Assembly: GCA_964019335.1 (NCBI GenBank)
Contig: OZ025651.1
Location: forward strand, 248,001 to 312,000
Origin: Diplonema japonicum
Taxonomy: Eukaryota; Protista; Euglenozoa: Diplonemea
Length of the DNA stretch: 64,000 nucleotides
Direction: 5' to 3'
This document shows, in pieces, positions 1 through 64,000 of this stretch. The translations under genes were made by a program, and so were the position numbers. The first letter of the stretch is position 1; every line of letters starts with the position of its first letter. The notes beneath the pieces were generated by a model, which was not told the DNA's origin, did not search any database, and saw only the letters and a program-made list of their open reading frames with translations.

Positions 1-3000
1 AACGATGCCCCCACAACACAGTTGAAGGAGTCCATGAACGGAAGTGTGCCTCTCGCGCTCTGTGAACCGACCCCTAGGTTGTTCCCATCTATATCTAAAT
101 GCGGTCCTGCACAGGACGGAAGCTTCCTGTCAAGGTCAACAAGTTGCAAACCGTACTCTCGCGGCCTTGGAGAATTCAGGTAAAAGGACACCGTGCCCAC
201 ACCGTCTACCATAGTCACTATGTTGCCACCCACGAACTCAACACACTCACTTGTGCCGTCGCAATTTCCATGCCGTAAGCATAGGCCATTGACACAATCA
301 GCTGTGTCCCAAGCGGTTGTCGTTTCTTGTCCCTCGACAAACACCTGCACGCGTCTAGTCTCCTTGTCGCCTGTGGTTACATCGTTCCCGACGAAGTCCT
401 TTGTTGCGATTGTGATGTTGTATGGCCCAACTCTTCTGGAGGCCTTCCTCTGCTTTGCTAAAGCTGTTAAACCGAGCATAGCCTCAGAAACGCCAAGCTG
501 CGCTGGATCACCGATCTTTATGGGCCCCTTCATGCTACGTGCAGACGCCAAGCCTGATGTGCAGTCGGTTGCACTGATACAGGATGTTGACAGCTTGAAT
601 GTCGTGCGGCTGGGCGATTTGAGGATGTCCACCACGCTGGCTGCCAAGGTAGTCGCCTGCCGTCCTTGAGCCCCCGCACTGCAGGGTGTGCCATCAGTCT
701 TGAAGCCTGTTTTGCAGCACTGCACACGGTCTTCTGGTGTGAATTCCAATACTGAGAAGAGATTGATACAGTGGTACTCACACAAGGGCTGCATGGATGT
801 GATCGTACACGGGTCGCGCAGTTCGGCGCTTACGTCACAAGTTGTGTTCGTCTGGTTGACATGAAGAATGTACGACAGCCGTAGCTTCTCGTCGCCGTCG
901 TTGTTGACAGCAAAGCTAAAGAAGTCGCCGTACACAAAGAAGGGGTACCCATAGTCATCGGGCACAGCAGCATTGGACCTCACTCTCAGAGGGCTGTACT
1001 CACAGGGGCCTCCTGTGCATCCCTGGATGCATTTTGAGGTGGTAATATTTTCGGGCAAGCTCAGTGGTGGTATGTCATACCCGTACTGGGTCAGTGTGTC
1101 GCCATAGAACTCCCACGTCACGTTGTACTCCACATCTTCCTGAGCCCAGATGGACATTAGGCTGCCAGTGTTCCCCGGCACTCCGTATCCAGCCTCGCCC
1201 TGGTCGTTGAATGTCGGGTCGAAAATTCTGCGCAGAGTTGTTGCCTCCTGCGACATGTCGGACAAGGGAGGTGTGTTCCACCCACACAGTCCTTGCTGTG
1301 TACGGTCCTCAACACCCCACATGCCTAGGTCGCCTGGCTGTGGCTGCGAACACAGTCCTGCACTGTCGTCACTGCATTCAGGTCTGCATCGCGGCCAGGG
1401 GACAATCTCTTTCACTCTCACGAAAGTCGGGTTCTGTGCCGTGAACGTAGATACTATGTTCTCAGCAACGTCGAGCAGCACAAAACGCGGCTGTTTAGTG
1501 AGCTGCTTGTCGTTCGTGAGCGTGCTTGTCGGTATCAACTCGGGGTCAGCGAAACCCGCGTGATGGGGCAGCCCCTCTAGCACGGTGATGATCATCTCTG
1601 TAAACGCAATGCTTGGGTTCTCAGCCGTGACGCGAAGCAAGTATGTGCCCTTCGCAGGAGCCCTCATCCTTATAAGGGGATACTTCCCCATTGAGGACTT
1701 TAGACGGAGCAGTCTTGCTGTCTGCGCGATGGTCCCGTCCACTTCCACAACAGGAACGGCAGTATCGTATTTGATGGAAGCCAGCTGGCCTTTGCTTGAC
1801 GCTGTCGTGTTGAGGGGATGCACCGCGAGAGCGACGTTTATCTCATCCTCGACCCCGCTATAGTCTTCTCTTGTGTTGTAGTTGTAAAGAACGTCCTGGC
1901 CTGCGATCCATGCGCCGCCCCAGTTTAGCAACCCTTCGCTGTCATCAAGCACACCTATCGTGAGCTCATAGGTTTGCTCCTGTGCCGCCAGCCACCTTGT
2001 AATTGAGCCGTGCTGCCATTCGCCTGCTTCTGTCCAGAATTGCCCTCCTGCAAGGGTTACCCATTCAGATGCACGAATAACTGACTCTTCATTCATGAGC
2101 ACGTCGGTCAGTTGCAACAACCTGTAATTAAACTCCTCGTGCTGCAGCTGATCGTTGACGTAGTCGCCCGACTTTAGCTGCCTGATGCCCAACGCGTGGG
2201 AGTAGTTGAAGGGCAGTGCCTGTGCAAACCTGTACTGGTACTCCAATGATTTGTCATACGACGAGTCATCTTTGCTGAAGTCCGGCAGCTGTATCTCGGT
2301 GTTCCACATTCCTAACTGCATGCCTCTCCCCACGTACCTTTGGTAGTAGTTGCCCTTGATGTGCGACTCGTTAAAAGTAATCACATTTTCACAGGTCTCC
2401 CGCTGCTGAGGACACCTTGGCCCCAATACATCATTGCAGCACAACCCAGGGCTAACCTTGCTCATCCTTGGCACGCTGCGGAACTCACTCGGAAGCGGGT
2501 CGCAGCGGAGCGTGCAGCTATCGACAAATGTGGCGGGCACCTGTACGGCAAACGAGTCGTTCACAGCATGCCTGAACGTGCACTTATACTGCCCCACCTC
2601 ATGGAATGGTCTGGTGAGGTTCGTGAACGCCCATCCTTTGATCGTTATGGGAACCTCAGAGCCGATGGGGAGCTCCTCTGGCTCGACCCATGCCAGTAGC
2701 TTGTTTCCAACATAGTTGAAAGAACAATCCACCATATGCAGCTGTGATGTAAGGGACATTGGCGCGGCAAGCGGTGCCGACCTTCTCACCACTTCGAACT
2801 TCAGTTTGAAATACACTTCCCGCAAGGTATTTGGAGTAACAGAGGTGTCAACCTCGTACTGCAGGTCCCTACCAGTTCGGCCTGTGGACATGATGCTCAA
2901 CTGCTCGAAGGCATAACTAAAGTCTTCCTGCACTTCTGCGATTGCACTGGTTACGGCTAAAGTGGGCAGGCCTGACACTGCATCTAGCAAATAGCCATCG

Positions 3001-6000
3001 ATGTCATCCAGCGACGCCCTGATGTACAAGTCACTGCCTTCACCGACAACCTTGTTTCCTGCCACGTCCACGATCTTGAACGTAGGCTGTTGCGTGAGGG
3101 GGTCTCTGTTGTTGGAAAACAGCGGCGGTTCCGTCTCAAAGACAAGAGCGTGCGGTGTACCTCCAACCACCGTAAGGTCGATTGCGGTGCTTAGACCTCG
3201 CGGTGGGTATGTCAAAATAACTTTATAAGCACCCTCGGTCGGCCGCCTGACGTACAAACTATTCATGGCAGCAACGCCGCCAATTACTGGTACCTCAGTA
3301 GCACCTTCCAAGCCAAGCTCCGAGGTGGCGATGACAGAGCCCTGCGTGCTGTCAATCCACACATCGCCCAGCACCGTCCCCAACGCATCCTTAAAGATCG
3401 CTGTGATGTTCAATGGGTTTACTTCGGAGCTTCTGATCGTGATGCTGCGGCTCGACTCGCACGCTCCGCTTGAGCACACTGAACTGAAGACCACCATACT
3501 GCTAGGTGCACCTACGGCTGTGTAGTTCACGCCAGATGGAGAGTACAACTGCCCGTCCAGCGTCACCTCCAAGTAACCACTAAAAGGTGTGATCGAGACA
3601 GGCTGCAGACACAAAGCCTTCATAGTCGTCACAACCGTGCCTGGTACAGTGACTCCATTGACACGGCAGCTCATGGTGTCAGTGGCAAGGAAGTCGGACC
3701 CGGATACGGTGATGAGCACATCTTGATTTATGGGACCGAAGGTACCAAAGGCAGCTCTTTGCTGCTGCACCACTGCACCATCAACAATGTCCAGGTATGT
3801 TGCAGGGCCGGGGACTTTGAGCCCATCCAGAGGGACATGCACCGCCCAGTTGCCCGATGTATTGTATGTCCCCAAAGCATGGACGGTAGGACGTGTGATG
3901 TGTCTTGTTGCGAATGAGTTCTCCGTCCACCTGTCGTCGGGGCCGATGGACACCTCCAGGGGTAGCCACTGGCATGACGAGTACTGATCCGGTTTATTCG
4001 CGAAGCACGTGATCTCAACAGCAAGGCTTGTTACTGTTTGAGTGCAGCTGGAGATTACATCACCAATTCGCATTCTATGAGCATACAAATAGCGGGGAAG
4101 CCCCACACCTGTGATAGTTACTTCTGTCATGCCGGGTTCGCCTGCATCGATCACAGTCGGCGAAGCGTACAGCACGTCGTACATGTTGAACACAGAGAGT
4201 AGCAGGGCCTCGGTGTTGATAGACACGGTGAAGAGCGCCCTGCGCAGTAGGTCGGGGTGCATCGCCACGAGGGTTTCATCCCTTTCCAAAGCACGTGTGT
4301 AGTTTGTTGTCAACGACACAACATTGATTTTTGTGATGATTGACCACCTGTTGAGTGCCTCCCCCGTCGCCACATAGGCAAACTCCGTGTCGTGATCCAC
4401 CGTAGCGCTTGTGATGCCGTAGTCGCCCTTGAAGTTTGCTATGGTCCAGCGGATGAATACACACACACCGTTTTCCCACATGCACTGCGCATCCAAGCAT
4501 GCCTGCTTGTCAGTAATGCCAGTTGTCTCCAACTCGTCAACAGGCTGGGCTTTAATATTGCCTGTTCCCATCTTATATAGCACGTATCTTGCGGTGTCCC
4601 CGTCGGGACTGGTGCGGATGAGCAGTAGCACCACGTCTTTGTGTAGGCCGCGCTGATTCGTTTCAAGTATCTTTTCGATCTGTGTACATTTCACTGCATA
4701 GCAGATCTTCATTGCTAAAGGCTGCGTGTAGGTCATCACATGTGTCGGCAAAAATACAGTTTGCACAACGGGTAGCTCGTTGACCTCTCCGAACAACAGA
4801 GCGTACGGCGTCCCATCATCCACATTAACGTACATGGATGAGATAACAGACAAAGCAGGGTTGAATGACGCAAGCTCCAACTCTTGCGTGTCAACAACAC
4901 CGTGGAAAAGCGCCAAACGCCTCAAAACATATCTCACAGGCATGAGCACGCCGTCTTCCCCACGTCGGGATTCCAGTAGCACGGCAACGAAGTCGTAGGC
5001 AAGTCCCTCGTGAGGGTAGTACGCATGTGCGATCACCTTGTACTCATTGTTGGTTCCAGTCAGCATTATCACAGCTCTCTCCGGTTTCAGTTCTTTCAGA
5101 TCAACCCACAACCCACTGCAACCAGCAGCGCATTCTGTCCCGGTGCACAGCCTGCCATCACTTACCTCAATGCAAGCCCTCCCCGCCTGTATGCCGCGTA
5201 CAATACCATTGATACCATTATAAGTGACCTCAGTACCAGCAGGGCAGCCGCCAAACTTCTGTGCCACTGTCTGGTTTGTGCAGTCGCATTCAGTGTCCAG
5301 AGTATACCCCGGAATGCCTTGCATCCCCGGGAACAATGGTACTTTACCACCCACGTGAACCCTTGCGACGTAAGGTTGTGCGGCGTTCACCACCACGTAC
5401 ACGTAATTAAGGATGTGTAAGAGACCCAACACATTGCTACCAAACACTTCGCCATCGGCGTTGGTGATGTGTGCAGACCACTCAATGTTGGGAGTGCCCC
5501 CGAAGTTCACGGACTCTGTCGTACTTTTAGACCAGACGTTTACTACTAAGCTATTCGTGGTTGTACGGCCAGCTGCTGCGAACATATACTCCACATCGGT
5601 GCCTTTCACATGGAGCACAGCCCCTGTGATGCTCTTAATGTTCGTGTGTTCTTTTCTGATTGTGATTGGTCTAGACACCTGGGGCCCACCCCCAGCTACC
5701 GCGGGGTAGCATGTGGCGCCCGTGTAGCCTTCAGCACAATCATCACACCTCTCACCGCCATAATGCCCTCGCACGTCATCACTGTAACACTGACACACAC
5801 CCGTCATCTGTTCGCAGACGCCTCGTAAGTTGCATCGACACTCTTCTGTGCACTTCTCTCCCCAGTACATACCGCTACACGTAGTGCAGTTCGTTGCGGG
5901 GTCCCAGTGTCCCTGTACACCGTTGTCGGCACATCTGCAAGGGGCGCTCGGGTTGTTGATGAACACCTGACAGCTGCCCCTACCGTGACAGTCAACTTCC

Positions 6001-9000
6001 GCGTCACACAGGATGCACCCTGTAACTGCAGCATGCCAGTTGTTGCTTGTGTCACAATGACACGCGCCTCCTTCACATACACCATTTCCTAAAACACAGT
6101 CGGCACATGAATGGATGCACAGCGTGCCAAAATAGCCGTCTTTGCACAGCGAGCAGTCGTCGCCTACCCAGTTCCCAGTGCATGTGTCCGGTTGGCAATT
6201 CCCGGTTAAGCGATTGCACACACCATACAAACACGAGCACTTTCTCAAGCATTCGTTGCCCCAGAAATCCTTAGCACAATCATTGCAAGTTTCACCAGAC
6301 CAGAAGCCCAGAACCTCGGTCTTGTGACACGTACACGTCCCATCTTCTGAACACTCGCCGTGCTCGCACTCACACTTCTTTGTGCAGTCTCTACCATGAA
6401 ATTCCGGGTTGCACTTGCACATGAGTAAAGTGTTGTCGGTGTCCGGGTCAGGCACACACGTGCCTTGAGATGGATCACAAGTAGCAGGGCTGCACTCGTC
6501 TAGATACTCCTCACAAATGCTGCCGTTATATCTGAAGTGGCAGTCAAGGCAGAATGTTCCTGACCAGTGGCCCTTCACCTCACTTCGAATACAGTCACCA
6601 AAAGATGGGTTCTGGAACCGCCCTGTTTCAGTGTACGCTACCGTTAAACTGTAGTCGGCATGCGTGAATGCCAGTACCCTGACCACTGCAAACGCCGTGT
6701 TCAGTGGTGTCATAAGTCGGCAAGTCTCTAACGCGTCAGTTGAGATCCTATCACACGCCTGGTGTTCCTCGAATTGTGTCAGGGCATCTGTTGTGAATAA
6801 GGTGGGCAGATCCTGCAGGCCTGCAAAAGCTCCTTTGGAACCTTCTATAACTAGCTGTGTGCTGCTCTGGGCATTAGTGGCGGCTTCACTCGTTGCTGAA
6901 ACAATCTCGAGCATTGGCGAGTATGCGCTGTTTGTGGATATCTTATACCCAGGCACTGCTGCCCCGAGAGTCACGCAACCAGTTTCCCTGCAAATATCAC
7001 CCCATTCACTATGGTACTCCCTTGGCAGGAACGCAGGGCGGCAGCTATCACTATCCAACTTCAGCCCTATTGTAAGGTTGCGGACCCCTGGTGACGTGCC
7101 CCACTTCTCCTGGAGGAACGACGCCAAGTCAAAGACGGTCTCCTTACCGAGAACGGTACTTTGGATGGGGAGGGTGTGCTTGAGGTTGCCTTCGGTGAAT
7201 CCCATGGCGTCGATCTTATCGGATGTGAGGGAAGCTTCGACCCAGTCATGTCCGTTGTGGTGCAGCCATGCGGTTTCCGTCGACAAGTCGTACAACTGCA
7301 AGACAGCTGGGTCAGTGCAAGAACTGGAACTCTGGTACACCGTGAAGAAAGCGCTCTGGACTCCGTTCTCCGTCGGTGGGTACACGATGTCGAGCCACGA
7401 AAAGACGGCAACGTTTGTCGTGCTGACATAATACGGTGCGGGCGATCTTCCGCAGCAAGGCTCAGCATCGTTATAACTACCCGTGCAGTCCTGTGTACAC
7501 TGGTTAGCAGCAGGGCCACACGCCCCGTCACACTCCACACTTGACGCAGTAGCATCCCCCGTTACAGTGTAGACCGTCTTACTCTTCGCAGTGCTAGGTT
7601 CTTCGCAGTACAAACCCGAACGCCCTTCACCGCAATTGCAAGTGCCGTTTCCGCGTATCCCGTCAAAACAAGGCAGCCCGCTACAAGGAAGCGGCACACA
7701 GCTGCCCATTACAACTTCGCACGCAATGTCGCGCATGCACGAATCAGTGCTCAAACCACCACAGTATGCGCCAGACGGAACTGGGCACTGCAGGTTGCAG
7801 CCAGGGCTGTAGTACCCTGGGGAGCAGTCCTCGCACTTCTTGCGAACAGGGTCAATGATCCCAGTCATCACACCTATCACACGCGGCCAGCTTTCCCTCC
7901 AGGCGAAGCCGCCCATGCGGTACATTTCGCTGCCCTTCATGTGCGTCCCTTTAACTTCACCGCTAGCAGTGCTTGACCTCTTGTCCAACCACAGACTGTG
8001 GTAACCAGCAAACCACCACCCATTGCGAGGCTGGTCCCACTCACTATTAAGAGAGTACTGGCGAGCATCGGGATGATTGGTTGTTGGGTAGATGAATTCA
8101 TCAGGGTCAGACGACTTCAGGCTACACTTGAGGCACCCTCTCGGCAGGTGCACTGCCCCATTCGTGTCAGTGACACAGCCTGGGTCGGAAGCATTGCACA
8201 TGGAGCCAGCAAGAGACGGCAGGGTCTCTGGTTCAGAGAGAGTGAAAGTGCCCTCACTGCAGCAGTGCTTGTTGGGCACACCGGCACCATCTTCTGAACC
8301 CCCTTTAAATAAAGGAACAGGTTCTTCAAAAACTGCAGGGCTGCTTCCCACGCTGTACAGGATACGGTTACAGCCATCGTAGGCGGGTACGTTGATTCCT
8401 GTCATAACCTTTGTGACAAGATCCCCTGTTGCGATGTCCTGCAGTCTCCCAGGGGGGTAGCAGCTGCCCACGTCATTGTAGCCATCGTTGACTTGCGTGG
8501 TGTTGTAGCCCCAGTACAGCAGCTTGGACTTCCACTCGGTGAACCCATAGGCACCTGCCACATCCATTTCCCACTGCTTCTGCAGTAAACCTTCGCTTGT
8601 GCTGACGAAGACTAAGACTTCTTTTTCCTCCTTCGAGAACTGCGGGTATCTTGTGGTGTCGTCCGTTGTGAGGTGCACACCAAGGTTCGTGAGCCCGCCA
8701 ACGTGCATCACAAAAAACACGCCAGTCTCGGCAGGGGTAAGCCATTTGGGGTCTGCATGCTTTGCGTTGCCGGTGTCCACACGAATTGGCTCATTGGTGC
8801 CGTCCCACGACCACAGCCCTACGTGACCCCTGTTCTTGTTCACACATTTGAAAGTGTTTTGATACGTGTGCCCTTTGCGTGCACAGGGTGAGGCCAAGCA
8901 GTCGCCCGACGAACGCACATTCCCGTCTGGTTTGCCTAACGACAGCAAAATATGATTGTCCACAACAGCAGGCTTAAAGTACCCCCTGTTCAGAGGTGGT

Positions 9001-12000
9001 ATAGAGGGAATGAGGACTGTGCCTTCGTGCTTGATGTGCACGATCTCTGCCTGAGTCATACGCCGGTTCCAACGCCACAGCTTCATCCCTGTGCCATTGT
9101 CGTAGTAGAAGTACACGTGACCATTGAACACGGTGAACCCAGGGTGGCTCTGCACGTGTTCGCATTTTGCTGGCAACGGCGTGACTGCGGGCATTGCAAT
9201 CTGCACTGCTTTTGAGGGGTCACCAGTGGCTACCCAAACACCAAGCATCGTGGGGATTGGGTGCATGTAAGGCGCTTTTTCACCACCGTAACCAATGTCA
9301 CTAGGTGCATACTGCTGATCTTCAAAACGGTACAAGTTCTCTTCTCCCAACAGAAGCAGGAGACTCTCACCTGCCAAATCCACATAAGTCGGGTAAAACG
9401 GAAAGATGACATTCAAAGCTATCAGCTCAGGTGGCCCAACCGGTGTCGCTCCGAACTCACCAAATCCGGGAGTTAGGAGGTACCTCCATAGCTGCGGTGC
9501 GAGTGTTGACCTAATCTGTGGCTGTTGGTCAGCATTAGGAATAGTTACCACAGGAGTGCCGCCGTTAGCAACACCACAAAAGACTAACATTTCCTTGTTG
9601 TACCCGGGCTTGTTTGACGGCATCTTGAGTAGGTCCTTGGCCATCGTGAACACACGCATCCCAAGCAGCTGGTTGCGCAGCTCAGTCTGACTCGCATCAA
9701 AATCCGGGTATGTGTTCCTTCCGTGTTTGTATTTAGCATAAGTGTGGTTATGCGCAACGGAACCCTCCACCACCTCCGTAGGCAGGCCGATGGAGTACAT
9801 GATTTCACGCGCTCCCTGGTAGACTTCTCCTGCTTCGCCCCATACTGTGCCGCAGGGGGCACTATCGCCATACTGTGCCTCCCAGTCAGTCGTCGCAAGG
9901 AAGTACATAAGATCACCAACTTGCACGAAATCAGTTGCATCTTGATATGTCGCTTCTTGGAGGTTGTTGCACTCACACGTCCCGTTGCCGCATTCTCCGT
10001 ACCGAGACTCGTTGGTCACGTACCTATACATGAAGTAAGAGTCGTCCTCGACGTTCATGGTCTCAGAAGTCATCATCCGCAAGTAGGGTTGTCCCCCTTG
10101 CTTCGCTGAGAGTTCTGAATCCTCGACAGTCACGAAAAGCATGCCGGGTGCGTGGTTTGCTTCCTTCTTCAGAACAAACTCCGCTTTCGTGTAGTTTGGC
10201 TGACAGGAGATGTCACCTTCGGTCACAATCACAAACGACAAGTCAGCATACTCGTGAGCATGGCGAGAGACATACAGCTGCATCCAGTACGTGATGTCGA
10301 TGTCCATGATCTCGCCCTCCTTAGACACGAAGTGGGTGTACGATCCAACCTCACCATAGAACCTAGATGAGGCATTGTAACCAATCCACTGCAGTTCTTC
10401 GTGCTGCCAGAGGTCATTGACGGTCCCAGCCAACGAGCTGTTCCATGTATACTCCAGGTTGTGAAGGTGCGCAACGCACACAAAACCTTCGCATACCGTC
10501 TTATCAACTTCGTCATTCTTTTTCTGCAGCTGATGGCAGATACCGTCGACACACGAGATGCTGTCAGGCACGCTGCAGATGCCCCTCAAGCATGTCAGAC
10601 CAGTGTCACACACGCACTGCTTCACAGAGGCGTTGTACTGGGCATTACTCCCGCAAACCCTGTCTGGGTACGGACTGTATACACCGCAAGGGACTACGCC
10701 CTCCGGCCATTCCGTGGCGTTCCACATCAGTGGCACGTTGTTGGGCTGCGTGGCGTACACCACCACACGCTGCCCCACACACGCAGCTGCTTTGCCCAGG
10801 GTCAGTCGCAGGGCAGAATAGTAGATGGCACCAGGCGCTTTTACTTCTTGCCACTGCAACCATACCCTCATTGGAGCAGAAGATCCACCGAAGGCAGGCA
10901 CAGTCTTGCATGCTGTAAGCACACCTTCATCATTTGCAAACATGCACTCGGTGCTTGGGTACACATTCACCCCTGGTGTGCCATCGCAATAGCCTCCATC
11001 GCACTCCGTGTTTGTGTGGTCCCAGTTGCCAAGGTCTTCGTCTGCAAAGCAGGTTTCGCAAGTGTCCTCCCCAGAACACTCACCGCGACCCCCGCAGCAC
11101 TGCTTGCTGCAATCAACACCAGTGTATCCGCGGTCGCAAGTACATTGTGTGGTTCCGTCTTCTAGGAGCATGCACTCGCCTCGACCCGAGCAGACATGAG
11201 CTACTTCACCTTTCTTCAGGTGCCCGCCTGCATTCTGCCCTGGGCATGGCAAGAAGGAAATATACATGTCAGCATCACCATTTTGTGACAGCAGTGTTGC
11301 ATCAAATAGTGTTTCTGCTTGCGTGCGATACACATAAAACTGATTCCTCCCTAGTGCCAAGCTACTGTCCTGACTCGCTGTGGTCCGAGGTCCGCTGAAC
11401 GTGGCACAGTTGTCACCCTCGTAGCCTGTCTTGCAGAACGAACAGTTAGAGTGAGTTCTTTGGTCCCAGAAGCCGTTCTGGAAATCTTCGTAGCAGTCAC
11501 ATCGTGTCTCAGTCAGATCGTAGCCTGTGAAGTCTACCGCTGAGTGCTCCGTGCACGAATTCTGACCTGCGCAGCACAGACCTCTGCCATTGCAGCACGG
11601 CTGTACAATCTGTATTTGCAGACCCACAACGGAGCGGGATTTTGTCTTTATGTAGAGTTGTACCCATTCTTTGTTGGCGCTGATAGGGATGCTACACTGA
11701 GGAGGCGTGCAAACCACCCAGCATTCCTTATGGCTTCCTGTTGAGCAGTCGGATGTTATCACTTGCACGGCACTCGAGTATGTCTCTAGCATTGACTTCA
11801 CATGAATGAACTTCAGTCGGAACCACCCTGAGTTGCTGATGCCCAGCCCTGACAAGCCGAACTCCACAGCACTCTCGGTCACAGTCATTAGGCGATTCCC
11901 CAAGATCTGCGTTGATTCTTCATCCACACAGTCCGAAGTGTCCCACACGTACTCGGTGAGGTTAACTGATGCGCTTGGTTGCAACACAGACACGGCTGCC

Positions 12001-15000
12001 AACTCTTCCGGAGTCATGGGCCTCCCACATCTCTGGAGCACGGCATAGATCTTGTCATTGTTCAAAGCAGTAACCCTGCCATTCTTATCGCGCACAGTCA
12101 GTGTGTAGGCAAGGACATCCTTGTTCGATGTGGGAACCTTCCTTTCGTCCTGTTCGCTCTCCACTCTCAATGACGAGGGCATGTTGAGATCGAAGACATC
12201 GGAGATCAGCCTCATCTTATTATTGTAAAGCATCAGGTACTCTGAGAACAGTATGGTGGGATACCCTTTTGCTGCTGCCGCACCGACGATGGGAAGCGGA
12301 GGGCTGATGGAGAAGAATTCATCATGCTTCTTCGTAGAGACAATAGAGTTCATATGAAGTACCTTCCATGAGTCAGGGACCACCGTGCCAGGCGGGTACT
12401 CATATGGCTGGGGGTACTCCTTGTTCAAGGCAGAAAGGATATTGTCACCACAGGTGCATCTTTCACCGTTCACACAGCAGTAGTCACTGGTGTTTGCCCA
12501 CACACGAACTTCTGTATCTTTAATGAAGACGATATCGTCGTCAATGGTAATTATTGCGTCCCATGTGCCAGTCTCCAGACAGCTCCTCTCTGCCACGCCA
12601 AGGTTTGCAGCGCAGAGTTCCCCATACCCAGCGTGGAGAATGTTGACTAGCTCTCTCCCAGGAACAGAAGGCATTCCAAACATGTTGGAAATGTCACTAG
12701 AGAAACTGTCAGAGAAGGTCAGCTTACTGTCAATGTCCGTGGCAGTACAGATCTTGTCTCCCTTGACAAAGAGTATCCACTGCACGTCATTCAGGACGAG
12801 GTATATCACCGCATCGTAGTCTCGATCGTAGTCCGTCCCAAAGGAAGATGCACATGACTCCAACGCACAGCTGTCGTAATACACAGCGATTTCCTCTTGA
12901 CACACTTTCTCGAAACTGTTTTCGTATCTATACACGTGAACCATGTCACCTATAAACAGGTGAAGCAGCGTCTCGCCAGGGTTCCCTGCACAAGTAGCAG
13001 GAATATCTGCAGGTGCGGTGCCGTAGTACGCAGCATCGATAACGCCTGTGCTTGCCTTCGTTGTCGTATCAACTTCCACGCTTGTCACGTGCCCTTCTGT
13101 CGCGGTCATTGTCATCAGCTCGATCTCAGAAGAGTTTTTAATAGTCACATTGATGTTGGAAGGGCCCATCACTTTCCAAGGCGGCGGGCGGAATACTGGG
13201 TCTGCTTCCGTCAGCGTAGTGCTGAATGAGAACACCACAGCTGCTTGTGACTCGTTGCAGTAAGGCCCGTACATGTGTAGGTCTGGGTTACAGTCTTCAC
13301 ACAAGTCGCCTGACCATCCTCCGAAGCACAAGCATTTATCGACGACAGGGTCGTACACCCCTTGGGCTATCCCCGCCTCACTGACCACACACTGGCGGGT
13401 ACACGGTTCGCTGGTCCCTTGTGCTGGTCTAGGGAATCTTCCAGGTGCGCACTCAGTACACGTCAGCTCGCCATTGATCACAGAGCCATGGTTCACATTG
13501 CACACACACTTCATTGATGGCACGGAAGGGTTCCCATCTACACCAGGCACCCATGGAATAGCGAGCACACAGCGACCGTACACTTTCCCATCTTGTGCAG
13601 GACCACTGCAACTGTCAAAACACTGCTTTCTCGGGTAGCAGACCTGCAAGCTCAGGTTGCTCTGCTGAGCACCAGCCGTCACCATAACAGAGAAGGGCCC
13701 GCAAGCGTTCAAGATAGCAACTTCGTCAGCCGCGCTATCCTCATAGGGGGATCTGAAGTGGTATTGCGTGACAGTCGAATCAGCGTAGATGTCCATATTA
13801 GCAGCGCCACCAACCATAATACCCATCCTGGCGCTGCCTGCAAGGAGAGTCTTGGCCACACGCAGGGTGGTCGGTCCAGGAAGCGGCTCTTGACCATCAC
13901 CAACAGTTGCGTAGGCCATGTAATCGTTGCGGTATGTCTCATAAGGTTCCAAGGTGCGTGTCTCGGTATTGCACCACTGCGTGAGTTGCGAGTCTGTGTC
14001 ATAGTCGCCGGTGCAGGGCAGCTTCGCACAAGGGTCGCACGTGGTGAAAGCACCGGAATCGTGGAAGTCAACAGGCTGCGGACATGTGGGACCGTTACTC
14101 GTGATGCTGCACACAAAGTCGGGAACAGCGATCCCCACCCCTACGAGCTTTATGTACTCCACTACGTCGACAAGAATGCCTCCAACGAAAGTACCTTCAA
14201 TTTCACGGAGGGATTTGTCAAGAGTTGCTTTAGCATCCGTCGCAGGGACAAAATCAAGTTCGAAACGAGCCTCAGTGAGCATGTACCCCTGCGGGTCGCT
14301 CAAAGTGCGTGCAGTCCTCCTCAAGCTAGTGATGTCTAGCAAACTGGTTTCCAGGATTTCCTGGTAGTACCTGCACGCCGTTAGCGGTGACGACCTGGCG
14401 TTCCTCCAGCACATTTTCCATATTTTATAGGCATTCAGCACCATCTGCGAGAGACCCACGGACTCAAAGAGAGCTTTAAGACTGTTTATTACATTATTCA
14501 GTGCTGTGACGCCGGCCGCTGTTGGCGACGCCAGCATCGTATCAAAGAACGACTGCAGCACATCGAAACGGATACCAACGACAAGGTCCACTCGGACGTC
14601 GTCCTTCTTCTTGCACAGACACGGAGAGGCCTTCGAGCACTTTGTCTGAGGGGTTCGGGAACTGCTACACGCCGCATTCTCCCACACGCAACCGCTCAAA
14701 GCTAAACAAGACTGCTGTGACGTTGCACCGGGGCACGTGTCCTGTCTCATGAACCACAAGTTTTTCGCATCTACCTCAGCAGAACACCCACCCTGCCACA
14801 TGCTCTCCTGCTCCCCTGTATAAGGGAGTGCCTTCCCAAGATCAGAGACAACAGGGTAGCCTCCATAGCTGCCCAGGTTCCCATCTGCCACAGACCATCC
14901 CAAAAGGTTGCATGCTGCAGCCCTGCAAGTGGCCTCGTCAGTGATATCCTCGATGAAGTAGTAGGGGATATTGTCAAAGGCGTTCGCAGGGAGTTCCCCT

Positions 15001-18000
15001 GCTACGTAGATGGGACTGTTGACTGTTTGCCCGCAGGAACCGCTCTCTTGGAGGACAAAGACTACGGAACTGGTAGGGCACGTCTGCGTAGTCTTGACGA
15101 CAGGGCCTCTGTCTCTCTTGCAGATGCATCGGGTGCCTGTCTCTGCACTGGTGATACAACTAGCACCCGACGATGTCGTAAGACACGCCGTAGAGAAGAC
15201 ACAGCTGTCCTCGGTGCCGCATGCTGCTGAGCATCCTGCAGGCGTAAGGACATTGTTTTCAAATGTAGAACTCAGCCATTGGATATTGGCCGCCTGGCAG
15301 AGTGCGCGTCCACAGTCGGCAGCATCGGTTATTGTGGCGTAACCTGCTTCTTCACAAGTGTGCTGGTCGGTCATAAATACGTAGTCGTACCTCTGGTTGC
15401 CTTCCGAATACCACGTCTCAGAGTCGCACACAGAGATGTAGTCAACAGGCACGCAGCTTGATGTGCAGTTGTCACCGCCAAGCATGCATACATCGTTTTC
15501 CACGCTGCAGGCAGTATCCAAAGTTTTAATTGTAGTTCCAATTGTTGCAAAAGCACAGCCGGAGCAGTTGTCGGCACTGCTGCAGGGACCTTTGAAATAA
15601 TTCAAACAAATAGTGCCCTCAACACCGTTGGCGGTAGCAGGGTTCGGGCTGCCCGCGCCTCGCAGCTCAACTGTCTGCTCGCTGGTGCTGACGTTGATGG
15701 TAAGAACTCGGCACGCACCAGTAGTGTACTCGAGACCAACCACTCCACACTGTTCTCTCCCCATTTTAACGGTAGCAGATCTGCAAGCGGCTTCATCTGC
15801 CACGTTCAACACGAACGCGTCGAACATCCTGCTGCGGGAGTCCAAGCACACACCGTAGCCAATAAATGACCCTACATGGAGGTCCCCATCATATAGAGGG
15901 TCTGGAAGCGGTGCTTGGGTGGGCATAGGATCTGGGGAGATACGGCACCGCCCTGTTTCTGCCGAACACTCGCCTATAATGATGTCGACGTCATTTGAGC
16001 ACATGCACCGACCCCCGTGATTGAAAGGACCAGCCCACTCGGGGTCATTTGCGGTAACGCAGGTACCGTTCTCAAACGGCAGGTAGTTGCACCATCCTTG
16101 GCGCGCAAGATCCCAGCAGCGCTGGTTTCTATCGTCGCACACAGGCCTTCCGTCATCCGGCTCTGTTGCGCACCTACAGCCACACACATATACACCGTCA
16201 ATAGGGCCAGTGTCGAAACAAGCTGCCGTACCGCACATCGCTGAAAAGTAAGTGCAATCCGTTGGGCAGGCGTTGCACTTTACTGGACACATTCCCGACG
16301 CGTTGGAACCGACGGGAAACTCATGCCACTGCGCAGGTACAATTCCCAACAACGAGAGATCAAGGTCTCTACCGCACAGCTCCTGCATGACACCTACGCA
16401 CCTATGGTCATCTTGGCAAACATAGTCGATGCAAGGTGGGCGTGAACACTCTATTGTGACTGGGTCAACACCCAAAGAGGTGCACGTCAACCCGTAATCC
16501 CCGGCCTTAGGGTATCGAGGGTCGCAAGGAGTTTCGCATGATAGTCCAGCACTGATACATTCAGCTGGGCACAAAAAGAACACAGGGGTGGTGGAGTCGA
16601 AAGGCTTAGGGATAGGCCCCACACACGCATCGAGTGTGGAGTCGACGGTTTTGGCACAGCATTGTGCGGGATTCTGCTGTACGTACGTTGCGCAATCCTC
16701 TGCGATAATCTCTTCGAGGTTGCAGATTTCAAAGTCGCTATCTTGAATGGTGAGCATCAGAAGAGGTCTGACGCGAGCCACCCCCGCCTCCACGCCAGCA
16801 GCTGTACACCACACCGTGCAATCATCTTCACAAAGCGAGTTATGGTAGTTATACGCCACTGAGTCGAAGGGCGTCGTTGTCACGTTCATTGTGAGGTCGG
16901 GGTGCGTCTCTGCTTGGCCTGTCAGGCAAGTCTCGACAACAAGGCTCGACTCACCGTCCCAGCGAATACCTGCCCCCAGCAAGGGCAGCGGTGTCCACCC
17001 ATTGAACACATACGCACCCTGCTTCACAGAAGATTTCCAATCACCTTCGATGGGCCCTGTCAGTTCCCTTTCAGTGGTCCATCCGATTCTTACCTCGTAC
17101 GTGTTCACGAGTCCATCGTAGGAGTCAAATCCAAGACCTAAAATCTCGTTATGCTGTACCAACCCAGCTTCTAGCAACTCTTCGCTTCTGTACAGCAGCT
17201 GCAATCGCGCGTCATCAAAATTGCGACTCATGGTCACCACTTCTGATGTCTTGTTCGCTCCTTGCACGATGATGCGGGCCTCTGGGTAAGCAGGAGGGCA
17301 GTGATGTCCCTTCTTCTTGCACTCTGAAGGGCAGAGCGCGTACATATAGTCGATTGACAGTAATTGCACAGTCCCTGTACATTCACTGAGTGTTGAGCTG
17401 CAGCAGTTGCTGTCGTAACTATCAACAAAGTCTTGGCAGGCAGGTAGCGTGTTGATTAACCCTCGCCAGTTGCATGCTTCGTAAGCGTTCAGCGACACGG
17501 TGGCTGTAGGTGTCGGAAACGTGATTGTACTAGTATCAGGTGTTTTGGTCGCCGTATTTGTGCTTGTGGGAAGTGTCAAACTCACTGTCACGCTTTCTGT
17601 TGCTGTAGGAGCAGTAAGAGACACACTGGGTGAAGATGTATCAGACAGCGTGGGGGTGGTCGTGCCCCCAATGGTCCCAGTAATAGTCATTAACGTGTCG
17701 GTGGGGGTTAACAAAGTGACTGTAGGGCTACCCGTCAAGCTTGCTGTAAGGCTCAGCGTCTCAGAACCAGTAGTTGTAGCGGTGGGTGTACGGAGAGTCA
17801 CGGTGTCACTGGGGGTCGGCACAGTAATGGTCTCGGAAAAGGTGTGCGTCGGCAATGTGTGCGAAACAGTTTCAGTGCGTATGGTCAACGAGCCAGAAAC
17901 TGTAGTTGTGTGGCTGGCAGTGGGTGTACCCAGTGTGGCACTCGCTGTCGCACTTTCCGTTGGTGTTGGCACAGTAAAGCTAGCCGTACTAGTTATAGTT

Positions 18001-21000
18001 GTTGTTCGCAGCGTTAAGCTCACTGTGCTGCTCGCGGAAGGTGTAGGAATCGACGGGCTAACAGTTGCACTCTCTGTTACAGTTGGAACTGTTAAGCTAA
18101 CAGTTGCACTCTCAGTCAGTGTGGGGATCGTGAAGCTGTTCGTCGCACTGAGCGTGTGAGTTTCACTCGCAGTGGGCGTGGGGAATGTTAAGCTAGTTGT
18201 TGCACTCTCCGTTGGGGTGGGGGGTGTCATGGTAACCGTAGCTGTGACAGTTGGTGTGGGGAGTGTAGCACTAGTTGTCGCACTTTCCGTTGGTGTTGGA
18301 ACCGTGAACGTCACCGACGAGCTCTCAGTCAGTGTCCGTACCGTTAACGATACAGAAGTACTCAGCGTTGCCGTTTTTGTTTCAGTCGGAGTAGGAATTG
18401 TGAAAGTGGTTGTCGCACTCTCAGTTGGTGTAGGGAAAGTCAAACTTTCAGATGCGCTCTCCGTTGGTGTTGGGAGCGTCAGTGACACAGTCTCACTCGC
18501 AGTTGGCGTGGGGACAGTGAAACTAATCGACGCGCTCGCTGTAGGTGTCGGGAGCGTCAGTGACACAGTCTCACTCGCAGTTGGCGTGGGGACAGTGAAA
18601 CTAATCGACGCGCTTGCTGTAGGTGTCGGGAGCGTCAGTGACACTGTCTCACTCGCAGTTGGCGTGGGGACAGTGAAGGTCACAGTTGCACTTTCGGTTG
18701 GTGTAGGGATTGTGATACTAGCTGTCGCACTCTCGGTTGGTGTAGGGAGGGTAAAGCTTTCAGATGCACTCTCCGTTGGTGTTGGCACTGTGAGTGACGC
18801 TGTCTCACTTGCAGTAGGCGTCGGGACTGTGAGAGAGATTGACATCGTTTTGGTCAGTGTTGCAGTTTCCGTGGGAGTGGGCAGTGTGAGCGACTCTGTG
18901 AAGGTTTCTGTCGGTGTGGGGGGCGTGATGGACACTGTTGCGCTCTCCGTTGGCGTTGGAATTGTTATAGTTTCTGATGCGGTCTCAGTTGGCGTCCGAA
19001 CTGTCAACGACACGGTTGCGCTCTCTGTTGGTGTAGGGATTGTGGCTGTTTCTGACGCGGTCTCAGTTGGCGTCCGAACTGTCAATGAAACTGTTGCGCT
19101 CTCTGTTGGTGTAGGGATTGTGGCTGTTTCTGATGCGGTCTCAGTTGGAGTCGGAACTGTCAATGACACGGTTGCGCTCTCAGTAGGCGTTGGAACCGTG
19201 AACGTCACCGACGAGCTCTCGGTCAGTGTCCGTACCGTTAACGATACAGAAGTACTCAGCGTCGCTGTGTCCGTCTCTGTTGGAGTACGGAGTGTGAAAG
19301 TTGTAGTTAAACTTTCAGTTGGCGTGGGGACTGTGAAACTAACCGACGCGCTCGCTGTAGGTGTCGGGAGCGTCAGTGACACAGTCTCACTCGCAGTTGG
19401 CGTGGGGACAGTGAAACTAATCGACGCGCTCGCTGTAGGTGTCGGGAGCGTCAGTGACACAGTCTCACTCGCAGTTGGCGTGGGGACAGTGAAACTAATC
19501 GACGCGCTTGCTGTAGGTGTCGGGAGCGTCAGTGACACTGTCTCACTCGCAGTTGGCGTGGGGACAGTGAAGGTCACAGTTGCACTTTCGGTTGGTGTAG
19601 GGATTGTGATACTAGCTGTCGCACTCTCGGTTGGTGTAGGGAGGGTAAAGCTTTCAGATGCACTCTCCGTTGGTGTTGGCACTGTGAGTGACGCTGTCTC
19701 ACTTGCAGTAGGCGTCGGGACTGTGAGAGAGATTGACATCGTTTCGGTCAGTGTTGCAGTTTCCGTGGGAGTGGGCAGTGTGAGCGACTCTGTGAAGGTT
19801 TCTGTCGGTGTGGGCAACGTGACAGTCTCTGTCAGAGTGGGAGTAGGCGATATTTCGCAGTGATCGAAGCAGAAGGCCAGCTCCTCGAGGAAACAAGGGG
19901 CGTCACTGTGATTGTTGAACACGGAAAAGGAGCGCACGCCTACCAGTGTCACCTGCAGACACTTCCGGCTGCTACCAGGACAGAAATCCACATCTGTCAT
20001 GAGGTATTCACCTGCTACCGTGTTCTCAAAGCCGTCGTAAGTCACGACAGTGATGTTCGCAGGGTAGGTACCGCTAATGACAAGACTGGCTCCAGTGGCG
20101 ACCAACGGCCCGAAGCTGAGGAACAATCCATTTTCAGGAACAAGAATCGCGTTGTTGTGAAATGTCCCATCGGCATCGAGAACGGCGTTTTTCACATAAC
20201 GAATGCTACTTGGCTGCAGCGAGATATGTGAGAGCGTGCCAACCGCAACACCCTCGAAGCTTGTTTTCTGCCTCCCCGAAGGGTGTGAGGGGGTCACGGT
20301 TCCAGAAACGAACGAGTACTCAAGATAGTCCATATTGAATGCACCTGAAACATCGCCGTAACTGACAACAGACAGTCTTCTTGGCGTTGGACCGGAGGGA
20401 AGTACGTATGTCAAAACCATCACCAGTTCATCGAGGTCAAGATATCTGGTAAAAGGCACCCCAAAGCTTGAGTCGTCCAACAGAGTGTTGTCCTTGTCTC
20501 GCAGTAGGACATCAATGTACTTGCCGGCACCTGCGGTCACGTAGACATCAAAAGACATCTCTTTGACGTCGAACTGAAACACAAAGTCCAGCATTTGGCT
20601 GCCACAGTTCTGCACTGCAGCGGCACCTGTGCCATCGGGACCTATCTGACGGCTTCCTATGAATTGTTGTACGTAGTCTCCTGCGTAAAAGGTGGTGACA
20701 CCTTCTGCGTCGCTTGTAAAACCTATGCTGTTCAACCCTCCTGGGGCACCGACGGTGCTGCCGTCGTAGGCGTACCTGAGAGATGTCACACGCATGACTC
20801 CCGTCTCAGCAGTTCTGTCGAAAGCTACGGTGTTGAAAGGATGAAGGAAGTTGACGATGGTGCCGCAGTGCTCAGAACCGCATGCCTGCGTCACAACCTC
20901 CTCCGTGTGTATGGTTGTGCCACCTGTATGAAACGTGACAACGACACGGCATCCTGCTGCGCATTTGAAGTCGGCAGCAAACCCTGTCACAGTTATCCCA

Positions 21001-24000
21001 CCGAACTGCACGCGCTGTGCTGTTCCTTCCTTGAGCAACCACTCACCTGCAGAAGCGTCGGCACTGTCGGTGTTGGGACCTATATAGTCCACGTAGTGTG
21101 TGCTGTAGAAGTCTGACGATAGCCATCCCACAGAGCTGAAGGGGAGCTCAAAGATTCCCCGTGGCACCGTAGAGCTGCCGTCGAAAGACCACACGAACTG
21201 GTCCACCATCACCGTGCCACTCTGCGCTTCTATTGCGAGATTCAAGTGTTCGTCATCAGCACTCACTACTTTGCAGAAGTGACCTTCGCCGCATTGCTCA
21301 TCTAAGGACACGGTCTTTACTACTTCTGTGCCTCCATAGTTTAAGAACGTGAGCTTCACTGACGCGCCTGCAGTGGTTGAGACAAGGGACACTGCGATAT
21401 TCATGGCAACCAGATAATCATAGCTCAGACTACCGGTGGTGGGGACTTCCCAAGCAGCGTTGTCGCTGATGAAAGAATTCGCCAAGGTGTGGGACGAGCC
21501 TGTGACTTGCAAGTACGGGGAATAAGTGTTCTTCGACAGTCCCTGTCCTGTCTCATTAAACTTGACAGTCATAGGACCGGCGTGGAGTCCTTCGTCGAAG
21601 GTGAACTCTAGGTGATCGATGTCTATGTCTCTCAAATCGCTCTGGATCGTCAGCTCGTTGAAGTCGAAGGCGCTCATCTGAATACAATGAAACTTGGACT
21701 CGGATAGGGGGAAGCACTGCTGATCCATCGCGAAGCTGCGCGTCCACACGGAGCTCTTCGCGAAGAGAGCCGTCAAAGTCACAGTGGTGGCAAGCATGGA
21801 ACTGAACGCGACGATGCGTGCTGCCTTGACCTTGTGGGCAAACGTTAAGGTGGCTACCTGACCGGCTCTCAAGGTCCATGCACCTGCGAAGGTCTTCCTA
21901 TCAACAACATTAACTGCCATGAGGCCGATGTCGCTGTAGTATGCTCTCGGGAAGTCTGCAGAAGGAGGTGAGTAGTCAAAAGTGGCAGCTTGCACCCCTG
22001 TTTGCTTGATGGCACCGCCATCAAAGCGGAACCACGCCTCGCTGAAAGCGTAAGTAGGAATCCAAGTAGGCTTGTGCAACACAAGGGTATCAAACCCACC
22101 TCCCGTCGTCCATTCGGCGTTGGGCAGGCTGTTAATCTGTTCGGTGCCCACTTCAACACCAGCCAGGTATTTCGTGACACTGATCTTGGTGTCACAGTTC
22201 GCAGTGGTGATGAACGTGAGGCTGCTCACAGGGTAGAAAAACTGCACGGTAACGTCAGTTTCCACCCCCACGCCCCTGGGGTCATCCATCTTGCCATTCA
22301 GAATTTGTACATAGTCAATGTTGTCGATCTCCCCTGTTGTGAGTTCTTCGTAGAACTTCCCCGCAGGCACAGCTGTTCCATCGAAAGACATTTGAATGCC
22401 GTACAGCACCACTTCCTGTCCGTTGCCAGTGAACTGAATCTCGTCAAATTTATCGTTTGCCAGTACCAAATACCCGCACATGTGAGTGGTGCTCCCAGGA
22501 CATGCGACCGCCAAGGAAACACTCCCAGATCCTTTGGCGAAGCCCCTAAGGGTTGTAGCGTACGTGAAGGTGTGAGGAACTGTTCCCAGGGACGAGAATC
22601 GCACGGCTAGGTTTGTTGCCTTGTACGATATTCCTTCTCCTCCGAAGCGCAGCGTTACAGACTCAGAACCTGTGACATGGCCTAGTTGTATGCCTAAGTC
22701 CCCCATGAAGTTGGCACCGATGGTGTTGCTGGGGGTTACATAGCTGATAGAGGTATAGACAGGGAAAGCACCGGAGGAGTACGGTGCCCCTTCAGGAAAC
22801 GAGTTTACTATTACCTCGCCGGATGGCACTACCGTCGCTTCCGCATGAAATGCGTAGAACATGTGACTCACGACGACAGGTACCTCAGGGCTTAAGAACA
22901 TTGCATCGAACCCGTTCCACACGAGCAACGTCTTACACATCTTGTTCACACCGCATGGCTCATCGATTTGCAGCTCTTCACTCGACATGGCAGCACCAGC
23001 TTTCTTGGTGGATACTGTTACTTTCACAGCAGTGCCCGAGTCAGCGGTTATTTCAGCGGTGAACGTGGCGCCACTTGATTCTGTGGCGAAATAGTAAGTC
23101 AGCATCGTGGCGTCTGCGCCAACCAGCCAACCTGCTGTCCCATCGTAGGAAGAGGTCGACGTGGTGGTCAGGGAGAAGTACGTCCTTTTGTCGAAGAACG
23201 TTGCGCCTTCAAAGGACGAAGGGTACGGTGAGAAGTCGGGGTTTACATTACCCTGCACCATCGTTGGGGTGTTGTCGAAGGAATACGACAACCCGTGTAT
23301 CTTCAGTGCTTCTGTGCTGCTGTCCTTCACCGCAATATTCGTGGACACAACGTTCTTGGTCTGCACAACGTTGCAATGGTATCCTGCAGGGTAGTCGGCA
23401 AGCAAATCTACCGTTTCCTCAGCTTGGTCGGTGGTTACAACAACAGAAACACCAGCTTGCGAGGCGCACACCACCATGATCGTATCCGTCGCTGTTATAA
23501 ACGAGTAGTTCATTGTGAAAGTGCCCCCAGCTGCGACTTCAACACACATCTGCCCATCGAAGAATTCTCCGTAGGTGTGCGTGCCTATCGTGTTGACGTA
23601 GTATTTCCTATAGACGTCGGTCCCCATCACCGTCCCCACTGGGTTCGGCTCCAAGGGTGGTGTGATCAACAAAACGGGCAACGGCATGGAGGTGTCGAAA
23701 GAGTACATCAAGTCATCGATGAATTCCACTGAATCGGGCATCACCGCCTCGTCGAGCGCGATTTCCGCGGATACCAATAAAGCGCAGTACATACTGCCAC
23801 ATGGTTGGTTCGTGGTGACGGTGTGCTTGCCCACTTCCGCCATTCGTTTTTTATATGTGACAATGAAGGTCTGTTCTGAGGCTGTGATAAATGTCATCCT
23901 CAAATATCTGACCTCCAGTTTCACCGTGGTACTGCCGCCGTTTGTGATCACGGCGAAGTCGACGGCGGGAGTGGAAGTATCGGTGTTCCATGCTTCAGAA

Positions 24001-27000
24001 CTGTCAAAGCTTGTTCCGACTAGACACGCCCCGACAAGCTTGACATGGCTGGCTTCGATGAACATCGAGCAGTCGAAAGACGACGACAAGCTGTCGAAGG
24101 TCAGCCAGAAAGTACCAGATGGGAGAATGGTGGTTTCGTCAAAGGTGTACAGCATGTGATCGAGTGTTACTGTGAACAAGTGTCCGCTTATCTCGCAAGA
24201 AGGCGTTGGGAAGTGCGCAGCGTCGGGCGCCACCGTGATTTGAGACAGTTTTTGCAATGTGACCACCGCACACTTTGACGCTGTCCCGCAGTCCTCCGCA
24301 TTTTCCAACGTGAGCTTCGCGCTACTGATGACCGCATCGCTTGATGTGCTGGAGACATCGAGCGCGCTGCAGAGATTAGTCGACGACAGTACTATCCTCA
24401 CGTCCGTCATCGTCAGGAAGTACGTTTGGAAATCCGCAGTAATAGCACCTGAACCTACGTCGCTCTGCACTTTCATGGGGAACACAGCGCTCCCCTGATA
24501 GCCAACGACATCATGTGCGGTAGCGCTAACTGCGAACATATGGGAGCTCTGGTATTGCGTGGCTGTAAAGGTCCCACTTACTGCGGGCCATGTAATCGAG
24601 AGCCTTCCAGTGGGGACGACAACAGTGCCGTCGAAGGAGTACGACATTGTAAAGATAAACATCCCGAATGTGGAATCAAAACGAAGCTCATCCACAGGCC
24701 CGTTAAAGGTGTAAGAATTGCATCGGCGGGAACTCTGGCACGCTACATTCATGACGATGTCTTCTTGCGGACTAGAAAACAACCACCTACTCCGTGTGAA
24801 GCTGACTACAGCGTCGGATGCCGAATTAATGGCAATGTTTATCATGAAATTTGTGGCAGGTACATCGAATTTGATTATATGCTCACCACTTACTTCCCAT
24901 GTTCGAGTACTGCCATCGAAGCTTGTGCCTAGGTCTCGGTTTCCGGAAACCGCCGCGTTGGGTACGTCGTCATTAGAGAAGGTCAAGGTGCCACTCCCAA
25001 AAGCCGCGAAGTCCCTGGTGTGTACCCCGGCGGTGGGCACGATGTTTGAGTTATCGAATGTCCACCAAAAAGTGTGCAGTGCTGTGTCTTTAGTTGCAGA
25101 AAACACCACAAATTCTGCTTTGGTGCTGGCGACAACCAGCTCTCCACAGAATAATGTGCCCGAGGCACCACACGCTTGATTCACATTTACAGTTGCTGTG
25201 CTCTCGTCAGCTCCAAGGCTCTTGAATGTCACCACGACATCGCAGCTGATGCTGCCCGAGAACACCATTCGCATGGTGGTCGCGATGGGTGCGAACAGGA
25301 ATGAGATGCCTTGCTCCAGACCCTCTGAGAGGACCCACCCGTTCACACCGTCGTATGTATCAGTCGTCATGACCGTGGGACCTGTCAAGTACACCAGCTG
25401 CGGCGAGAACGTGTTTGTGGAAAAGGTACCCGATACTGCCGCAAAGTCTAAGACCTGCTTTCCATGTGGAAAGGCTGTGCCCTCGACCGAGGTCATGACA
25501 CGCAGGACCAACACGTCACTCCCAGTCGCTGTGATAGTTAGTACTTCAACACCTTTCTCCGCAAGATGGGTGCAGTAGTACCCACTGTGGTAGTCTAGCG
25601 TAAGAGAAGTACCCAATGGTGGGGTGCCTTCGCCACCCGCAGTTGCGATGTAGGAGATAGTAGTGCCAGGTACTTCTGCGCATATTGCGACAGTGATATC
25701 GAATCTCATGTATGAGAAGATAATTTTGGTTGACACGGCTTCAGGAACCCGCCAGGCTTTTCCCGCGAAACAGTCGACAAGCGTTTGTGTCCCATGTCCG
25801 AGGGAGCTGATGAAGTGGCTGTCGATGTAAGCGTTGTGGGAAAAAGTGGTGCCGGAGTCGAAGGTGAGGATGTAGGCGAAGGGCACTTTGAGGGTATCAT
25901 CGAAAGAGAATTTCAAATCATCCACCAGGATATCGTCGGAGGAGGAGAAGGCTACCTCGTCGAACGTTGAAGCTGCGATGAAAGTGCCACAAAATCTCGA
26001 GGACGCCGCATCGCATTGCGTCATAACATCGACGTTGTAGGAAGACACGGTATTACTAGACGTCTTTAACAAAACAGAGGCAGTTGTCAACACCGTTGAA
26101 GAAATCGTTGCACGGCAGCCTTTTACCACATGCGGGAGATAGCGCGTTCCGCCGTTGGTCGAGATTACAAATTGCACCGAGAGGCTCTGCGCCATTGACA
26201 ACACGACCGCGTTCGCAGAATCGTAGTGTGCAGCTGTCACACCGTTGGCACCGAACACCGCATTCTTCCCAACGTACGAGTTGCTTTCAAAGGCATTCCC
26301 TACCACGTCTTCGAAGTCTATGACGATCAGCCCCGCAGGATAGATTGCCGTGTCATCAAATGCGAGAAGAAAGTCGAACATGTTCCCGCTGAAAAATGGA
26401 GTCCCCTCGGACTCTGCACCCTCCTCTACAAGCAAGAAGAGGGTCAGCAACACTGCATCAAACTCTTGTTCGAATTCGATCTGCTGGCAACTTCCGGATA
26501 CCGCACACGGGTACAAATCATCGATTTTTACGGTTCCCGCGAACGCTGTTGTCAGGTTCTTAAACATGTGCACATGCAGCGTTAGCCCGAAGAACGGTAC
26601 GTAGAATGTCATTTTAAGCCTCTGTGCAGGAATGAACTTCGTAGACAGCACGAGTGGTTTGCACGTACCCGAGGGGGCGCACACTACTTTCCCCGGTCGA
26701 GGAGGCGATGTGGTGTCGGTGCCTTGGACTCGGTATATCAATTGAGGTATGCTGTCATACTCATTTGGATAAGTCTCGAGGTCCACGTACTGAATCCCCG
26801 AAGGAAGCAAAGAGGTGCCGTCAATGGAGTACGCTACGCTGATGAGGTAGCCGCTGTCAATGTACACCTGTACTGCGTCGAAGATGTACCCAGTTGAGAT
26901 CAGCAGCGACACACAAATATCACCTGTATTGAAGTCGTTCCCACACGGCACGAACGAGGTGTAGCTGATGTTTGTGACAGATGTTCCCCGGAAAAGCAGC

Positions 27001-30000
27001 TCAAGGTGCGCGACTTGCGGGTCCAGCCCACGAGACGTGCCCACGTCGACTTTCACAGCCGTGACCTGCAGATTGCTGAACGAAACGGTACTTGGAGTAC
27101 CCACGACTATTGTGTTCAACGGATCTGTGAAGCCGACCGTGTCGGGCACCACACTGTCAACAAAGTACGTTGCCAACACTCCGTAATCAATCATCGTTTC
27201 GAATTGGTTGAAGTCAACATTTACAAGCCCCGCTGGGGCCACTGGAGTGCCGTCGTACGAGAACCGCACGTGCGTCACGACAGCGTCCGCAGCGGGCTCG
27301 CATGCTATGAAGTCAAAGCCAGAAACAGACGTCACATGTTCTGCACAGTAATAGCTTTCGCACTCCTGCGTAACCTTAGCGAGAGAGCTTCCCACCATAA
27401 TACCTTCCTTGAACATGTAGCAATTCACGTCTTCAACCATTGCCGTAACGACGCTGAACCTGAGCGACGTCACTGGTATCATGTTAAAGAACAGGCTGCT
27501 GTTCGTCCCTGATTTCACATCCCAACCTGACCCCGATGGGGTATTGCTGCTGACGGCGGCTGGAGAAATGATCGAGACTTCCTGCGCCTTGAACGTCGTG
27601 GTAGAAGGTATGCTGCCTAGATTGAGGACTTGTATCCCCTCCGGGAACAAGAAGCTGTCGTCGTACGCCCACCGCATCTCTGTCATGGTCGGAGTGCCGC
27701 CGCTCGCGACGAGGCTGAGCATCTCGAAGTTCTCTTCGTAGATCCTTCCGTAGTAGAACCCTGTTGCGTACTCCGCATCACAGTTCACGATCACTGTGGT
27801 GATGACGCCTTTGCGGAAGACCTTAACACCGACTGACACGCCGGGCTGGCTCGCTACGATAACAGCATGCAGGCGTGTGACTGTGAAATACGTGAAGATC
27901 ACTTCTTTGGTGGCTCCTGTCTGCAACAGCCACCCACTGTCAAGATGTATCAAGGACACACTTTCGCTGCCGTCTCCGATCTTGCTCACCCAGTGCGAGG
28001 TGGCGAAGTCACGACTTTCGAACGCAGTGTCGAACTCAAAACGAAACACACCAGAGGGAAACGGGTCAACGTGAGTCGCACTAGTGGTGAAGGAGTACCT
28101 CACGTTGTCGACGTCAAAGTGCGCGACATCGGAGGTAACGAGCGTGATGCTGTCGAAGGGGTCGCTCAAGGCGAAGCTCATGCACCTGTCAGAGGCGCCT
28201 TCGCAGTTAGCACCTACCTCGTACTGCGTTGTTGTTTCCCTCCCAAAGTGGAGTCGTGTAGCGTTCAGTGTGATCGGGGCGTTTGCTCTTACAGTGATGA
28301 CAAACCTACCCACTGTGTGGAATTCAAAGTCCAGCTCGCACTGACCCATGCACCGCCACCAGTTTGAGCTGTCATACCCGGCACCAGTCACAACTGACGA
28401 GAGGGGGGTCGCTTTGCTGATGTGGTAGTTTGCAAGATTTGTAAAGAAATCAGAATCTTCAAAAGTCAGCACCCTTACACCGCTACCAAGCAGGTCAACA
28501 TTAGAGTCAAACGAGTACCCGAAGTCATCGGTCCAGAATTGAAAGTTAGATGTTGCTGTGAGGACGGCAGTTGGGCCAGTCATGTGCAGTATGTTGCAGT
28601 CCAGTGCCAAAGTCGGACCGCATTTGAACGCACCAGCAGTTTGCGCGTCCAGTGTATGTTGGTTCGTCATCGTTAAGTCCCTTGTGAACTGATTAACAGT
28701 AATCGCTGTCCCTGCACCTCCAATAACGAGAAGCCTCATGCGCTGCCACGGTACCACCATCGACGTGATTTCGACGGCGCCCTCCGCTGCTTTCCTATCG
28801 ATTACGTCACCTGCGCTCAGGGTTCCCGAAAGTTTAATAATCTCCTTGGGGAAGAGGACTGCCGTGCTTATATCTTCGAAGTCGAAGTGATATTCGTCCG
28901 AGTAGGGGGGAGAGCTATCGAAAGAGTAACGAAGACGGTGCAAGAGCAGCGACGGCGTGCTGAGCTTGAAGGAAACTGTGTCACAGTCGGAGAAGGTAAG
29001 CACGTAGCAGTAAGCGTTGGCCACAATCTGTTCACATTTTTCGCTCATCTCGTACTCCACGAAGGCGGTCGATTCAGCTTTGAACCCGCACGCGGCTTCA
29101 AAGTACACCGGCTCGACAAAAACCGCCTGCACCATCATCTGGATCGAAGTCAGCTTTGCATCAAACTTCAGCACATTCTGCTCTAACACGATAGACTGCC
29201 CGTTTAAAAAATCGCTCGCAGTTGACCTGAAGGGTGACATGGAGAACAGATGCTTTTCCATGAAGGCGTTCTCCGGCACAGTCGTGGTCGCGTACGGCAA
29301 GATATCGGCAGGGTCTATCTTGAAGACGCCCGCAAACGGCACAGGGGTCCCGTCGAAGGAATATGTGATGTCGAACAAGGAATAGGGGTTCGTTGTGCTG
29401 GTGATGCACATCTCGTCTACCCCTGCGTGGGTCGACACGTATGTGAGGCAGAATTGCGCAGTGCCGCAAGCAATCCCTGACGTCTCCCTGGCAACCACAG
29501 TACCAACCACCACACCCCGCCCTAGTACTTCAATATTGATATCAGAGGCTGTGCTTGCAGCTGCTGTAACAAACACAACGGAAAGCCCTGTTACCTCCGT
29601 GAACCTGAACTTTAAGCATGCTTTTTGTGGTGCAACGGCAAATTGTAGCGGCCGCATCCCGAAGCCAGCGTCGAAAGCACCCACGGACCTTATGGGGGTG
29701 ACAGAGCTGATCCATTTGTTTATTAATGCATCTTCCGCAAACTCATCCTCATCAAGTTGCAGGACCTGCTGCCCTGTGGGCACTACATGCGTTTTGTCAA
29801 ATGAGAAAGATATATCGTCGAGCAGCACGCCAGGTCCCACACCATCTACCTGTACCTCATCGAAGCCGGATGCCGTTACTGCTGTGATCTTACTGACACT
29901 TGAGAAAGGCACCACTTGCGTGCTTACCACTTTGCCGTGCCTCTTGAAGGTGATTGTGACAGATATATCCCCAGCCGTGTCCACCATCACCAGCATCCTG

Positions 30001-33000
30001 AAATTCGTCACTTCAACAAAATTGAACTGCATGGTTACAAAGGTGCTCGTGTCCACAAGATACGCAGATGACCCGTCGACCAAGCTGGGAGCAAGGGTGT
30101 GCGAGGCGCTTGATGTCTGCATCGTGCTGATGTGCTTTGCTGCGTACGCGTTGTCGGCAAATGGTGAGGCGTCGCCGTCGAAGTTAATTGTGAAGACACC
30201 TTCGTCAAGCACCGAGTTGTCGAAGGAGTACACAAAGTCCTCCAAGTATGCAGTGGCCGACACCTCGTCAATGGTTATCGATGTGACTCCCGACGAGGCG
30301 ATGCCTTCCTTCACGAAAGTGTAGCAGAACACGCTGCCGCACGGAGCCGCCAGAGTAAGCGTCTCCGTTGAGCTCCCCGAACTGCCAGATAGCGTTACAC
30401 TCAAAGTGCTGCCAGAAGTTCCAGAGATGACTGTCATCCTAAAATTTGTGACCTTTTCCGTACCGAAGCTCAGGGCATGGGGAACGGAGGCACTGAGACG
30501 CCAGACGGTCGTTCCTGATAAAGGCGATGTCTCAACAACCCTTGGAGAAAAGCTGTAGATGCGGAAAGGGAGCAAGTCAGTCGGGGATAACGTTGGGCCA
30601 GAGACAACGCTTGCGATGTCAAGCACTTGCTTACTGTTGCCCACTTCCCCCCCTTGGTAGCTGTACCGAATATCGTCCACGATTAAGGTCTCTGTGCAGG
30701 AAAAGAGGATCTCGTCGAACGTTTGGCTGGTTTCCTCGAACTGCGTACAGAAAAACGCACCACCGCAGGAAGTAGTGAAAGACAAAGCAATGGTATCCAC
30801 GTCGACACCCTTCAGTCTAAGCTTCACAGTCGCTATAGCAGCACTGGATTTTGTAGCCAGCATGACAGCCACTCTTGCAGCCTGGAACATGAACCGCACT
30901 GCCGATGGCGAATCCACCTTCCATCCGTTTGTGTTGTCGTAGTTCGAAACAACTGACTCGGCCCCCACACCTACGATTATGTAGTCCTTTACATAGTCTC
31001 CGTGCTTGAAGGAACCAGTTGATGAGTCAAAGTTCACCTCCTTGCGGAGCGGCAGCACTGCGCTATCAAACGAAAAGGACGCAAACTCCAGCATTAAGGT
31101 CTCGCCCTCGTTATTGAACTCGAAACTATTGAAGGGTGTTGATACCACCACCGAGGCACAGAACAGGGACCCGCAAGGGTCGGACAGTGTCACAGTGTGC
31201 AATTGGGTCGTCTTTTGCAAAATCGATACCACACCAAAAGAACGGGAAGTTGGCGACGACAGCACAAAAAACCCATGCTGTGCTGGCTTTTCATCTGTAA
31301 GCTTCGTGGCGGCTGCGCCACCCACCAAAATTGCTCCACCAAGGAATCCTGTCTGTATCTGTGTGTTCCCCGTCTCCAGCACTTCAAGCGGGGGGAACGC
31401 GTACTTCTCCAGGGCGGCCCCAGGTGTCTTATCAATGAAACTAACTGTTTGGTCGCCTTTCTCTTCTTCCGTAGTGCTGACGAAAGAGTAGTAGAGAGTA
31501 GACAGCGAAACAGTACTGGGAGGGAAGGCCTCTATATCGTATTGGCGGTGCCCGTCAGAGGATGATGATGTGTACTCAGCACAAGAAGTAGTGTCGGTGC
31601 AGATTTTAAAGTCGAGTGAGGTGGCCACGCCAGAAGAATCCCGAACGACGACCTTGACATCGTTGGGCACACCCGCAGACTCCGAGATGAAGTGCACCCA
31701 AAATCGAATCTCCTTGACGGGGAGATGGAAACCGAGTGTGCCTGCGCCTGTTATGTCCCATCTGTTGCTGCTAGCTGCGAAGTTGCTTGTGAAGAGCTCC
31801 AAGTGTTGATGGTAGTGCTGACGTTCTAAAACCTCATCGCCCCACGGTGCGACAAAGGCGTCCGTCGGGAATACACTGTCGCCTGTCAAGGAATGCGAGA
31901 TCTCCCTCACGAAAAATGGGTTGGTGGTGGTGGAGACGAAGCTCACCAGCATGACTGGCGTCCCTTCCTCGCGAACAAAGGTTCCACAGTAGACAGTGGC
32001 GCATCGCGTGCCGATGTATACGAAAGTGACGGTTTTAGAGCCGTCTTCGTAATGCTGGGTCACCTTGATGTCCTGAATGGTGGCACTTCTGAATTTAATC
32101 ATCAGATTTGTGGCAGGCAACCATTTTTCGAACCTGAATTTCCCCTCTGCATTGTTAATGACCCACGACTTGCTGTTCTCCGTAGCAGGTGAGATTTCGA
32201 ACACCCCATCGCTTTCGAAGTCGCCGCTGCCGATCGCCTCCAGAGCCTCGAACGTGGCCCTCTTTATCCCCAAGGGGGCAACGTTCCCCCCAGGTGCAAA
32301 CGTGTGCATTATCCTTTCAACTTGAACCTCGACATCCCCAGTAAAGGTCAGCGATTTGACATTTTCAAACGACGCTGATCGGCAGAACCCGCTCTCAGAG
32401 ATACACGGCAATGTAGTTCTGTACGAAACCGCACTGCCACCGTTAATCGAAAATTGCACCTCTGCAGGGACGCTGCTGTATAGAATCAGAACAACCGAGG
32501 CAGACATGTCGGGAAAGCTGATAATCTGCTCGATGCCTGGGCCGACGGGCCATGCGGTAATCCCGCCGGGTCGGGATATTTGAGGGACAGGAGAGGCAAG
32601 AATGTGGTCGGAGGTACCAAAGTGGTCCATATATTTGTTGAGGAAGCCGTCACTGTTCACAGGCGATACGAAGTCAGACTCGTAGATGTCCAACGGCACA
32701 ACGTCCGAGTCGTCGAAGGAGTATGACACTTCAGACAAGCGCATACATCCTGTCGTGTCAGGATCGATCTTGATTTCGTCGATGGCCGCAGTGATTACGG
32801 TCTCGACTACAAAACGTCCGAAATGAGATGCAATGCGTGACGCCACTGCGGTGGTGGACCCCACGACAGCAGAATTAAGACGGTATTCAAGCGGTGCTTT
32901 GCATCCATTTGTGTCGGACGAAAACAGCAGCCTTATTTTCGTCAGGTCGAAGGGGAACCGCATTGTCATTTCATTCGTGACGACGATACCCAGCACGTTG

Positions 33001-34640
33001 TTCCATGTGGTGTCGTCGACATTGTTCACCCCGTTCGGCAAGCCCAGTTGGGACTGGAAGTTCTTCCAGAACAGATCAACATTAATGGGGCTCCCTAAGA
33101 CAAGGGAATCAAACCGAACCAGTTGGTACTTCGGCAAGGTGCTCTCTCCTGTGAACGAGTACGCGTATGAAGTGAAGTATCCTGCAGTATCCCAGTCGAA
33201 AAAGTCCGCTGTACCTTGATAGTGCACCACCAGGCACCTGTAGAGCGATGCTGTTGAGACGCATGGATTGGTGCTTAATGTCACTGTCAGTGTATCCATC
33301 AGCACACCCAAGTGGAAGAAGTTGAAGACAACATCAGACGTCACTGTGGTCTCCACAAAGAACGTGAACCTAATGCTCGTGACGGGCCACACAAAAGCGG
33401 TACGCCCGCTGCTGACCTTCAGCATGTTAACCGGAAGAGACGACCCTGTCCCTTTGTCGGTAACCAGTTTAACATCGGTTAAAACAATATCAGACTGCCC
33501 CGTGAAGATGTGTTCGATGCCGTACAGTTGGTACAGCTCGTTGCTGTAGGTGAAAGGAAAAGGAGAAGCTGAGAAGTCTAAGGTGATGATGCCTTTTTTG
33601 ATGGTTGTCTCCGTGCTGGACGGCGTGCCCTCGAACCCCCGGTACAGGGAGGGCTGGTTTTCCTCGTATTGCCTGTACGCAATGTGCGTGAGCTCCACCT
33701 CGGTCGGGTTTGAGTTCCGAGCGAATGTGACATGCCTGGCACCCTTCACAACAGACGGCATGACGTAGTTGGCGCACCGACACGCATTTTGCAAATCGAC
33801 ATAAGAGATATAAATTTCTGTCATGGAACTATCATAATAGGTTATGACGAAGTCGGTGTTGGAGGGTGAGGCACGAACGCGCATCCGCAAGGTTTGAAGC
33901 ACTTGTTCAAAACGGATACCGTCGAGAGTCCAGTACTCCGACGAGGGCGGCTTAAGCACGAGATGCAGTTCGTCGTAAGGCAGATTAAAGAGAGTCGGGT
34001 ATGTTGGAGGAGCAAGGCCTGCGATGTTAAGCACCGAATCATTTGGATACAGATACCTAAGACCCTTGTCTAAAAAGGCTATGTGCGACGAAGGTGCCAA
34101 TCCTTTCAAACCGGCGAGAACAAGTCCGTCATCCACACCATCATGAGAGTAGTACTGCTGGGTATCGGAATAGGTGAAGACGAATGTTTCCACAAACACC
34201 TTCTCAGAGGATGTAAAGATTAACCCACGGAAGGGTATCCCATTGAACTTAACGACACCACACAATAGCAGTGGGTCCTCGGGGCACGGGTCGTCCAGGT
34301 TAAGGGTGTACTTGTGGTGGGTCTCATAGTTCCCTGAGAGGGTGAAATGTATCGCTGTAGGAGTTGTCGCCTGGACGCCGAGAACCATTTCGAAGCCTAT
34401 CACATCTATCCCGTAGGATATCGCGCCTGTTACCCCGCTCACTGACCAGGCTCCACGCCGGTACTGATCTATACTCTCGATCACATTGGGGTTCAGGAAC
34501 GAGACGCCGTTACCAAGAACCTCAAACACACTTGTCCTCCCAGCAAAGTCTATCCGCCTCCCAGGCGAGAATGCCGGATCTACACCCAATGGCAACACCG
34601 AGAGCACCAAGAACAACCATAACAACCCTCTCACGTTCAT
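1..34640 (-). CDS. Giant (at least 11,546 aa; 3' end beyond window) secreted/surface multidomain protein: signal peptide, ~30 beta-sandwich-like repeats, mucin-like stalk, laminin-EGF/Cys-rich modules
   Basis: ATG at 34640 reads MNVRGLLWLFLVLSVLPLGVDPAFSPGRRIDFAGRTSVFEVLGNG (signal peptide); in-frame TGA 5 codons upstream; pyrimidine tract + CACAG acceptor at ~34679. The same frame translates cleanly wherever checked by hand (30180-30340, 14340-14520, 9540-9900, 6240-6300, and 3-59 = SARGTLPFMDSFNCVVGAS). No minus ORF checked in the track for 1-34640 uses this frame, as expected if it has no stop before the window edge. Confidence 0.92.
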   Translation of the reverse strand, partial: MNVRGLLWLFLVLSVLPLGVDPAFSPGRRIDFAGRTSVFEVLGNGVSFLNPNVIESIDQYRRGAWSVSGVTGAISYGIDVIGFEMVLGVQATTPTAIHFTLSGNYETHHKYTLNLDDPCPEDPLLLCGVVKFNGIPFRGLIFTSSEKVFVETFVFTYSDTQQYYSHDGVDDGLVLAGLKGLAPSSHIAFLDKGLRYLYPNDSVLNIAGLAPPTYPTLFNLPYDELHLVLKPPSSEYWTLDGIRFEQVLQTLRMRVRASPSNTDFVITYYDSSMTEIYISYVDLQNACRCANYVMPSVVKGARHVTFARNSNPTEVELTHIAYRQYEENQPSLYRGFEGTPSSTETTIKKGIITLDFSASPFPFTYSNELYQLYGIEHIFTGQSDIVLTDVKLVTDKGTGSSLPVNMLKVSSGRTAFVWPVTSIRFTFFVETTVTSDVVFNFFHLGVLMDTLTVTLSTNPCVSTASLYRCLVVHYQGTADFFDWDTAGYFTSYAYSFTGESTLPKYQLVRFDSLVLGSPINVDLFWKNFQSQLGLPNGVNNVDDTTWNNVLGIVVTNEMTMRFPFDLTKIRLLFSSDTNGCKAPLEYRLNSAVVGSTTAVASRIASHFGRFVVETVITAAIDEIKIDPDTTGCMRLSEVSYSFDDSDVVPLDIYESDFVSPVNSDGFLNKYMDHFGTSDHILASPVPQISRPGGITAWPVGPGIEQIISFPDMSASVVLILYSSVPAEVQFSINGGSAVSYRTTLPCISESGFCRSASFENVKSLTFTGDVEVQVERIMHTFAPGGNVAPLGIKRATFEALEAIGSGDFESDGVFEISPATENSKSWVINNAEGKFRFEKWLPATNLMIKFRSATIQDIKVTQHYEDGSKTVTFVYIGTRCATVYCGTFVREEGTPVMLVSFVSTTTNPFFVREISHSLTGDSVFPTDAFVAPWGDEVLERQHYHQHLELFTSNFAASSNRWDITGAGTLGFHLPVKEIRFWVHFISESAGVPNDVKVVVRDSSGVATSLDFKICTDTTSCAEYTSSSSDGHRQYDIEAFPPSTVSLSTLYYSFVSTTEEEKGDQTVSFIDKTPGAALEKYAFPPLEVLETGNTQIQTGFLGGAILVGGAAATKLTDEKPAQHGFFVLSSPTSRSFGVVSILQKTTQLHTVTLSDPCGSLFCASVVVSTPFNSFEFNNEGETLMLEFASFSFDSAVLPLRKEVNFDSSTGSFKHGDYVKDYIIVGVGAESVVSNYDNTNGWKVDSPSAVRFMFQAARVAVMLATKSSAAIATVKLRLKGVDVDTIALSFTTSCGGAFFCTQFEETSQTFDEILFSCTETLIVDDIRYSYQGGEVGNSKQVLDIASVVSGPTLSPTDLLPFRIYSFSPRVVETSPLSGTTVWRLSASVPHALSFGTEKVTNFRMTVISGTSGSTLSVTLSGSSGSSTETLTLAAPCGSVFCYTFVKEGIASSGVTSITIDEVSATAYLEDFVYSFDNSVLDEGVFTINFDGDASPFADNAYAAKHISTMQTSSASHTLAPSLVDGSSAYLVDTSTFVTMQFNFVEVTNFRMLVMVDTAGDISVTITFKRHGKVVSTQVVPFSSVSKITAVTASGFDEVQVDGVGPGVLLDDISFSFDKTHVVPTGQQVLQLDEDEFAEDALINKWISSVTPIRSVGAFDAGFGMRPLQFAVAPQKACLKFRFTEVTGLSVVFVTAAASTASDINIEVLGRGVVVGTVVARETSGIACGTAQFCLTYVSTHAGVDEMCITSTTNPYSLFDITYSFDGTPVPFAGVFKIDPADILPYATTTVPENAFMEKHLFSMSPFRSTASDFLNGQSIVLEQNVLKFDAKLTSIQMMVQAVFVEPVYFEAACGFKAESTAFVEYEMSEKCEQIVANAYCYVLTFSDCDTVSFKLSTPSLLLHRLRYSFDSSPPYSDEYHFDFEDISTAVLFPKEIIKLSGTLSAGDVIDRKAAEGAVEITSMVVPWQRMRLLVIGGAGTAITVNQFTRDLTMTNQHTLDAQTAGAFKCGPTLALDCNILHMTGPTAVLTATSNFQFWTDDFGYSFDSNVDLLGSGVRVLTFEDSDFFTNLANYHISKATPLSSVVTGAGYDSSNWWRCMGQCELDFEFHTVGRFVITVRANAPITLNATRLHFGRETTTQYEVGANCEGASDRCMSFALSDPFDSITLVTSDVAHFDVDNVRYSFTTSATHVDPFPSGVFRFEFDTAFESRDFATSHWVSKIGDGSESVSLIHLDSGWLLQTGATKEVIFTYFTVTRLHAVIVASQPGVSVGVKVFRKGVITTVIVNCDAEYATGFYYGRIYEENFEMLSLVASGGTPTMTEMRWAYDDSFLFPEGIQVLNLGSIPSTTTFKAQEVSIISPAAVSSNTPSGSGWDVKSGTNSSLFFNMIPVTSLRFSVVTAMVEDVNCYMFKEGIMVGSSLAKVTQECESYYCAEHVTSVSGFDFIACEPAADAVVTHVRFSYDGTPVAPAGLVNVDFNQFETMIDYGVLATYFVDSVVPDTVGFTDPLNTIVVGTPSTVSFSNLQVTAVKVDVGTSRGLDPQVAHLELLFRGTSVTNISYTSFVPCGNDFNTGDICVSLLISTGYIFDAVQVYIDSGYLISVAYSIDGTSLLPSGIQYVDLETYPNEYDSIPQLIYRVQGTDTTSPPRPGKVVCAPSGTCKPLVLSTKFIPAQRLKMTFYVPFFGLTLHVHMFKNLTTAFAGTVKIDDLYPCAVSGSCQQIEFEQEFDAVLLTLFLLVEEGAESEGTPFFSGNMFDFLLAFDDTAIYPAGLIVIDFEDVVGNAFESNSYVGKNAVFGANGVTAAHYDSANAVVLSMAQSLSVQFVISTNGGTRYLPHVVKGCRATISSTVLTTASVLLKTSSNTVSSYNVDVMTQCDAASSRFCGTFIAASTFDEVAFSSSDDILVDDLKFSFDDTLKVPFAYILTFDSGTTFSHNAYIDSHFISSLGHGTQTLVDCFAGKAWRVPEAVSTKIIFSYMRFDITVAICAEVPGTTISYIATAGGEGTPPLGTSLTLDYHSGYYCTHLAEKGVEVLTITATGSDVLVLRVMTSVEGTAFPHGKQVLDFAAVSGTFSTNTFSPQLVYLTGPTVMTTDTYDGVNGWVLSEGLEQGISFLFAPIATTMRMVFSGSISCDVVVTFKSLGADESTATVNVNQACGASGTLFCGELVVASTKAEFVVFSATKDTALHTFWWTFDNSNIVPTAGVHTRDFAAFGSGTLTFSNDDVPNAAVSGNRDLGTSFDGSTRTWEVSGEHIIKFDVPATNFMINIAINSASDAVVSFTRSRWLFSSPQEDIVMNVACQSSRRCNSYTFNGPVDELRFDSTFGMFIFTMSYSFDGTVVVPTGRLSITWPAVSGTFTATQYQSSHMFAVSATAHDVVGYQGSAVFPMKVQSDVGSGAITADFQTYFLTMTDVRIVLSSTNLCSALDVSSTSSDAVISSAKLTLENAEDCGTASKCAVVTLQKLSQITVAPDAAHFPTPSCEISGHLFTVTLDHMLYTFDETTILPSGTFWLTFDSLSSSFDCSMFIEASHVKLVGACLVGTSFDSSEAWNTDTSTPAVDFAVITNGGSTTVKLEVRYLRMTFITASEQTFIVTYKKRMAEVGKHTVTTNQPCGSMYCALLVSAEIALDEAVMPDSVEFIDDLMYSFDTSMPLPVLLITPPLEPNPVGTVMGTDVYRKYYVNTIGTHTYGEFFDGQMCVEVAAGGTFTMNYSFITATDTIMVVCASQAGVSVVVTTDQAEETVDLLADYPAGYHCNVVQTKNVVSTNIAVKDSSTEALKIHGLSYSFDNTPTMVQGNVNPDFSPYPSSFEGATFFDKRTYFSLTTTSTSSYDGTAGWLVGADATMLTYYFATESSGATFTAEITADSGTAVKVTVSTKKAGAAMSSEELQIDEPCGVNKMCKTLLVWNGFDAMFLSPEVPVVVSHMFYAFHAEATVVPSGEVIVNSFPEGAPYSSGAFPVYTSISYVTPSNTIGANFMGDLGIQLGHVTGSESVTLRFGGEGISYKATNLAVRFSSLGTVPHTFTYATTLRGFAKGSGSVSLAVACPGSTTHMCGYLVLANDKFDEIQFTGNGQEVVLYGIQMSFDGTAVPAGKFYEELTTGEIDNIDYVQILNGKMDDPRGVGVETDVTVQFFYPVSSLTFITTANCDTKISVTKYLAGVEVGTEQINSLPNAEWTTGGGFDTLVLHKPTWIPTYAFSEAWFRFDGGAIKQTGVQAATFDYSPPSADFPRAYYSDIGLMAVNVVDRKTFAGAWTLRAGQVATLTFAHKVKAARIVAFSSMLATTVTLTALFAKSSVWTRSFAMDQQCFPLSESKFHCIQMSAFDFNELTIQSDLRDIDIDHLEFTFDEGLHAGPMTVKFNETGQGLSKNTYSPYLQVTGSSHTLANSFISDNAAWEVPTTGSLSYDYLVAMNIAVSLVSTTAGASVKLTFLNYGGTEVVKTVSLDEQCGEGHFCKVVSADDEHLNLAIEAQSGTVMVDQFVWSFDGSSTVPRGIFELPFSSVGWLSSDFYSTHYVDYIGPNTDSADASAGEWLLKEGTAQRVQFGGITVTGFAADFKCAAGCRVVVTFHTGGTTIHTEEVVTQACGSEHCGTIVNFLHPFNTVAFDRTAETGVMRVTSLRYAYDGSTVGAPGGLNSIGFTSDAEGVTTFYAGDYVQQFIGSRQIGPDGTGAAAVQNCGSQMLDFVFQFDVKEMSFDVYVTAGAGKYIDVLLRDKDNTLLDDSSFGVPFTRYLDLDELVMVLTYVLPSGPTPRRLSVVSYGDVSGAFNMDYLEYSFVSGTVTPSHPSGRQKTSFEGVAVGTLSHISLQPSSIRYVKNAVLDADGTFHNNAILVPENGLFLSFGPLVATGASLVISGTYPANITVVTYDGFENTVAGEYLMTDVDFCPGSSRKCLQVTLVGVRSFSVFNNHSDAPCFLEELAFCFDHCEISPTPTLTETVTLPTPTETFTESLTLPTPTETATLTETMSISLTVPTPTASETASLTVPTPTESASESFTLPTPTESATASITIPTPTESATVTFTVPTPTASETVSLTLPTPTASASISFTVPTPTASETVSLTLPTPTASASISFTVPTPTASETVSLTLPTPTASASVSFTVPTPTESLTTTFTLRTPTETDTATLSTSVSLTVRTLTESSSVTFTVPTPTESATVSLTVPTPTETASETATIPTPTESATVSLTVRTPTETASETATIPTPTESATVSLTVRTPTETASETITIPTPTESATVSITPPTPTETFTESLTLPTPTETATLTKTMSISLTVPTPTASETASLTVPTPTESASESFTLPTPTESATASITIPTPTESATVTFTVPTPTASETVSLTLPTPTASASISFTVPTPTASETVSLTLPTPTASASISFTVPTPTASETVSLTLPTPTESASESLTFPTPTESATTTFTIPTPTETKTATLSTSVSLTVRTLTESSSVTFTVPTPTESATTSATLPTPTVTATVTMTPPTPTESATTSLTFPTPTASETHTLSATNSFTIPTLTESATVSLTVPTVTESATVSPSIPTPSASSTVSLTLRTTTITSTASFTVPTPTESATASATLGTPTASHTTTVSGSLTIRTETVSHTLPTHTFSETITVPTPSDTVTLRTPTATTTGSETLSLTASLTGSPTVTLLTPTDTLMTITGTIGGTTTPTLSDTSSPSVSLTAPTATESVTVSLTLPTSTNTATKTPDTSTITFPTPTATVSLNAYEACNWRGLINTLPACQDFVDSYDSNCCSSTLSECTGTVQLLSIDYMYALCPSECKKKGHHCPPAYPEARIIVQGANKTSEVVTMSRNFDDARLQLLYRSEELLEAGLVQHNEILGLGFDSYDGLVNTYEVRIGWTTERELTGPIEGDWKSSVKQGAYVFNGWTPLPLLGAGIRWDGESSLVVETCLTGQAETHPDLTMNVTTTPFDSVAYNYHNSLCEDDCTVWCTAAGVEAGVARVRPLLMLTIQDSDFEICNLEEIIAEDCATYVQQNPAQCCAKTVDSTLDACVGPIPKPFDSTTPVFFLCPAECISAGLSCETPCDPRYPKAGDYGLTCTSLGVDPVTIECSRPPCIDYVCQDDHRCVGVMQELCGRDLDLSLLGIVPAQWHEFPVGSNASGMCPVKCNACPTDCTYFSAMCGTAACFDTGPIDGVYVCGCRCATEPDDGRPVCDDRNQRCWDLARQGWCNYLPFENGTCVTANDPEWAGPFNHGGRCMCSNDVDIIIGECSAETGRCRISPDPMPTQAPLPDPLYDGDLHVGSFIGYGVCLDSRSRMFDAFVLNVADEAACRSATVKMGREQCGVVGLEYTTGACRVLTINVSTSEQTVELRGAGSPNPATANGVEGTICLNYFKGPCSSADNCSGCAFATIGTTIKTLDTACSVENDVCMLGGDNCTSSCVPVDYISVCDSETWYSEGNQRYDYVFMTDQHTCEEAGYATITDAADCGRALCQAANIQWLSSTFENNVLTPAGCSAACGTEDSCVFSTACLTTSSGASCITSAETGTRCICKRDRGPVVKTTQTCPTSSVVFVLQESGSCGQTVNSPIYVAGELPANAFDNIPYYFIEDITDEATCRAAACNLLGWSVADGNLGSYGGYPVVSDLGKALPYTGEQESMWQGGCSAEVDAKNLWFMRQDTCPGATSQQSCLALSGCVWENAACSSSRTPQTKCSKASPCLCKKKDDVRVDLVVGIRFDVLQSFFDTMLASPTAAGVTALNNVINSLKALFESVGLSQMVLNAYKIWKMCWRNARSSPLTACRYYQEILETSLLDITSLRRTARTLSDPQGYMLTEARFELDFVPATDAKATLDKSLREIEGTFVGGILVDVVEYIKLVGVGIAVPDFVCSITSNGPTCPQPVDFHDSGAFTTCDPCAKLPCTGDYDTDSQLTQWCNTETRTLEPYETYRNDYMAYATVGDGQEPLPGPTTLRVAKTLLAGSARMGIMVGGAANMDIYADSTVTQYHFRSPYEDSAADEVAILNACGPFSVMVTAGAQQSNLSLQVCYPRKQCFDSCSGPAQDGKVYGRCVLAIPWVPGVDGNPSVPSMKCVCNVNHGSVINGELTCTECAPGRFPRPAQGTSEPCTRQCVVSEAGIAQGVYDPVVDKCLCFGGWSGDLCEDCNPDLHMYGPYCNESQAAVVFSFSTTLTEADPVFRPPPWKVMGPSNINVTIKNSSEIELMTMTATEGHVTSVEVDTTTKASTGVIDAAYYGTAPADIPATCAGNPGETLLHLFIGDMVHVYRYENSFEKVCQEEIAVYYDSCALESCASSFGTDYDRDYDAVIYLVLNDVQWILFVKGDKICTATDIDSKLTFSDSFSSDISNMFGMPSVPGRELVNILHAGYGELCAANLGVAERSCLETGTWDAIITIDDDIVFIKDTEVRVWANTSDYCCVNGERCTCGDNILSALNKEYPQPYEYPPGTVVPDSWKVLHMNSIVSTKKHDEFFSISPPLPIVGAAAAKGYPTILFSEYLMLYNNKMRLISDVFDLNMPSSLRVESEQDERKVPTSNKDVLAYTLTVRDKNGRVTALNNDKIYAVLQRCGRPMTPEELAAVSVLQPSASVNLTEYVWDTSDCVDEESTQILGNRLMTVTESAVEFGLSGLGISNSGWFRLKFIHVKSMLETYSSAVQVITSDCSTGSHKECWVVCTPPQCSIPISANKEWVQLYIKTKSRSVVGLQIQIVQPCCNGRGLCCAGQNSCTEHSAVDFTGYDLTETRCDCYEDFQNGFWDQRTHSNCSFCKTGYEGDNCATFSGPRTTASQDSSLALGRNQFYVYRTQAETLFDATLLSQNGDADMYISFLPCPGQNAGGHLKKGEVAHVCSGRGECMLLEDGTTQCTCDRGYTGVDCSKQCCGGRGECSGEDTCETCFADEDLGNWDHTNTECDGGYCDGTPGVNVYPSTECMFANDEGVLTACKTVPAFGGSSAPMRVWLQWQEVKAPGAIYYSALRLTLGKAAACVGQRVVVYATQPNNVPLMWNATEWPEGVVPCGVYSPYPDRVCGSNAQYNASVKQCVCDTGLTCLRGICSVPDSISCVDGICHQLQKKNDEVDKTVCEGFVCVAHLHNLEYTWNSSLAGTVNDLWQHEELQWIGYNASSRFYGEVGSYTHFVSKEGEIMDIDITYWMQLYVSRHAHEYADLSFVIVTEGDISCQPNYTKAEFVLKKEANHAPGMLFVTVEDSELSAKQGGQPYLRMMTSETMNVEDDSYFMYRYVTNESRYGECGNGTCECNNLQEATYQDATDFVQVGDLMYFLATTDWEAQYGDSAPCGTVWGEAGEVYQGAREIMYSIGLPTEVVEGSVAHNHTYAKYKHGRNTYPDFDASQTELRNQLLGMRVFTMAKDLLKMPSNKPGYNKEMLVFCGVANGGTPVVTIPNADQQPQIRSTLAPQLWRYLLTPGFGEFGATPVGPPELIALNVIFPFYPTYVDLAGESLLLLLGEENLYRFEDQQYAPSDIGYGGEKAPYMHPIPTMLGVWVATGDPSKAVQIAMPAVTPLPAKCEHVQSHPGFTVFNGHVYFYYDNGTGMKLWRWNRRMTQAEIVHIKHEGTVLIPSIPPLNRGYFKPAVVDNHILLSLGKPDGNVRSSGDCLASPCARKGHTYQNTFKCVNKNRGHVGLWSWDGTNEPIRVDTGNAKHADPKWLTPAETGVFFVMHVGGLTNLGVHLTTDDTTRYPQFSKEEKEVLVFVSTSEGLLQKQWEMDVAGAYGFTEWKSKLLYWGYNTTQVNDGYNDVGSCYPPGRLQDIATGDLVTKVMTGINVPAYDGCNRILYSVGSSPAVFEEPVPLFKGGSEDGAGVPNKHCCSEGTFTLSEPETLPSLAGSMCNASDPGCVTDTNGAVHLPRGCLKCSLKSSDPDEFIYPTTNHPDARQYSLNSEWDQPRNGWWFAGYHSLWLDKRSSTASGEVKGTHMKGSEMYRMGGFAWRESWPRVIGVMTGIIDPVRKKCEDCSPGYYSPGCNLQCPVPSGAYCGGLSTDSCMRDIACEVVMGSCVPLPCSGLPCFDGIRGNGTCNCGEGRSGLYCEEPSTAKSKTVYTVTGDATASSVECDGACGPAANQCTQDCTGSYNDAEPCCGRSPAPYYVSTTNVAVFSWLDIVYPPTENGVQSAFFTVYQSSSSCTDPAVLQLYDLSTETAWLHHNGHDWVEASLTSDKIDAMGFTEGNLKHTLPIQSTVLGKETVFDLASFLQEKWGTSPGVRNLTIGLKLDSDSCRPAFLPREYHSEWGDICRETGCVTLGAAVPGYKISTNSAYSPMLEIVSATSEAATNAQSSTQLVIEGSKGAFAGLQDLPTLFTTDALTQFEEHQACDRISTDALETCRLMTPLNTAFAVVRVLAFTHADYSLTVAYTETGRFQNPSFGDCIRSEVKGHWSGTFCLDCHFRYNGSICEEYLDECSPATCDPSQGTCVPDPDTDNTLLMCKCNPEFHGRDCTKKCECEHGECSEDGTCTCHKTEVLGFWSGETCNDCAKDFWGNECLRKCSCLYGVCNRLTGNCQPDTCTGNWVGDDCSLCKDGYFGTLCIHSCADCVLGNGVCEGGACHCDTSNNWHAAVTGCILCDAEVDCHGRGSCQVFINNPSAPCRCADNGVQGHWDPATNCTTCSGMYWGEKCTEECRCNLRGVCEQMTGVCQCYSDDVRGHYGGERCDDCAEGYTGATCYPAVAGGGPQVSRPITIRKEHTNIKSITGAVLHVKGTDVEYMFAAAGRTTTNSLVVNVWSKSTTESVNFGGTPNIEWSAHITNADGEVFGSNVLGLLHILNYVYVVVNAAQPYVARVHVGGKVPLFPGMQGIPGYTLDTECDCTNQTVAQKFGGCPAGTEVTYNGINGIVRGIQAGRACIEVSDGRLCTGTECAAGCSGLWVDLKELKPERAVIMLTGTNNEYKVIAHAYYPHEGLAYDFVAVLLESRRGEDGVLMPVRYVLRRLALFHGVVDTQELELASFNPALSVISSMYVNVDDGTPYALLFGEVNELPVVQTVFLPTHVMTYTQPLAMKICYAVKCTQIEKILETNQRGLHKDVVLLLIRTSPDGDTARYVLYKMGTGNIKAQPVDELETTGITDKQACLDAQCMWENGVCVFIRWTIANFKGDYGITSATVDHDTEFAYVATGEALNRWSIITKINVVSLTTNYTRALERDETLVAMHPDLLRRALFTVSINTEALLLSVFNMYDVLYASPTVIDAGEPGMTEVTITGVGLPRYLYAHRMRIGDVISSCTQTVTSLAVEITCFANKPDQYSSCQWLPLEVSIGPDDRWTENSFATRHITRPTVHALGTYNTSGNWAVHVPLDGLKVPGPATYLDIVDGAVVQQQRAAFGTFGPINQDVLITVSGSDFLATDTMSCRVNGVTVPGTVVTTMKALCLQPVSITPFSGYLEVTLDGQLYSPSGVNYTAVGAPSSMVVFSSVCSSGACESSRSITIRSSEVNPLNITAIFKDALGTVLGDVWIDSTQGSVIATSELGLEGATEVPVIGGVAAMNSLYVRRPTEGAYKVILTYPPRGLSTAIDLTVVGGTPHALVFETEPPLFSNNRDPLTQQPTFKIVDVAGNKVVGEGSDLYIRASLDDIDGYLLDAVSGLPTLAVTSAIAEVQEDFSYAFEQLSIMSTGRTGRDLQYEVDTSVTPNTLREVYFKLKFEVVRRSAPLAAPMSLTSQLHMVDCSFNYVGNKLLAWVEPEELPIGSEVPITIKGWAFTNLTRPFHEVGQYKCTFRHAVNDSFAVQVPATFVDSCTLRCDPLPSEFRSVPRMSKVSPGLCCNDVLGPRCPQQRETCENVITFNESHIKGNYYQRYVGRGMQLGMWNTEIQLPDFSKDDSSYDKSLEYQYRFAQALPFNYSHALGIRQLKSGDYVNDQLQHEEFNYRLLQLTDVLMNEESVIRASEWVTLAGGQFWTEAGEWQHGSITRWLAAQEQTYELTIGVLDDSEGLLNWGGAWIAGQDVLYNYNTREDYSGVEDEINVALAVHPLNTTASSKGQLASIKYDTAVPVVEVDGTIAQTARLLRLKSSMGKYPLIRMRAPAKGTYLLRVTAENPSIAFTEMIITVLEGLPHHAGFADPELIPTSTLTNDKQLTKQPRFVLLDVAENIVSTFTAQNPTFVRVKEIVPWPRCRPECSDDSAGLCSQPQPGDLGMWGVEDRTQQGLCGWNTPPLSDMSQEATTLRRIFDPTFNDQGEAGYGVPGNTGSLMSIWAQEDVEYNVTWEFYGDTLTQYGYDIPPLSLPENITTSKCIQGCTGGPCEYSPLRVRSNAAVPDDYGYPFFVYGDFFSFAVNNDGDEKLRLSYILHVNQTNTTCDVSAELRDPCTITSMQPLCEYHCINLFSVLEFTPEDRVQCCKTGFKTDGTPCSAGAQGRQATTLAASVVDILKSPSRTTFKLSTSCISATDCTSGLASARSMKGPIKIGDPAQLGVSEAMLGLTALAKQRKASRRVGPYNITIATKDFVGNDVTTGDKETRRVQVFVEGQETTTAWDTADCVNGLCLRHGNCDGTSECVEFVGGNIVTMVDGVGTVSFYLNSPRPREYGLQLVDLDRKLPSCAGPHLDIDGNNLGVGSQSARGTLPFMDSFNCVVGAS
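5700..6600 (-). other. Laminin-type EGF / MEGF-like cysteine-rich cluster in the giant protein (similar clusters ~7560-7850, ~10900-11600, ~13270-13640)
   Basis: Translation SGETCNDCAKDFWGNECLRKCSCLYGVCNRLTGNCQPDTCTGNWVGDDCSLCKDGYFGTLC matches CxxG[FY]xGxxC EGF-laminin spacing. Confidence 0.8.
17490..19850 (-). repeat. Mucin-like Thr/Ser/Pro tandem repeat, 39-nt / 13-aa unit (e.g. PTPTESATTSLTF)
   Basis: Minus-frame translation gives PTPT(E/A)S-x-T-x-T-(L/F)-T repeats; near-exact 78-nt doublets and a ~620-bp block duplicated at an 894-bp offset (aaggtttctgtcggtgtggg at 18901 and 19795). Confidence 0.92.
20200..34400 (-). repeat. Array of ~30 divergent ~140-150-aa extracellular repeats within the giant protein
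   Basis: Recurring [YF]-[ST]-[FY]-D motif about every 430 nt (YSFDD ~32715, YSFDN ~30225, YSFDG ~29360 and ~24630, YTFDE ~24140, YSFDT ~23700, YSFDN ~23280) and recurring CGxxFC-type pairs (PCGSVFC ~30340, PCGSLFC ~31170, ACGTAQFC ~29460, QCGEGHFC ~21290). Repeat count is an estimate. Confidence 0.7.
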
Positions 34641-34678
34641 GAACAATAGCTCTCAAGGGCGCCCCTGCCACCCCTCTC

Positions 34679-34790
34679 CTGTGAAGAATGTTTAGAGGGC
34701 ACGAAGAAGAAGAAAAAAAGAAACTTGAAATGAAGATAAGGAGGGGGGGGAGGGAGTTATAAGTAGAGTACGTAGTCCATTTTGTCAATG
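34679..34790 (-). promoter_or_regulatory. Pyrimidine tract + AG, putative trans-splice acceptor of the giant gene
   Basis: Minus strand TTTCTTTTTTTCTTCTTCTTC...CTTCACAG ends ~40 nt upstream of the ATG; a similar arrangement precedes most genes in the window. Confidence 0.55.
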
Positions 34791-35662
34791 CATCTCTATT
34801 TCTTTCCCCCCTTCCTTTTTTTTAGACCGTGATTGTGATCCCTCATGCCTACATCCTCCAAGTATTGTGAATTTTGTTGTGAAAAGAAAAGAGTTGGCTT
34901 ATTAGTTGTGCAAAACCGGTTCCACCTCAGGTAGGTGTAACACGACAAGCCGACTTGTTTTCTTCTTGCTTCTTCCTCTTTAAATTATATGGCTTTACAA
35001 CAATGCGTCTTTCAAAAGGTTTCGTTTACTTATTTCCCGAGCAAAAAGAAGAAAAGAATGAGGCTTTGGTTGCAATACTATTTGGCGTTGAGTGTACAGC
35101 GTTGTGGAAGGTCTATCAAAGAAAAGAGGAAAAAAAAGTAAGAAAGAGAATGGTAAAAAAAAAGAAAAGAAGTTTCTTTTTTACTGTAGAAATACAAAGG
35201 TTTCCCCCGTTGTAGAAACAAAAAAAACAAAAAAAAGAAAAGCTCCATCTCGAGAAAAGCTTCGCCAAAAGAAAATTACTTTTCCGTCGCTCTTCTTTCT
35301 CGATGAAAAAACTTTCCCTCTCGTTTTACAAACGGGGGGGGGGGGGTTCTTAACTATACTTCATTCACAATCTCCATTTCTTCCCCGGGAAACCGAATGA
35401 AGTAAAAAGTGTGGAGAGCACGCTCTGAAACAGATAATTTCTTCTCTTCTTTTCTCACTGTGTAAATGGGGAGAAGCGTAAGCAACGACCAACTGGAAAA
35501 AGAAAGAAAAAAAAAAGGGTCGGCACTTCGCATTTGTATGTGCAACGGTTCAAAATTGAATCCGATAAGCACTGAAGTGGGTGTGTGTAAAAGAACGAAG
35601 AAAAAGAAGAAGAAGAAAAAAAACGAAGAAAACCTAGAAAGGTTCTCCCACTCCCCCCCCTC

Positions 35663-38161
35663 TTACACACTCTGCAAACTTGCCTCTCCCTGTGTAGCTT
35701 TGTTATCTTCGGCAGTATTCTGACTTTTAACCGTATACACGTCGTATCCCTTAGGGAAGGGTTTTCTCAGGTGACTCTCAGACTCAAGGAAGCCAGCGAT
35801 GCGAAGAATAACCGGGTCAGAAGTGGCAGCGTGCATCTTGTATGAGGCTTTTGTTTCAAAGGCTTCAATGTACTTCTCAGACCACGTCCAGTCCTCGTCA
35901 GAACCATCATAGAACCCCATGAGCTGAACGGTTTCACTAGCAAGCATGTCTGCCCGGAGTTGATACACAGTGAAGGAAACTTGATTGCCCACAAGACACC
36001 ATGTGTCTACAGGCCGGATAAGACAGCGGAGGGATGGATCAATAGCAGCTGATGCATGGCCTGGTAATGAACACGTTAAGGAAAAGACTCCAAGATCTCT
36101 CGAAGCAGCTGCTAGAGAACCCGCCATCTCCACGCACGACCCTATCACCATCATGAACTTGTGCAGTTCGTTGCCTACATTTCCGAATAACGCACCCCCA
36201 GATGCAATCCCTACTACAGGGCTGTATCCCCAACACCTTGTCATGTCGATCGTGTTGTACAGCAGCCCTACAAACCTCACTGCAAACGATAAATGCCTCG
36301 TGCACTTCTTTATGGTATTCCACGCCACCACCACCATTGTGCTGCACACGGACACCACCATGCCCTCCGTTCTTTCCAACACCCCTATTATGCTGTTGCA
36401 TATCTTGCTCACCCGTATCAAAGGATCGATCGCCGTTTCCAACGAACTGTAATCGAGCATCACGTGCCCTGTCGTCACGTTCGCCGCTCTGTACAATCTG
36501 AACTTCAAGAATTCCGGGACGGCTTTCTTGAGCTGAAGGAGGTTCGCCGTGCGCTTCTTGGTATCGTTGTCGGGCTCATTCGGATCTTTGAGCCGGATAC
36601 TATTCTTTCGCATGTTCTCTTGGAAGGCGTTCATGATTTCCTGCTTCCTCCCGAGGAGCTTGTCAGGAAGGAGGAAGACGCAATTGTGGGTACCCCCCAC
36701 TCCTTTGAGGGTAACCGCTTCGACGGGTATCATGACCAAGCCAGACAGTCTACCAGACAGCCCCCCTTCTGTTTGGAGTAGATTCATTACATCCTCGGTT
36801 ACAGCAATGGCACCGCCTACTGATACCGACTCCACTCGTGCTGCTTTGTTCACCGTCGGTCCAAGGTAGTCGAACCTCCCTGTCACAGGGTTTTCCTCGA
36901 CATCCACAGCCCCACAGTGCATCCCCATCCTAACCCTCAAACCCTTCCATAGGTTATCCTTTTGCTCACACGGCGAGACCTCCAGGATCTGTTCTGGCCA
37001 TGCGGGGCTGTTCAGCAGATCCATCTGCGCATCAAGGCAGCATGCGATGGCCTCGCGTGCGGTGTCGAAGGTGATCATGAACGCGTCGCCGATGGTTTTT
37101 ACCTCGTACCCGTTGAAGGTTGTAATGCACGCTCGTACGATTTTGTTGTGCACCTTTAGTGCTTGTTTCATGCCCTGCGGGCACGCCTCCCACAGCAACG
37201 TCGACTGCTGTATATCTGTGAAGACAACGACAACTGTGCTGTTCTGAGGAGCAGGTCTGCCCCGATCTGTCCTCCGCGACGAAGACGACCGCGGGGTGGG
37301 CAGGAAGCTGCCTGACCTTTTCGACACCAGCGACGACCGTGATGTCGGGCTGGGGCTAGACCCCGGGTCAAGGAGCGGTACGTAGGACAGTAGCCCTTTA
37401 ATTGTCTCGATCAAGTTGTTGAACGTGGCCGCCGGGAGAGAGAGTTGGGACAGCTGCCTCTCCGCCTCCTCAATCTCCAAGTTGGTCAGGGCGTAGACGA
37501 CTGTCTCAGTGCCAAGAAGCTGCAGTTTAAGCATAGAATTCTCCCTACGCAGGTTGCGGATACAGCTTCCGGTCATATAAAAATCGAGGCCTATAAGGCT
37601 AATCCCGTAAATAAAGGTGAGAAGGCTGTTAGCACCATCTTTGCAGGGGAGGCTGTGGCAGGTAATGGCATCACGGCGTTCTGACTGGGAAGGCGTGCCG
37701 GGTATGTCGTAAAGCCCGAAGCGGGTGGCTCCTTCTAGGCAAGTCATGATGAGCCAAAAGGCCATCATTAGCATGAACAGCTTGATCATTAGACTTTCTG
37801 CGTCAGAGATAGTCAGCAGATCAAGCACGATGATGAAGACAGGCCAGGGGCGCGTGCGCAGTGAGGATGCATTGTAAACATCGTTGATGGCGATCAACAC
37901 TACCATCAGCAAGCTGTATGTCAACACTGTGCGTGTTTCTATGGTACCTTTCAGCAGGCTCCACCCAATAGCAACCAACGACACAACTAACACCCCCAAC
38001 TGCGCTGCTCCTGACAGCGACATCATGTCCCCCCACGACAGCAACGACGTCACCGCTCCCGCAACAAAGCACGCCATTGCACACCGGTTCCTTGTCCTCT
38101 CCAGGACCATCTGGTGCGGCGGTGCTGTGCTTAGAAACCATTTTGAGATAAACGCGCTCAT
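35663..38161 (-). CDS. Multi-pass membrane class III adenylate cyclase with a second, degenerate cyclase-like domain
   Basis: About 6 TM helices, then VFTDIQQST, GYEVKTIGDAFM, LRVRMGMHCG, FDYLGPTVNKAARVES (both metal Asp, adenine-specifying Lys/Asp, and Asn/Arg present); C-terminal VGIASGGALFGNVG...VIGSCVEMA is cyclase-like but degenerate. First ATG after the ACAG acceptor is 38161. Confidence 0.9.
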   Translation of the reverse strand: MSAFISKWFLSTAPPHQMVLERTRNRCAMACFVAGAVTSLLSWGDMMSLSGAAQLGVLVVSLVAIGWSLLKGTIETRTVLTYSLLMVVLIAINDVYNASSLRTRPWPVFIIVLDLLTISDAESLMIKLFMLMMAFWLIMTCLEGATRFGLYDIPGTPSQSERRDAITCHSLPCKDGANSLLTFIYGISLIGLDFYMTGSCIRNLRRENSMLKLQLLGTETVVYALTNLEIEEAERQLSQLSLPAATFNNLIETIKGLLSYVPLLDPGSSPSPTSRSSLVSKRSGSFLPTPRSSSSRRTDRGRPAPQNSTVVVVFTDIQQSTLLWEACPQGMKQALKVHNKIVRACITTFNGYEVKTIGDAFMITFDTAREAIACCLDAQMDLLNSPAWPEQILEVSPCEQKDNLWKGLRVRMGMHCGAVDVEENPVTGRFDYLGPTVNKAARVESVSVGGAIAVTEDVMNLLQTEGGLSGRLSGLVMIPVEAVTLKGVGGTHNCVFLLPDKLLGRKQEIMNAFQENMRKNSIRLKDPNEPDNDTKKRTANLLQLKKAVPEFLKFRLYRAANVTTGHVMLDYSSLETAIDPLIRVSKICNSIIGVLERTEGMVVSVCSTMVVVAWNTIKKCTRHLSFAVRFVGLLYNTIDMTRCWGYSPVVGIASGGALFGNVGNELHKFMMVIGSCVEMAGSLAAASRDLGVFSLTCSLPGHASAAIDPSLRCLIRPVDTWCLVGNQVSFTVYQLRADMLASETVQLMGFYDGSDEDWTWSEKYIEAFETKASYKMHAATSDPVILRIAGFLESESHLRKPFPKGYDVYTVKSQNTAEDNKATQGEASLQSV

Positions 38162-38311
38162 ACTGTGTTGGCATTCAAAAAAGAGGAGGGTAACACAGGG
38201 CGAGATAAGGTTACAGAGCAATGAGAAAAAAAACTAAAGGGCGGGGGGTGGGGGGTAACGAACTTAAACTACACTTTAAAACTGAGAAGCACACTGCACA
38301 CTGTCTGCTGT

Positions 38312-39837
38312 TTAATACTCATCATCGAAGGACCCCTCCATGGCGGAGGCATCCCAGTGAGGGCCTTCTGAGATGATGGATGTTTCCTGGAGATCTATAT
38401 GTGCCTGTGGGGGAAGAGGTGGCGGGGCGGACGGCAAAGGGGGTGGGCCGGTCAACTTAACCTCATCCTCCTTTTCTTCTTTTTCATTTGCGATCTCACT
38501 TTGCGGTTCCTCGTCTCTCTCCGTTGTCTTCTCACACTCCAGAGGTGGGAGATCATTTCCTGGCAGTATCCCATTCAGCAAAGGGATGTTAGGGGTTGCA
38601 AACGACGAAGAGCTGGAAGTCGAGGACCTCCTCTGTGAGTGGTGTCAGTTTCGAATTAAGTTCATACCGTGGTGGTGGTGTAGCTGCTACTGGAACTGCA
38701 TGCAGTGGAAGGTCTTCGATCAGAACGTGGAGGCGACGCGTCCAGTGTGTCCACCTTCTTTTGTGTATTCTCTTGCGTCGGTGGTTGCGCTGGTGCCTCT
38801 TGTGATTCAGACCTGGCCTCTTCTTCCCTTTCTTCCTTCTGTTGAACACCTTTTTCTTCCTCTTCCTCTTCCTCTTCCTCTACAGTGTGCTCTGTTTCTG
38901 CCTCTCTTGGTTTATCCCCTTCGGGTGGGCTCGGAACAGGGGGAAGCTCTATTATACTCTCCTCCTCCTGCCCCTCTTCCTTCTCACTTCTTACTTCCTC
39001 TTTCTCGCTTCTTACCTCCTCTGTTTGCCCTGGTATCCCCGACACATCTATCTCCACTGTGTTTGGGATGGGCGCAGGCGGCGTTGGCCGTGTCGTCACC
39101 GGCAAGGGTGACTCCACCCTGTCATGCGTCTCCTGCTCTTCTTGGTGGCGCTCGTGTGCAGCATTCAGAAGCAGAGATGTGATCTCTTGTAGCATGCTGG
39201 GGGGAGGTGATGCAGGAGGGGCATCCGCAGGTGTCTTCGGCTGCGTGGAAACTGCAGCAGGCTTCTTCCGCACAACCTTTTTGGGCGCTTCTTTCTTGGG
39301 AGCAGGTTTTGGGGCTGCCTTCGCAGGTTTCGGAGATGGTTTCTTTGGAGCGCTGCGAGAGCGAGATGCTGCGGTAGGAGCAGCTATGGAGGTACTTATT
39401 CGCGGGACAGGGCTGGGGGGCGCTCTTGGGCGGGGAGTACTAGCAGTGCGGAAGCGTGGTCGGGAGCTGCCGAACCCGAAGCTGCCGTTTTGCTTCGTTG
39501 CTGAGGTGGAGCGTGTCTGTGACACACTACGGGCACCGGAGGGCAGGGGCGACGCTGCACTGTAGTCAGGAGAGCGGGCACGGGAGAACCGGCCCCCAGG
39601 TGAAGGTGTTCTCATGAAACCAGTGCTCAGCCTCGGCCTTTGTTGTATAATTACGGTAGAGTCCTCATTGTACACGTCGCGTATTTTCAATCTGTTGCTC
39701 AGGGGCACATGTTCACCGTTTAAGATACGCAGCTGTGTGGCTACCAGCTTCCTGTGCCCGGGACCGAACACGAATAACGGCACGCATGCCTGCAACAGAT
39801 CACTGATATCGCTGTCCTCCTCAAGCCGTACCTTCAC
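38312..39837 (-). CDS. Pro/Glu/Lys-rich hypothetical protein with possible N-terminal ubiquitin-like domain; 2 exons (intron 38633-38667); true start uncertain
   Basis: ORFs 38662-39837 and 38312-38581 join in frame on removing GTATGAACTTAATTCGAAACTGACACCACTCACAG (35 nt): ...YTTTT|RRSSTSSSSSFATPNIPLLNG... Confidence 0.7.
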
Positions 39838-39995
39838 AGCGCTGTCGTCTCCGGCATCCTCCTGCCGTACCCAAACTTTGACAAACTTAGCTATTTTGCC
39901 TGTACTTGTTGTAAGAGCATGTTTCGGGTTGTGGGCCTAGGTATGATAAAACCAGAGGGAAAAAAAAAGAGAAACAAACAACGAGGAAAACGTTA

Positions 39996-40625
39996 CTATT
40001 CTTCTGCAATGCTTTCGTTTTTTGCCTTTTGCTCGGCTCTGATTTCGTTCCGAGGGCGTGACTTCTTAGGCTCAATGAACGTGGAATAGCACTCCATCAC
40101 ACGGTAGAGTACTATGCTGGCGCAGGAGGAGACGTTGAAGGACTCAAGATGGCCGAGCTGCTGAAGTTCAAGAGAGACTGCGGGGTGGAGGAAGCGCGGC
40201 TTTAGGGCTAGGATGTTGGGGGGGACGCCGTACTGCTCATTCCCAAAAACGAAGCATGGCGTGGCACTTGAGTCGCGAACGATGGTCATGACACTGTCCT
40301 GTGTAAACACAACACTGTCCTCTGCCTGCTCCACGAACACAGGCCGATACCCATTCTTGTTCATGTATTCCAAAAACACGTCAGCACTCAATTCGTAGTC
40401 CTCATCTTCCAACACCTCCTTCCCCACCTTCCCCAGGTCTTTCGCCATCCCTTCGACCCTCTCCACTTCCATCCAGTGAAATGCACCGACTGCGCTCCTC
40501 TTATCATACTTCCTTCTTCCAAACACCACAATCTTGCTGCACCCAGACAGATGTGCACTCCTCATGATCGCTCCCACATTCAAGCACCCGTGTACGTTCA
40601 GAACACAGACTACATACGGGAACAT
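39996..40625 (-). CDS. SpoU/TrmH-family (SPOUT) RNA 2'-O-methyltransferase
   Basis: SPOUT motifs NVGAIMRSA, FVFGNEQYGV, ESFNVSSCASI. Confidence 0.88.
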   Translation of the reverse strand: MFPYVVCVLNVHGCLNVGAIMRSAHLSGCSKIVVFGRRKYDKRSAVGAFHWMEVERVEGMAKDLGKVGKEVLEDEDYELSADVFLEYMNKNGYRPVFVEQAEDSVVFTQDSVMTIVRDSSATPCFVFGNEQYGVPPNILALKPRFLHPAVSLELQQLGHLESFNVSSCASIVLYRVMECYSTFIEPKKSRPRNEIRAEQKAKNESIAEE

Positions 40626-40776
40626 CTCCTATATCCTTCGGTGGTTCGAGAAGTGTGTAAAAAGGCAAAAAAGAAATGCTAATCACCCAAAGCCCTCCAT
40701 GCCTCGGAAGAGGTGGAATTACGTGTGTGTACAGAAAATCAAACAAGCGGGTGATCAACCTTCCCTCCCACCCCCT

Positions 40777-43700
40777 TTATACTTTTGTTGTGCAGGTTGA
40801 AAGTGATGAAGCGTTTCTAATGAACCTCCTGGGTCTGCTGGAGTCTTGAGACACCAAAAGCCCGGAGGTTAATGGAGTCAGGGGCACGAGGGCAGGGGAT
40901 CGCCGTCCTCGCCGTCTGGAGTCTGTGGATAATGTGGACAGCTGCGACGTGCATTGAAGAAGAGGGGTGGCCGGCGAACTGATAGCCTGAAACGACCTGA
41001 CTGAGTCAGGAGATTGATCCCGTGACGCTATACTTGCTGTGTGCGTGACAGATAATTCAGGAGAGTGGTCACGTGAAGCAATAGAAGAATGGGTCCGTGA
41101 TCGCATCCCTCTTGAAGGTGACCCCGAAAAGGACGAAATCTCAGTCATGGGATACACATCGTCATCAAGTAGGGGCGTGTTGTTCTGGGCATTTTCCTCT
41201 TCTTGCAGCCGTACTCTTCTCTGTGTGCACATCACATAGAGAGCCGCCACAACGTCCAACAAGATGTTCACAGTAAGTAAGCAAATGGCAAGGGTAAGTA
41301 AGGTGCTAGATACGCTGAAAGTCCAGTGATTTTCCGTTTCGGAGTAGAACCCTGCAGCCATCAGAAACAGAGCAAGAGACTGAACTATGTATTGCAAGCT
41401 GTCGTGTAAAGTGTCCTTGGACCGTACGTGAGGGCGCATCGTGACTTCCACTACACCGAACAGCACGTTGACCATGGCACTTGCCATCCTCACGTGCCCG
41501 CAAGCGATCCATGTCGGCGTCTTCCACACCGTGATGCCTGCAATGAAGAACATTGCTGTGAATTGGAACAACGCGTACCACGCATGGCTCTGTTTATACA
41601 CCCTTACCATGTTCCCGTATCTGAACACCCATTGATTTCCCCCCTTCGTGGTTTTGTTCACCCATTCACCACTGCCTATCAGGAACGTCCAGTTGCTTTT
41701 CTTTGAGTCTTTCCTGTAGATCCCCTTCTCTGGCACCGACATTTTCACTTCCCTCGCAAGCCAGAACGGGATTGCAACGCATCCCGATAATCCGAAAACC
41801 CCCAAAAGCCTAAAGGCTGGCATGGTCGGGTACACGATCAGCCTTATGGAGCTGAACACGGTCCCTTGGTACACACATAAGAACACCACTAAAGAAGAGG
41901 AAGGGAACCTGAACATGCTTTGCGCTTCCATCAAGTTGCTCGCCATAAGCCAGGTGCGAAGGAACGGGATCTTCAATCCGGCGAAGAGAAGCATCGCCAT
42001 GGCTAGGGAAAACCCAACCACAAGAGCTGTGTTACCTAACAGCGCACCCGCAGGAGCTGAACCCATGATAGTAAAACCCAAAGGATGTAAAAGAAATGGC
42101 ATAGTCTTTTCAAAGGGGTCGTTTGGATCGCAAGAGGCACCCAGCAGCACCAGTTTGGACGCTGTCGGCGAACCTGACACAACCCCCGCCATGCCCACAG
42201 CAAGCGCCACCTTGTCGCCAGGGGTTTCCCCAAACACTGTGATGGGTTTCGTTTCGTTGGCTGGCTGCTCGAATGCCAGTGTTTTAGTTACAACAGGATC
42301 TGGTGCCGTTGTGTTCCCCGATGCGGGCGTGACTGTTTCTGATTCTTCCGTTGGTGCGGTGAACAATGTTGGTGATAACGTAGGGGGTAACGTAGGAGGT
42401 GATAACGTCGCGGGTGTTGCTGGTTTAGAAGTTGGAGGGGCCACAAGTGAAGGCACTGCTGTTCCAGGTGCTGAAGTGACAGGTGCAAGTGTCGCGGGGG
42501 CAACTGTAGTTGGGATAAATGTAGGTGAGCTAGTGGTGAGTGTAGAGGGAACTGCCGTAAGGGCCGGAGGTACCGTGGGAGACACAGTGGGAGGCAACGG
42601 ACTCATCGGAGTAGTTGTAAGAGGAACCAGTGTATCTGGGACAATGGTGGTTGGAGGAGAGGTAGGAGAAATTGTAAGAACTGGTGCTGGCGGGGCAAAG
42701 GTAGGCGGGGGTTGCGTTACCATGACAGGAATGGGTGTCACTATTGGAGCCGCTGTAGGAGACAGCGTATTCGGGGGGTGTGTCCCCGGTGGGTTCGTGC
42801 CAGGAGGATTTGTGCTAGGTGAGTTCGTGCTGGGTGGATTGGTGTTCGGAGGACTTGTGTCAGGTGGGCTCGTGTCAGGTGGGTTCGTGTTAGGTGGGTT
42901 TGTGTTGGGCGGATTAGTGTTGGGAGTATTTGTGTCGGGTGGGCTCGTGTCAGGTAGATTTGTGTTGGGTGGATTAGTGTTGGGAGTATTTGTGTCAGGT
43001 GGGTTCGTGTTAGGTGGGTTTGTGCCGTTCGGAGGATTTGTGTCGGGTGGGCTCGTGCCGGGTGCATTAGTGTTGGGAGTATTTGTGCCGGGTGGGCTCG
43101 TGTCAGGTGGGTTTGTGTTGGGTGGATTGGTGTTGGGAGTATTTGTGTCAGGTGGGTTTGTGTTGGGTGCATCAGTGTTGGGAGTATTTGTGTCGGGTGG
43201 GCTCGTGTCAGGTAGATTTGTGTTGGGAGTACTTGTGTCAGGTGGGTTCGTGTTAGGTGGATTTGTGTTGGGAGTACTTGTGTCAGGTGGGCTCGTGTCA
43301 GGTGGATTTGTGTCGGAAGCGTTTGTGTCGGGTGGGCTCGTGTCAGGTGGATTTGTGCCGGGTGGATCAGTGTTGGGAGGTTGTGTGTCAGGTGAGAGTG
43401 TGTCTGGCGGGTCTGTATCTGGAGCTGCAGTTGGATGAGGCGACCCTGTCTGAGGGGCAGATGTAAATGGAAGTGGGGGATATGGCAGTGGAATAAATGT
43501 ATAAAGTAAAGGCGGGAACGTAAGAGGACCACTAGGAACACTAGAAGGAGCATTCGTTGACGGCGAATGTGTAGGTCCTAGGCATGGTGCAGAAAGAGCC
43601 ATAGTCGGGTCGAAGGACAAGATGTCGGTGTACCACGCCTTGAATTCATCGATGATGTAGGTGCCAAAGGTGTGTCCGTAGTCAGGATTGTTAGTGGAGA

Positions 43701-44205
43701 TGAAGTTCCCAAAGGTGACGTCAGGAGGGGATTGCACAGGAGCAGGGGCAACACTATCCACACCACGAACCCCGTCTAGGTAAATGCCAATTATATCGTT
43801 GATATAGCTAATCGAGATGTGTGCCCATCTTCCTTCAATCAGGTGCATGTTAGTAAGCCTGATCTGAAGGGGCGGGCTTTGCGCGATGCCAAGTTCCAAC
43901 CAGTCAGTGACCACCACCCCAATACCACCCCCGGTGCCCCCCTGGCCTATGTTCACGACACAGCGGTTACCTCTACTTTTTACTTTTACCCAGAACGCAA
44001 TAACAAAGTCAGCAGTAAACAACCCACCCCAATTCAGTCCAACAATCTTGGTGGGCAAAAGATGCAACCCTTTGTTGCAGTATCCGGGACCGAAGTTCAA
44101 GCCTCCTGATTGTCCGTTGATGGTTCCGTCCATCGGGAGATAAATGTCCTGCGCCACGACGACGACCACAGGAAGCAGCAGCCCCCACAGCCATGTACCA
44201 AGCAT
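40777..44205 (-). CDS. Surface membrane protein: signal peptide, LamG/concanavalin-like domain, Pro/Thr/Asn repeat stalk, multi-TM C-terminal domain
   Basis: FVIAFWVK...GRWAHISISY...IYLDG...IDEFKAW (LamG-3-like); 5-aa repeats; about 7-9 hydrophobic helices of the type seen in free-living euglenozoan membrane-associated proteins. Confidence 0.85.
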   Translation of the reverse strand: MLGTWLWGLLLPVVVVVAQDIYLPMDGTINGQSGGLNFGPGYCNKGLHLLPTKIVGLNWGGLFTADFVIAFWVKVKSRGNRCVVNIGQGGTGGGIGVVVTDWLELGIAQSPPLQIRLTNMHLIEGRWAHISISYINDIIGIYLDGVRGVDSVAPAPVQSPPDVTFGNFISTNNPDYGHTFGTYIIDEFKAWYTDILSFDPTMALSAPCLGPTHSPSTNAPSSVPSGPLTFPPLLYTFIPLPYPPLPFTSAPQTGSPHPTAAPDTDPPDTLSPDTQPPNTDPPGTNPPDTSPPDTNASDTNPPDTSPPDTSTPNTNPPNTNPPDTSTPNTNLPDTSPPDTNTPNTDAPNTNPPDTNTPNTNPPNTNPPDTSPPGTNTPNTNAPGTSPPDTNPPNGTNPPNTNPPDTNTPNTNPPNTNLPDTSPPDTNTPNTNPPNTNPPNTNPPDTSPPDTSPPNTNPPSTNSPSTNPPGTNPPGTHPPNTLSPTAAPIVTPIPVMVTQPPPTFAPPAPVLTISPTSPPTTIVPDTLVPLTTTPMSPLPPTVSPTVPPALTAVPSTLTTSSPTFIPTTVAPATLAPVTSAPGTAVPSLVAPPTSKPATPATLSPPTLPPTLSPTLFTAPTEESETVTPASGNTTAPDPVVTKTLAFEQPANETKPITVFGETPGDKVALAVGMAGVVSGSPTASKLVLLGASCDPNDPFEKTMPFLLHPLGFTIMGSAPAGALLGNTALVVGFSLAMAMLLFAGLKIPFLRTWLMASNLMEAQSMFRFPSSSLVVFLCVYQGTVFSSIRLIVYPTMPAFRLLGVFGLSGCVAIPFWLAREVKMSVPEKGIYRKDSKKSNWTFLIGSGEWVNKTTKGGNQWVFRYGNMVRVYKQSHAWYALFQFTAMFFIAGITVWKTPTWIACGHVRMASAMVNVLFGVVEVTMRPHVRSKDTLHDSLQYIVQSLALFLMAAGFYSETENHWTFSVSSTLLTLAICLLTVNILLDVVAALYVMCTQRRVRLQEEENAQNNTPLLDDDVYPMTEISSFSGSPSRGMRSRTHSSIASRDHSPELSVTHTASIASRDQSPDSVRSFQAISSPATPLLQCTSQLSTLSTDSRRRGRRSPALVPLTPLTSGLLVSQDSSRPRRFIRNASSLSTCTTKV
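42775..43425 (-). repeat. 15-nt / 5-aa tandem repeat ([DN]T[NS]PP / [DN]TNTP)
   Basis: About 40 copies visible in the translation of 40777-44205. Confidence 0.9.
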
Positions 44206-44290
44206 TTCCCTTTGTGGTGGTTAAAGGTGGTAATTTGAGTGTGAAAGTATCAACTGACCTAGGCATCTACTGTATCGTACAACTTATATA

Positions 44291-45034
44291 TCAAGCAACT
44301 GAGAGCACTCGTGAGTCGTTGCCCACGTTATGGTAGCCCGAGTGGACAGAGCGGCCATCGAAGGCTGACATGCCCTCAGGCTCGGAGTGAGCGTAGGAGG
44401 GCGCAATGGTAGGTGACTGGAGGGCGTTTGCGTTTGCATAGCGCGGCTGCACTTCGAGGATGTTGAAGTTCCGTAGCTTTTCGTCCTGAGCTTTTTCCTC
44501 GGGTGACTTTCTGATGTATTGGTACCAAATACTGCTGGCAGCGATGCACACAATAAGGCAGACACCCACGATGAAGACAGTTGCGATGGGCCCCGACAGC
44601 GAAACGGACGACGTGCCACTACCGCTGGAATCCTCAGGTGTGACTGGAGACGGTGTAGTTGCAACCGTAGGAACAGGCGTTTCAGGACACACCGGGCACG
44701 GTGCGCTCGTTGATGGCACAGTAGTCTCTGGTGCATCTGTCGTCTTGCACGATGTACCGCAAGACAATTTTACTTCTTCGAATTTCGCCGCCTCATTGTC
44801 GCACCCTAGAAACAGCGTCGCCTTCATCGGTTCTACTTGCGGCACACAATTATTGCACATCACTTTCCACTCAGCCACGCTCAGGCTCCCCCCCGCCAAT
44901 GCCGTCTCTATACTGGCGCAGTCAATTAGGAAAAACTTCTTTACATTGTTCACCACAACGACACTGCACTGCGCATCCCCGCTGCGCACCATGTACAGTA
45001 ATACTGTCAACAACACCACCTGCAGCCACGACAT
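44291..45034 (-). CDS. Small type I membrane protein (signal peptide, Cys-containing ectodomain, TP linker, one TM)
   Basis: MSWLQVVLLTVLLYMVRSGDAQ signal; TM IATVFIVGVCLIVCIAASSIWY; ATG 45034 follows CTACAG. Confidence 0.75.
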   Translation of the reverse strand: MSWLQVVLLTVLLYMVRSGDAQCSVVVVNNVKKFFLIDCASIETALAGGSLSVAEWKVMCNNCVPQVEPMKATLFLGCDNEAAKFEEVKLSCGTSCKTTDAPETTVPSTSAPCPVCPETPVPTVATTPSPVTPEDSSGSGTSSVSLSGPIATVFIVGVCLIVCIAASSIWYQYIRKSPEEKAQDEKLRNFNILEVQPRYANANALQSPTIAPSYAHSEPEGMSAFDGRSVHSGYHNVGNDSRVLSVA

Positions 45035-45086
45035 GTTTTCTGTAGCCTGTAAGGGTCGGCGTGGTTCAAACAATGTTTCAAACGAA

Positions 45087-46283
45087 TTACGTGTTAGAAT
45101 AAACCTTAGTGCCTGGCTGCACTCTGTCGTGCGAATCTGTGGTCCACGCCAGTTTAGAGGGACCGGTTGCTGATGTGCAAGGCCAGAGATCGTCGTTAGG
45201 GCAATCAACAGGGCTCCAGGCCTCTACTGGGAAGACCTGTGGCGCAATGAGCTCGGCAAAGCAACCTGGGAAGGACCAGTGCTTGGTCTCGCGGATGCTG
45301 GAGTGTTCTCCGATGTGGTGGGCAATATTGTGGCGGAACGCCATGACACGCCTGTCGCCGAAGTACTCTTTTGATTCTTCAATCTCCCCGGCGTACCACT
45401 CCACCACAAGGTGGTCAGGTGGGCGGCGTGCGTAGTGTTTCTTGAGGTACCTTGCAAACTGCTCTACGTCGTTGTACTCACCTTTGTTGTGGAGCATGAT
45501 GCCGGCCAAGCCGAACGAGCATCGTATTCCAGCCCACCCTTCCTGGTACCTGTTAGCCTTCTCGATCATATATTGTATAGCCATCAGCCCGTTTTCACAT
45601 AGATGGAAATCGTCCTCATACAGCATGGTGTACTGGGAGCGTCCTGAAACGTGTTCAAGTAGCCTGGCAACATCGAGGGTCTGACGTCTCACGCGCTTGG
45701 TGGGCCGCTCTTGGCGTCGCATTGGCTTCACTTGCGGAACGGGGTCGTCGGGGTTGTCCTCGTACTTCTCGGGCGAGTCCAAGAAGACTACCCACCGAGC
45801 CTTTCGGTACTTATCTTTGAGGCTTGTGAACTCATCGTGTTCACCCTTCTTCATGTTCATTACATAAGTGACGAGGTTCCCTTCCCACGTGCCAGTAACT
45901 TGTTTTTCAATAGATTTCAAGGTGTCACGCAGGTATTTGCTCCCTTGCCTTGGAACCGTTGGTATTGCGATGCTCAAGTACGGCAGTGTCTCCTTCTTCT
46001 CTCCGTTTTCTTCATAGTTTTCTTGTTCATCTTCGGCCATCTGCGTCATTTTCTTCACTTCTTTTTTGCATTCCTTCAGCTTCTTCTTCATCTCCTTCGT
46101 CTCCTTTTGACACTCTGCCTCTATCGCGTCTAGTTCGGATAGCAACTCTCGCTCCTTGCTTGAGCTGCCTTTCTGGCGTGCCGCCTCACCCCTGCTGAAA
46201 CCCCGTGTGATGAGCACTGCTGTACAGAAGGACACCATGGCCACCACACACAGGTTGGGCATAGACGCGCCACGTCTTGACAT
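45087..46283 (-). CDS. Glycosyltransferase family 54 (MGAT4-like GlcNAc transferase), type II membrane
   Basis: N-terminal TM + coiled stem; LSIAIPTVPR, YLRDTLKS, YTMLYEDD, HHIGEHSS motifs typical of GT54. Confidence 0.85.
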   Translation of the reverse strand: MSRRGASMPNLCVVAMVSFCTAVLITRGFSRGEAARQKGSSSKERELLSELDAIEAECQKETKEMKKKLKECKKEVKKMTQMAEDEQENYEENGEKKETLPYLSIAIPTVPRQGSKYLRDTLKSIEKQVTGTWEGNLVTYVMNMKKGEHDEFTSLKDKYRKARWVVFLDSPEKYEDNPDDPVPQVKPMRRQERPTKRVRRQTLDVARLLEHVSGRSQYTMLYEDDFHLCENGLMAIQYMIEKANRYQEGWAGIRCSFGLAGIMLHNKGEYNDVEQFARYLKKHYARRPPDHLVVEWYAGEIEESKEYFGDRRVMAFRHNIAHHIGEHSSIRETKHWSFPGCFAELIAPQVFPVEAWSPVDCPNDDLWPCTSATGPSKLAWTTDSHDRVQPGTKVYSNT

Positions 46284-46408
46284 CCTACCTTTATGATAAG
46301 TTGTGGAGGGAGCCCTAGGCAAAAGGCTTAGAACACTGTACTGTCACAGCTGTTGATGAACCTTCCCTTTTTCCCCCCCCTATTCTCTTTTTTTCTTTTT
46401 TTTCTGCT

Positions 46409-47705
46409 TTAACAGAAGGGCCTCAATGCCCGCTTCCAGCCTCTTGAATAGGCCTTTGTCCACATGTGGTAGGTGCGTCTCGCAGCAAAACCCAACTTGG
46501 AGCGTGACACCATGGAGATGTCGTCAAGAGAGGCGATTGAGTTCATCTCGTCGACAACCTCTGCGCGGCGCGATTCAAGGAAGTCACCGATGTCAACAGT
46601 GCCGTTGGTTGCAAGGTGCTCTGCAAGGTAGAAGCAGTCCTTGAAGTCAATAGCGTCGCTGACGTCGATGGGCTGTGTTGCGAGTGTTGTGTGGCTTATG
46701 TAATCATACCTGACAGCTGCTGCCGTGAGCGGCGGGCCCCGCCCTGATGATCCGCCCGCCCTCCTCCAGCCAGTCGTCGTGACAGTACGTTGGTGTCGTG
46801 AAGTTCACACGTTTGTATTCCTTCCTCACGGCGTCCTGCAAAGCGGGAAGGATGCCTTGCGTCCACAAGTTGTGTGTGATGGGGTCTGCACTGTCCCAGT
46901 AACTCTTCACCATCGAGTAGTGTGAGGCGGGTGTGTTGCACATCTCGACAGCCGCCCTTCGTGTCATGGTCATGCATACAGACAGCTCCGTGGCTGACAC
47001 AGGACGAACGAATACTCGTCTGCCCTGCCTGTGGACAATTTCCGCCAGCTCATCTTGACTCAGCTCCCAGGACTCCTGCGGAATAGGGATCGTCCAATCG
47101 AAGTAAAAGGGTGCCGCGGACTCTGCTCTGTTGTACACTTTTTTGATTTCTTCCCGCTTCTTCTGCGCCAACTCGTGCTCTGTGTTGATAAGGGGCACGG
47201 CGTCCATATCCCTCGACACGTTGATGATAGCTTTGTAGGCTTCTGTCTTGCCGTTGCTGAACCTCACTATCACTCCGCCTTGGGTTTGAGACACAGCGAC
47301 GATCTCGGTGTCATGCATTTTTACAGGGTTTTCGTGCTCCAAGAGACGGCCGGGTTTTTCACACTCCCGCAGCAGCAACCTTTCGATTACCTGCCGTTGG
47401 CAGCAGAAGAACGTCCCGCTGTCATCGCCACGCAGCCCGTCAAGGTTGAGGTTCATAAGGATGTTGGAAGCGTTGTCGTAGGAGTAGTAAGAGGTCACCA
47501 TGTTGCCAGGGGGACGTGCCCCTGCAAGGCCCAGATCCTCTGTGAGATAGTTCGTAATGGTGGGTGTCAGCATGATAGACCCGTTGTCGACCGCCTGTAC
47601 TGCGGGCTTCCTGTGCTGCAGATGCGCATTGAGCCCCGCACCCCGAAGGCACACCGCCATGAGCGGCGCCACAATACTCTCACCAACAACCAGATACGGC
47701 TTCAT
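46409..47705 (-). CDS. Degenerate FAD-dependent monooxygenase-like protein; 2 exons (intron 46673-46709)
   Basis: N-terminal YLVVGESIVAPLMAVCLRGAG (Rossmann-like); splicing a 37-nt GTATGA...CACAG intron gives RAGPAAHGSSCQ|PIDVSDAIDFKDCFYLAEHL, echoing the GDAAH...P...D...LA fingerprint; ends ...KRALRPFC* at 46409. Confidence 0.72.
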
Positions 47706-47850
47706 ATTGATCACCCTTAAGAATCCTAGTAGCTGTCTATTGCGGGGTGAGAATCGCAAGAAAAAAAAAGACATTTTCACATTTGAAATGATGAAACTTA
47801 ATGCCCACCTGCTTCGTCAGGGTGGCAGCATTCTTACAAAGGCTTCCTGC

Positions 47851-48065
47851 TTAGCAGTACTTCCTCCACCCAAGCATCTCAGCGTTTTCGCGGAAGGACT
47901 GACGGTCGATGTTAAGACCGTACTTCCTGATCAAGGCGTGGCGGGAGCCGGAGATACGGCAACTGTGTTACAATGGTGTGTGGGTATATTTCATATCAAC
48001 ATGACATACCGGCGACCGCCCTGCTCGGTCTTGGGGTGGGAGTTCCAGACGTCACGGTGACCCAT
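47851..48065 (-). CDS. RPS29: 40S ribosomal protein S29 (uS14), copy 1; intron 47963-48009 (47 nt)
   Basis: Spliced 55 aa [55 protein letters not shown]; MGH..W.SHP and [12 protein letters not shown] hallmarks. Confidence 0.95.
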
Positions 48066-48168
48066 TTTTCTTCGTTTAGTTAATTAACTGGGTGCGGGGG
48101 GGTTTTAATAAATTTCAAAGCAAACGAAGAGAAAAATATGAAATCATAAGCAAATGATCATTTCCTGC

Positions 48169-48368
48169 TTAGCAGTACTTCCTCCACCCAAGCATCTCAG
48201 CGTTTTCGCGGAAGGACTGACGGTCGATGTTAAGACCGTACTTCCTGATCAAGGCGTGGCGGGAGCCGGAGATACGGCAGCTGTGTCGATGGTGTTGCTG
48301 AATGCTACATACCGGCGACCGCCCTGCTCGGTCTTGGGGTGGGAGTTCCAGACGTCACGGTGACCCAT
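48169..48368 (-). CDS. RPS29: 40S ribosomal protein S29 (uS14), copy 2; intron 48281-48312 (32 nt)
   Basis: Same protein; exons 56+112 nt; different intron sequence. Confidence 0.95.
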
Positions 48369-48481
48369 TTTGACTTATGTGATACAAAAAACTGAAAGAC
48401 GGTTAAACATTCTTATAAGGGGGTGAAATATAAATTGGGCACTCAACGCGCACAAGGGCCTAGGTCATTCTAGCTGTCACT

Positions 48482-48697
48482 CTAGCAGTACTTCCTCCAC
48501 CCAAGCATCTCAGCGTTTTCGCGGAAGGACTGACGGTCGATGTTAAGACCGTACTTCCTGATCAAGGCGTGGCGGGAGCCGGAGATACGGCAACTGTGTT
48601 ACAATGGTGTGTGGGTATATTTCAATATCAACATGACATACCGGCGACCGCCCTGCTCGGTCTTGGGGTGGGAGTTCCAGACGTCACGGTGACCCAT
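48482..48697 (-). CDS. RPS29: 40S ribosomal protein S29 (uS14), copy 3; intron 48594-48641 (48 nt)
   Basis: Same protein; TAG stop; intron nearly identical to that of copy 1. Confidence 0.95.
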
Positions 48698-48817
48698 TTT
48701 GACTTAATAAACGAAGTTTGTCTTGTGCTGTGTGAAGGTGCGGGGAGGTGTAAAAAAAAGTAATTGAAATATGTTTAAAAAAAGGACCCCGAGAAAGAAA
48801 GAAAAAGAGAGAAAAAT

Positions 48818-48923
48818 ACTAGTATTGGCGCTTCATTTGTCTTGTGCGGAATTTTGCCAACTAAAATAGCTCATTACGCCGCCGCCAACTAGTTTCTTTT
48901 TAGTCTCGACAATAAAAATTGTT
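48818..48923. repeat. Dispersed ~106-bp inverted-repeat element, copy A
   Basis: actagtattggcgcttcatttgt...aaaatagctcattacgc...cgccaactagt...ttagtctcgacaataa; homologous to 62883-62989. Confidence 0.85.
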
Positions 48924-49132
48924 AAAACAAAAACAAAAACAAGGAAATAAAAACGTTATAAAAGTTACGAGACAGCATATTGATTCTTCCGAAGCAAACC
49001 AAAACAAAAAGCCAAGAAAAAAAAGAAAAAAAAAAAACATCCTATAAACCTCCTTGCTGTCTATTATGCGTTCTCTTTACTTTTAAATATGAAGCGATAG
49101 ATGAGATACATGAAGCAAGGAGCAACAACGAG

Positions 49133-51280
49133 TCAGAGCTCGGAGTGAAGGGGCTGCGAGGGTGTGTAGGTAGCTGGTACACCGGTATTGCCGCTGTCAT
49201 CTGTTGCACGAACGGCGACATAGGAAGAGAGAGGGGATGGATGTGTCCAAGTGACGTGGTGCGCCCCTAGAGGGGAGAGCACTGGATGCCATCTCTTCCC
49301 GTCAAAGGAGATCTCAACACCAGCAACGACACCATGCTGCTTATCTGCAACGGGGTCTGTGCAGGACCCAACCACCTCGTACGCTTCCCCTGCGCCTTCC
49401 ACAGCTGTGATGGTGCAGGTAGGGGGGGTCGTGTCTGGAACCTCGTCTGGGTTAATTGTAATGTGCGACTCAGGTGTGGTTGGCAGCACGGACATGTCTT
49501 TGAACAAGTTTACAGTCGCCTGCTGGATAGCAGGTTCAGGTGCTAGCTGATCAACACCAATCCTCGTATTGTACTCATTCGTGATCTGGTTGGGCATCCC
49601 CGACGGGCTGTCATGCATCTCGTCCAGCCCCCACATCCACTGCACTGTACCTGCACCGAACACCAACGCACCAGACTCTGTTTTGTACATCACTAAGTGA
49701 TGTGTTGCGGTGCCCGAGTCGTACGCAGCGCCAGCATCGAACACCATCTGCACATTGTCGACAGTCGTCTCCGACATGCGGATCAGGCCTTTCGGACGGA
49801 ACCCATTGTCCATGTCTTCATCCCATTCATGGCCCAGAAGTCCCTTCATCATTACTGCTTTCTCCCATGGTTTCAGCCGGGCCACGTCTGTGTACCTCCA
49901 AAAGCGGAGCTTGCTGTAGATGCTGGGTACTTCGAGTGCATCGTAGCGCCATGCGTTGGCCGTGTAGATGGTACCTGTCAAGGCATTTTCAGGAGAGAAG
50001 TTGGGGTTTGAAGGGTTAGCGTCCCTCCATGTCCCTGTCCACTCGTCGGAGGGGTCCAGCTTCGAGCTTGCTTGCGTGTCTTTGTAAACCACCATAGTCC
50101 TGTGGGGGTTCCCTTCTGCGTCGGGTTCCCACCTTATCCTCCAGTACAATTCGTTGCCGGAGAAGAACGCAAGGTGCGTGCCTGCATCTCTCGCGTCCTC
50201 GACGTGCTTCCGCTGCCTCCCTGCCCAGTACTCGTCGTGCCCAACGGATAGGAAAATCTTGAAGTTCTTCAGCTCCTCACCTCTCACATCGGTGTCCACG
50301 CCGCTCCAGTAGCTCACGTCGTACCCGTACCTTTCCAGCCACCTGATCATCGGGTACTCACAACCCCATAGCATGTTCACAGAACGCGTGTCGCGTGTAA
50401 GCATGGGAACGTTGTACGACCGCTTATAAGATCTACGCCCGTTCCATTCTTTCGGAAGAGAGAAGTTGTGGTGGGGAAGGGGGTAACCGCCATACGTGTT
50501 GGGCACACCATATGTGTTGTACGCATGCCATGTAGTGTCCGAGGTTTGGAAGAGGATGTCGGTCGGGGTGCTGCTTCTGACTACAAAGTAGACGTGCGAA
50601 GCATGCGGGTTGTGCAGGGCGTTGCGGAGGAGGGCCTGCTTGGACTTGGCACGTCGTTGGGCTCCAAACGATTGTTCCAGCTCAGGGCAGTCGTACGAAT
50701 CACCGCAAGGCGGCGGTTTGCTGTAGTCCCAGGCAGGGTTTGAGAATTTGGGATTTGCCAAAATCCTGGAGTTGTCGGACCGCCAACCTTCTTTGGCATC
50801 GAGCCGCGTCAGCCGTGCAAAGTACACACCAGAGAGCACGTCCGACGGGATATGCCAATGTGCACTGGGCAGCCAGTTCCCACAGTCCATTAACAGTGTC
50901 TTGTCCTCGACGTTGCATGGAGGTTGCCTCTGCGGAAGCTTCACGTGTTGTATGTTTCCACCCACCTTTCGTGCTCCCTTCCCCTTGTAGTACCCCACCC
51001 TGTATATGTCTATCGTGTACTCCTCAGAGTCTGTTTTAATCTTGAACAGCACCTTGTCGCCAGGTGCATAAGACTGCTGGGTCGCGTATCCTTGTATCTC
51101 CGGGTCGCCGCCTGCATTGATGTCCCACTCCTCTGCGTCGTTTCCTTCTTTGCAGTTCTCCGACACCACTGAATTCGCAGGGGCAGCGCAGTTTATTTGC
51201 TCCGGTTTTCTGTGCTCGGAAACAATTTTGATACCACCCGCCAGGCCTGCTGCCGCCAGTACGGCTATCAGCCTTGTCAT
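49133..51280 (-). CDS. Secreted N,N-dimethylformamidase large-subunit-like protein, bacterial type
   Basis: Signal peptide; IQGYAT..SYAPGD, TTWHAYN, EYPMIRWLERYGYDVSY, FLSVGHDEYW, LAFFSGNELYWRIRWE, LVFGAGTVQW; Ig-like tail VAGVEISFDGKRWHP...ATDDSGN. Confidence 0.85.
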   Translation of the reverse strand: MTRLIAVLAAAGLAGGIKIVSEHRKPEQINCAAPANSVVSENCKEGNDAEEWDINAGGDPEIQGYATQQSYAPGDKVLFKIKTDSEEYTIDIYRVGYYKGKGARKVGGNIQHVKLPQRQPPCNVEDKTLLMDCGNWLPSAHWHIPSDVLSGVYFARLTRLDAKEGWRSDNSRILANPKFSNPAWDYSKPPPCGDSYDCPELEQSFGAQRRAKSKQALLRNALHNPHASHVYFVVRSSTPTDILFQTSDTTWHAYNTYGVPNTYGGYPLPHHNFSLPKEWNGRRSYKRSYNVPMLTRDTRSVNMLWGCEYPMIRWLERYGYDVSYWSGVDTDVRGEELKNFKIFLSVGHDEYWAGRQRKHVEDARDAGTHLAFFSGNELYWRIRWEPDAEGNPHRTMVVYKDTQASSKLDPSDEWTGTWRDANPSNPNFSPENALTGTIYTANAWRYDALEVPSIYSKLRFWRYTDVARLKPWEKAVMMKGLLGHEWDEDMDNGFRPKGLIRMSETTVDNVQMVFDAGAAYDSGTATHHLVMYKTESGALVFGAGTVQWMWGLDEMHDSPSGMPNQITNEYNTRIGVDQLAPEPAIQQATVNLFKDMSVLPTTPESHITINPDEVPDTTPPTCTITAVEGAGEAYEVVGSCTDPVADKQHGVVAGVEISFDGKRWHPVLSPLGAHHVTWTHPSPLSSYVAVRATDDSGNTGVPATYTPSQPLHSEL

Positions 51281-51447
51281 TTCTTTTTTTTAAAACCCCT
51301 TTTCTTGTGACGGTTTTCTTTATAGATGCTCACGAGAAGAAATTAGTTTTTTTTTTTTTGATTCTTATTCTAAAGTTAAGGGTCGGGACAAAAAAAAAGA
51401 GAGAGAGAAAAAAGGGGGGAACTTAAAAGGGTAAGGAGAGACAACTA

Positions 51448-51795
51448 AGGCTCGCGTTTTCGAGCTCACCAGCTTGTCCTGCTGCGGCCTCAGCTCGTCC
51501 TGTCCCCTTTCTGGGGGGACTCGCGGGTCGTGTTTTGTTCCCACGTTGGCATCAGGGCGAGGTTGCGCATTGTTTGTTATGCAAAGATGGCACGTGCTTC
51601 AGCTGTCCCATCAGAACCCTCCGAGCCTTCCAGAGCCAGCCTCAACGGTGGGTTTGCACCTGCCAGATCGGCTGCTCCGACACGACTCCCAGTAGGTATT
51701 TCAGCACTATGTGGCCTCCTCCTGTATGTTTGCCAAGCCCTGCGGTATGTGCAGCCTGGTAGCAATCGGCAGCAGGTTTGGTTCGCTCGCACTGC
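51448..51795. ncRNA. Candidate structured non-coding RNA (~340 nt), unassigned
   Basis: GC-rich island between A/T tracts with no convincing ORF; nested long-range helices (see findings). Confidence 0.4.
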
Positions 51796-51998
51796 CAGAC
51801 AAAAAGGAACGAATTGGGCTTTTTTAAAAATGCCCCCCGATGATTCAAAAATAACAAATTAAACTTCTCACCCCCCCCCCCCCCCCCCCTCCTCTCTCCC
51901 CATTTTTCTTTATGTGAAATAAAACTTCTTTTCTTAAAGGATTTTATCTGTGTATTGGCCCAACACCCCCCCATCCCCATTTCTCTTTTTTTTTTAAT

Positions 51999-53057
51999 TC
52001 AAACTTCGGCGAGTTTTCTATCCCTTGGCATGAGCTCGTTCATGCAGAAGATCCTTCCAGCAGGCGGGGTAGGGCACTCGTGGTCGGAGGCTTTCGGAGG
52101 TTGCTTGGAGTAAAGCACAACACTGGCTGCCGCGAGTGAAGTGGCGAGCGCTGTCTTGAAACCCAGACCGACACCGAAGAGGAAGAACGCGAAGAACGTG
52201 TCCACAAAGATCTCCATGGCAGAGGCTATGGTCTTCTTCACGCTGTCCAGGTGCTTAATAAATATAGACGTGACGATCCCGATGGAGGAAAGGATCAGGA
52301 TGATGGGAACCGTGAAGATGACAATGCTCCCGCTGAAGAGGCTTTCGAAGCTCGAGAGGCTCGGAGAGCCCCCCTTGTACAGGGGGAACAGAACAAAGAC
52401 CCATAACACGTTCACGATGAAACTGTGAATGTACATAAAAATATTCTGGAGGTTCACGCCAGCTGTTCCTTTCTCCTTCAGAAGGTACTCATTAACCACA
52501 GACGAGAACACCCCGCATGATATCTGCATTGCAATCAACAGAGTTGAGTACACCGAAAGGCTCATCCCGTCCTTCGGCAGTTCTTCCGATGAGGCACCGC
52601 TTTTCTGTATCATGCAAGCTGCAGTTAACATTGCAATGGCAGACCACTGGTACCAGTTCAAACCCTTTCCTACAGTGAAACACCAAAACACACCTGTCGC
52701 CGGGAGCCGCATTTGCATCAGCACCACATATGTCACAGGGTCGATCACATGTAGAATCAAAAATGTCAGATTGTCATAAACCACGTACGATGCTGCCGGT
52801 AGGAAGTACTTCAAGAACAACACCTTTTCGCTCTTCGCCTGTTCCACGAGTTCCTTGAAGCTCCCGTCGCTGCGCAGGTACATCCCGACCGCCATCGCAA
52901 GCTTCACCAAGCACACCACAATGAGCAAGGCTGTCTGGTCATAGCTAATATGGTTCCTCTGCGACCCATATACGGTCAACCGCAGCGTGCTCCACAACGC
53001 CATATACAGCACGAAGATGCCTTTCTTCACCGGAGTATCCAGCCCAAGAAGCGCCAT
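51999..53057 (-). CDS. Nucleotide-sugar transporter (SLC35A, CMP-sialic acid/UDP-galactose family)
   Basis: About 10 TM; PAASYVVYDNL, DPVTYVVLMQMR, SVVNEYLLK, QNIFMY, KHLDSVKK. Confidence 0.9.
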   Translation of the reverse strand: MALLGLDTPVKKGIFVLYMALWSTLRLTVYGSQRNHISYDQTALLIVVCLVKLAMAVGMYLRSDGSFKELVEQAKSEKVLFLKYFLPAASYVVYDNLTFLILHVIDPVTYVVLMQMRLPATGVFWCFTVGKGLNWYQWSAIAMLTAACMIQKSGASSEELPKDGMSLSVYSTLLIAMQISCGVFSSVVNEYLLKEKGTAGVNLQNIFMYIHSFIVNVLWVFVLFPLYKGGSPSLSSFESLFSGSIVIFTVPIILILSSIGIVTSIFIKHLDSVKKTIASAMEIFVDTFFAFFLFGVGLGFKTALATSLAAASVVLYSKQPPKASDHECPTPPAGRIFCMNELMPRDRKLAEV

Positions 53058-53418
53058 TTTCCCCTAGTCTACCAACCTTTTTTTTTTAAATATTGTCGTT
53101 AGGGGCTGAAGAAATATATTGTGAAAAAAATAAAAAAAACTCAAAGTACAGGACAAGCCCCCCGCTAGAGGGCCGCCCCCAAAAAAAAGAAGAAGAATAA
53201 AAGAAGAATAGGAAAGAAACATGGCGTTCACACACTTGTTTGTGAGGCAGGGAGGGGGTTTGTGCATCACTTACTCTATTGTGTACTGTTCTCCGGTTAC
53301 ATGTTTTTTCCCCCCCTCCCTCTTCTTTTTTTCTTATCATTAGTTATCAGACAGAAAAAAAAGGGGGGGGTTGTTTAGAGATCGGCGAATCGTAGTATTG
53401 CGTTTCGACTCTTTTCTT

Positions 53419-53467
53419 TCACTTGAATGCGCTCGCGTTGATGCTGAGACGGCTTGGTCGGTGCTGT

Positions 53468-53499
<32 letters not shown>

Positions 53500-56400
53500 T
53501 TGTTGCTGCGCGGCTGCAGCCGACATCTGTGAACGAAGCTGCGCGACGGTTTCAGGGGACAGAGAGGGCATCAGATTCTTGAACATGGTCTGGAACTTTT
53601 GCACGACCTCCATGAGGCACCTCCCCAGCGACAGCGCACGCGACACGCTCTTCGTCGCACCTGTGCTGAGAGCAGCGATGGCTGCAGAGACCACCGGCTG
53701 CATCTCTGCCTCGTCCAAGTAGCATGCTTGCAGGGCAAACACCGACATGATCAGCAGCTTCGCTCCCCCTATAACGACGGTCGTGGCCTCCTGCGATTCC
53801 CCCTCGTCACTAGACACCACAGCGCCGCCTATAGCAACACCCAGCAAGCAGACGTCTTTGACGCCGTTCTTGAACACGTCCTCCTTCGCGATCTGCACCA
53901 CGCCTGTCATTCCTTCAATCATGTCCTTCATCTCGACGGGCGACTTGTCGAGTGTTTCACAGGCACATGCTTCCAGAACGCTATTCGCCCCCCTGGTGAT
54001 ACTGATGTATGCCGTGTGCGCCAGGCCTAGCACGTACCACGCCACAGCCCCCGAAGGAGGGCTGCTGCCGAAGGTTCCAATGAACGCCAGCAGGCACTCC
54101 AAGGTGTCCACAGACTGCTGCTCGTCGCACAGCTTTCTGAACAGCTCAGTGGCGATGGTTTTGCTCGCTGCCAGCAGCTCGGTGTTTACTGACAATAGAG
54201 AACGCTTGATAGCCTCGAGCAGGAACGGCAAGAATGCGGGACCAGCGGATGTGAGGGACTTCATACAAGAGATAGCTGGCTGAGGAGAAGCAGAGTCGAC
54301 TGCGAGCTGAGCAGTGCCTGCAAATGAAGAGAAGCACGTGTCGCATCTGCTGAGCAAGGCAGCCACTGTGCGAGACAAAATGGCACTAATATCCGACGCG
54401 ACAGGTTGCTGCTGCGACTGGTGGAGCAGGAGCAGCAAGCACTTCACAAGGATTGCATGTTCCGTTGCTGATAAGCTCATGCTCCTCTCGTGCAAGACAT
54501 ATGCAAGAGCTCCCGTCTTCTCGCCGGCAACTACACCATTTTCCAAGCTCTTCTGCACGGCACCAAGGATAGCACCTGTCTTGCCCTTCTCAGCATCTTG
54601 CAGCATCTGTACTGCAAGTCCCGTGATGAGGTCACCTTGAGTGGTATCGCTGGATGCTATGCACAGCAGGCTGTATGCTTCCGTCTGTAGTTGCTTCGAG
54701 AACATACATTGACAACATACCTTGTAGTACGGCAGCAGCATCATCTGCGGTGCTTGCCGCGTTCTATCGATCAACGTCCACCCGCTCAGCATCCCTGACA
54801 AGATACCCAGCTGCCGCAGCATCCCAGCGGCCTTTGATCGAAGCTGTATTGTCGTGGGGCAAAGACATCACGACATACCCCTTGTATATCAATGGTTGAA
54901 TCTTCTTTGGTGCCCTCACGCAAGAAATTCAGCACAGCTAGAGGTAAGGATTGATTAGAAGCAGCTAATGTTGAGAGTAACCGGGGAGCCATGGCGCCGT
55001 CTTCCCGTTGTGCCTGTGTGAAGATGGAAGTAGGGAACACAATATACCTGCAGTGCTGTTGCAGCTTCTACAATTTTGCAAACGCTTGAGATCAGTCCCA
55101 GCTTTGCAAGCTCGTCGGTAGTGTGCTCGTTGTACCGCTTGGCAAGAACGGCGATCTGCAGCGGTGTGGTGTGAAATATGTGACATACCAAGCCGGTCAT
55201 AGAAGCGACGGGCATGATGTGGCTGTTGATCAACTGCGAAGCAAGATCAGCAGCGGCAGCCCGCACTGCACCATGGTTTGTGGGCTCAAGTCCTTGTCGC
55301 ACGGAGGAAGTGAGCTGAGCCTGGAAGTTGACGAGGATGGAGTTCTGCTTGAGGGAAGGGTCGAGCGTTTCGTCGCGGTAGTCATGAGTGGAGTCCTGTA
55401 TATCTTGGAAGAGGTTCACAATGCACTCAAGGCAGTGAAGGCCATGTGCACTCAGTGACGCGCATAGACTGTCAGATGAAGCGACGAGACTGATCTTGTG
55501 CAACCTATCCAGGTGCTTTATCAGCCACGTACCGGCTGGTTGCGCACAATCTTGCAGATCCTTCAGCAATGTCCATAGCAACTTCGTTGCCACTGCCTTG
55601 GTGACCATCCTGGAGGGCGTCTTTTCGGCAGTGGGTGACGGAGTGGGTGAAACCGACACACTCTCCTCTTCGTCTTCATCGTCTCTGCTTGTGGGTTCCA
55701 TGTCTTCTGCAATACGTAACTTTTGCGTCACTTGCTGCTCTACTTCTTCTATCCACTCGATGGCGCGCGACCTTGCCTGCTCATCGGCGGGATTGCTGAG
55801 AAGCTGTTTCGACGTGTCTTTCAGTATGATCATCGCCGACTCGTACAGCATGCTACTAAGGTCACCTCCTTGCCTGCTCCCCACAGCGTCTATCAAGTGA
55901 AACAGGTGGCGTGGTCCGAGTTCATGTGCAGCACTCTCGCTGTCGTGGCTGCAGATTATTTGAGTCAGTTCACACAGAACACTGAAGTCCTTGCTAATCA
56001 TAGCGTCACCCTGAGGAGTATCCAGGCTATTCAGTTCATTGATGGCCTCCCCCAGCATCGCGGACACATTGATTCGCAGCTTCTTAACGGCGCCGGTCTT
56101 GATAAGATGCGATAGGACGCGTCTAAACTCGGACTTCACAAGTCTGTTGCTCGAAGCGAGTCCCTGCAGAAGGATGAGTCGAGCAACCTTCACCACCTGC
56201 GTCGCAGGGTCCAACTCGACGCCTAGGGAGTCTGTTACACCCTTCACAACGCGGCCTAAGGTCAGCATGTAGGCTGTCTCCGTGTTTACCTCCGACATGT
56301 CACTGCTGACTGCTGCCTTCGTGATTATCTTCTCTGCCGCTACAGACATAGCTACCGATGCGCACGGAACGAGGCCCTGGCCAGCCGATTCGGCAACCCT

Positions 56401-59352
56401 TGCGAGTGCCGTCATCACATAAGGGATAGACGACACAGTTGGCTCTGTACTTTTGCTTTTTTGCAACGTATCACCGCACCTGGCCAGTTTCATGAGATAC
56501 GAAAAGCTCAAACTGAGGATGTCTGCCCTTCCTTGCGGATCGTGTGCATGAAGGGCACCCATGCAGTGCGCCAAGGCTGCAGCTTCCGCGCCCTTGGCCT
56601 TGGCCAGTGAGCTGGCAAGGTAGGTGTCCACAGGGTCATCCATCTTCCCTGCTAAACCTGCCGCAATGCCGATTATCTCAGCACCAGCGCATCGCGTCAA
56701 GTTGCATGCCGTCGGGAAAACCACCTTCGCAAGGATGATAGCGTCCTTCACAATCTGTTTCAAGTCGCTGTCGTCACTCCAGTACACCTCCTTGCATGCG
56801 TGATGCTTGGAAGCAGTCGTAAGCGCAGCAAGAACAGCAGATGCGATGTTTAACTGCGTCTTCTTCAGCTTGCTGCTGACCTTGTTGTATTTGTCGACAG
56901 TGCTTTGCATGTTTACACGCATTTTTTCCATGACACTTTTTTTGTTCCCTTTGCCTTGCCGTGCGAAGACGACGCTGAAACAGCTGATGGCGCTATTCAG
57001 GAGCTCGTTTACCACAGGCAGCCTCCAACGCTCGTGCATCAATGGTCCTTCGTTGGGCACAACAGGGTGGCTCACAACCTGGAACCAATCACTGACCTCG
57101 CAGGGGATCAGGTCTATCGTGTCCAACGTTTGAATAACATCGGGCGTCAGGGAGTGCGGGCTGATGATCACTGGGGGCAGGGCGTCTTTAAGTTGTGTGG
57201 GCAGCAACGTAGACGCAACCTGTAACTGAGAAAGCACGCTAATAGTGCCCACACAAGCTTTCATCACTGCTACGTAAAGGGATGCGCTCGTGCTCTGTTG
57301 CGGCAGGAGCCGAACAACCTCGTAAGCCAACATGCGTGATCTGCACAAGATCCCCTCCAGTCTATCGTCAGTCCAGCTGATAGACTTGTGGTAAAGAACC
57401 TCAACGGTGTTTTCCAAAGCAGGCACGAGGTCGGCATGGAGGGAGTTCGCTAAGGACTGCACCGAGCTCCCACTCGAATGTGCAAACCTCAGCACTGCTA
57501 AGAGCGCCATCAGCGCACTGCTCTTTGACCGGAACACAACACATGCCTCCTTTGCTGACGATGGTATATCACGCCCCTTAAGCACCATAGACAGCTTTTG
57601 GGTAAAGGGAACTAAGGACTCTTTGAGTCCCTTGAAGCCACAGCAGCACGCAAGGCATGTTTCGAGCAAGCAAGCCAGCTCTAGCTTGAGCTGGGGGTCG
57701 ATGGGAACTGTGCCTTTGGGGCCTTTCTTAGTGTCTTGCTGGGCTGTATAAGGGGGCTGTGGGAAGGCTACGCTGCAGAGCTCGGTTAGCTGAAGCTTCA
57801 TGGACTGGTTGGCCTTCAAACTGTCGCGGGGAAGGATGGAGAGGAGGCAAGTCGCAGCGCCGAACATGCTCCTGATGGCCTCGTGGTCGCATGGCGTGCC
57901 AACGGCGCACAACGCATTACCCGAATGGTGGATCAAGACGCTTATGAAGAGCTGGCAATCTGTGTCATGCAGCGTGGGTACCAAGGAGCACAGCGTGGTC
58001 ATGGCAAGGGCGCAGTCCACGCGCTGCCTCATGATACCCGTGGCTGCACCGCATGCAAGAAGTGCTCGAGAGATCTCTTCGTGTAGATGCTCAACTGCCT
58101 CAGCGCCGAGCTGCATCATCAAGTCAGGGAGGCAGTACAGGCACGCAAGAGGGATGGCGTCCAGCTTTTCCCTGTCGGCGGGCTTTGCCGCTATTTTTGC
58201 TGTGAGTTCTTGCAGAATCATGATTCTGGCCTGCTCACTGCCGCAAGCACCTGCCCAAGAGCTGATAGCCGCCCCTACGCATCTAGCAGCGTGCAGCACC
58301 TCTGCGTCAGTCGCCCCCGTCAATGGGCTCTTGCCGCTCGCGTCGCTACATAAGAAGCTGAGAAGTTGAGAAGTCATTTCCTTCGGTGCTGCGATGGCTG
58401 CCTGTCCGCATTTCTGCAGGAACAATGAAGCTGTAGCAGCGGCCGCTTCCCTCATTGTAGCGGGGGGCGTGAAGTGCTGTCGCAGGTGGAGCATGCCCTG
58501 AGAAAGGCCGCCAACATTCGCCTTCTTCTTCGAGCTCAGAATGGACTTCTTGGTCTTCTCCTTTCCCCGACCGTAGCGGTGTTTGTCAAACCCTGCATGC
58601 AAAATCCTGGCCAAGGCTTCCGTCGCCGCTGCACGTGCCGCTGGGTGGGTGTCGGATAGCCCCTTGTAGCATGACTCGGTGAGTGTGTCGCTGAATACGG
58701 CAGCGTAGCCAATGCATTTGTAGCCAGAAGTACGGACACTGGGGTCTTTGTCCTTGACAGCCTTGGAGCACTGTTTGAAACATTTATGATCACTCTTGAG
58801 ACCTTGGGCGGTGCCGATGACAGCGGGGAGAGACACTGCCAGACAGGAAGTGATAACATTCATGATACTGACGCGGGAGAGCCAATCCGGGTACTTATCT
58901 ATGGAGGGGAGTACGGCACAGAGGGAGTCGAGGTGTTTGGAGCCGATAGTGCCTGCAAGGCCGCGCTCTTGGATGGAAAAGAAGACGCCATGGATGACCT
59001 GACACGTGGTGTTCAGAACGGCTGGGTTGGAGCTGTTGCTGCCAGTGCTCAACACGTCAAGGAGTGCCTGATACCCTGCTGTCGTGGTCCCAACGTCTAA
59101 CCAGTTCCACATGTGGAATAGCACCTTCTTCAGCGACTGTGCTGCTCCAAACGAAGTTCCTTTCTTTAGCAGCTCCACTCCGGCTTTCAACACGTGCTGC
59201 TGCACCCTTGCGCATTCCGGCTGGCTCCCGTTCTCTAACGCGTCAGAAAGCTCGTCCAACGCACACACCAAGTTCAAGTCGTTGCCCACATCGCTTTTTT
59301 CGTTTACCTTCTTCGTCACTCGCTGTGCCGCCTCCTCCACAGACACACTCAT
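53419..59352 (-). CDS. HEAT repeat-containing protein 5 (HEATR5/Laa1/SWEETIE-like); introns 55156-55188, 55014-55047, 54844-54878, 54685-54720
   Basis: All-helical HEAT repeats; ILVNFQAQLTSSVR resembles the HEATR5 LLEQYQAQ..SAL motif; three ORFs join in frame via GT-AG micro-introns (ALQ|AQRED, IDIQG|LRSKAAG); C-terminal polyQ. Confidence 0.75.
53463..53508 (-). repeat. CAG/CAA polyglutamine tract (~15 Q)
   Basis: Direct reading of the tgc/tgt run on the + strand. Confidence 0.9.
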
Positions 59353-59481
59353 GGTCCTCTTGTGTACTCTGTGGTGAGTGTTATAAAACTTGACAAAACT
59401 TTGACAACATAGAGCACTTGAATTTGCCGGTCGGTACTGGTATTAAAAAAAATCCGGAATTGTTTTTTCTCCCCCCCCAAG

Positions 59482-60081
59482 TTAGTAGCAAGTCGGAAGA
59501 TCGCCAATACAATACCCTGGGTCCGCCTTACAAGTGGCGGTGGCGGGGTCCCAGAGGCATTCCTTGCGAATGGTACAAGAAGATCCATCCTGCAAACTGC
59601 ATTGTGTGTCGGTGGTGTCCCACAAAGTGAAATGCCTTGCGATTCCTGAAGGGCGTATGGTGTTGATGGAGGAAGGGGCCGCAGTAAAGAAGAAAAGTTG
59701 TGCGGGGACAGGAGTGCCAGGTGTTGTGGGGTGGTAGGTAGGAGTGCACGCTAAGGGCTTCCAGTCAAGTAGCGGTAGAATCACCAGAAGGTTACCTTCT
59801 TCGGCTGTTTCACAGTGTTCCTCTGGACACTCCCACAGTGCTGCCATGAACCTGCAGCTCACTTCACGCTCCTCACAGACAAGATCGATTTTCCCCACTG
59901 GGTCCTCCCCAGGTACGTAGCCGGTGGTACCATTGCCGTACTCAGGCAGCCCTTCCCATTCACCTGCACTCCCCGCTACCCTTTCCCCCCACACTACTTC
60001 TTCAAGGAAGCCAGTGGCCTGCACCCGTTTGTGTGCAGTGTTGGAACAAGTAATGGAACAAAGCAGTGTAAATAAAGCCAT
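59482..60081 (-). CDS. Small secreted cysteine-rich protein
   Basis: MALFTLLCSITCSNTA signal-like start right after a long T tract; C-terminal Cys cluster. Confidence 0.65.
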   Translation of the reverse strand: MALFTLLCSITCSNTAHKRVQATGFLEEVVWGERVAGSAGEWEGLPEYGNGTTGYVPGEDPVGKIDLVCEEREVSCRFMAALWECPEEHCETAEEGNLLVILPLLDWKPLACTPTYHPTTPGTPVPAQLFFFTAAPSSINTIRPSGIARHFTLWDTTDTQCSLQDGSSCTIRKECLWDPATATCKADPGYCIGDLPTCY

Positions 60082-60083
60082 TT

Positions 60084-60119
<36 letters not shown>

Positions 60120-60912
60120 ATTGTTTTATAAACCTGAGAAAACTGAAATTGAAAGAAATGGCCAACGGCTCAAAAGATATTTAAAAAAAAGGGTTTCTTG
60201 TTATTAAAATAGTTAAAAAGGGTGCCGGGAGGGAAGGGACATGGAAACGCCCGTCAAAAAAAAAAAAAAAAGAATATAAAAATAGCTAGATGACGAAGGG
60301 GTTAACTAGGGTGAACTCAAAGTCAAAAAGAAATATATGAGTTAAAAGAAGTCTTTGTGAGACGCCCTTTTGTTCTCACCTTCTAAGAAAAGAAAAAAGA
60401 GGAAAGAAAGGACGAAATCCTACTTGAAGGACAGCCTCTTTGGTGCGGTGTGCAGAGGGTGTGTAAATAGAAAGAAGGAAGAAAAACTCGATAAAATTTT
60501 CAGTGTGCATGGGTACTCACTGTTGTAGGGGGGGAAAGAATTCACTATGATAGGAACGTAGTGGTTAGCAACGGCCCACCGTGGTGGCGTGCCTACCTTA
60601 TGATGCACCCCTTTTGGGGTCGTTCCCTGCTACCCACCGTAGTGCCTAGCTGTCGTTCATATCTTCCAATCCTTTCTTTCCGATAATCTTCTCTCAGTCC
60701 TTTCAGCTTGGTCGCCGTCAGCCCCGACGCAAACAGGGCCCAAAAAAAAAAAAAAAAAAGAGACATTTAAGGGTACCTGCGGTATGTGGCAGGACGCCTG
60801 AAAAAAGAGAAGTTAAAAAACAAAAGTTAAGGAGAAGAATAATGAGTTTCTTTCTTTCTTTCTTTTTTAACGCCCTTTTTTAAGCTGAAAAACTTTTTTT
60901 TTTTTACGAACA

Positions 60913-62070
60913 TTACACAGTGCCAGTGTGGCGGTACTTCGCCAAGCACAACCCTACAATGACCGACACCAATAGTACATAAGCCATCGCAAGCTTCGTT
61001 TTCAGCAGCTCCTTCCCTTGCGTGAAGTACAACACGTACCGCTGCCGCCTTCTATGCGCTTCCATCATCTTACTAGCCTCTTGAACAGCGGCTTCCTTAG
61101 TAATCTGAAGGAAAGGATAGGTAGGGGATATGCCACAGTAAGGTGCAAAGAGACCATCCACATCTTCGGAAAGAGACAGAAATTCCGAGACCCATTTGAG
61201 ATAGTTTTGTTTATCATGCTTGATGAGAAGATACGCGGCGACGGAGTAGCAAAGAGCGTCCTCTCTGGAGAGGATATTTTTCAATCGTAGAACAGTGTCG
61301 GTGCTGGGCAGGGATTTCGACAGGATGGCAAGCTCTGCAGGGAGGTAACACCTCCCGGAATGCTCGGCCAGTGCGGGTGAGATAACCGCAGCCGTGTGGT
61401 CCCGTAGGTAAATGGCCACAATGTTGTTCTTCTTGCATAGTTTGGAGAGGTTCAGATTGGTCGCCGAACGAGCGTTGTCCGTGTGGAAGGCCTCGAAGTC
61501 GTCCATCATGGCATACAAATCGTCTTTTGTTGGAACGAACTGAATGCAGTACTTCCACTCCACCCCCAGCATGTCCTTTTCACAGGGTTTTCCAGAATGT
61601 TGGATACACAATGCCTTTTCCATGAGTTTTAAAGCGGCGGTTGTGAGGAATGCGGACCTGAATGGTAGCATGAGGTCGCGCATCCACTCTGCGGAGTCGG
61701 GTTCTGCGAGTTTTGGGTTTTTCGAGGTGATTCCCTTGAGTAAGGCTTCCTTGTTCTCCCCCCCTCTTGCTGTGTCGTGGATGAAGTTGTTTACATCGCT
61801 CGGGCACCATTGGGTCGCAAAGCCACGTTCAGGGAGAACCATTGTGGCCGTCATCCTCCATACTCTCTGGTTGAAGACTTCCATCTCCATGACCTTGTCG
61901 AAGGTTTCGCCCACAACGCCGCCGACGCCGCTTTGTTCCTGGCCCCATCTTCGGAAAGCCTTGCGGGCTTCACGTTTTGCACCATCGGTGTCCAACCAGA
62001 GGAGTTTTAGTTTTTCCCGTTTGTCTTCTGACACCGCTTTCAGTGCGTTGGTCATTGAGGCGTTTTCCAT
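60913..62070 (-). CDS. Hypothetical tail-anchored membrane protein
   Basis: 385-codon ORF from MENASMTNAL; single C-terminal TM LAMAYVLLVSVIVGLCLAKY; the upstream extension in the track is low-complexity tract. Confidence 0.75.
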   Translation of the reverse strand: MENASMTNALKAVSEDKREKLKLLWLDTDGAKREARKAFRRWGQEQSGVGGVVGETFDKVMEMEVFNQRVWRMTATMVLPERGFATQWCPSDVNNFIHDTARGGENKEALLKGITSKNPKLAEPDSAEWMRDLMLPFRSAFLTTAALKLMEKALCIQHSGKPCEKDMLGVEWKYCIQFVPTKDDLYAMMDDFEAFHTDNARSATNLNLSKLCKKNNIVAIYLRDHTAAVISPALAEHSGRCYLPAELAILSKSLPSTDTVLRLKNILSREDALCYSVAAYLLIKHDKQNYLKWVSEFLSLSEDVDGLFAPYCGISPTYPFLQITKEAAVQEASKMMEAHRRRQRYVLYFTQGKELLKTKLAMAYVLLVSVIVGLCLAKYRHTGTV

Positions 62071-62844
62071 TTTTTTCTTTTTTTTTTTTTGTTGTATGTG
62101 TGGGTCAGACTTCTTTTCTTGCATTGGGGTGTTAAGGAAAAAGAGAGAGAGAAAAAAAGATTTTAAGAAAGAGAGGGAGAGAAAATAGAATAAAAAAAAA
62201 AAGAAATAGCCGAACAAGAGAAAAGAGAGAGAGAGAGAGAGAGAGAAAAAGAAATAGTTATACCAGTGTGGAGAGTTCTTTTTTTTTTTTGCGCGAATTA
62301 TTTTCTAATCCCCCCCTCTTTTCCTTCAAGTATTCGCACATGTTGGACACCCGAGGCCAAGCTGGTGGGGTGGGTGGGTAAATGGGTGGGAAATCAGGCT
62401 TTCAGATCAGCTAGCGGAACTACGGAGCCCGAGCCCGATCCGATTCAAAGGGCGCTTCTCCCCCCCATCCCCCCCTCCCCCATACGCGGGGTGTAATCTA
62501 ATGTAAGTGTATTTATTTTCTTGTCTAGTGCTACAAAAGGTGCATGTATGCCACCCCAACCTGAAATGGTCTGTTGCAGTTTAAAAATCGAAGTTTTGTT
62601 GTAATTTTTGGTTGTTGTTTTTTTTTTGCATGAAATTGTTTAGTGCTAAAAAGAGTAGTGGTAGCATTGTTGGGCTTATCCTTCTACAGGTTAATCCCCC
62701 CGGCTGTGCGTAAACAATTTTCTTTTTTTTTGGGGGGGGAAATAAAAGCATCTTTGCCTCCCCTTTTTTTTTTCTTAAAAAAAAGGAGTTTTTTTTTTGG
62801 GAAGGGAAATGCTCTACTGACACATCTCACGAATATTACGAATA

Positions 62845-62880
<36 letters not shown>

Positions 62881-62882
62881 AA

Positions 62883-62989
62883 ACTAGTTTGGCGCTTCAT
62901 TTGTTTGTGCGAACGAGCGGGATTTAACCTAATAAAATAGCTCATTACGCTGCCATCAACTAGTCTTTAGTCTCGACAATAATATTGTT
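62883..62989. repeat. Dispersed ~106-bp inverted-repeat element, copy B
   Basis: actagtttggcgcttcatttgt...aaaatagctcattacgc...aactagt...ttagtctcgacaataatattgtt; homologous to 48818-48923. Confidence 0.85.
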
Positions 62990-64000
62990 TAAAAAAAAAA
63001 ATCACTTAGGAAATATCAAGTCAAGGGGTTGGGGGAGAAAGGTGAAAAAGGCTCGAAGATTCGGCCATTTTTGCTTTCTCTCTCTTTTTTTCTTCTTCCT
63101 TTTTATTCCTCGTTCCTTCTTCATTCCCCTATAGAATGATCCAAGTTATCCTTTTTTTTTTTTTTAATTCCACAACGTAGCAACACCGTCCTGTTTTTTT
63201 TCTTCCTTTATTCTCATTACCAAACCTAAAAAGTGGGAATTTCAAATACCACTTTCAGAAAAAAATCAGCAGCACCGTGCTTCTTTGCACGATACGTGGG
63301 ACCTCGTGCAAAAAAGTACGAAACCTGAGTACTAAATAAACCCCCCGCACTCTGTACTGCAGACTCAAAACAAATTAAAACAAAATCCTTTGGCATAAGG
63401 GGGGGGGGGGGAGGTGAATTTGTACTCAAAAAGAAAATATTATCGAAGACGAAAGCCGTGCCCCCCCCTTTATTCCCCGCTGCTTCCTTCTTTTTTAAAA
63501 AGGGGGCCCGAGGCCGCCCACCTTCGTCAGAAGGGGGCACTTCAAAAGAAAGAGTATTGGAAATTTAACCCCCCCCATATCCCTTACCCTCCTTTTCATT
63601 CGTTTTGTTTTTTGTTTTTTCCCCCTCACTTTCCAAGGGGGGGGGGGGGGGGGGTGAAATGACCCTAGAGAACAAACGACCCCTTTAAAAAAAAAGAGGA
63701 GTGGATGTAAAGATAAGGAAATTGAATGCCTTAAAAGAAGGGGGCATGGGGGGGGGGGGTAAAAGGAAAAAAATCGATATAAAATAATTATTTTCTCTAG
63801 TTTTTTCTCTTCGATATCTTCACCCCCCCCCCCTCTTTTTTGCTAATTTTGTAGAGATGTAAGTTTTAAGCTTTAAAAGGGCTTTAATTGTGTAAAAAGC
63901 GAAGGTAGGACGAGCGCCCTTTAGCTTCTATGCTTATTATTTTTTTTTTTGTCCTTTGCTTTACAGATATTTTACAACTACAAAATTCCGTTGTCCGAGT

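Follow-up and report, generated by a model that had tools for sequence, protein, structure and literature searches.

A diplonemid gene with a 35.8-kb first exon predicted to encode a giant multi-pass surface protein with a jelly-roll array, a mucin-like stalk and an Flc/Pkd2-type membrane module

The 64,000-nt stretch of Diplonema japonicum DNA analysed here (the window) raises the question of whether a minus-strand frame that runs off its edge belongs to one gene and, if so, what kind of protein that gene encodes. An earlier note, made from the letters alone, had described a single frame open from an ATG at position 34640 to the window edge. Translation of the reverse complement of positions 1-34640 bore this out, giving 11,546 codons without a stop and a product that begins MNVRGLLWLFLVLSVLPLG, with an in-frame stop 5 codons before the ATG; its longest rival anywhere in the window, all frames considered, has 1,495 codons. 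The note had also proposed following the frame into the adjacent DNA (C4:218001-248000), where it stayed open for a total of 11,947 codons, up to a first in-frame stop of the unspliced sequence at C4:246797-246799 (1,203 nt past the window start), and where a transmembrane (TM) helix was found (see below). The corresponding 11,947-aa product was rejected, because comparison with a transcript contig places this apparent stop inside the first of seven introns. The spliced CDS encodes 13,084 aa (1.42 MDa, acidic), with the frame kept across all junctions. The parts of the gene are as follows.

34679..34760, minus strand: candidate spliced-leader acceptor, a pyrimidine-rich tract ending in AG (34680-34679), 38 nt before the ATG (from sequence).
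1..34640, minus strand: exon 1, window part, codons 1-11,546 (open frame).
C4:246824 (L002 8824), minus strand: end of exon 1, which totals 35,817 nt or 11,939 codons.
L002 8711-8785, 8599-8679 and 7918-8556, minus strand: exons 2-4, outside the window (spliced transcript contig).
L002 7410-7880, 7296-7376, 7093-7264 and 5142-7057, minus strand: exons 5-8, outside the window (spliced transcript contig).
L002 5139-5141, minus strand: stop codon of the spliced CDS (spliced transcript contig).

A single X6 transcript-type contig covers L002 5090-9634 with all seven GT..AG introns removed, and unspliced contigs from runs X3-X5 are identical to the assembly over the 3' 5.2 kb of the gene; this comparison covered the 3' 5.2 kb of 39.5 kb, and the contigs do not define transcript ends. 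The introns (31-42 nt, GTATG..AG) lie within 1.8 kb after exon 1 and agree with the type published for D. japonicum (GTATG 5' splice sites, median 41 nt), and their junctions are all gap-free against the D. ambulator mRNA ORF P0020 (61% identity, 5,807 aligned positions). Hidden in-frame introns in exon 1 were also considered and rejected: its 24 GTATG sites gave 8 candidates with lengths divisible by three, at 5 positions, which were read as coding because all of them align to residues in the D. ambulator counterpart. The locus is best read as one expressed diplonemid gene with a 35.8-kb first exon followed by seven small exons, and the suggestion that it is intronless holds for the first exon but not for the gene. 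Its product may possibly also occur as shorter isoforms or be processed proteolytically. Database searches were made exon by exon, and the joined protein served to check the frame, to compute hydropathy and to make local comparisons with fetched proteins.

Within the window, the ectodomain is laid out as follows. The order that had been read from the letters, namely a signal peptide, beta-rich repeats, a mucin stalk of about 790 aa and a Cys-rich remainder with EGF and Ig-like modules, holds, with EGF-dense patches and a TIG domain seen in the remainder.

34569..34640, minus strand: predicted signal peptide, aa 1-24 (MNVRGLLWLFLVLSVLPLGVDPAF), with a Kyte-Doolittle peak of 1.99 at aa 6-24 and a basic n-region before it.
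19839..34532, minus strand: about 34 tandem jelly-roll modules of about 145 aa, aa 37-4934 (iterated HMM, single-unit alignment, profile tiling, AlphaFold2).
17481..19838, minus strand: mucin-like stalk, aa ~4935-5720, with 13/26-aa repeats of the PTPTESATVSLTV type (composition, self-matches, DNA repeats).
1..17474, minus strand: conserved Cys-rich core, window part, aa 5723-11546; 309 Cys in aa 5750-11890, the core reaching aa ~11890 outside the window.
11103..11192, minus strand: EGF-like module, aa 7817-7846 (Pfam EGF_Teneurin E 7.5e-4 and EGF E 2.8e-3, both below gathering score).
5694..6596, minus strand: densest Cys zone, an EGF/laminin-type array, aa 9349-9649, with at least 6 Cys per 40 aa and repeats at aa 9344-9648.
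3519..3743, minus strand: IPT/TIG domain, aa 10300-10374 (PF01833 E 1.7e-4, 22.0 bits, gathering score 20.9).

Profile tiling resolved the jelly-roll array into 30 significant units and 4 degenerate slots, which share P-x-G, W, C(G)xxxxC loop and YSFD motifs and are 13-22% identical to each other. An AlphaFold2 model of one unit was confident and all-beta (pLDDT 87.2, pTM 0.82). Foldseek with this model returned 111 matches at E<=1e-3, led by CBM6 at E 2e-5, and VIA-align gave Z 9-11 to CBM22/29/61/8 and to toxin receptor-binding domains (9.6-10.3 for the CBMs), so that the unit model has a beta-jelly-roll fold of the CBM6/22/29 type. Against galactose-binding-domain-like folds as a group the values were Foldseek E 2e-5 to 4e-4 and VIA Z 8-11, with an rmsd of 2.5-4.6 over 115-136 residues. 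Jelly-rolls of similar length (about 130-150 aa) occur in CBM6/22/29/61, binary-toxin receptor-binding domains, reelin sub-repeats, MAM and the ephrin-receptor LBD. Compared to known CBMs, the units have motifs of their own (the C(G)xxxxC loop and YSFD) and stand in 34 tandem copies without linkers. No Pfam family was found at E<=0.01 across the whole array, a PDB sequence search with the unit profile returned no relative, and by these two sequence comparisons the units belong to no defined CBM family; they appear to be CBM-like in fold only. The fold matches are generic (TM-score 0.36-0.52 among the matches listed, identity <20%, Z 9-11 against a background of 7-8), and the same fold is used by protein-binding modules (ephrin-receptor LBD, MAM, reelin), which makes glycan binding by the modules a guess.

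The module is confined to this one gene within its own genome, and among 1.84 billion representative proteins 7 contain it; those of the seven that are named, three in number, are all diplonemid. It would thus constitute a new, confidently folded domain family of about 145 aa, so far restricted to diplonemids. The array is collinear position by position with that of D. ambulator, at 31-32% identity. Because this exceeds the identity among units of the same protein, the units are old and individually constrained. The D. ambulator gene, which carries the same array, is probably the orthologue.

The stalk at aa ~4930-5720 has the long Thr/Ser/Pro-rich, Cys-free tandem repeats of a mucin: residues 5001-5500 contain 33% Thr and 15% Ser (48% together), 13-14% Pro and zero Cys, self-matches reach E 1e-77, and the DNA repeats have periods of 39/78 nt with 57-97% match. 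Such a composition suggests O-glycosylation. A GC-skew spike was seen over the stalk at 18-20 kb of the window.

The Cys-rich core extends over about 6,100 aa and is almost without internal repeats in self-comparison. Pfam searches of exon 1 in three or four pieces found only the EGF (sub-threshold) and TIG matches. Both were met again in relatives: the D. ambulator orthologue has a precomputed PF23106 match for the EGF module, the part of homologue P0022 that aligns to the dense Cys zone matches EGF_TEN (E 7e-7, below gathering score), three TIG stretches are present in P0022 (E 1.6e-13), and PF01833 is precomputed on homologues P0021, P0023 and P0024. With phmmer, neither aa 5801-10000 nor aa 10548-11939 had a useful match among PDB sequences, and an Atlas search with core aa 8001-9000 gave scores all <0.8, so that the core is mostly without a known family and about 5,500 aa are without an assigned fold by Pfam, PDB sequences and Atlas.

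Beyond the window, hydropathy showed a strong TM helix at aa 11894-11912, with the next helix at 11986. An AlphaFold model of the C-terminal block (pLDDT 85.7) contains six helices, four of them with clear hydropathy peaks; helix 2 is assigned by inference to an amphipathic segment, VSALAGDF..ALF. A cytosolic insert of about 650 aa with a B-box-like zinc finger splits the nine helices 3 + 6, and an EF-hand follows the last one. Hydropathy is consistent with an N-out, multi-pass topology that exposes the Cys-rich loops and keeps both the EF-hand and the B-box in the cytosol. The membrane anchor that had been suspected beyond the window was thus found, not as a simple tail but as a nine-helix domain with cytosolic modules.

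This domain may belong to the family PF06011. The match of the giant protein itself lies below the gathering score of 28.5 (19.6-21.4 bits, E 1.3e-4 to 4.6e-4). Among the 21 paralogous domains of the genome, 11 reach E<=0.01 (1.1e-7 at best); homologue P0022 gives E 7.8e-5, and the best Atlas cluster for the domain is a PF06011 family (0.90, 213 of 256 features). Foldseek and a wide VIA-align search with the model recovered generic helical hairpins only and no significant match to a solved channel; a TRP-channel fold is for this reason not claimed. The weak but repeated sequence matches point to a predicted Flc/Pkd2-type, 'TRP-like' PF06011 module, a name that does not imply channel activity. 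Fungal PF06011 proteins (S. pombe Pkd2, S. cerevisiae Flc1-3) have a signal peptide, an extracellular N-domain, about nine helices and a cytosolic tail, and by hydropathy and model the giant protein has the same plan. However, the fungal ectodomain measures a few hundred aa compared to 11,870 aa here, and the giant protein adds the B-box-like insert between helices 3 and 4 and a fused EF-hand.

The EF-hand loop DKDGDTQVTFDE, directly after the last helix, is matched by DKDGDGSVSMEE in D. ambulator and is also kept in the paralogues. It is a canonical 12-residue Ca2+ loop. Its profile finds calmodulins at E 1e-7 to 1e-8, within a range of E 9e-9 to 1e-6 for calmodulin and other calcium-binding proteins; the single-sequence match to Pfam EF-hand_1 lies below cut-off. 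For the B-box-like finger, ANCHR-like_BBOX matched with E 9e-4 and 19.7 bits, short of the cut-off of 27, and the Cys/His pattern of the finger, CGLCHKDFAVWFCPHHDEFYCERCDKVLH, is conserved in D. ambulator. Polycystin-2 likewise carries an EF-hand after its channel domain. The large modular adhesive ectodomain (lectin-type, Ig-like) on a polytopic channel-related domain is a design shared with polycystin-1, PKDREJ and sea-urchin REJ. Pfam on all pieces of the giant protein found no PKD, REJ, GPS, PLAT or PKD_channel domain, and the resemblance is one of design, an analogy and not homology.

The same scheme was found with other heads. Four paralogues on C7, C1, C66 and C54 share the core at 31-59% identity. 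The closest, on C7, has a signal peptide, one Laminin_G_3 domain (E 3.9e-24) in place of the array, a mucin stalk and the same core, whereas the C66 paralogue has a different N-terminal half of about 4,000 aa and encodes ectodomain and membrane domain in one 12,749-codon frame, where the giant gene has seven micro-introns between TM1 and its last exon. Relatives of the core beyond this genome come from other diplonemids and a prokinetoplastid (P. papillatum KAJ9454236.1, D. ambulator TRINITY_DN742_c2_g1, Sulcionema specki, Papus ankaliazontas), and what these sister giants have in common across paralogues, other diplonemids and prokinetoplastids, at 31-61% identity, is the core together with the B-box-like finger, the PF06011-type domain and the EF-hand. 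The paralogues suggest a modular build in which heads are exchanged on a conserved chassis.

Signal peptide, mucin, Cys/EGF content and topology together suggest a location at the cell surface. On balance, the best reading of the protein, which we consider reasonably probable, is a surface receptor-adhesin for glycans or particles, built as a 'core + membrane' chassis with interchangeable heads. The very large adhesin-like surface protein that had been proposed is upheld by this reading, but not as a passive filament, since the membrane and cytosolic domains point to a receptor. [quoted passage not shown] There, the array may engage ligands outside the cell in a multivalent way, the likeliest being polysaccharides of algal or detrital particles, of prey or of the substrate, and the B-box-like finger and EF-hand suggest that ligand binding or pulling could feed into a Ca2+-linked response, much as in polycystin-1/2. 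The conserved chassis would bear exchangeable lectin-like heads, the 34-module array here and Laminin_G_3 on C7. Megadalton bacterial adhesins (Marinomonas MpIBP, Salmonella SiiE, Pseudomonas LapA) also hold sugar-binding modules off the surface on tandem beta-sandwich repeats, and the giant protein is like them in size, in its tandem beta-sandwich run and in having sugar-binding-like modules away from the surface. In contrast to these adhesins, which use type-1 secretion, it is eukaryotic and has a signal peptide, a polytopic anchor, a mucin stalk, an EGF/TIG core and cytosolic domains.

Diplonemids encode large CAZyme/CBM repertoires (PMC10161547), and their cell membranes bear many exposed carbohydrate-degrading enzymes (PMC12697944). 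Beside these enzymes, the giant protein would be a concrete and testable candidate for the recognition of particles or prey, and diplonemids would appear to invest in megadalton surface proteins that combine lectin-like arrays with a channel-related module and Ca2+-binding and zinc-finger domains. The literature searched holds no description of the giant protein or of its jelly-roll head, and the giant family is unstudied in these abundant ocean predators. A more daring version, which we regard as speculative and rather improbable, takes the protein for a 'fishing-line' sensor. The 34 distinct lectin-like modules, on a mucin and EGF stalk perhaps hundreds of nanometres long, would capture algal or bacterial polysaccharide, and pull or occupancy would gate a Ca2+-permeable Flc/Pkd2-type channel, tuned by its own EF-hand and a B-box-mediated cytosolic partner, leading to attachment and feeding. 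If true, this would be polycystin-like mechano- or glycan-sensing that arose independently in Euglenozoa, and exchangeable heads across five or more paralogues would give some of the ocean's most abundant heterotrophs a repertoire for recognising prey and particles.

Among the alternatives to the receptor-adhesin, a structural coat or matrix protein survives best, although we consider it somewhat unlikely. It would serve as glycocalyx or in protection, gliding or shape, with the membrane domain as a mere anchor and no specific capture or signalling. Like matrix and coat proteins, the giant protein combines a mucin-type stretch with numerous EGF-type Cys modules and TIG domains, the genome has many giant surface-type ORFs, and the structure searches with the membrane-domain model gave no sign of channel activity. 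Yet a conserved nine-helix domain with an EF-hand and a B-box-like finger exceeds the needs of an anchor, the paralogues carry heads of lectin type (Laminin_G_3, CBM-like), and the conservation of 34 individual units between species argues for specific binding surfaces and not filler. The P. papillatum relative KAJ9454236.1 is labelled 'Laminin subunit alpha, partial', which would also fit a matrix protein, but this name derives from EGF-type similarity only. A laminin identity was rejected for the giant protein, whose Pfam matches are EGF-type and TIG with no laminin N-terminal, B or G domain. This laminin-named protein goes unmentioned in the text supplements of the subcellular proteome study of P. 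papillatum.

The receptor-adhesin also presupposes a single product, and it appears quite unlikely that the locus instead yields several, through internal trans-splicing or polyadenylation or from a precursor cut into a shed array-mucin part and a membrane receptor. Euglenozoan genes are matured by trans-splicing, and the transcript contigs compared span 5.2 of 39.5 kb. X6 is fragmented, with two contigs over the 5.2 kb and 43% of sampled words from the 5' 4.3 kb of the gene, but a 39-kb transcript at low depth is expected to fragment in short-read assembly. Similarly, D. ambulator Trinity isoforms distribute the gene over separate ORFs (p1 and p2), yet these fragments come from a single Trinity gene and overlap in collinear order. 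In F. neradi, a single unbroken ORF (P0004) bridges the last jelly-roll units, the stalk and the core, and the transcript ORFs of D. ambulator and Flectonema cover residues 294-13,076 in identical order. The 35.8 kb without a stop also stand against several products, as do aa 25-11890, which show only weak hydropathy peaks and no internal signal peptide or TM helix by which downstream pieces could be secreted. Scanning the ectodomain for R-x-A-x-V-L-Q/A, furin R-x-K/R-R and RGD returned zero of each, and the absence of the first two speaks against a cut precursor.

An artefact, be it a mis-assembly of unrelated genes or a decaying pseudogene that is still open, is very improbable: assembly errors typically arise in repeat-rich regions such as the stalk and the tandem modules, and the repeat number of the stalk could be wrong, but a frame this long is not attainable by chance (a stop is expected about every 23 codons from the window base counts, for a probability of ~10^-235 by arithmetic), units only 13-22% identical are too divergent for collapse, the head-stalk-core-membrane order recurs in other species, contigs from five runs of two studies contain the words sampled from the 5' 4.3 kb to 100%, three runs match the 3' 5.2 kb exactly, and the assembly is 102x HiFi with Hi-C. 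According to the D. japonicum genome note this assembly is not yet annotated, and the locus carries a warning for that step: a 35.8-kb exon is followed by 31-42-nt introns, one of which hides an apparent stop, and relatives of the gene are found fragmented in transcriptomes or mislabelled as 'laminin'.

The long minus-strand frame proposed in the earlier note was confirmed from the ATG at position 34640: the reverse complement of positions 1-34640 holds 11,546 stop-free codons, beginning MNVRGLLWLFLVLSVLPLG, while the longest open stretch in any other frame of the window reaches at most 1,495 codons. An in-frame stop lies five codons 5' of the ATG, and a pyrimidine tract upstream ends in an AG at 34680-34679, 38 nt from the start codon, a plausible candidate spliced-leader acceptor. 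When the adjacent 30 kb were added, the frame extended to 11,947 codons and a stop at C4:246797-246799. That stop, however, is not the end of the gene. Transcript contigs were compared over L002:4801-10000, i.e. the ORF end and 4 kb downstream (L002 is the stretch adjoining the window, C4:248001-312000, on the same contig; L002 8824 corresponds to C4:246824). Contigs of the sequencing runs X3-X5 were unspliced and identical to the assembly, while run X6 yielded one 4,299-nt contig over L002 5090-9634 with seven short gaps, all of the form GTATG...(C/A)AG on the minus strand and 31-42 nt long. The first intron (L002 8786-8823) contains the apparent stop (L002 8797-8799); removal of all seven keeps the frame and gives a coding sequence of 13,084 aa with the true stop at L002 5139-5141. 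The gene had been thought intronless, which holds for exon 1, uninterrupted over 35,817 nt (11,939 codons), but not for the part beyond it. The introns match the published D. japonicum type (median 41 nt, (G)/GTATG 5' splice sites, A-rich 3' tracts; PMC12621601); the genome note states that annotation is yet to come (PMC13598402). The D. ambulator mRNA-derived ORF P0020 aligned to aa 7319-13,076 as a single match (5,807 columns, 61% identity), in which all seven exon junctions were gap-free and conserved. Five candidate positions for hidden in-frame GTATG-type introns in exon 1 were rejected, as all aligned to orthologue residues. Contigs of all four runs end at L002 5090, the edge of a T-rich simple sequence after the stop (L002 4801-5089; C4:242801-243089; 3' UTR and intergenic) that translates to FFFFFF runs and that the contig comparison left out as a repeat.

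The joined 13,084-aa model was used in local scripts only, and database searches were run exon by exon. The predicted protein has a pI of 4.8 and a computed mass of 1.42 MDa, in agreement with the >1.2 MDa expected, and module mapping bore out the expected order of signal peptide, beta-rich repeats, mucin stalk and Cys-rich part, with the membrane anchor located beyond the window:

aa 1-24, signal peptide
aa 37-4934, tandem modules of ~145 aa
aa ~4935-5720, mucin-type stalk with repeats like PTPTESATVSLTV
aa 5723-~11,890, Cys-rich non-repetitive core with 309 Cys
aa 11,894-11,912, first transmembrane helix (TM1)
aa 11,986-12,004, helix preceded by an amphipathic segment
between this helix and the C-terminal helices, insert of ~650 aa with a B-box-like finger
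aa ~12,668-12,874, six further helices
immediately after the last helix, canonical EF-hand loop DKDGDTQVTFDE
after the EF-hand loop, C-terminal tail of ~190 aa

In the tandem array, an iterated profile found 28 repeats with a period of ~145 aa, and the full-unit profile (from the single-unit alignment A2) tiled aa 37-4934 with 30 significant and four degenerate units without linkers. Units are only 13-22% identical to each other, yet the arrays of this protein and of D. ambulator stay in register throughout, at 31-32% identity. The array must therefore be old, with individual constraint on every unit. AlphaFold2 modelled A2 as all-beta (pLDDT 87.2, pTM 0.82). Foldseek returned 111 PDB matches at E ≤ 1e-3, with CBM6 modules on top, and VIA-align gave Z 9-11 to CBM22/29/61/8, putative CBMs and binary-toxin receptor-binding domains, and Z 8-9 to reelin sub-repeats and MAM; on these matches the modelled unit is assigned a galactose-binding-domain-like jelly-roll fold. 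The array had no match in Pfam and the unit profile none among PDB sequences. Among 1.84 billion representative proteins, the profile matched seven (D. ambulator, F. neradi and five unnamed ENA proteins). In the D. japonicum assembly (62.5 Mb, 132 contigs) its sole match was the giant gene, to which the head appears unique.

The core contains EGF-dense patches (notably aa 9349-9649), one EGF match below the gathering scores and one TIG domain above threshold; outside these, no recognisable family was found. If VSALAGDF..ALF is taken as helix 2, the membrane part counts nine helices with an extracellular N-terminus and a cytosolic C-terminus; the Cys-rich loops then face outward, while B-box and EF-hand lie in the cytosol. 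PF06011 ('TRP', fungal Flc/Pkd2 type) matched the giant protein below the gathering score (E 1.3e-4 to 4.6e-4). At least 25 loci in the genome carry this membrane domain; 11 of 21 aligned copies matched PF06011 at E ≤ 0.01 (best 1.1e-7), and several matched EF-hand families. The profile from alignment A3 matched calmodulin-type EF-hands (E 1e-7 to 1e-8), and the top Atlas cluster was a PF06011 family (0.90). The AlphaFold model (pLDDT 85.7) matched nothing beyond helical hairpins among solved structures. The module is therefore called a distant PF06011-type domain and channel activity only putative.

Core and membrane part together form a chassis with four close paralogues, listed here by locus and size of the open frame:

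C7:19109-42589, 6,755 codons, the closest, 50-59% identical to the giant core
C1:1065845-1087260, 6,956 codons
C66:204645-242747, 12,749 codons
C54:6591-26415, 6,307 codons

In the C7 paralogue (start at C7:38003-42589, minus strand; L031), the same core is preceded not by the 34-module array but by a signal peptide, a single Laminin_G_3 domain (bona fide, of the ConA-like lectin type; E 3.9e-24) and ~500 aa of TFSLTLPT-type mucin stalk. This suggests a conserved chassis bearing exchangeable lectin-type heads. At least ten open frames of >6,000 codons in the 62.5-Mb genome share a module with the giant gene (12,749, 11,951, 10,627, 8,691, 7,409, 7,190, 6,956, 6,755, 6,628 and 6,307 codons, the 11,951 being the giant gene counted stop to stop), and those other than the giant gene and the four paralogues lie at C60:~252917, C57:~129842, C14:~87403-98830, C36:~475061-485284 and C44:~536316-541564. 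Megadalton genes of the surface type are unusually numerous in the genome. Among database proteins, those of D. ambulator come nearest (32-61% identity). The chassis is also found in P. papillatum (as KAJ9454236.1, which bears the name 'Laminin subunit alpha, partial'), Sulcionema specki and the prokinetoplastid Papus ankaliazontas, whose ~5,000-aa homologue (P0022/P0025, EukProt EP00760) has three TIG domains, a teneurin-type EGF (EGF_TEN) under its gathering score and a PF06011-type membrane domain 49% identical to the giant's over 252 aa. Given its presence in a prokinetoplastid, the chassis family probably predates the diplonemids and may predate the diplonemid-kinetoplastid split.

From the established gene structure, module order, head-unit fold and conservation, we propose that the protein sits at the cell surface, where the distal array would bind ligand multivalently. 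Glycans are the most likely ligands because of the jelly-roll fold and the lectin head of a paralogue, and because polysaccharides are central to the biology of the diplonemid cell membrane. The membrane module and EF-hand may then couple binding to a Ca2+-linked response, the weakest step. A passive coat or matrix role is a less likely alternative. Neither giant adhesive receptors on channel-related membrane domains nor tandem CBM-like arrays are new as design principles, so the novelty lies in a variant of these plus a new domain family, the jelly-roll unit. No description of giant diplonemid proteins was found in the literature searched, and database relatives are unnamed transcript ORFs or mislabelled.

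Much less probably, the precursor or transcript is processed into several products. Contigs cannot show transcript ends, and the contig evidence for expression covers at least the 3' 4.5 kb. Run X6 also contains 43% of the words sampled from the 5' 4.3 kb. ORFs assembled from transcripts of other diplonemid species cover successive parts of the protein in matching order: D. ambulator P0008 corresponds to aa 294-4731 and P0026 with P0020 to aa 6635-13,076, all from one Trinity gene (DN742_c2_g1), and Flectonema neradi P0004 spans aa 4441-4927 and 5718-8420 in one ORF, thereby bridging array, stalk and core. A single full-length mRNA is therefore strongly suggested, short of proof. That the frame is an artefact is hard to reconcile with these ORFs and with its chance probability of ~10^-235, computed from the window base counts.

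The long ORFs upstream of the giant gene (34700-64000) are all minus-strand, consistent with a unidirectional gene cluster:

35663-38221, minus, adenylate/guanylate cyclase
40777-44205, minus, 1,142-aa ORF two genes upstream of the giant, weak Laminin_G_3 (E 4e-5, under cut-off)
49133-51280, minus, DMFA2_C-like protein
51999-53057, minus, nucleotide-sugar transporter
54955-59352, minus, HEATR5/Laa1-like protein

GC skew in the window has its strongest spike over the 1,142-aa ORF (+0.34 at 42-44 kb), similar to the skew over the giant's mucin stalk; this ORF may encode another lectin-head and mucin surface protein. Two tandem minus-strand ORFs of 252 and 256 aa (L002:2707-3462 and L002:626-1393; C4:240707-241462 and 238626-239393) follow the 3' end of the giant gene at a distance of 2-4 kb. 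Their starts (..KKKKMLACLTMAVAMGS..) and ends (..YAGRNRRDSGLNSSIIRP..) are near-identical and an A-rich run precedes each ORF; they represent a recently duplicated small gene.
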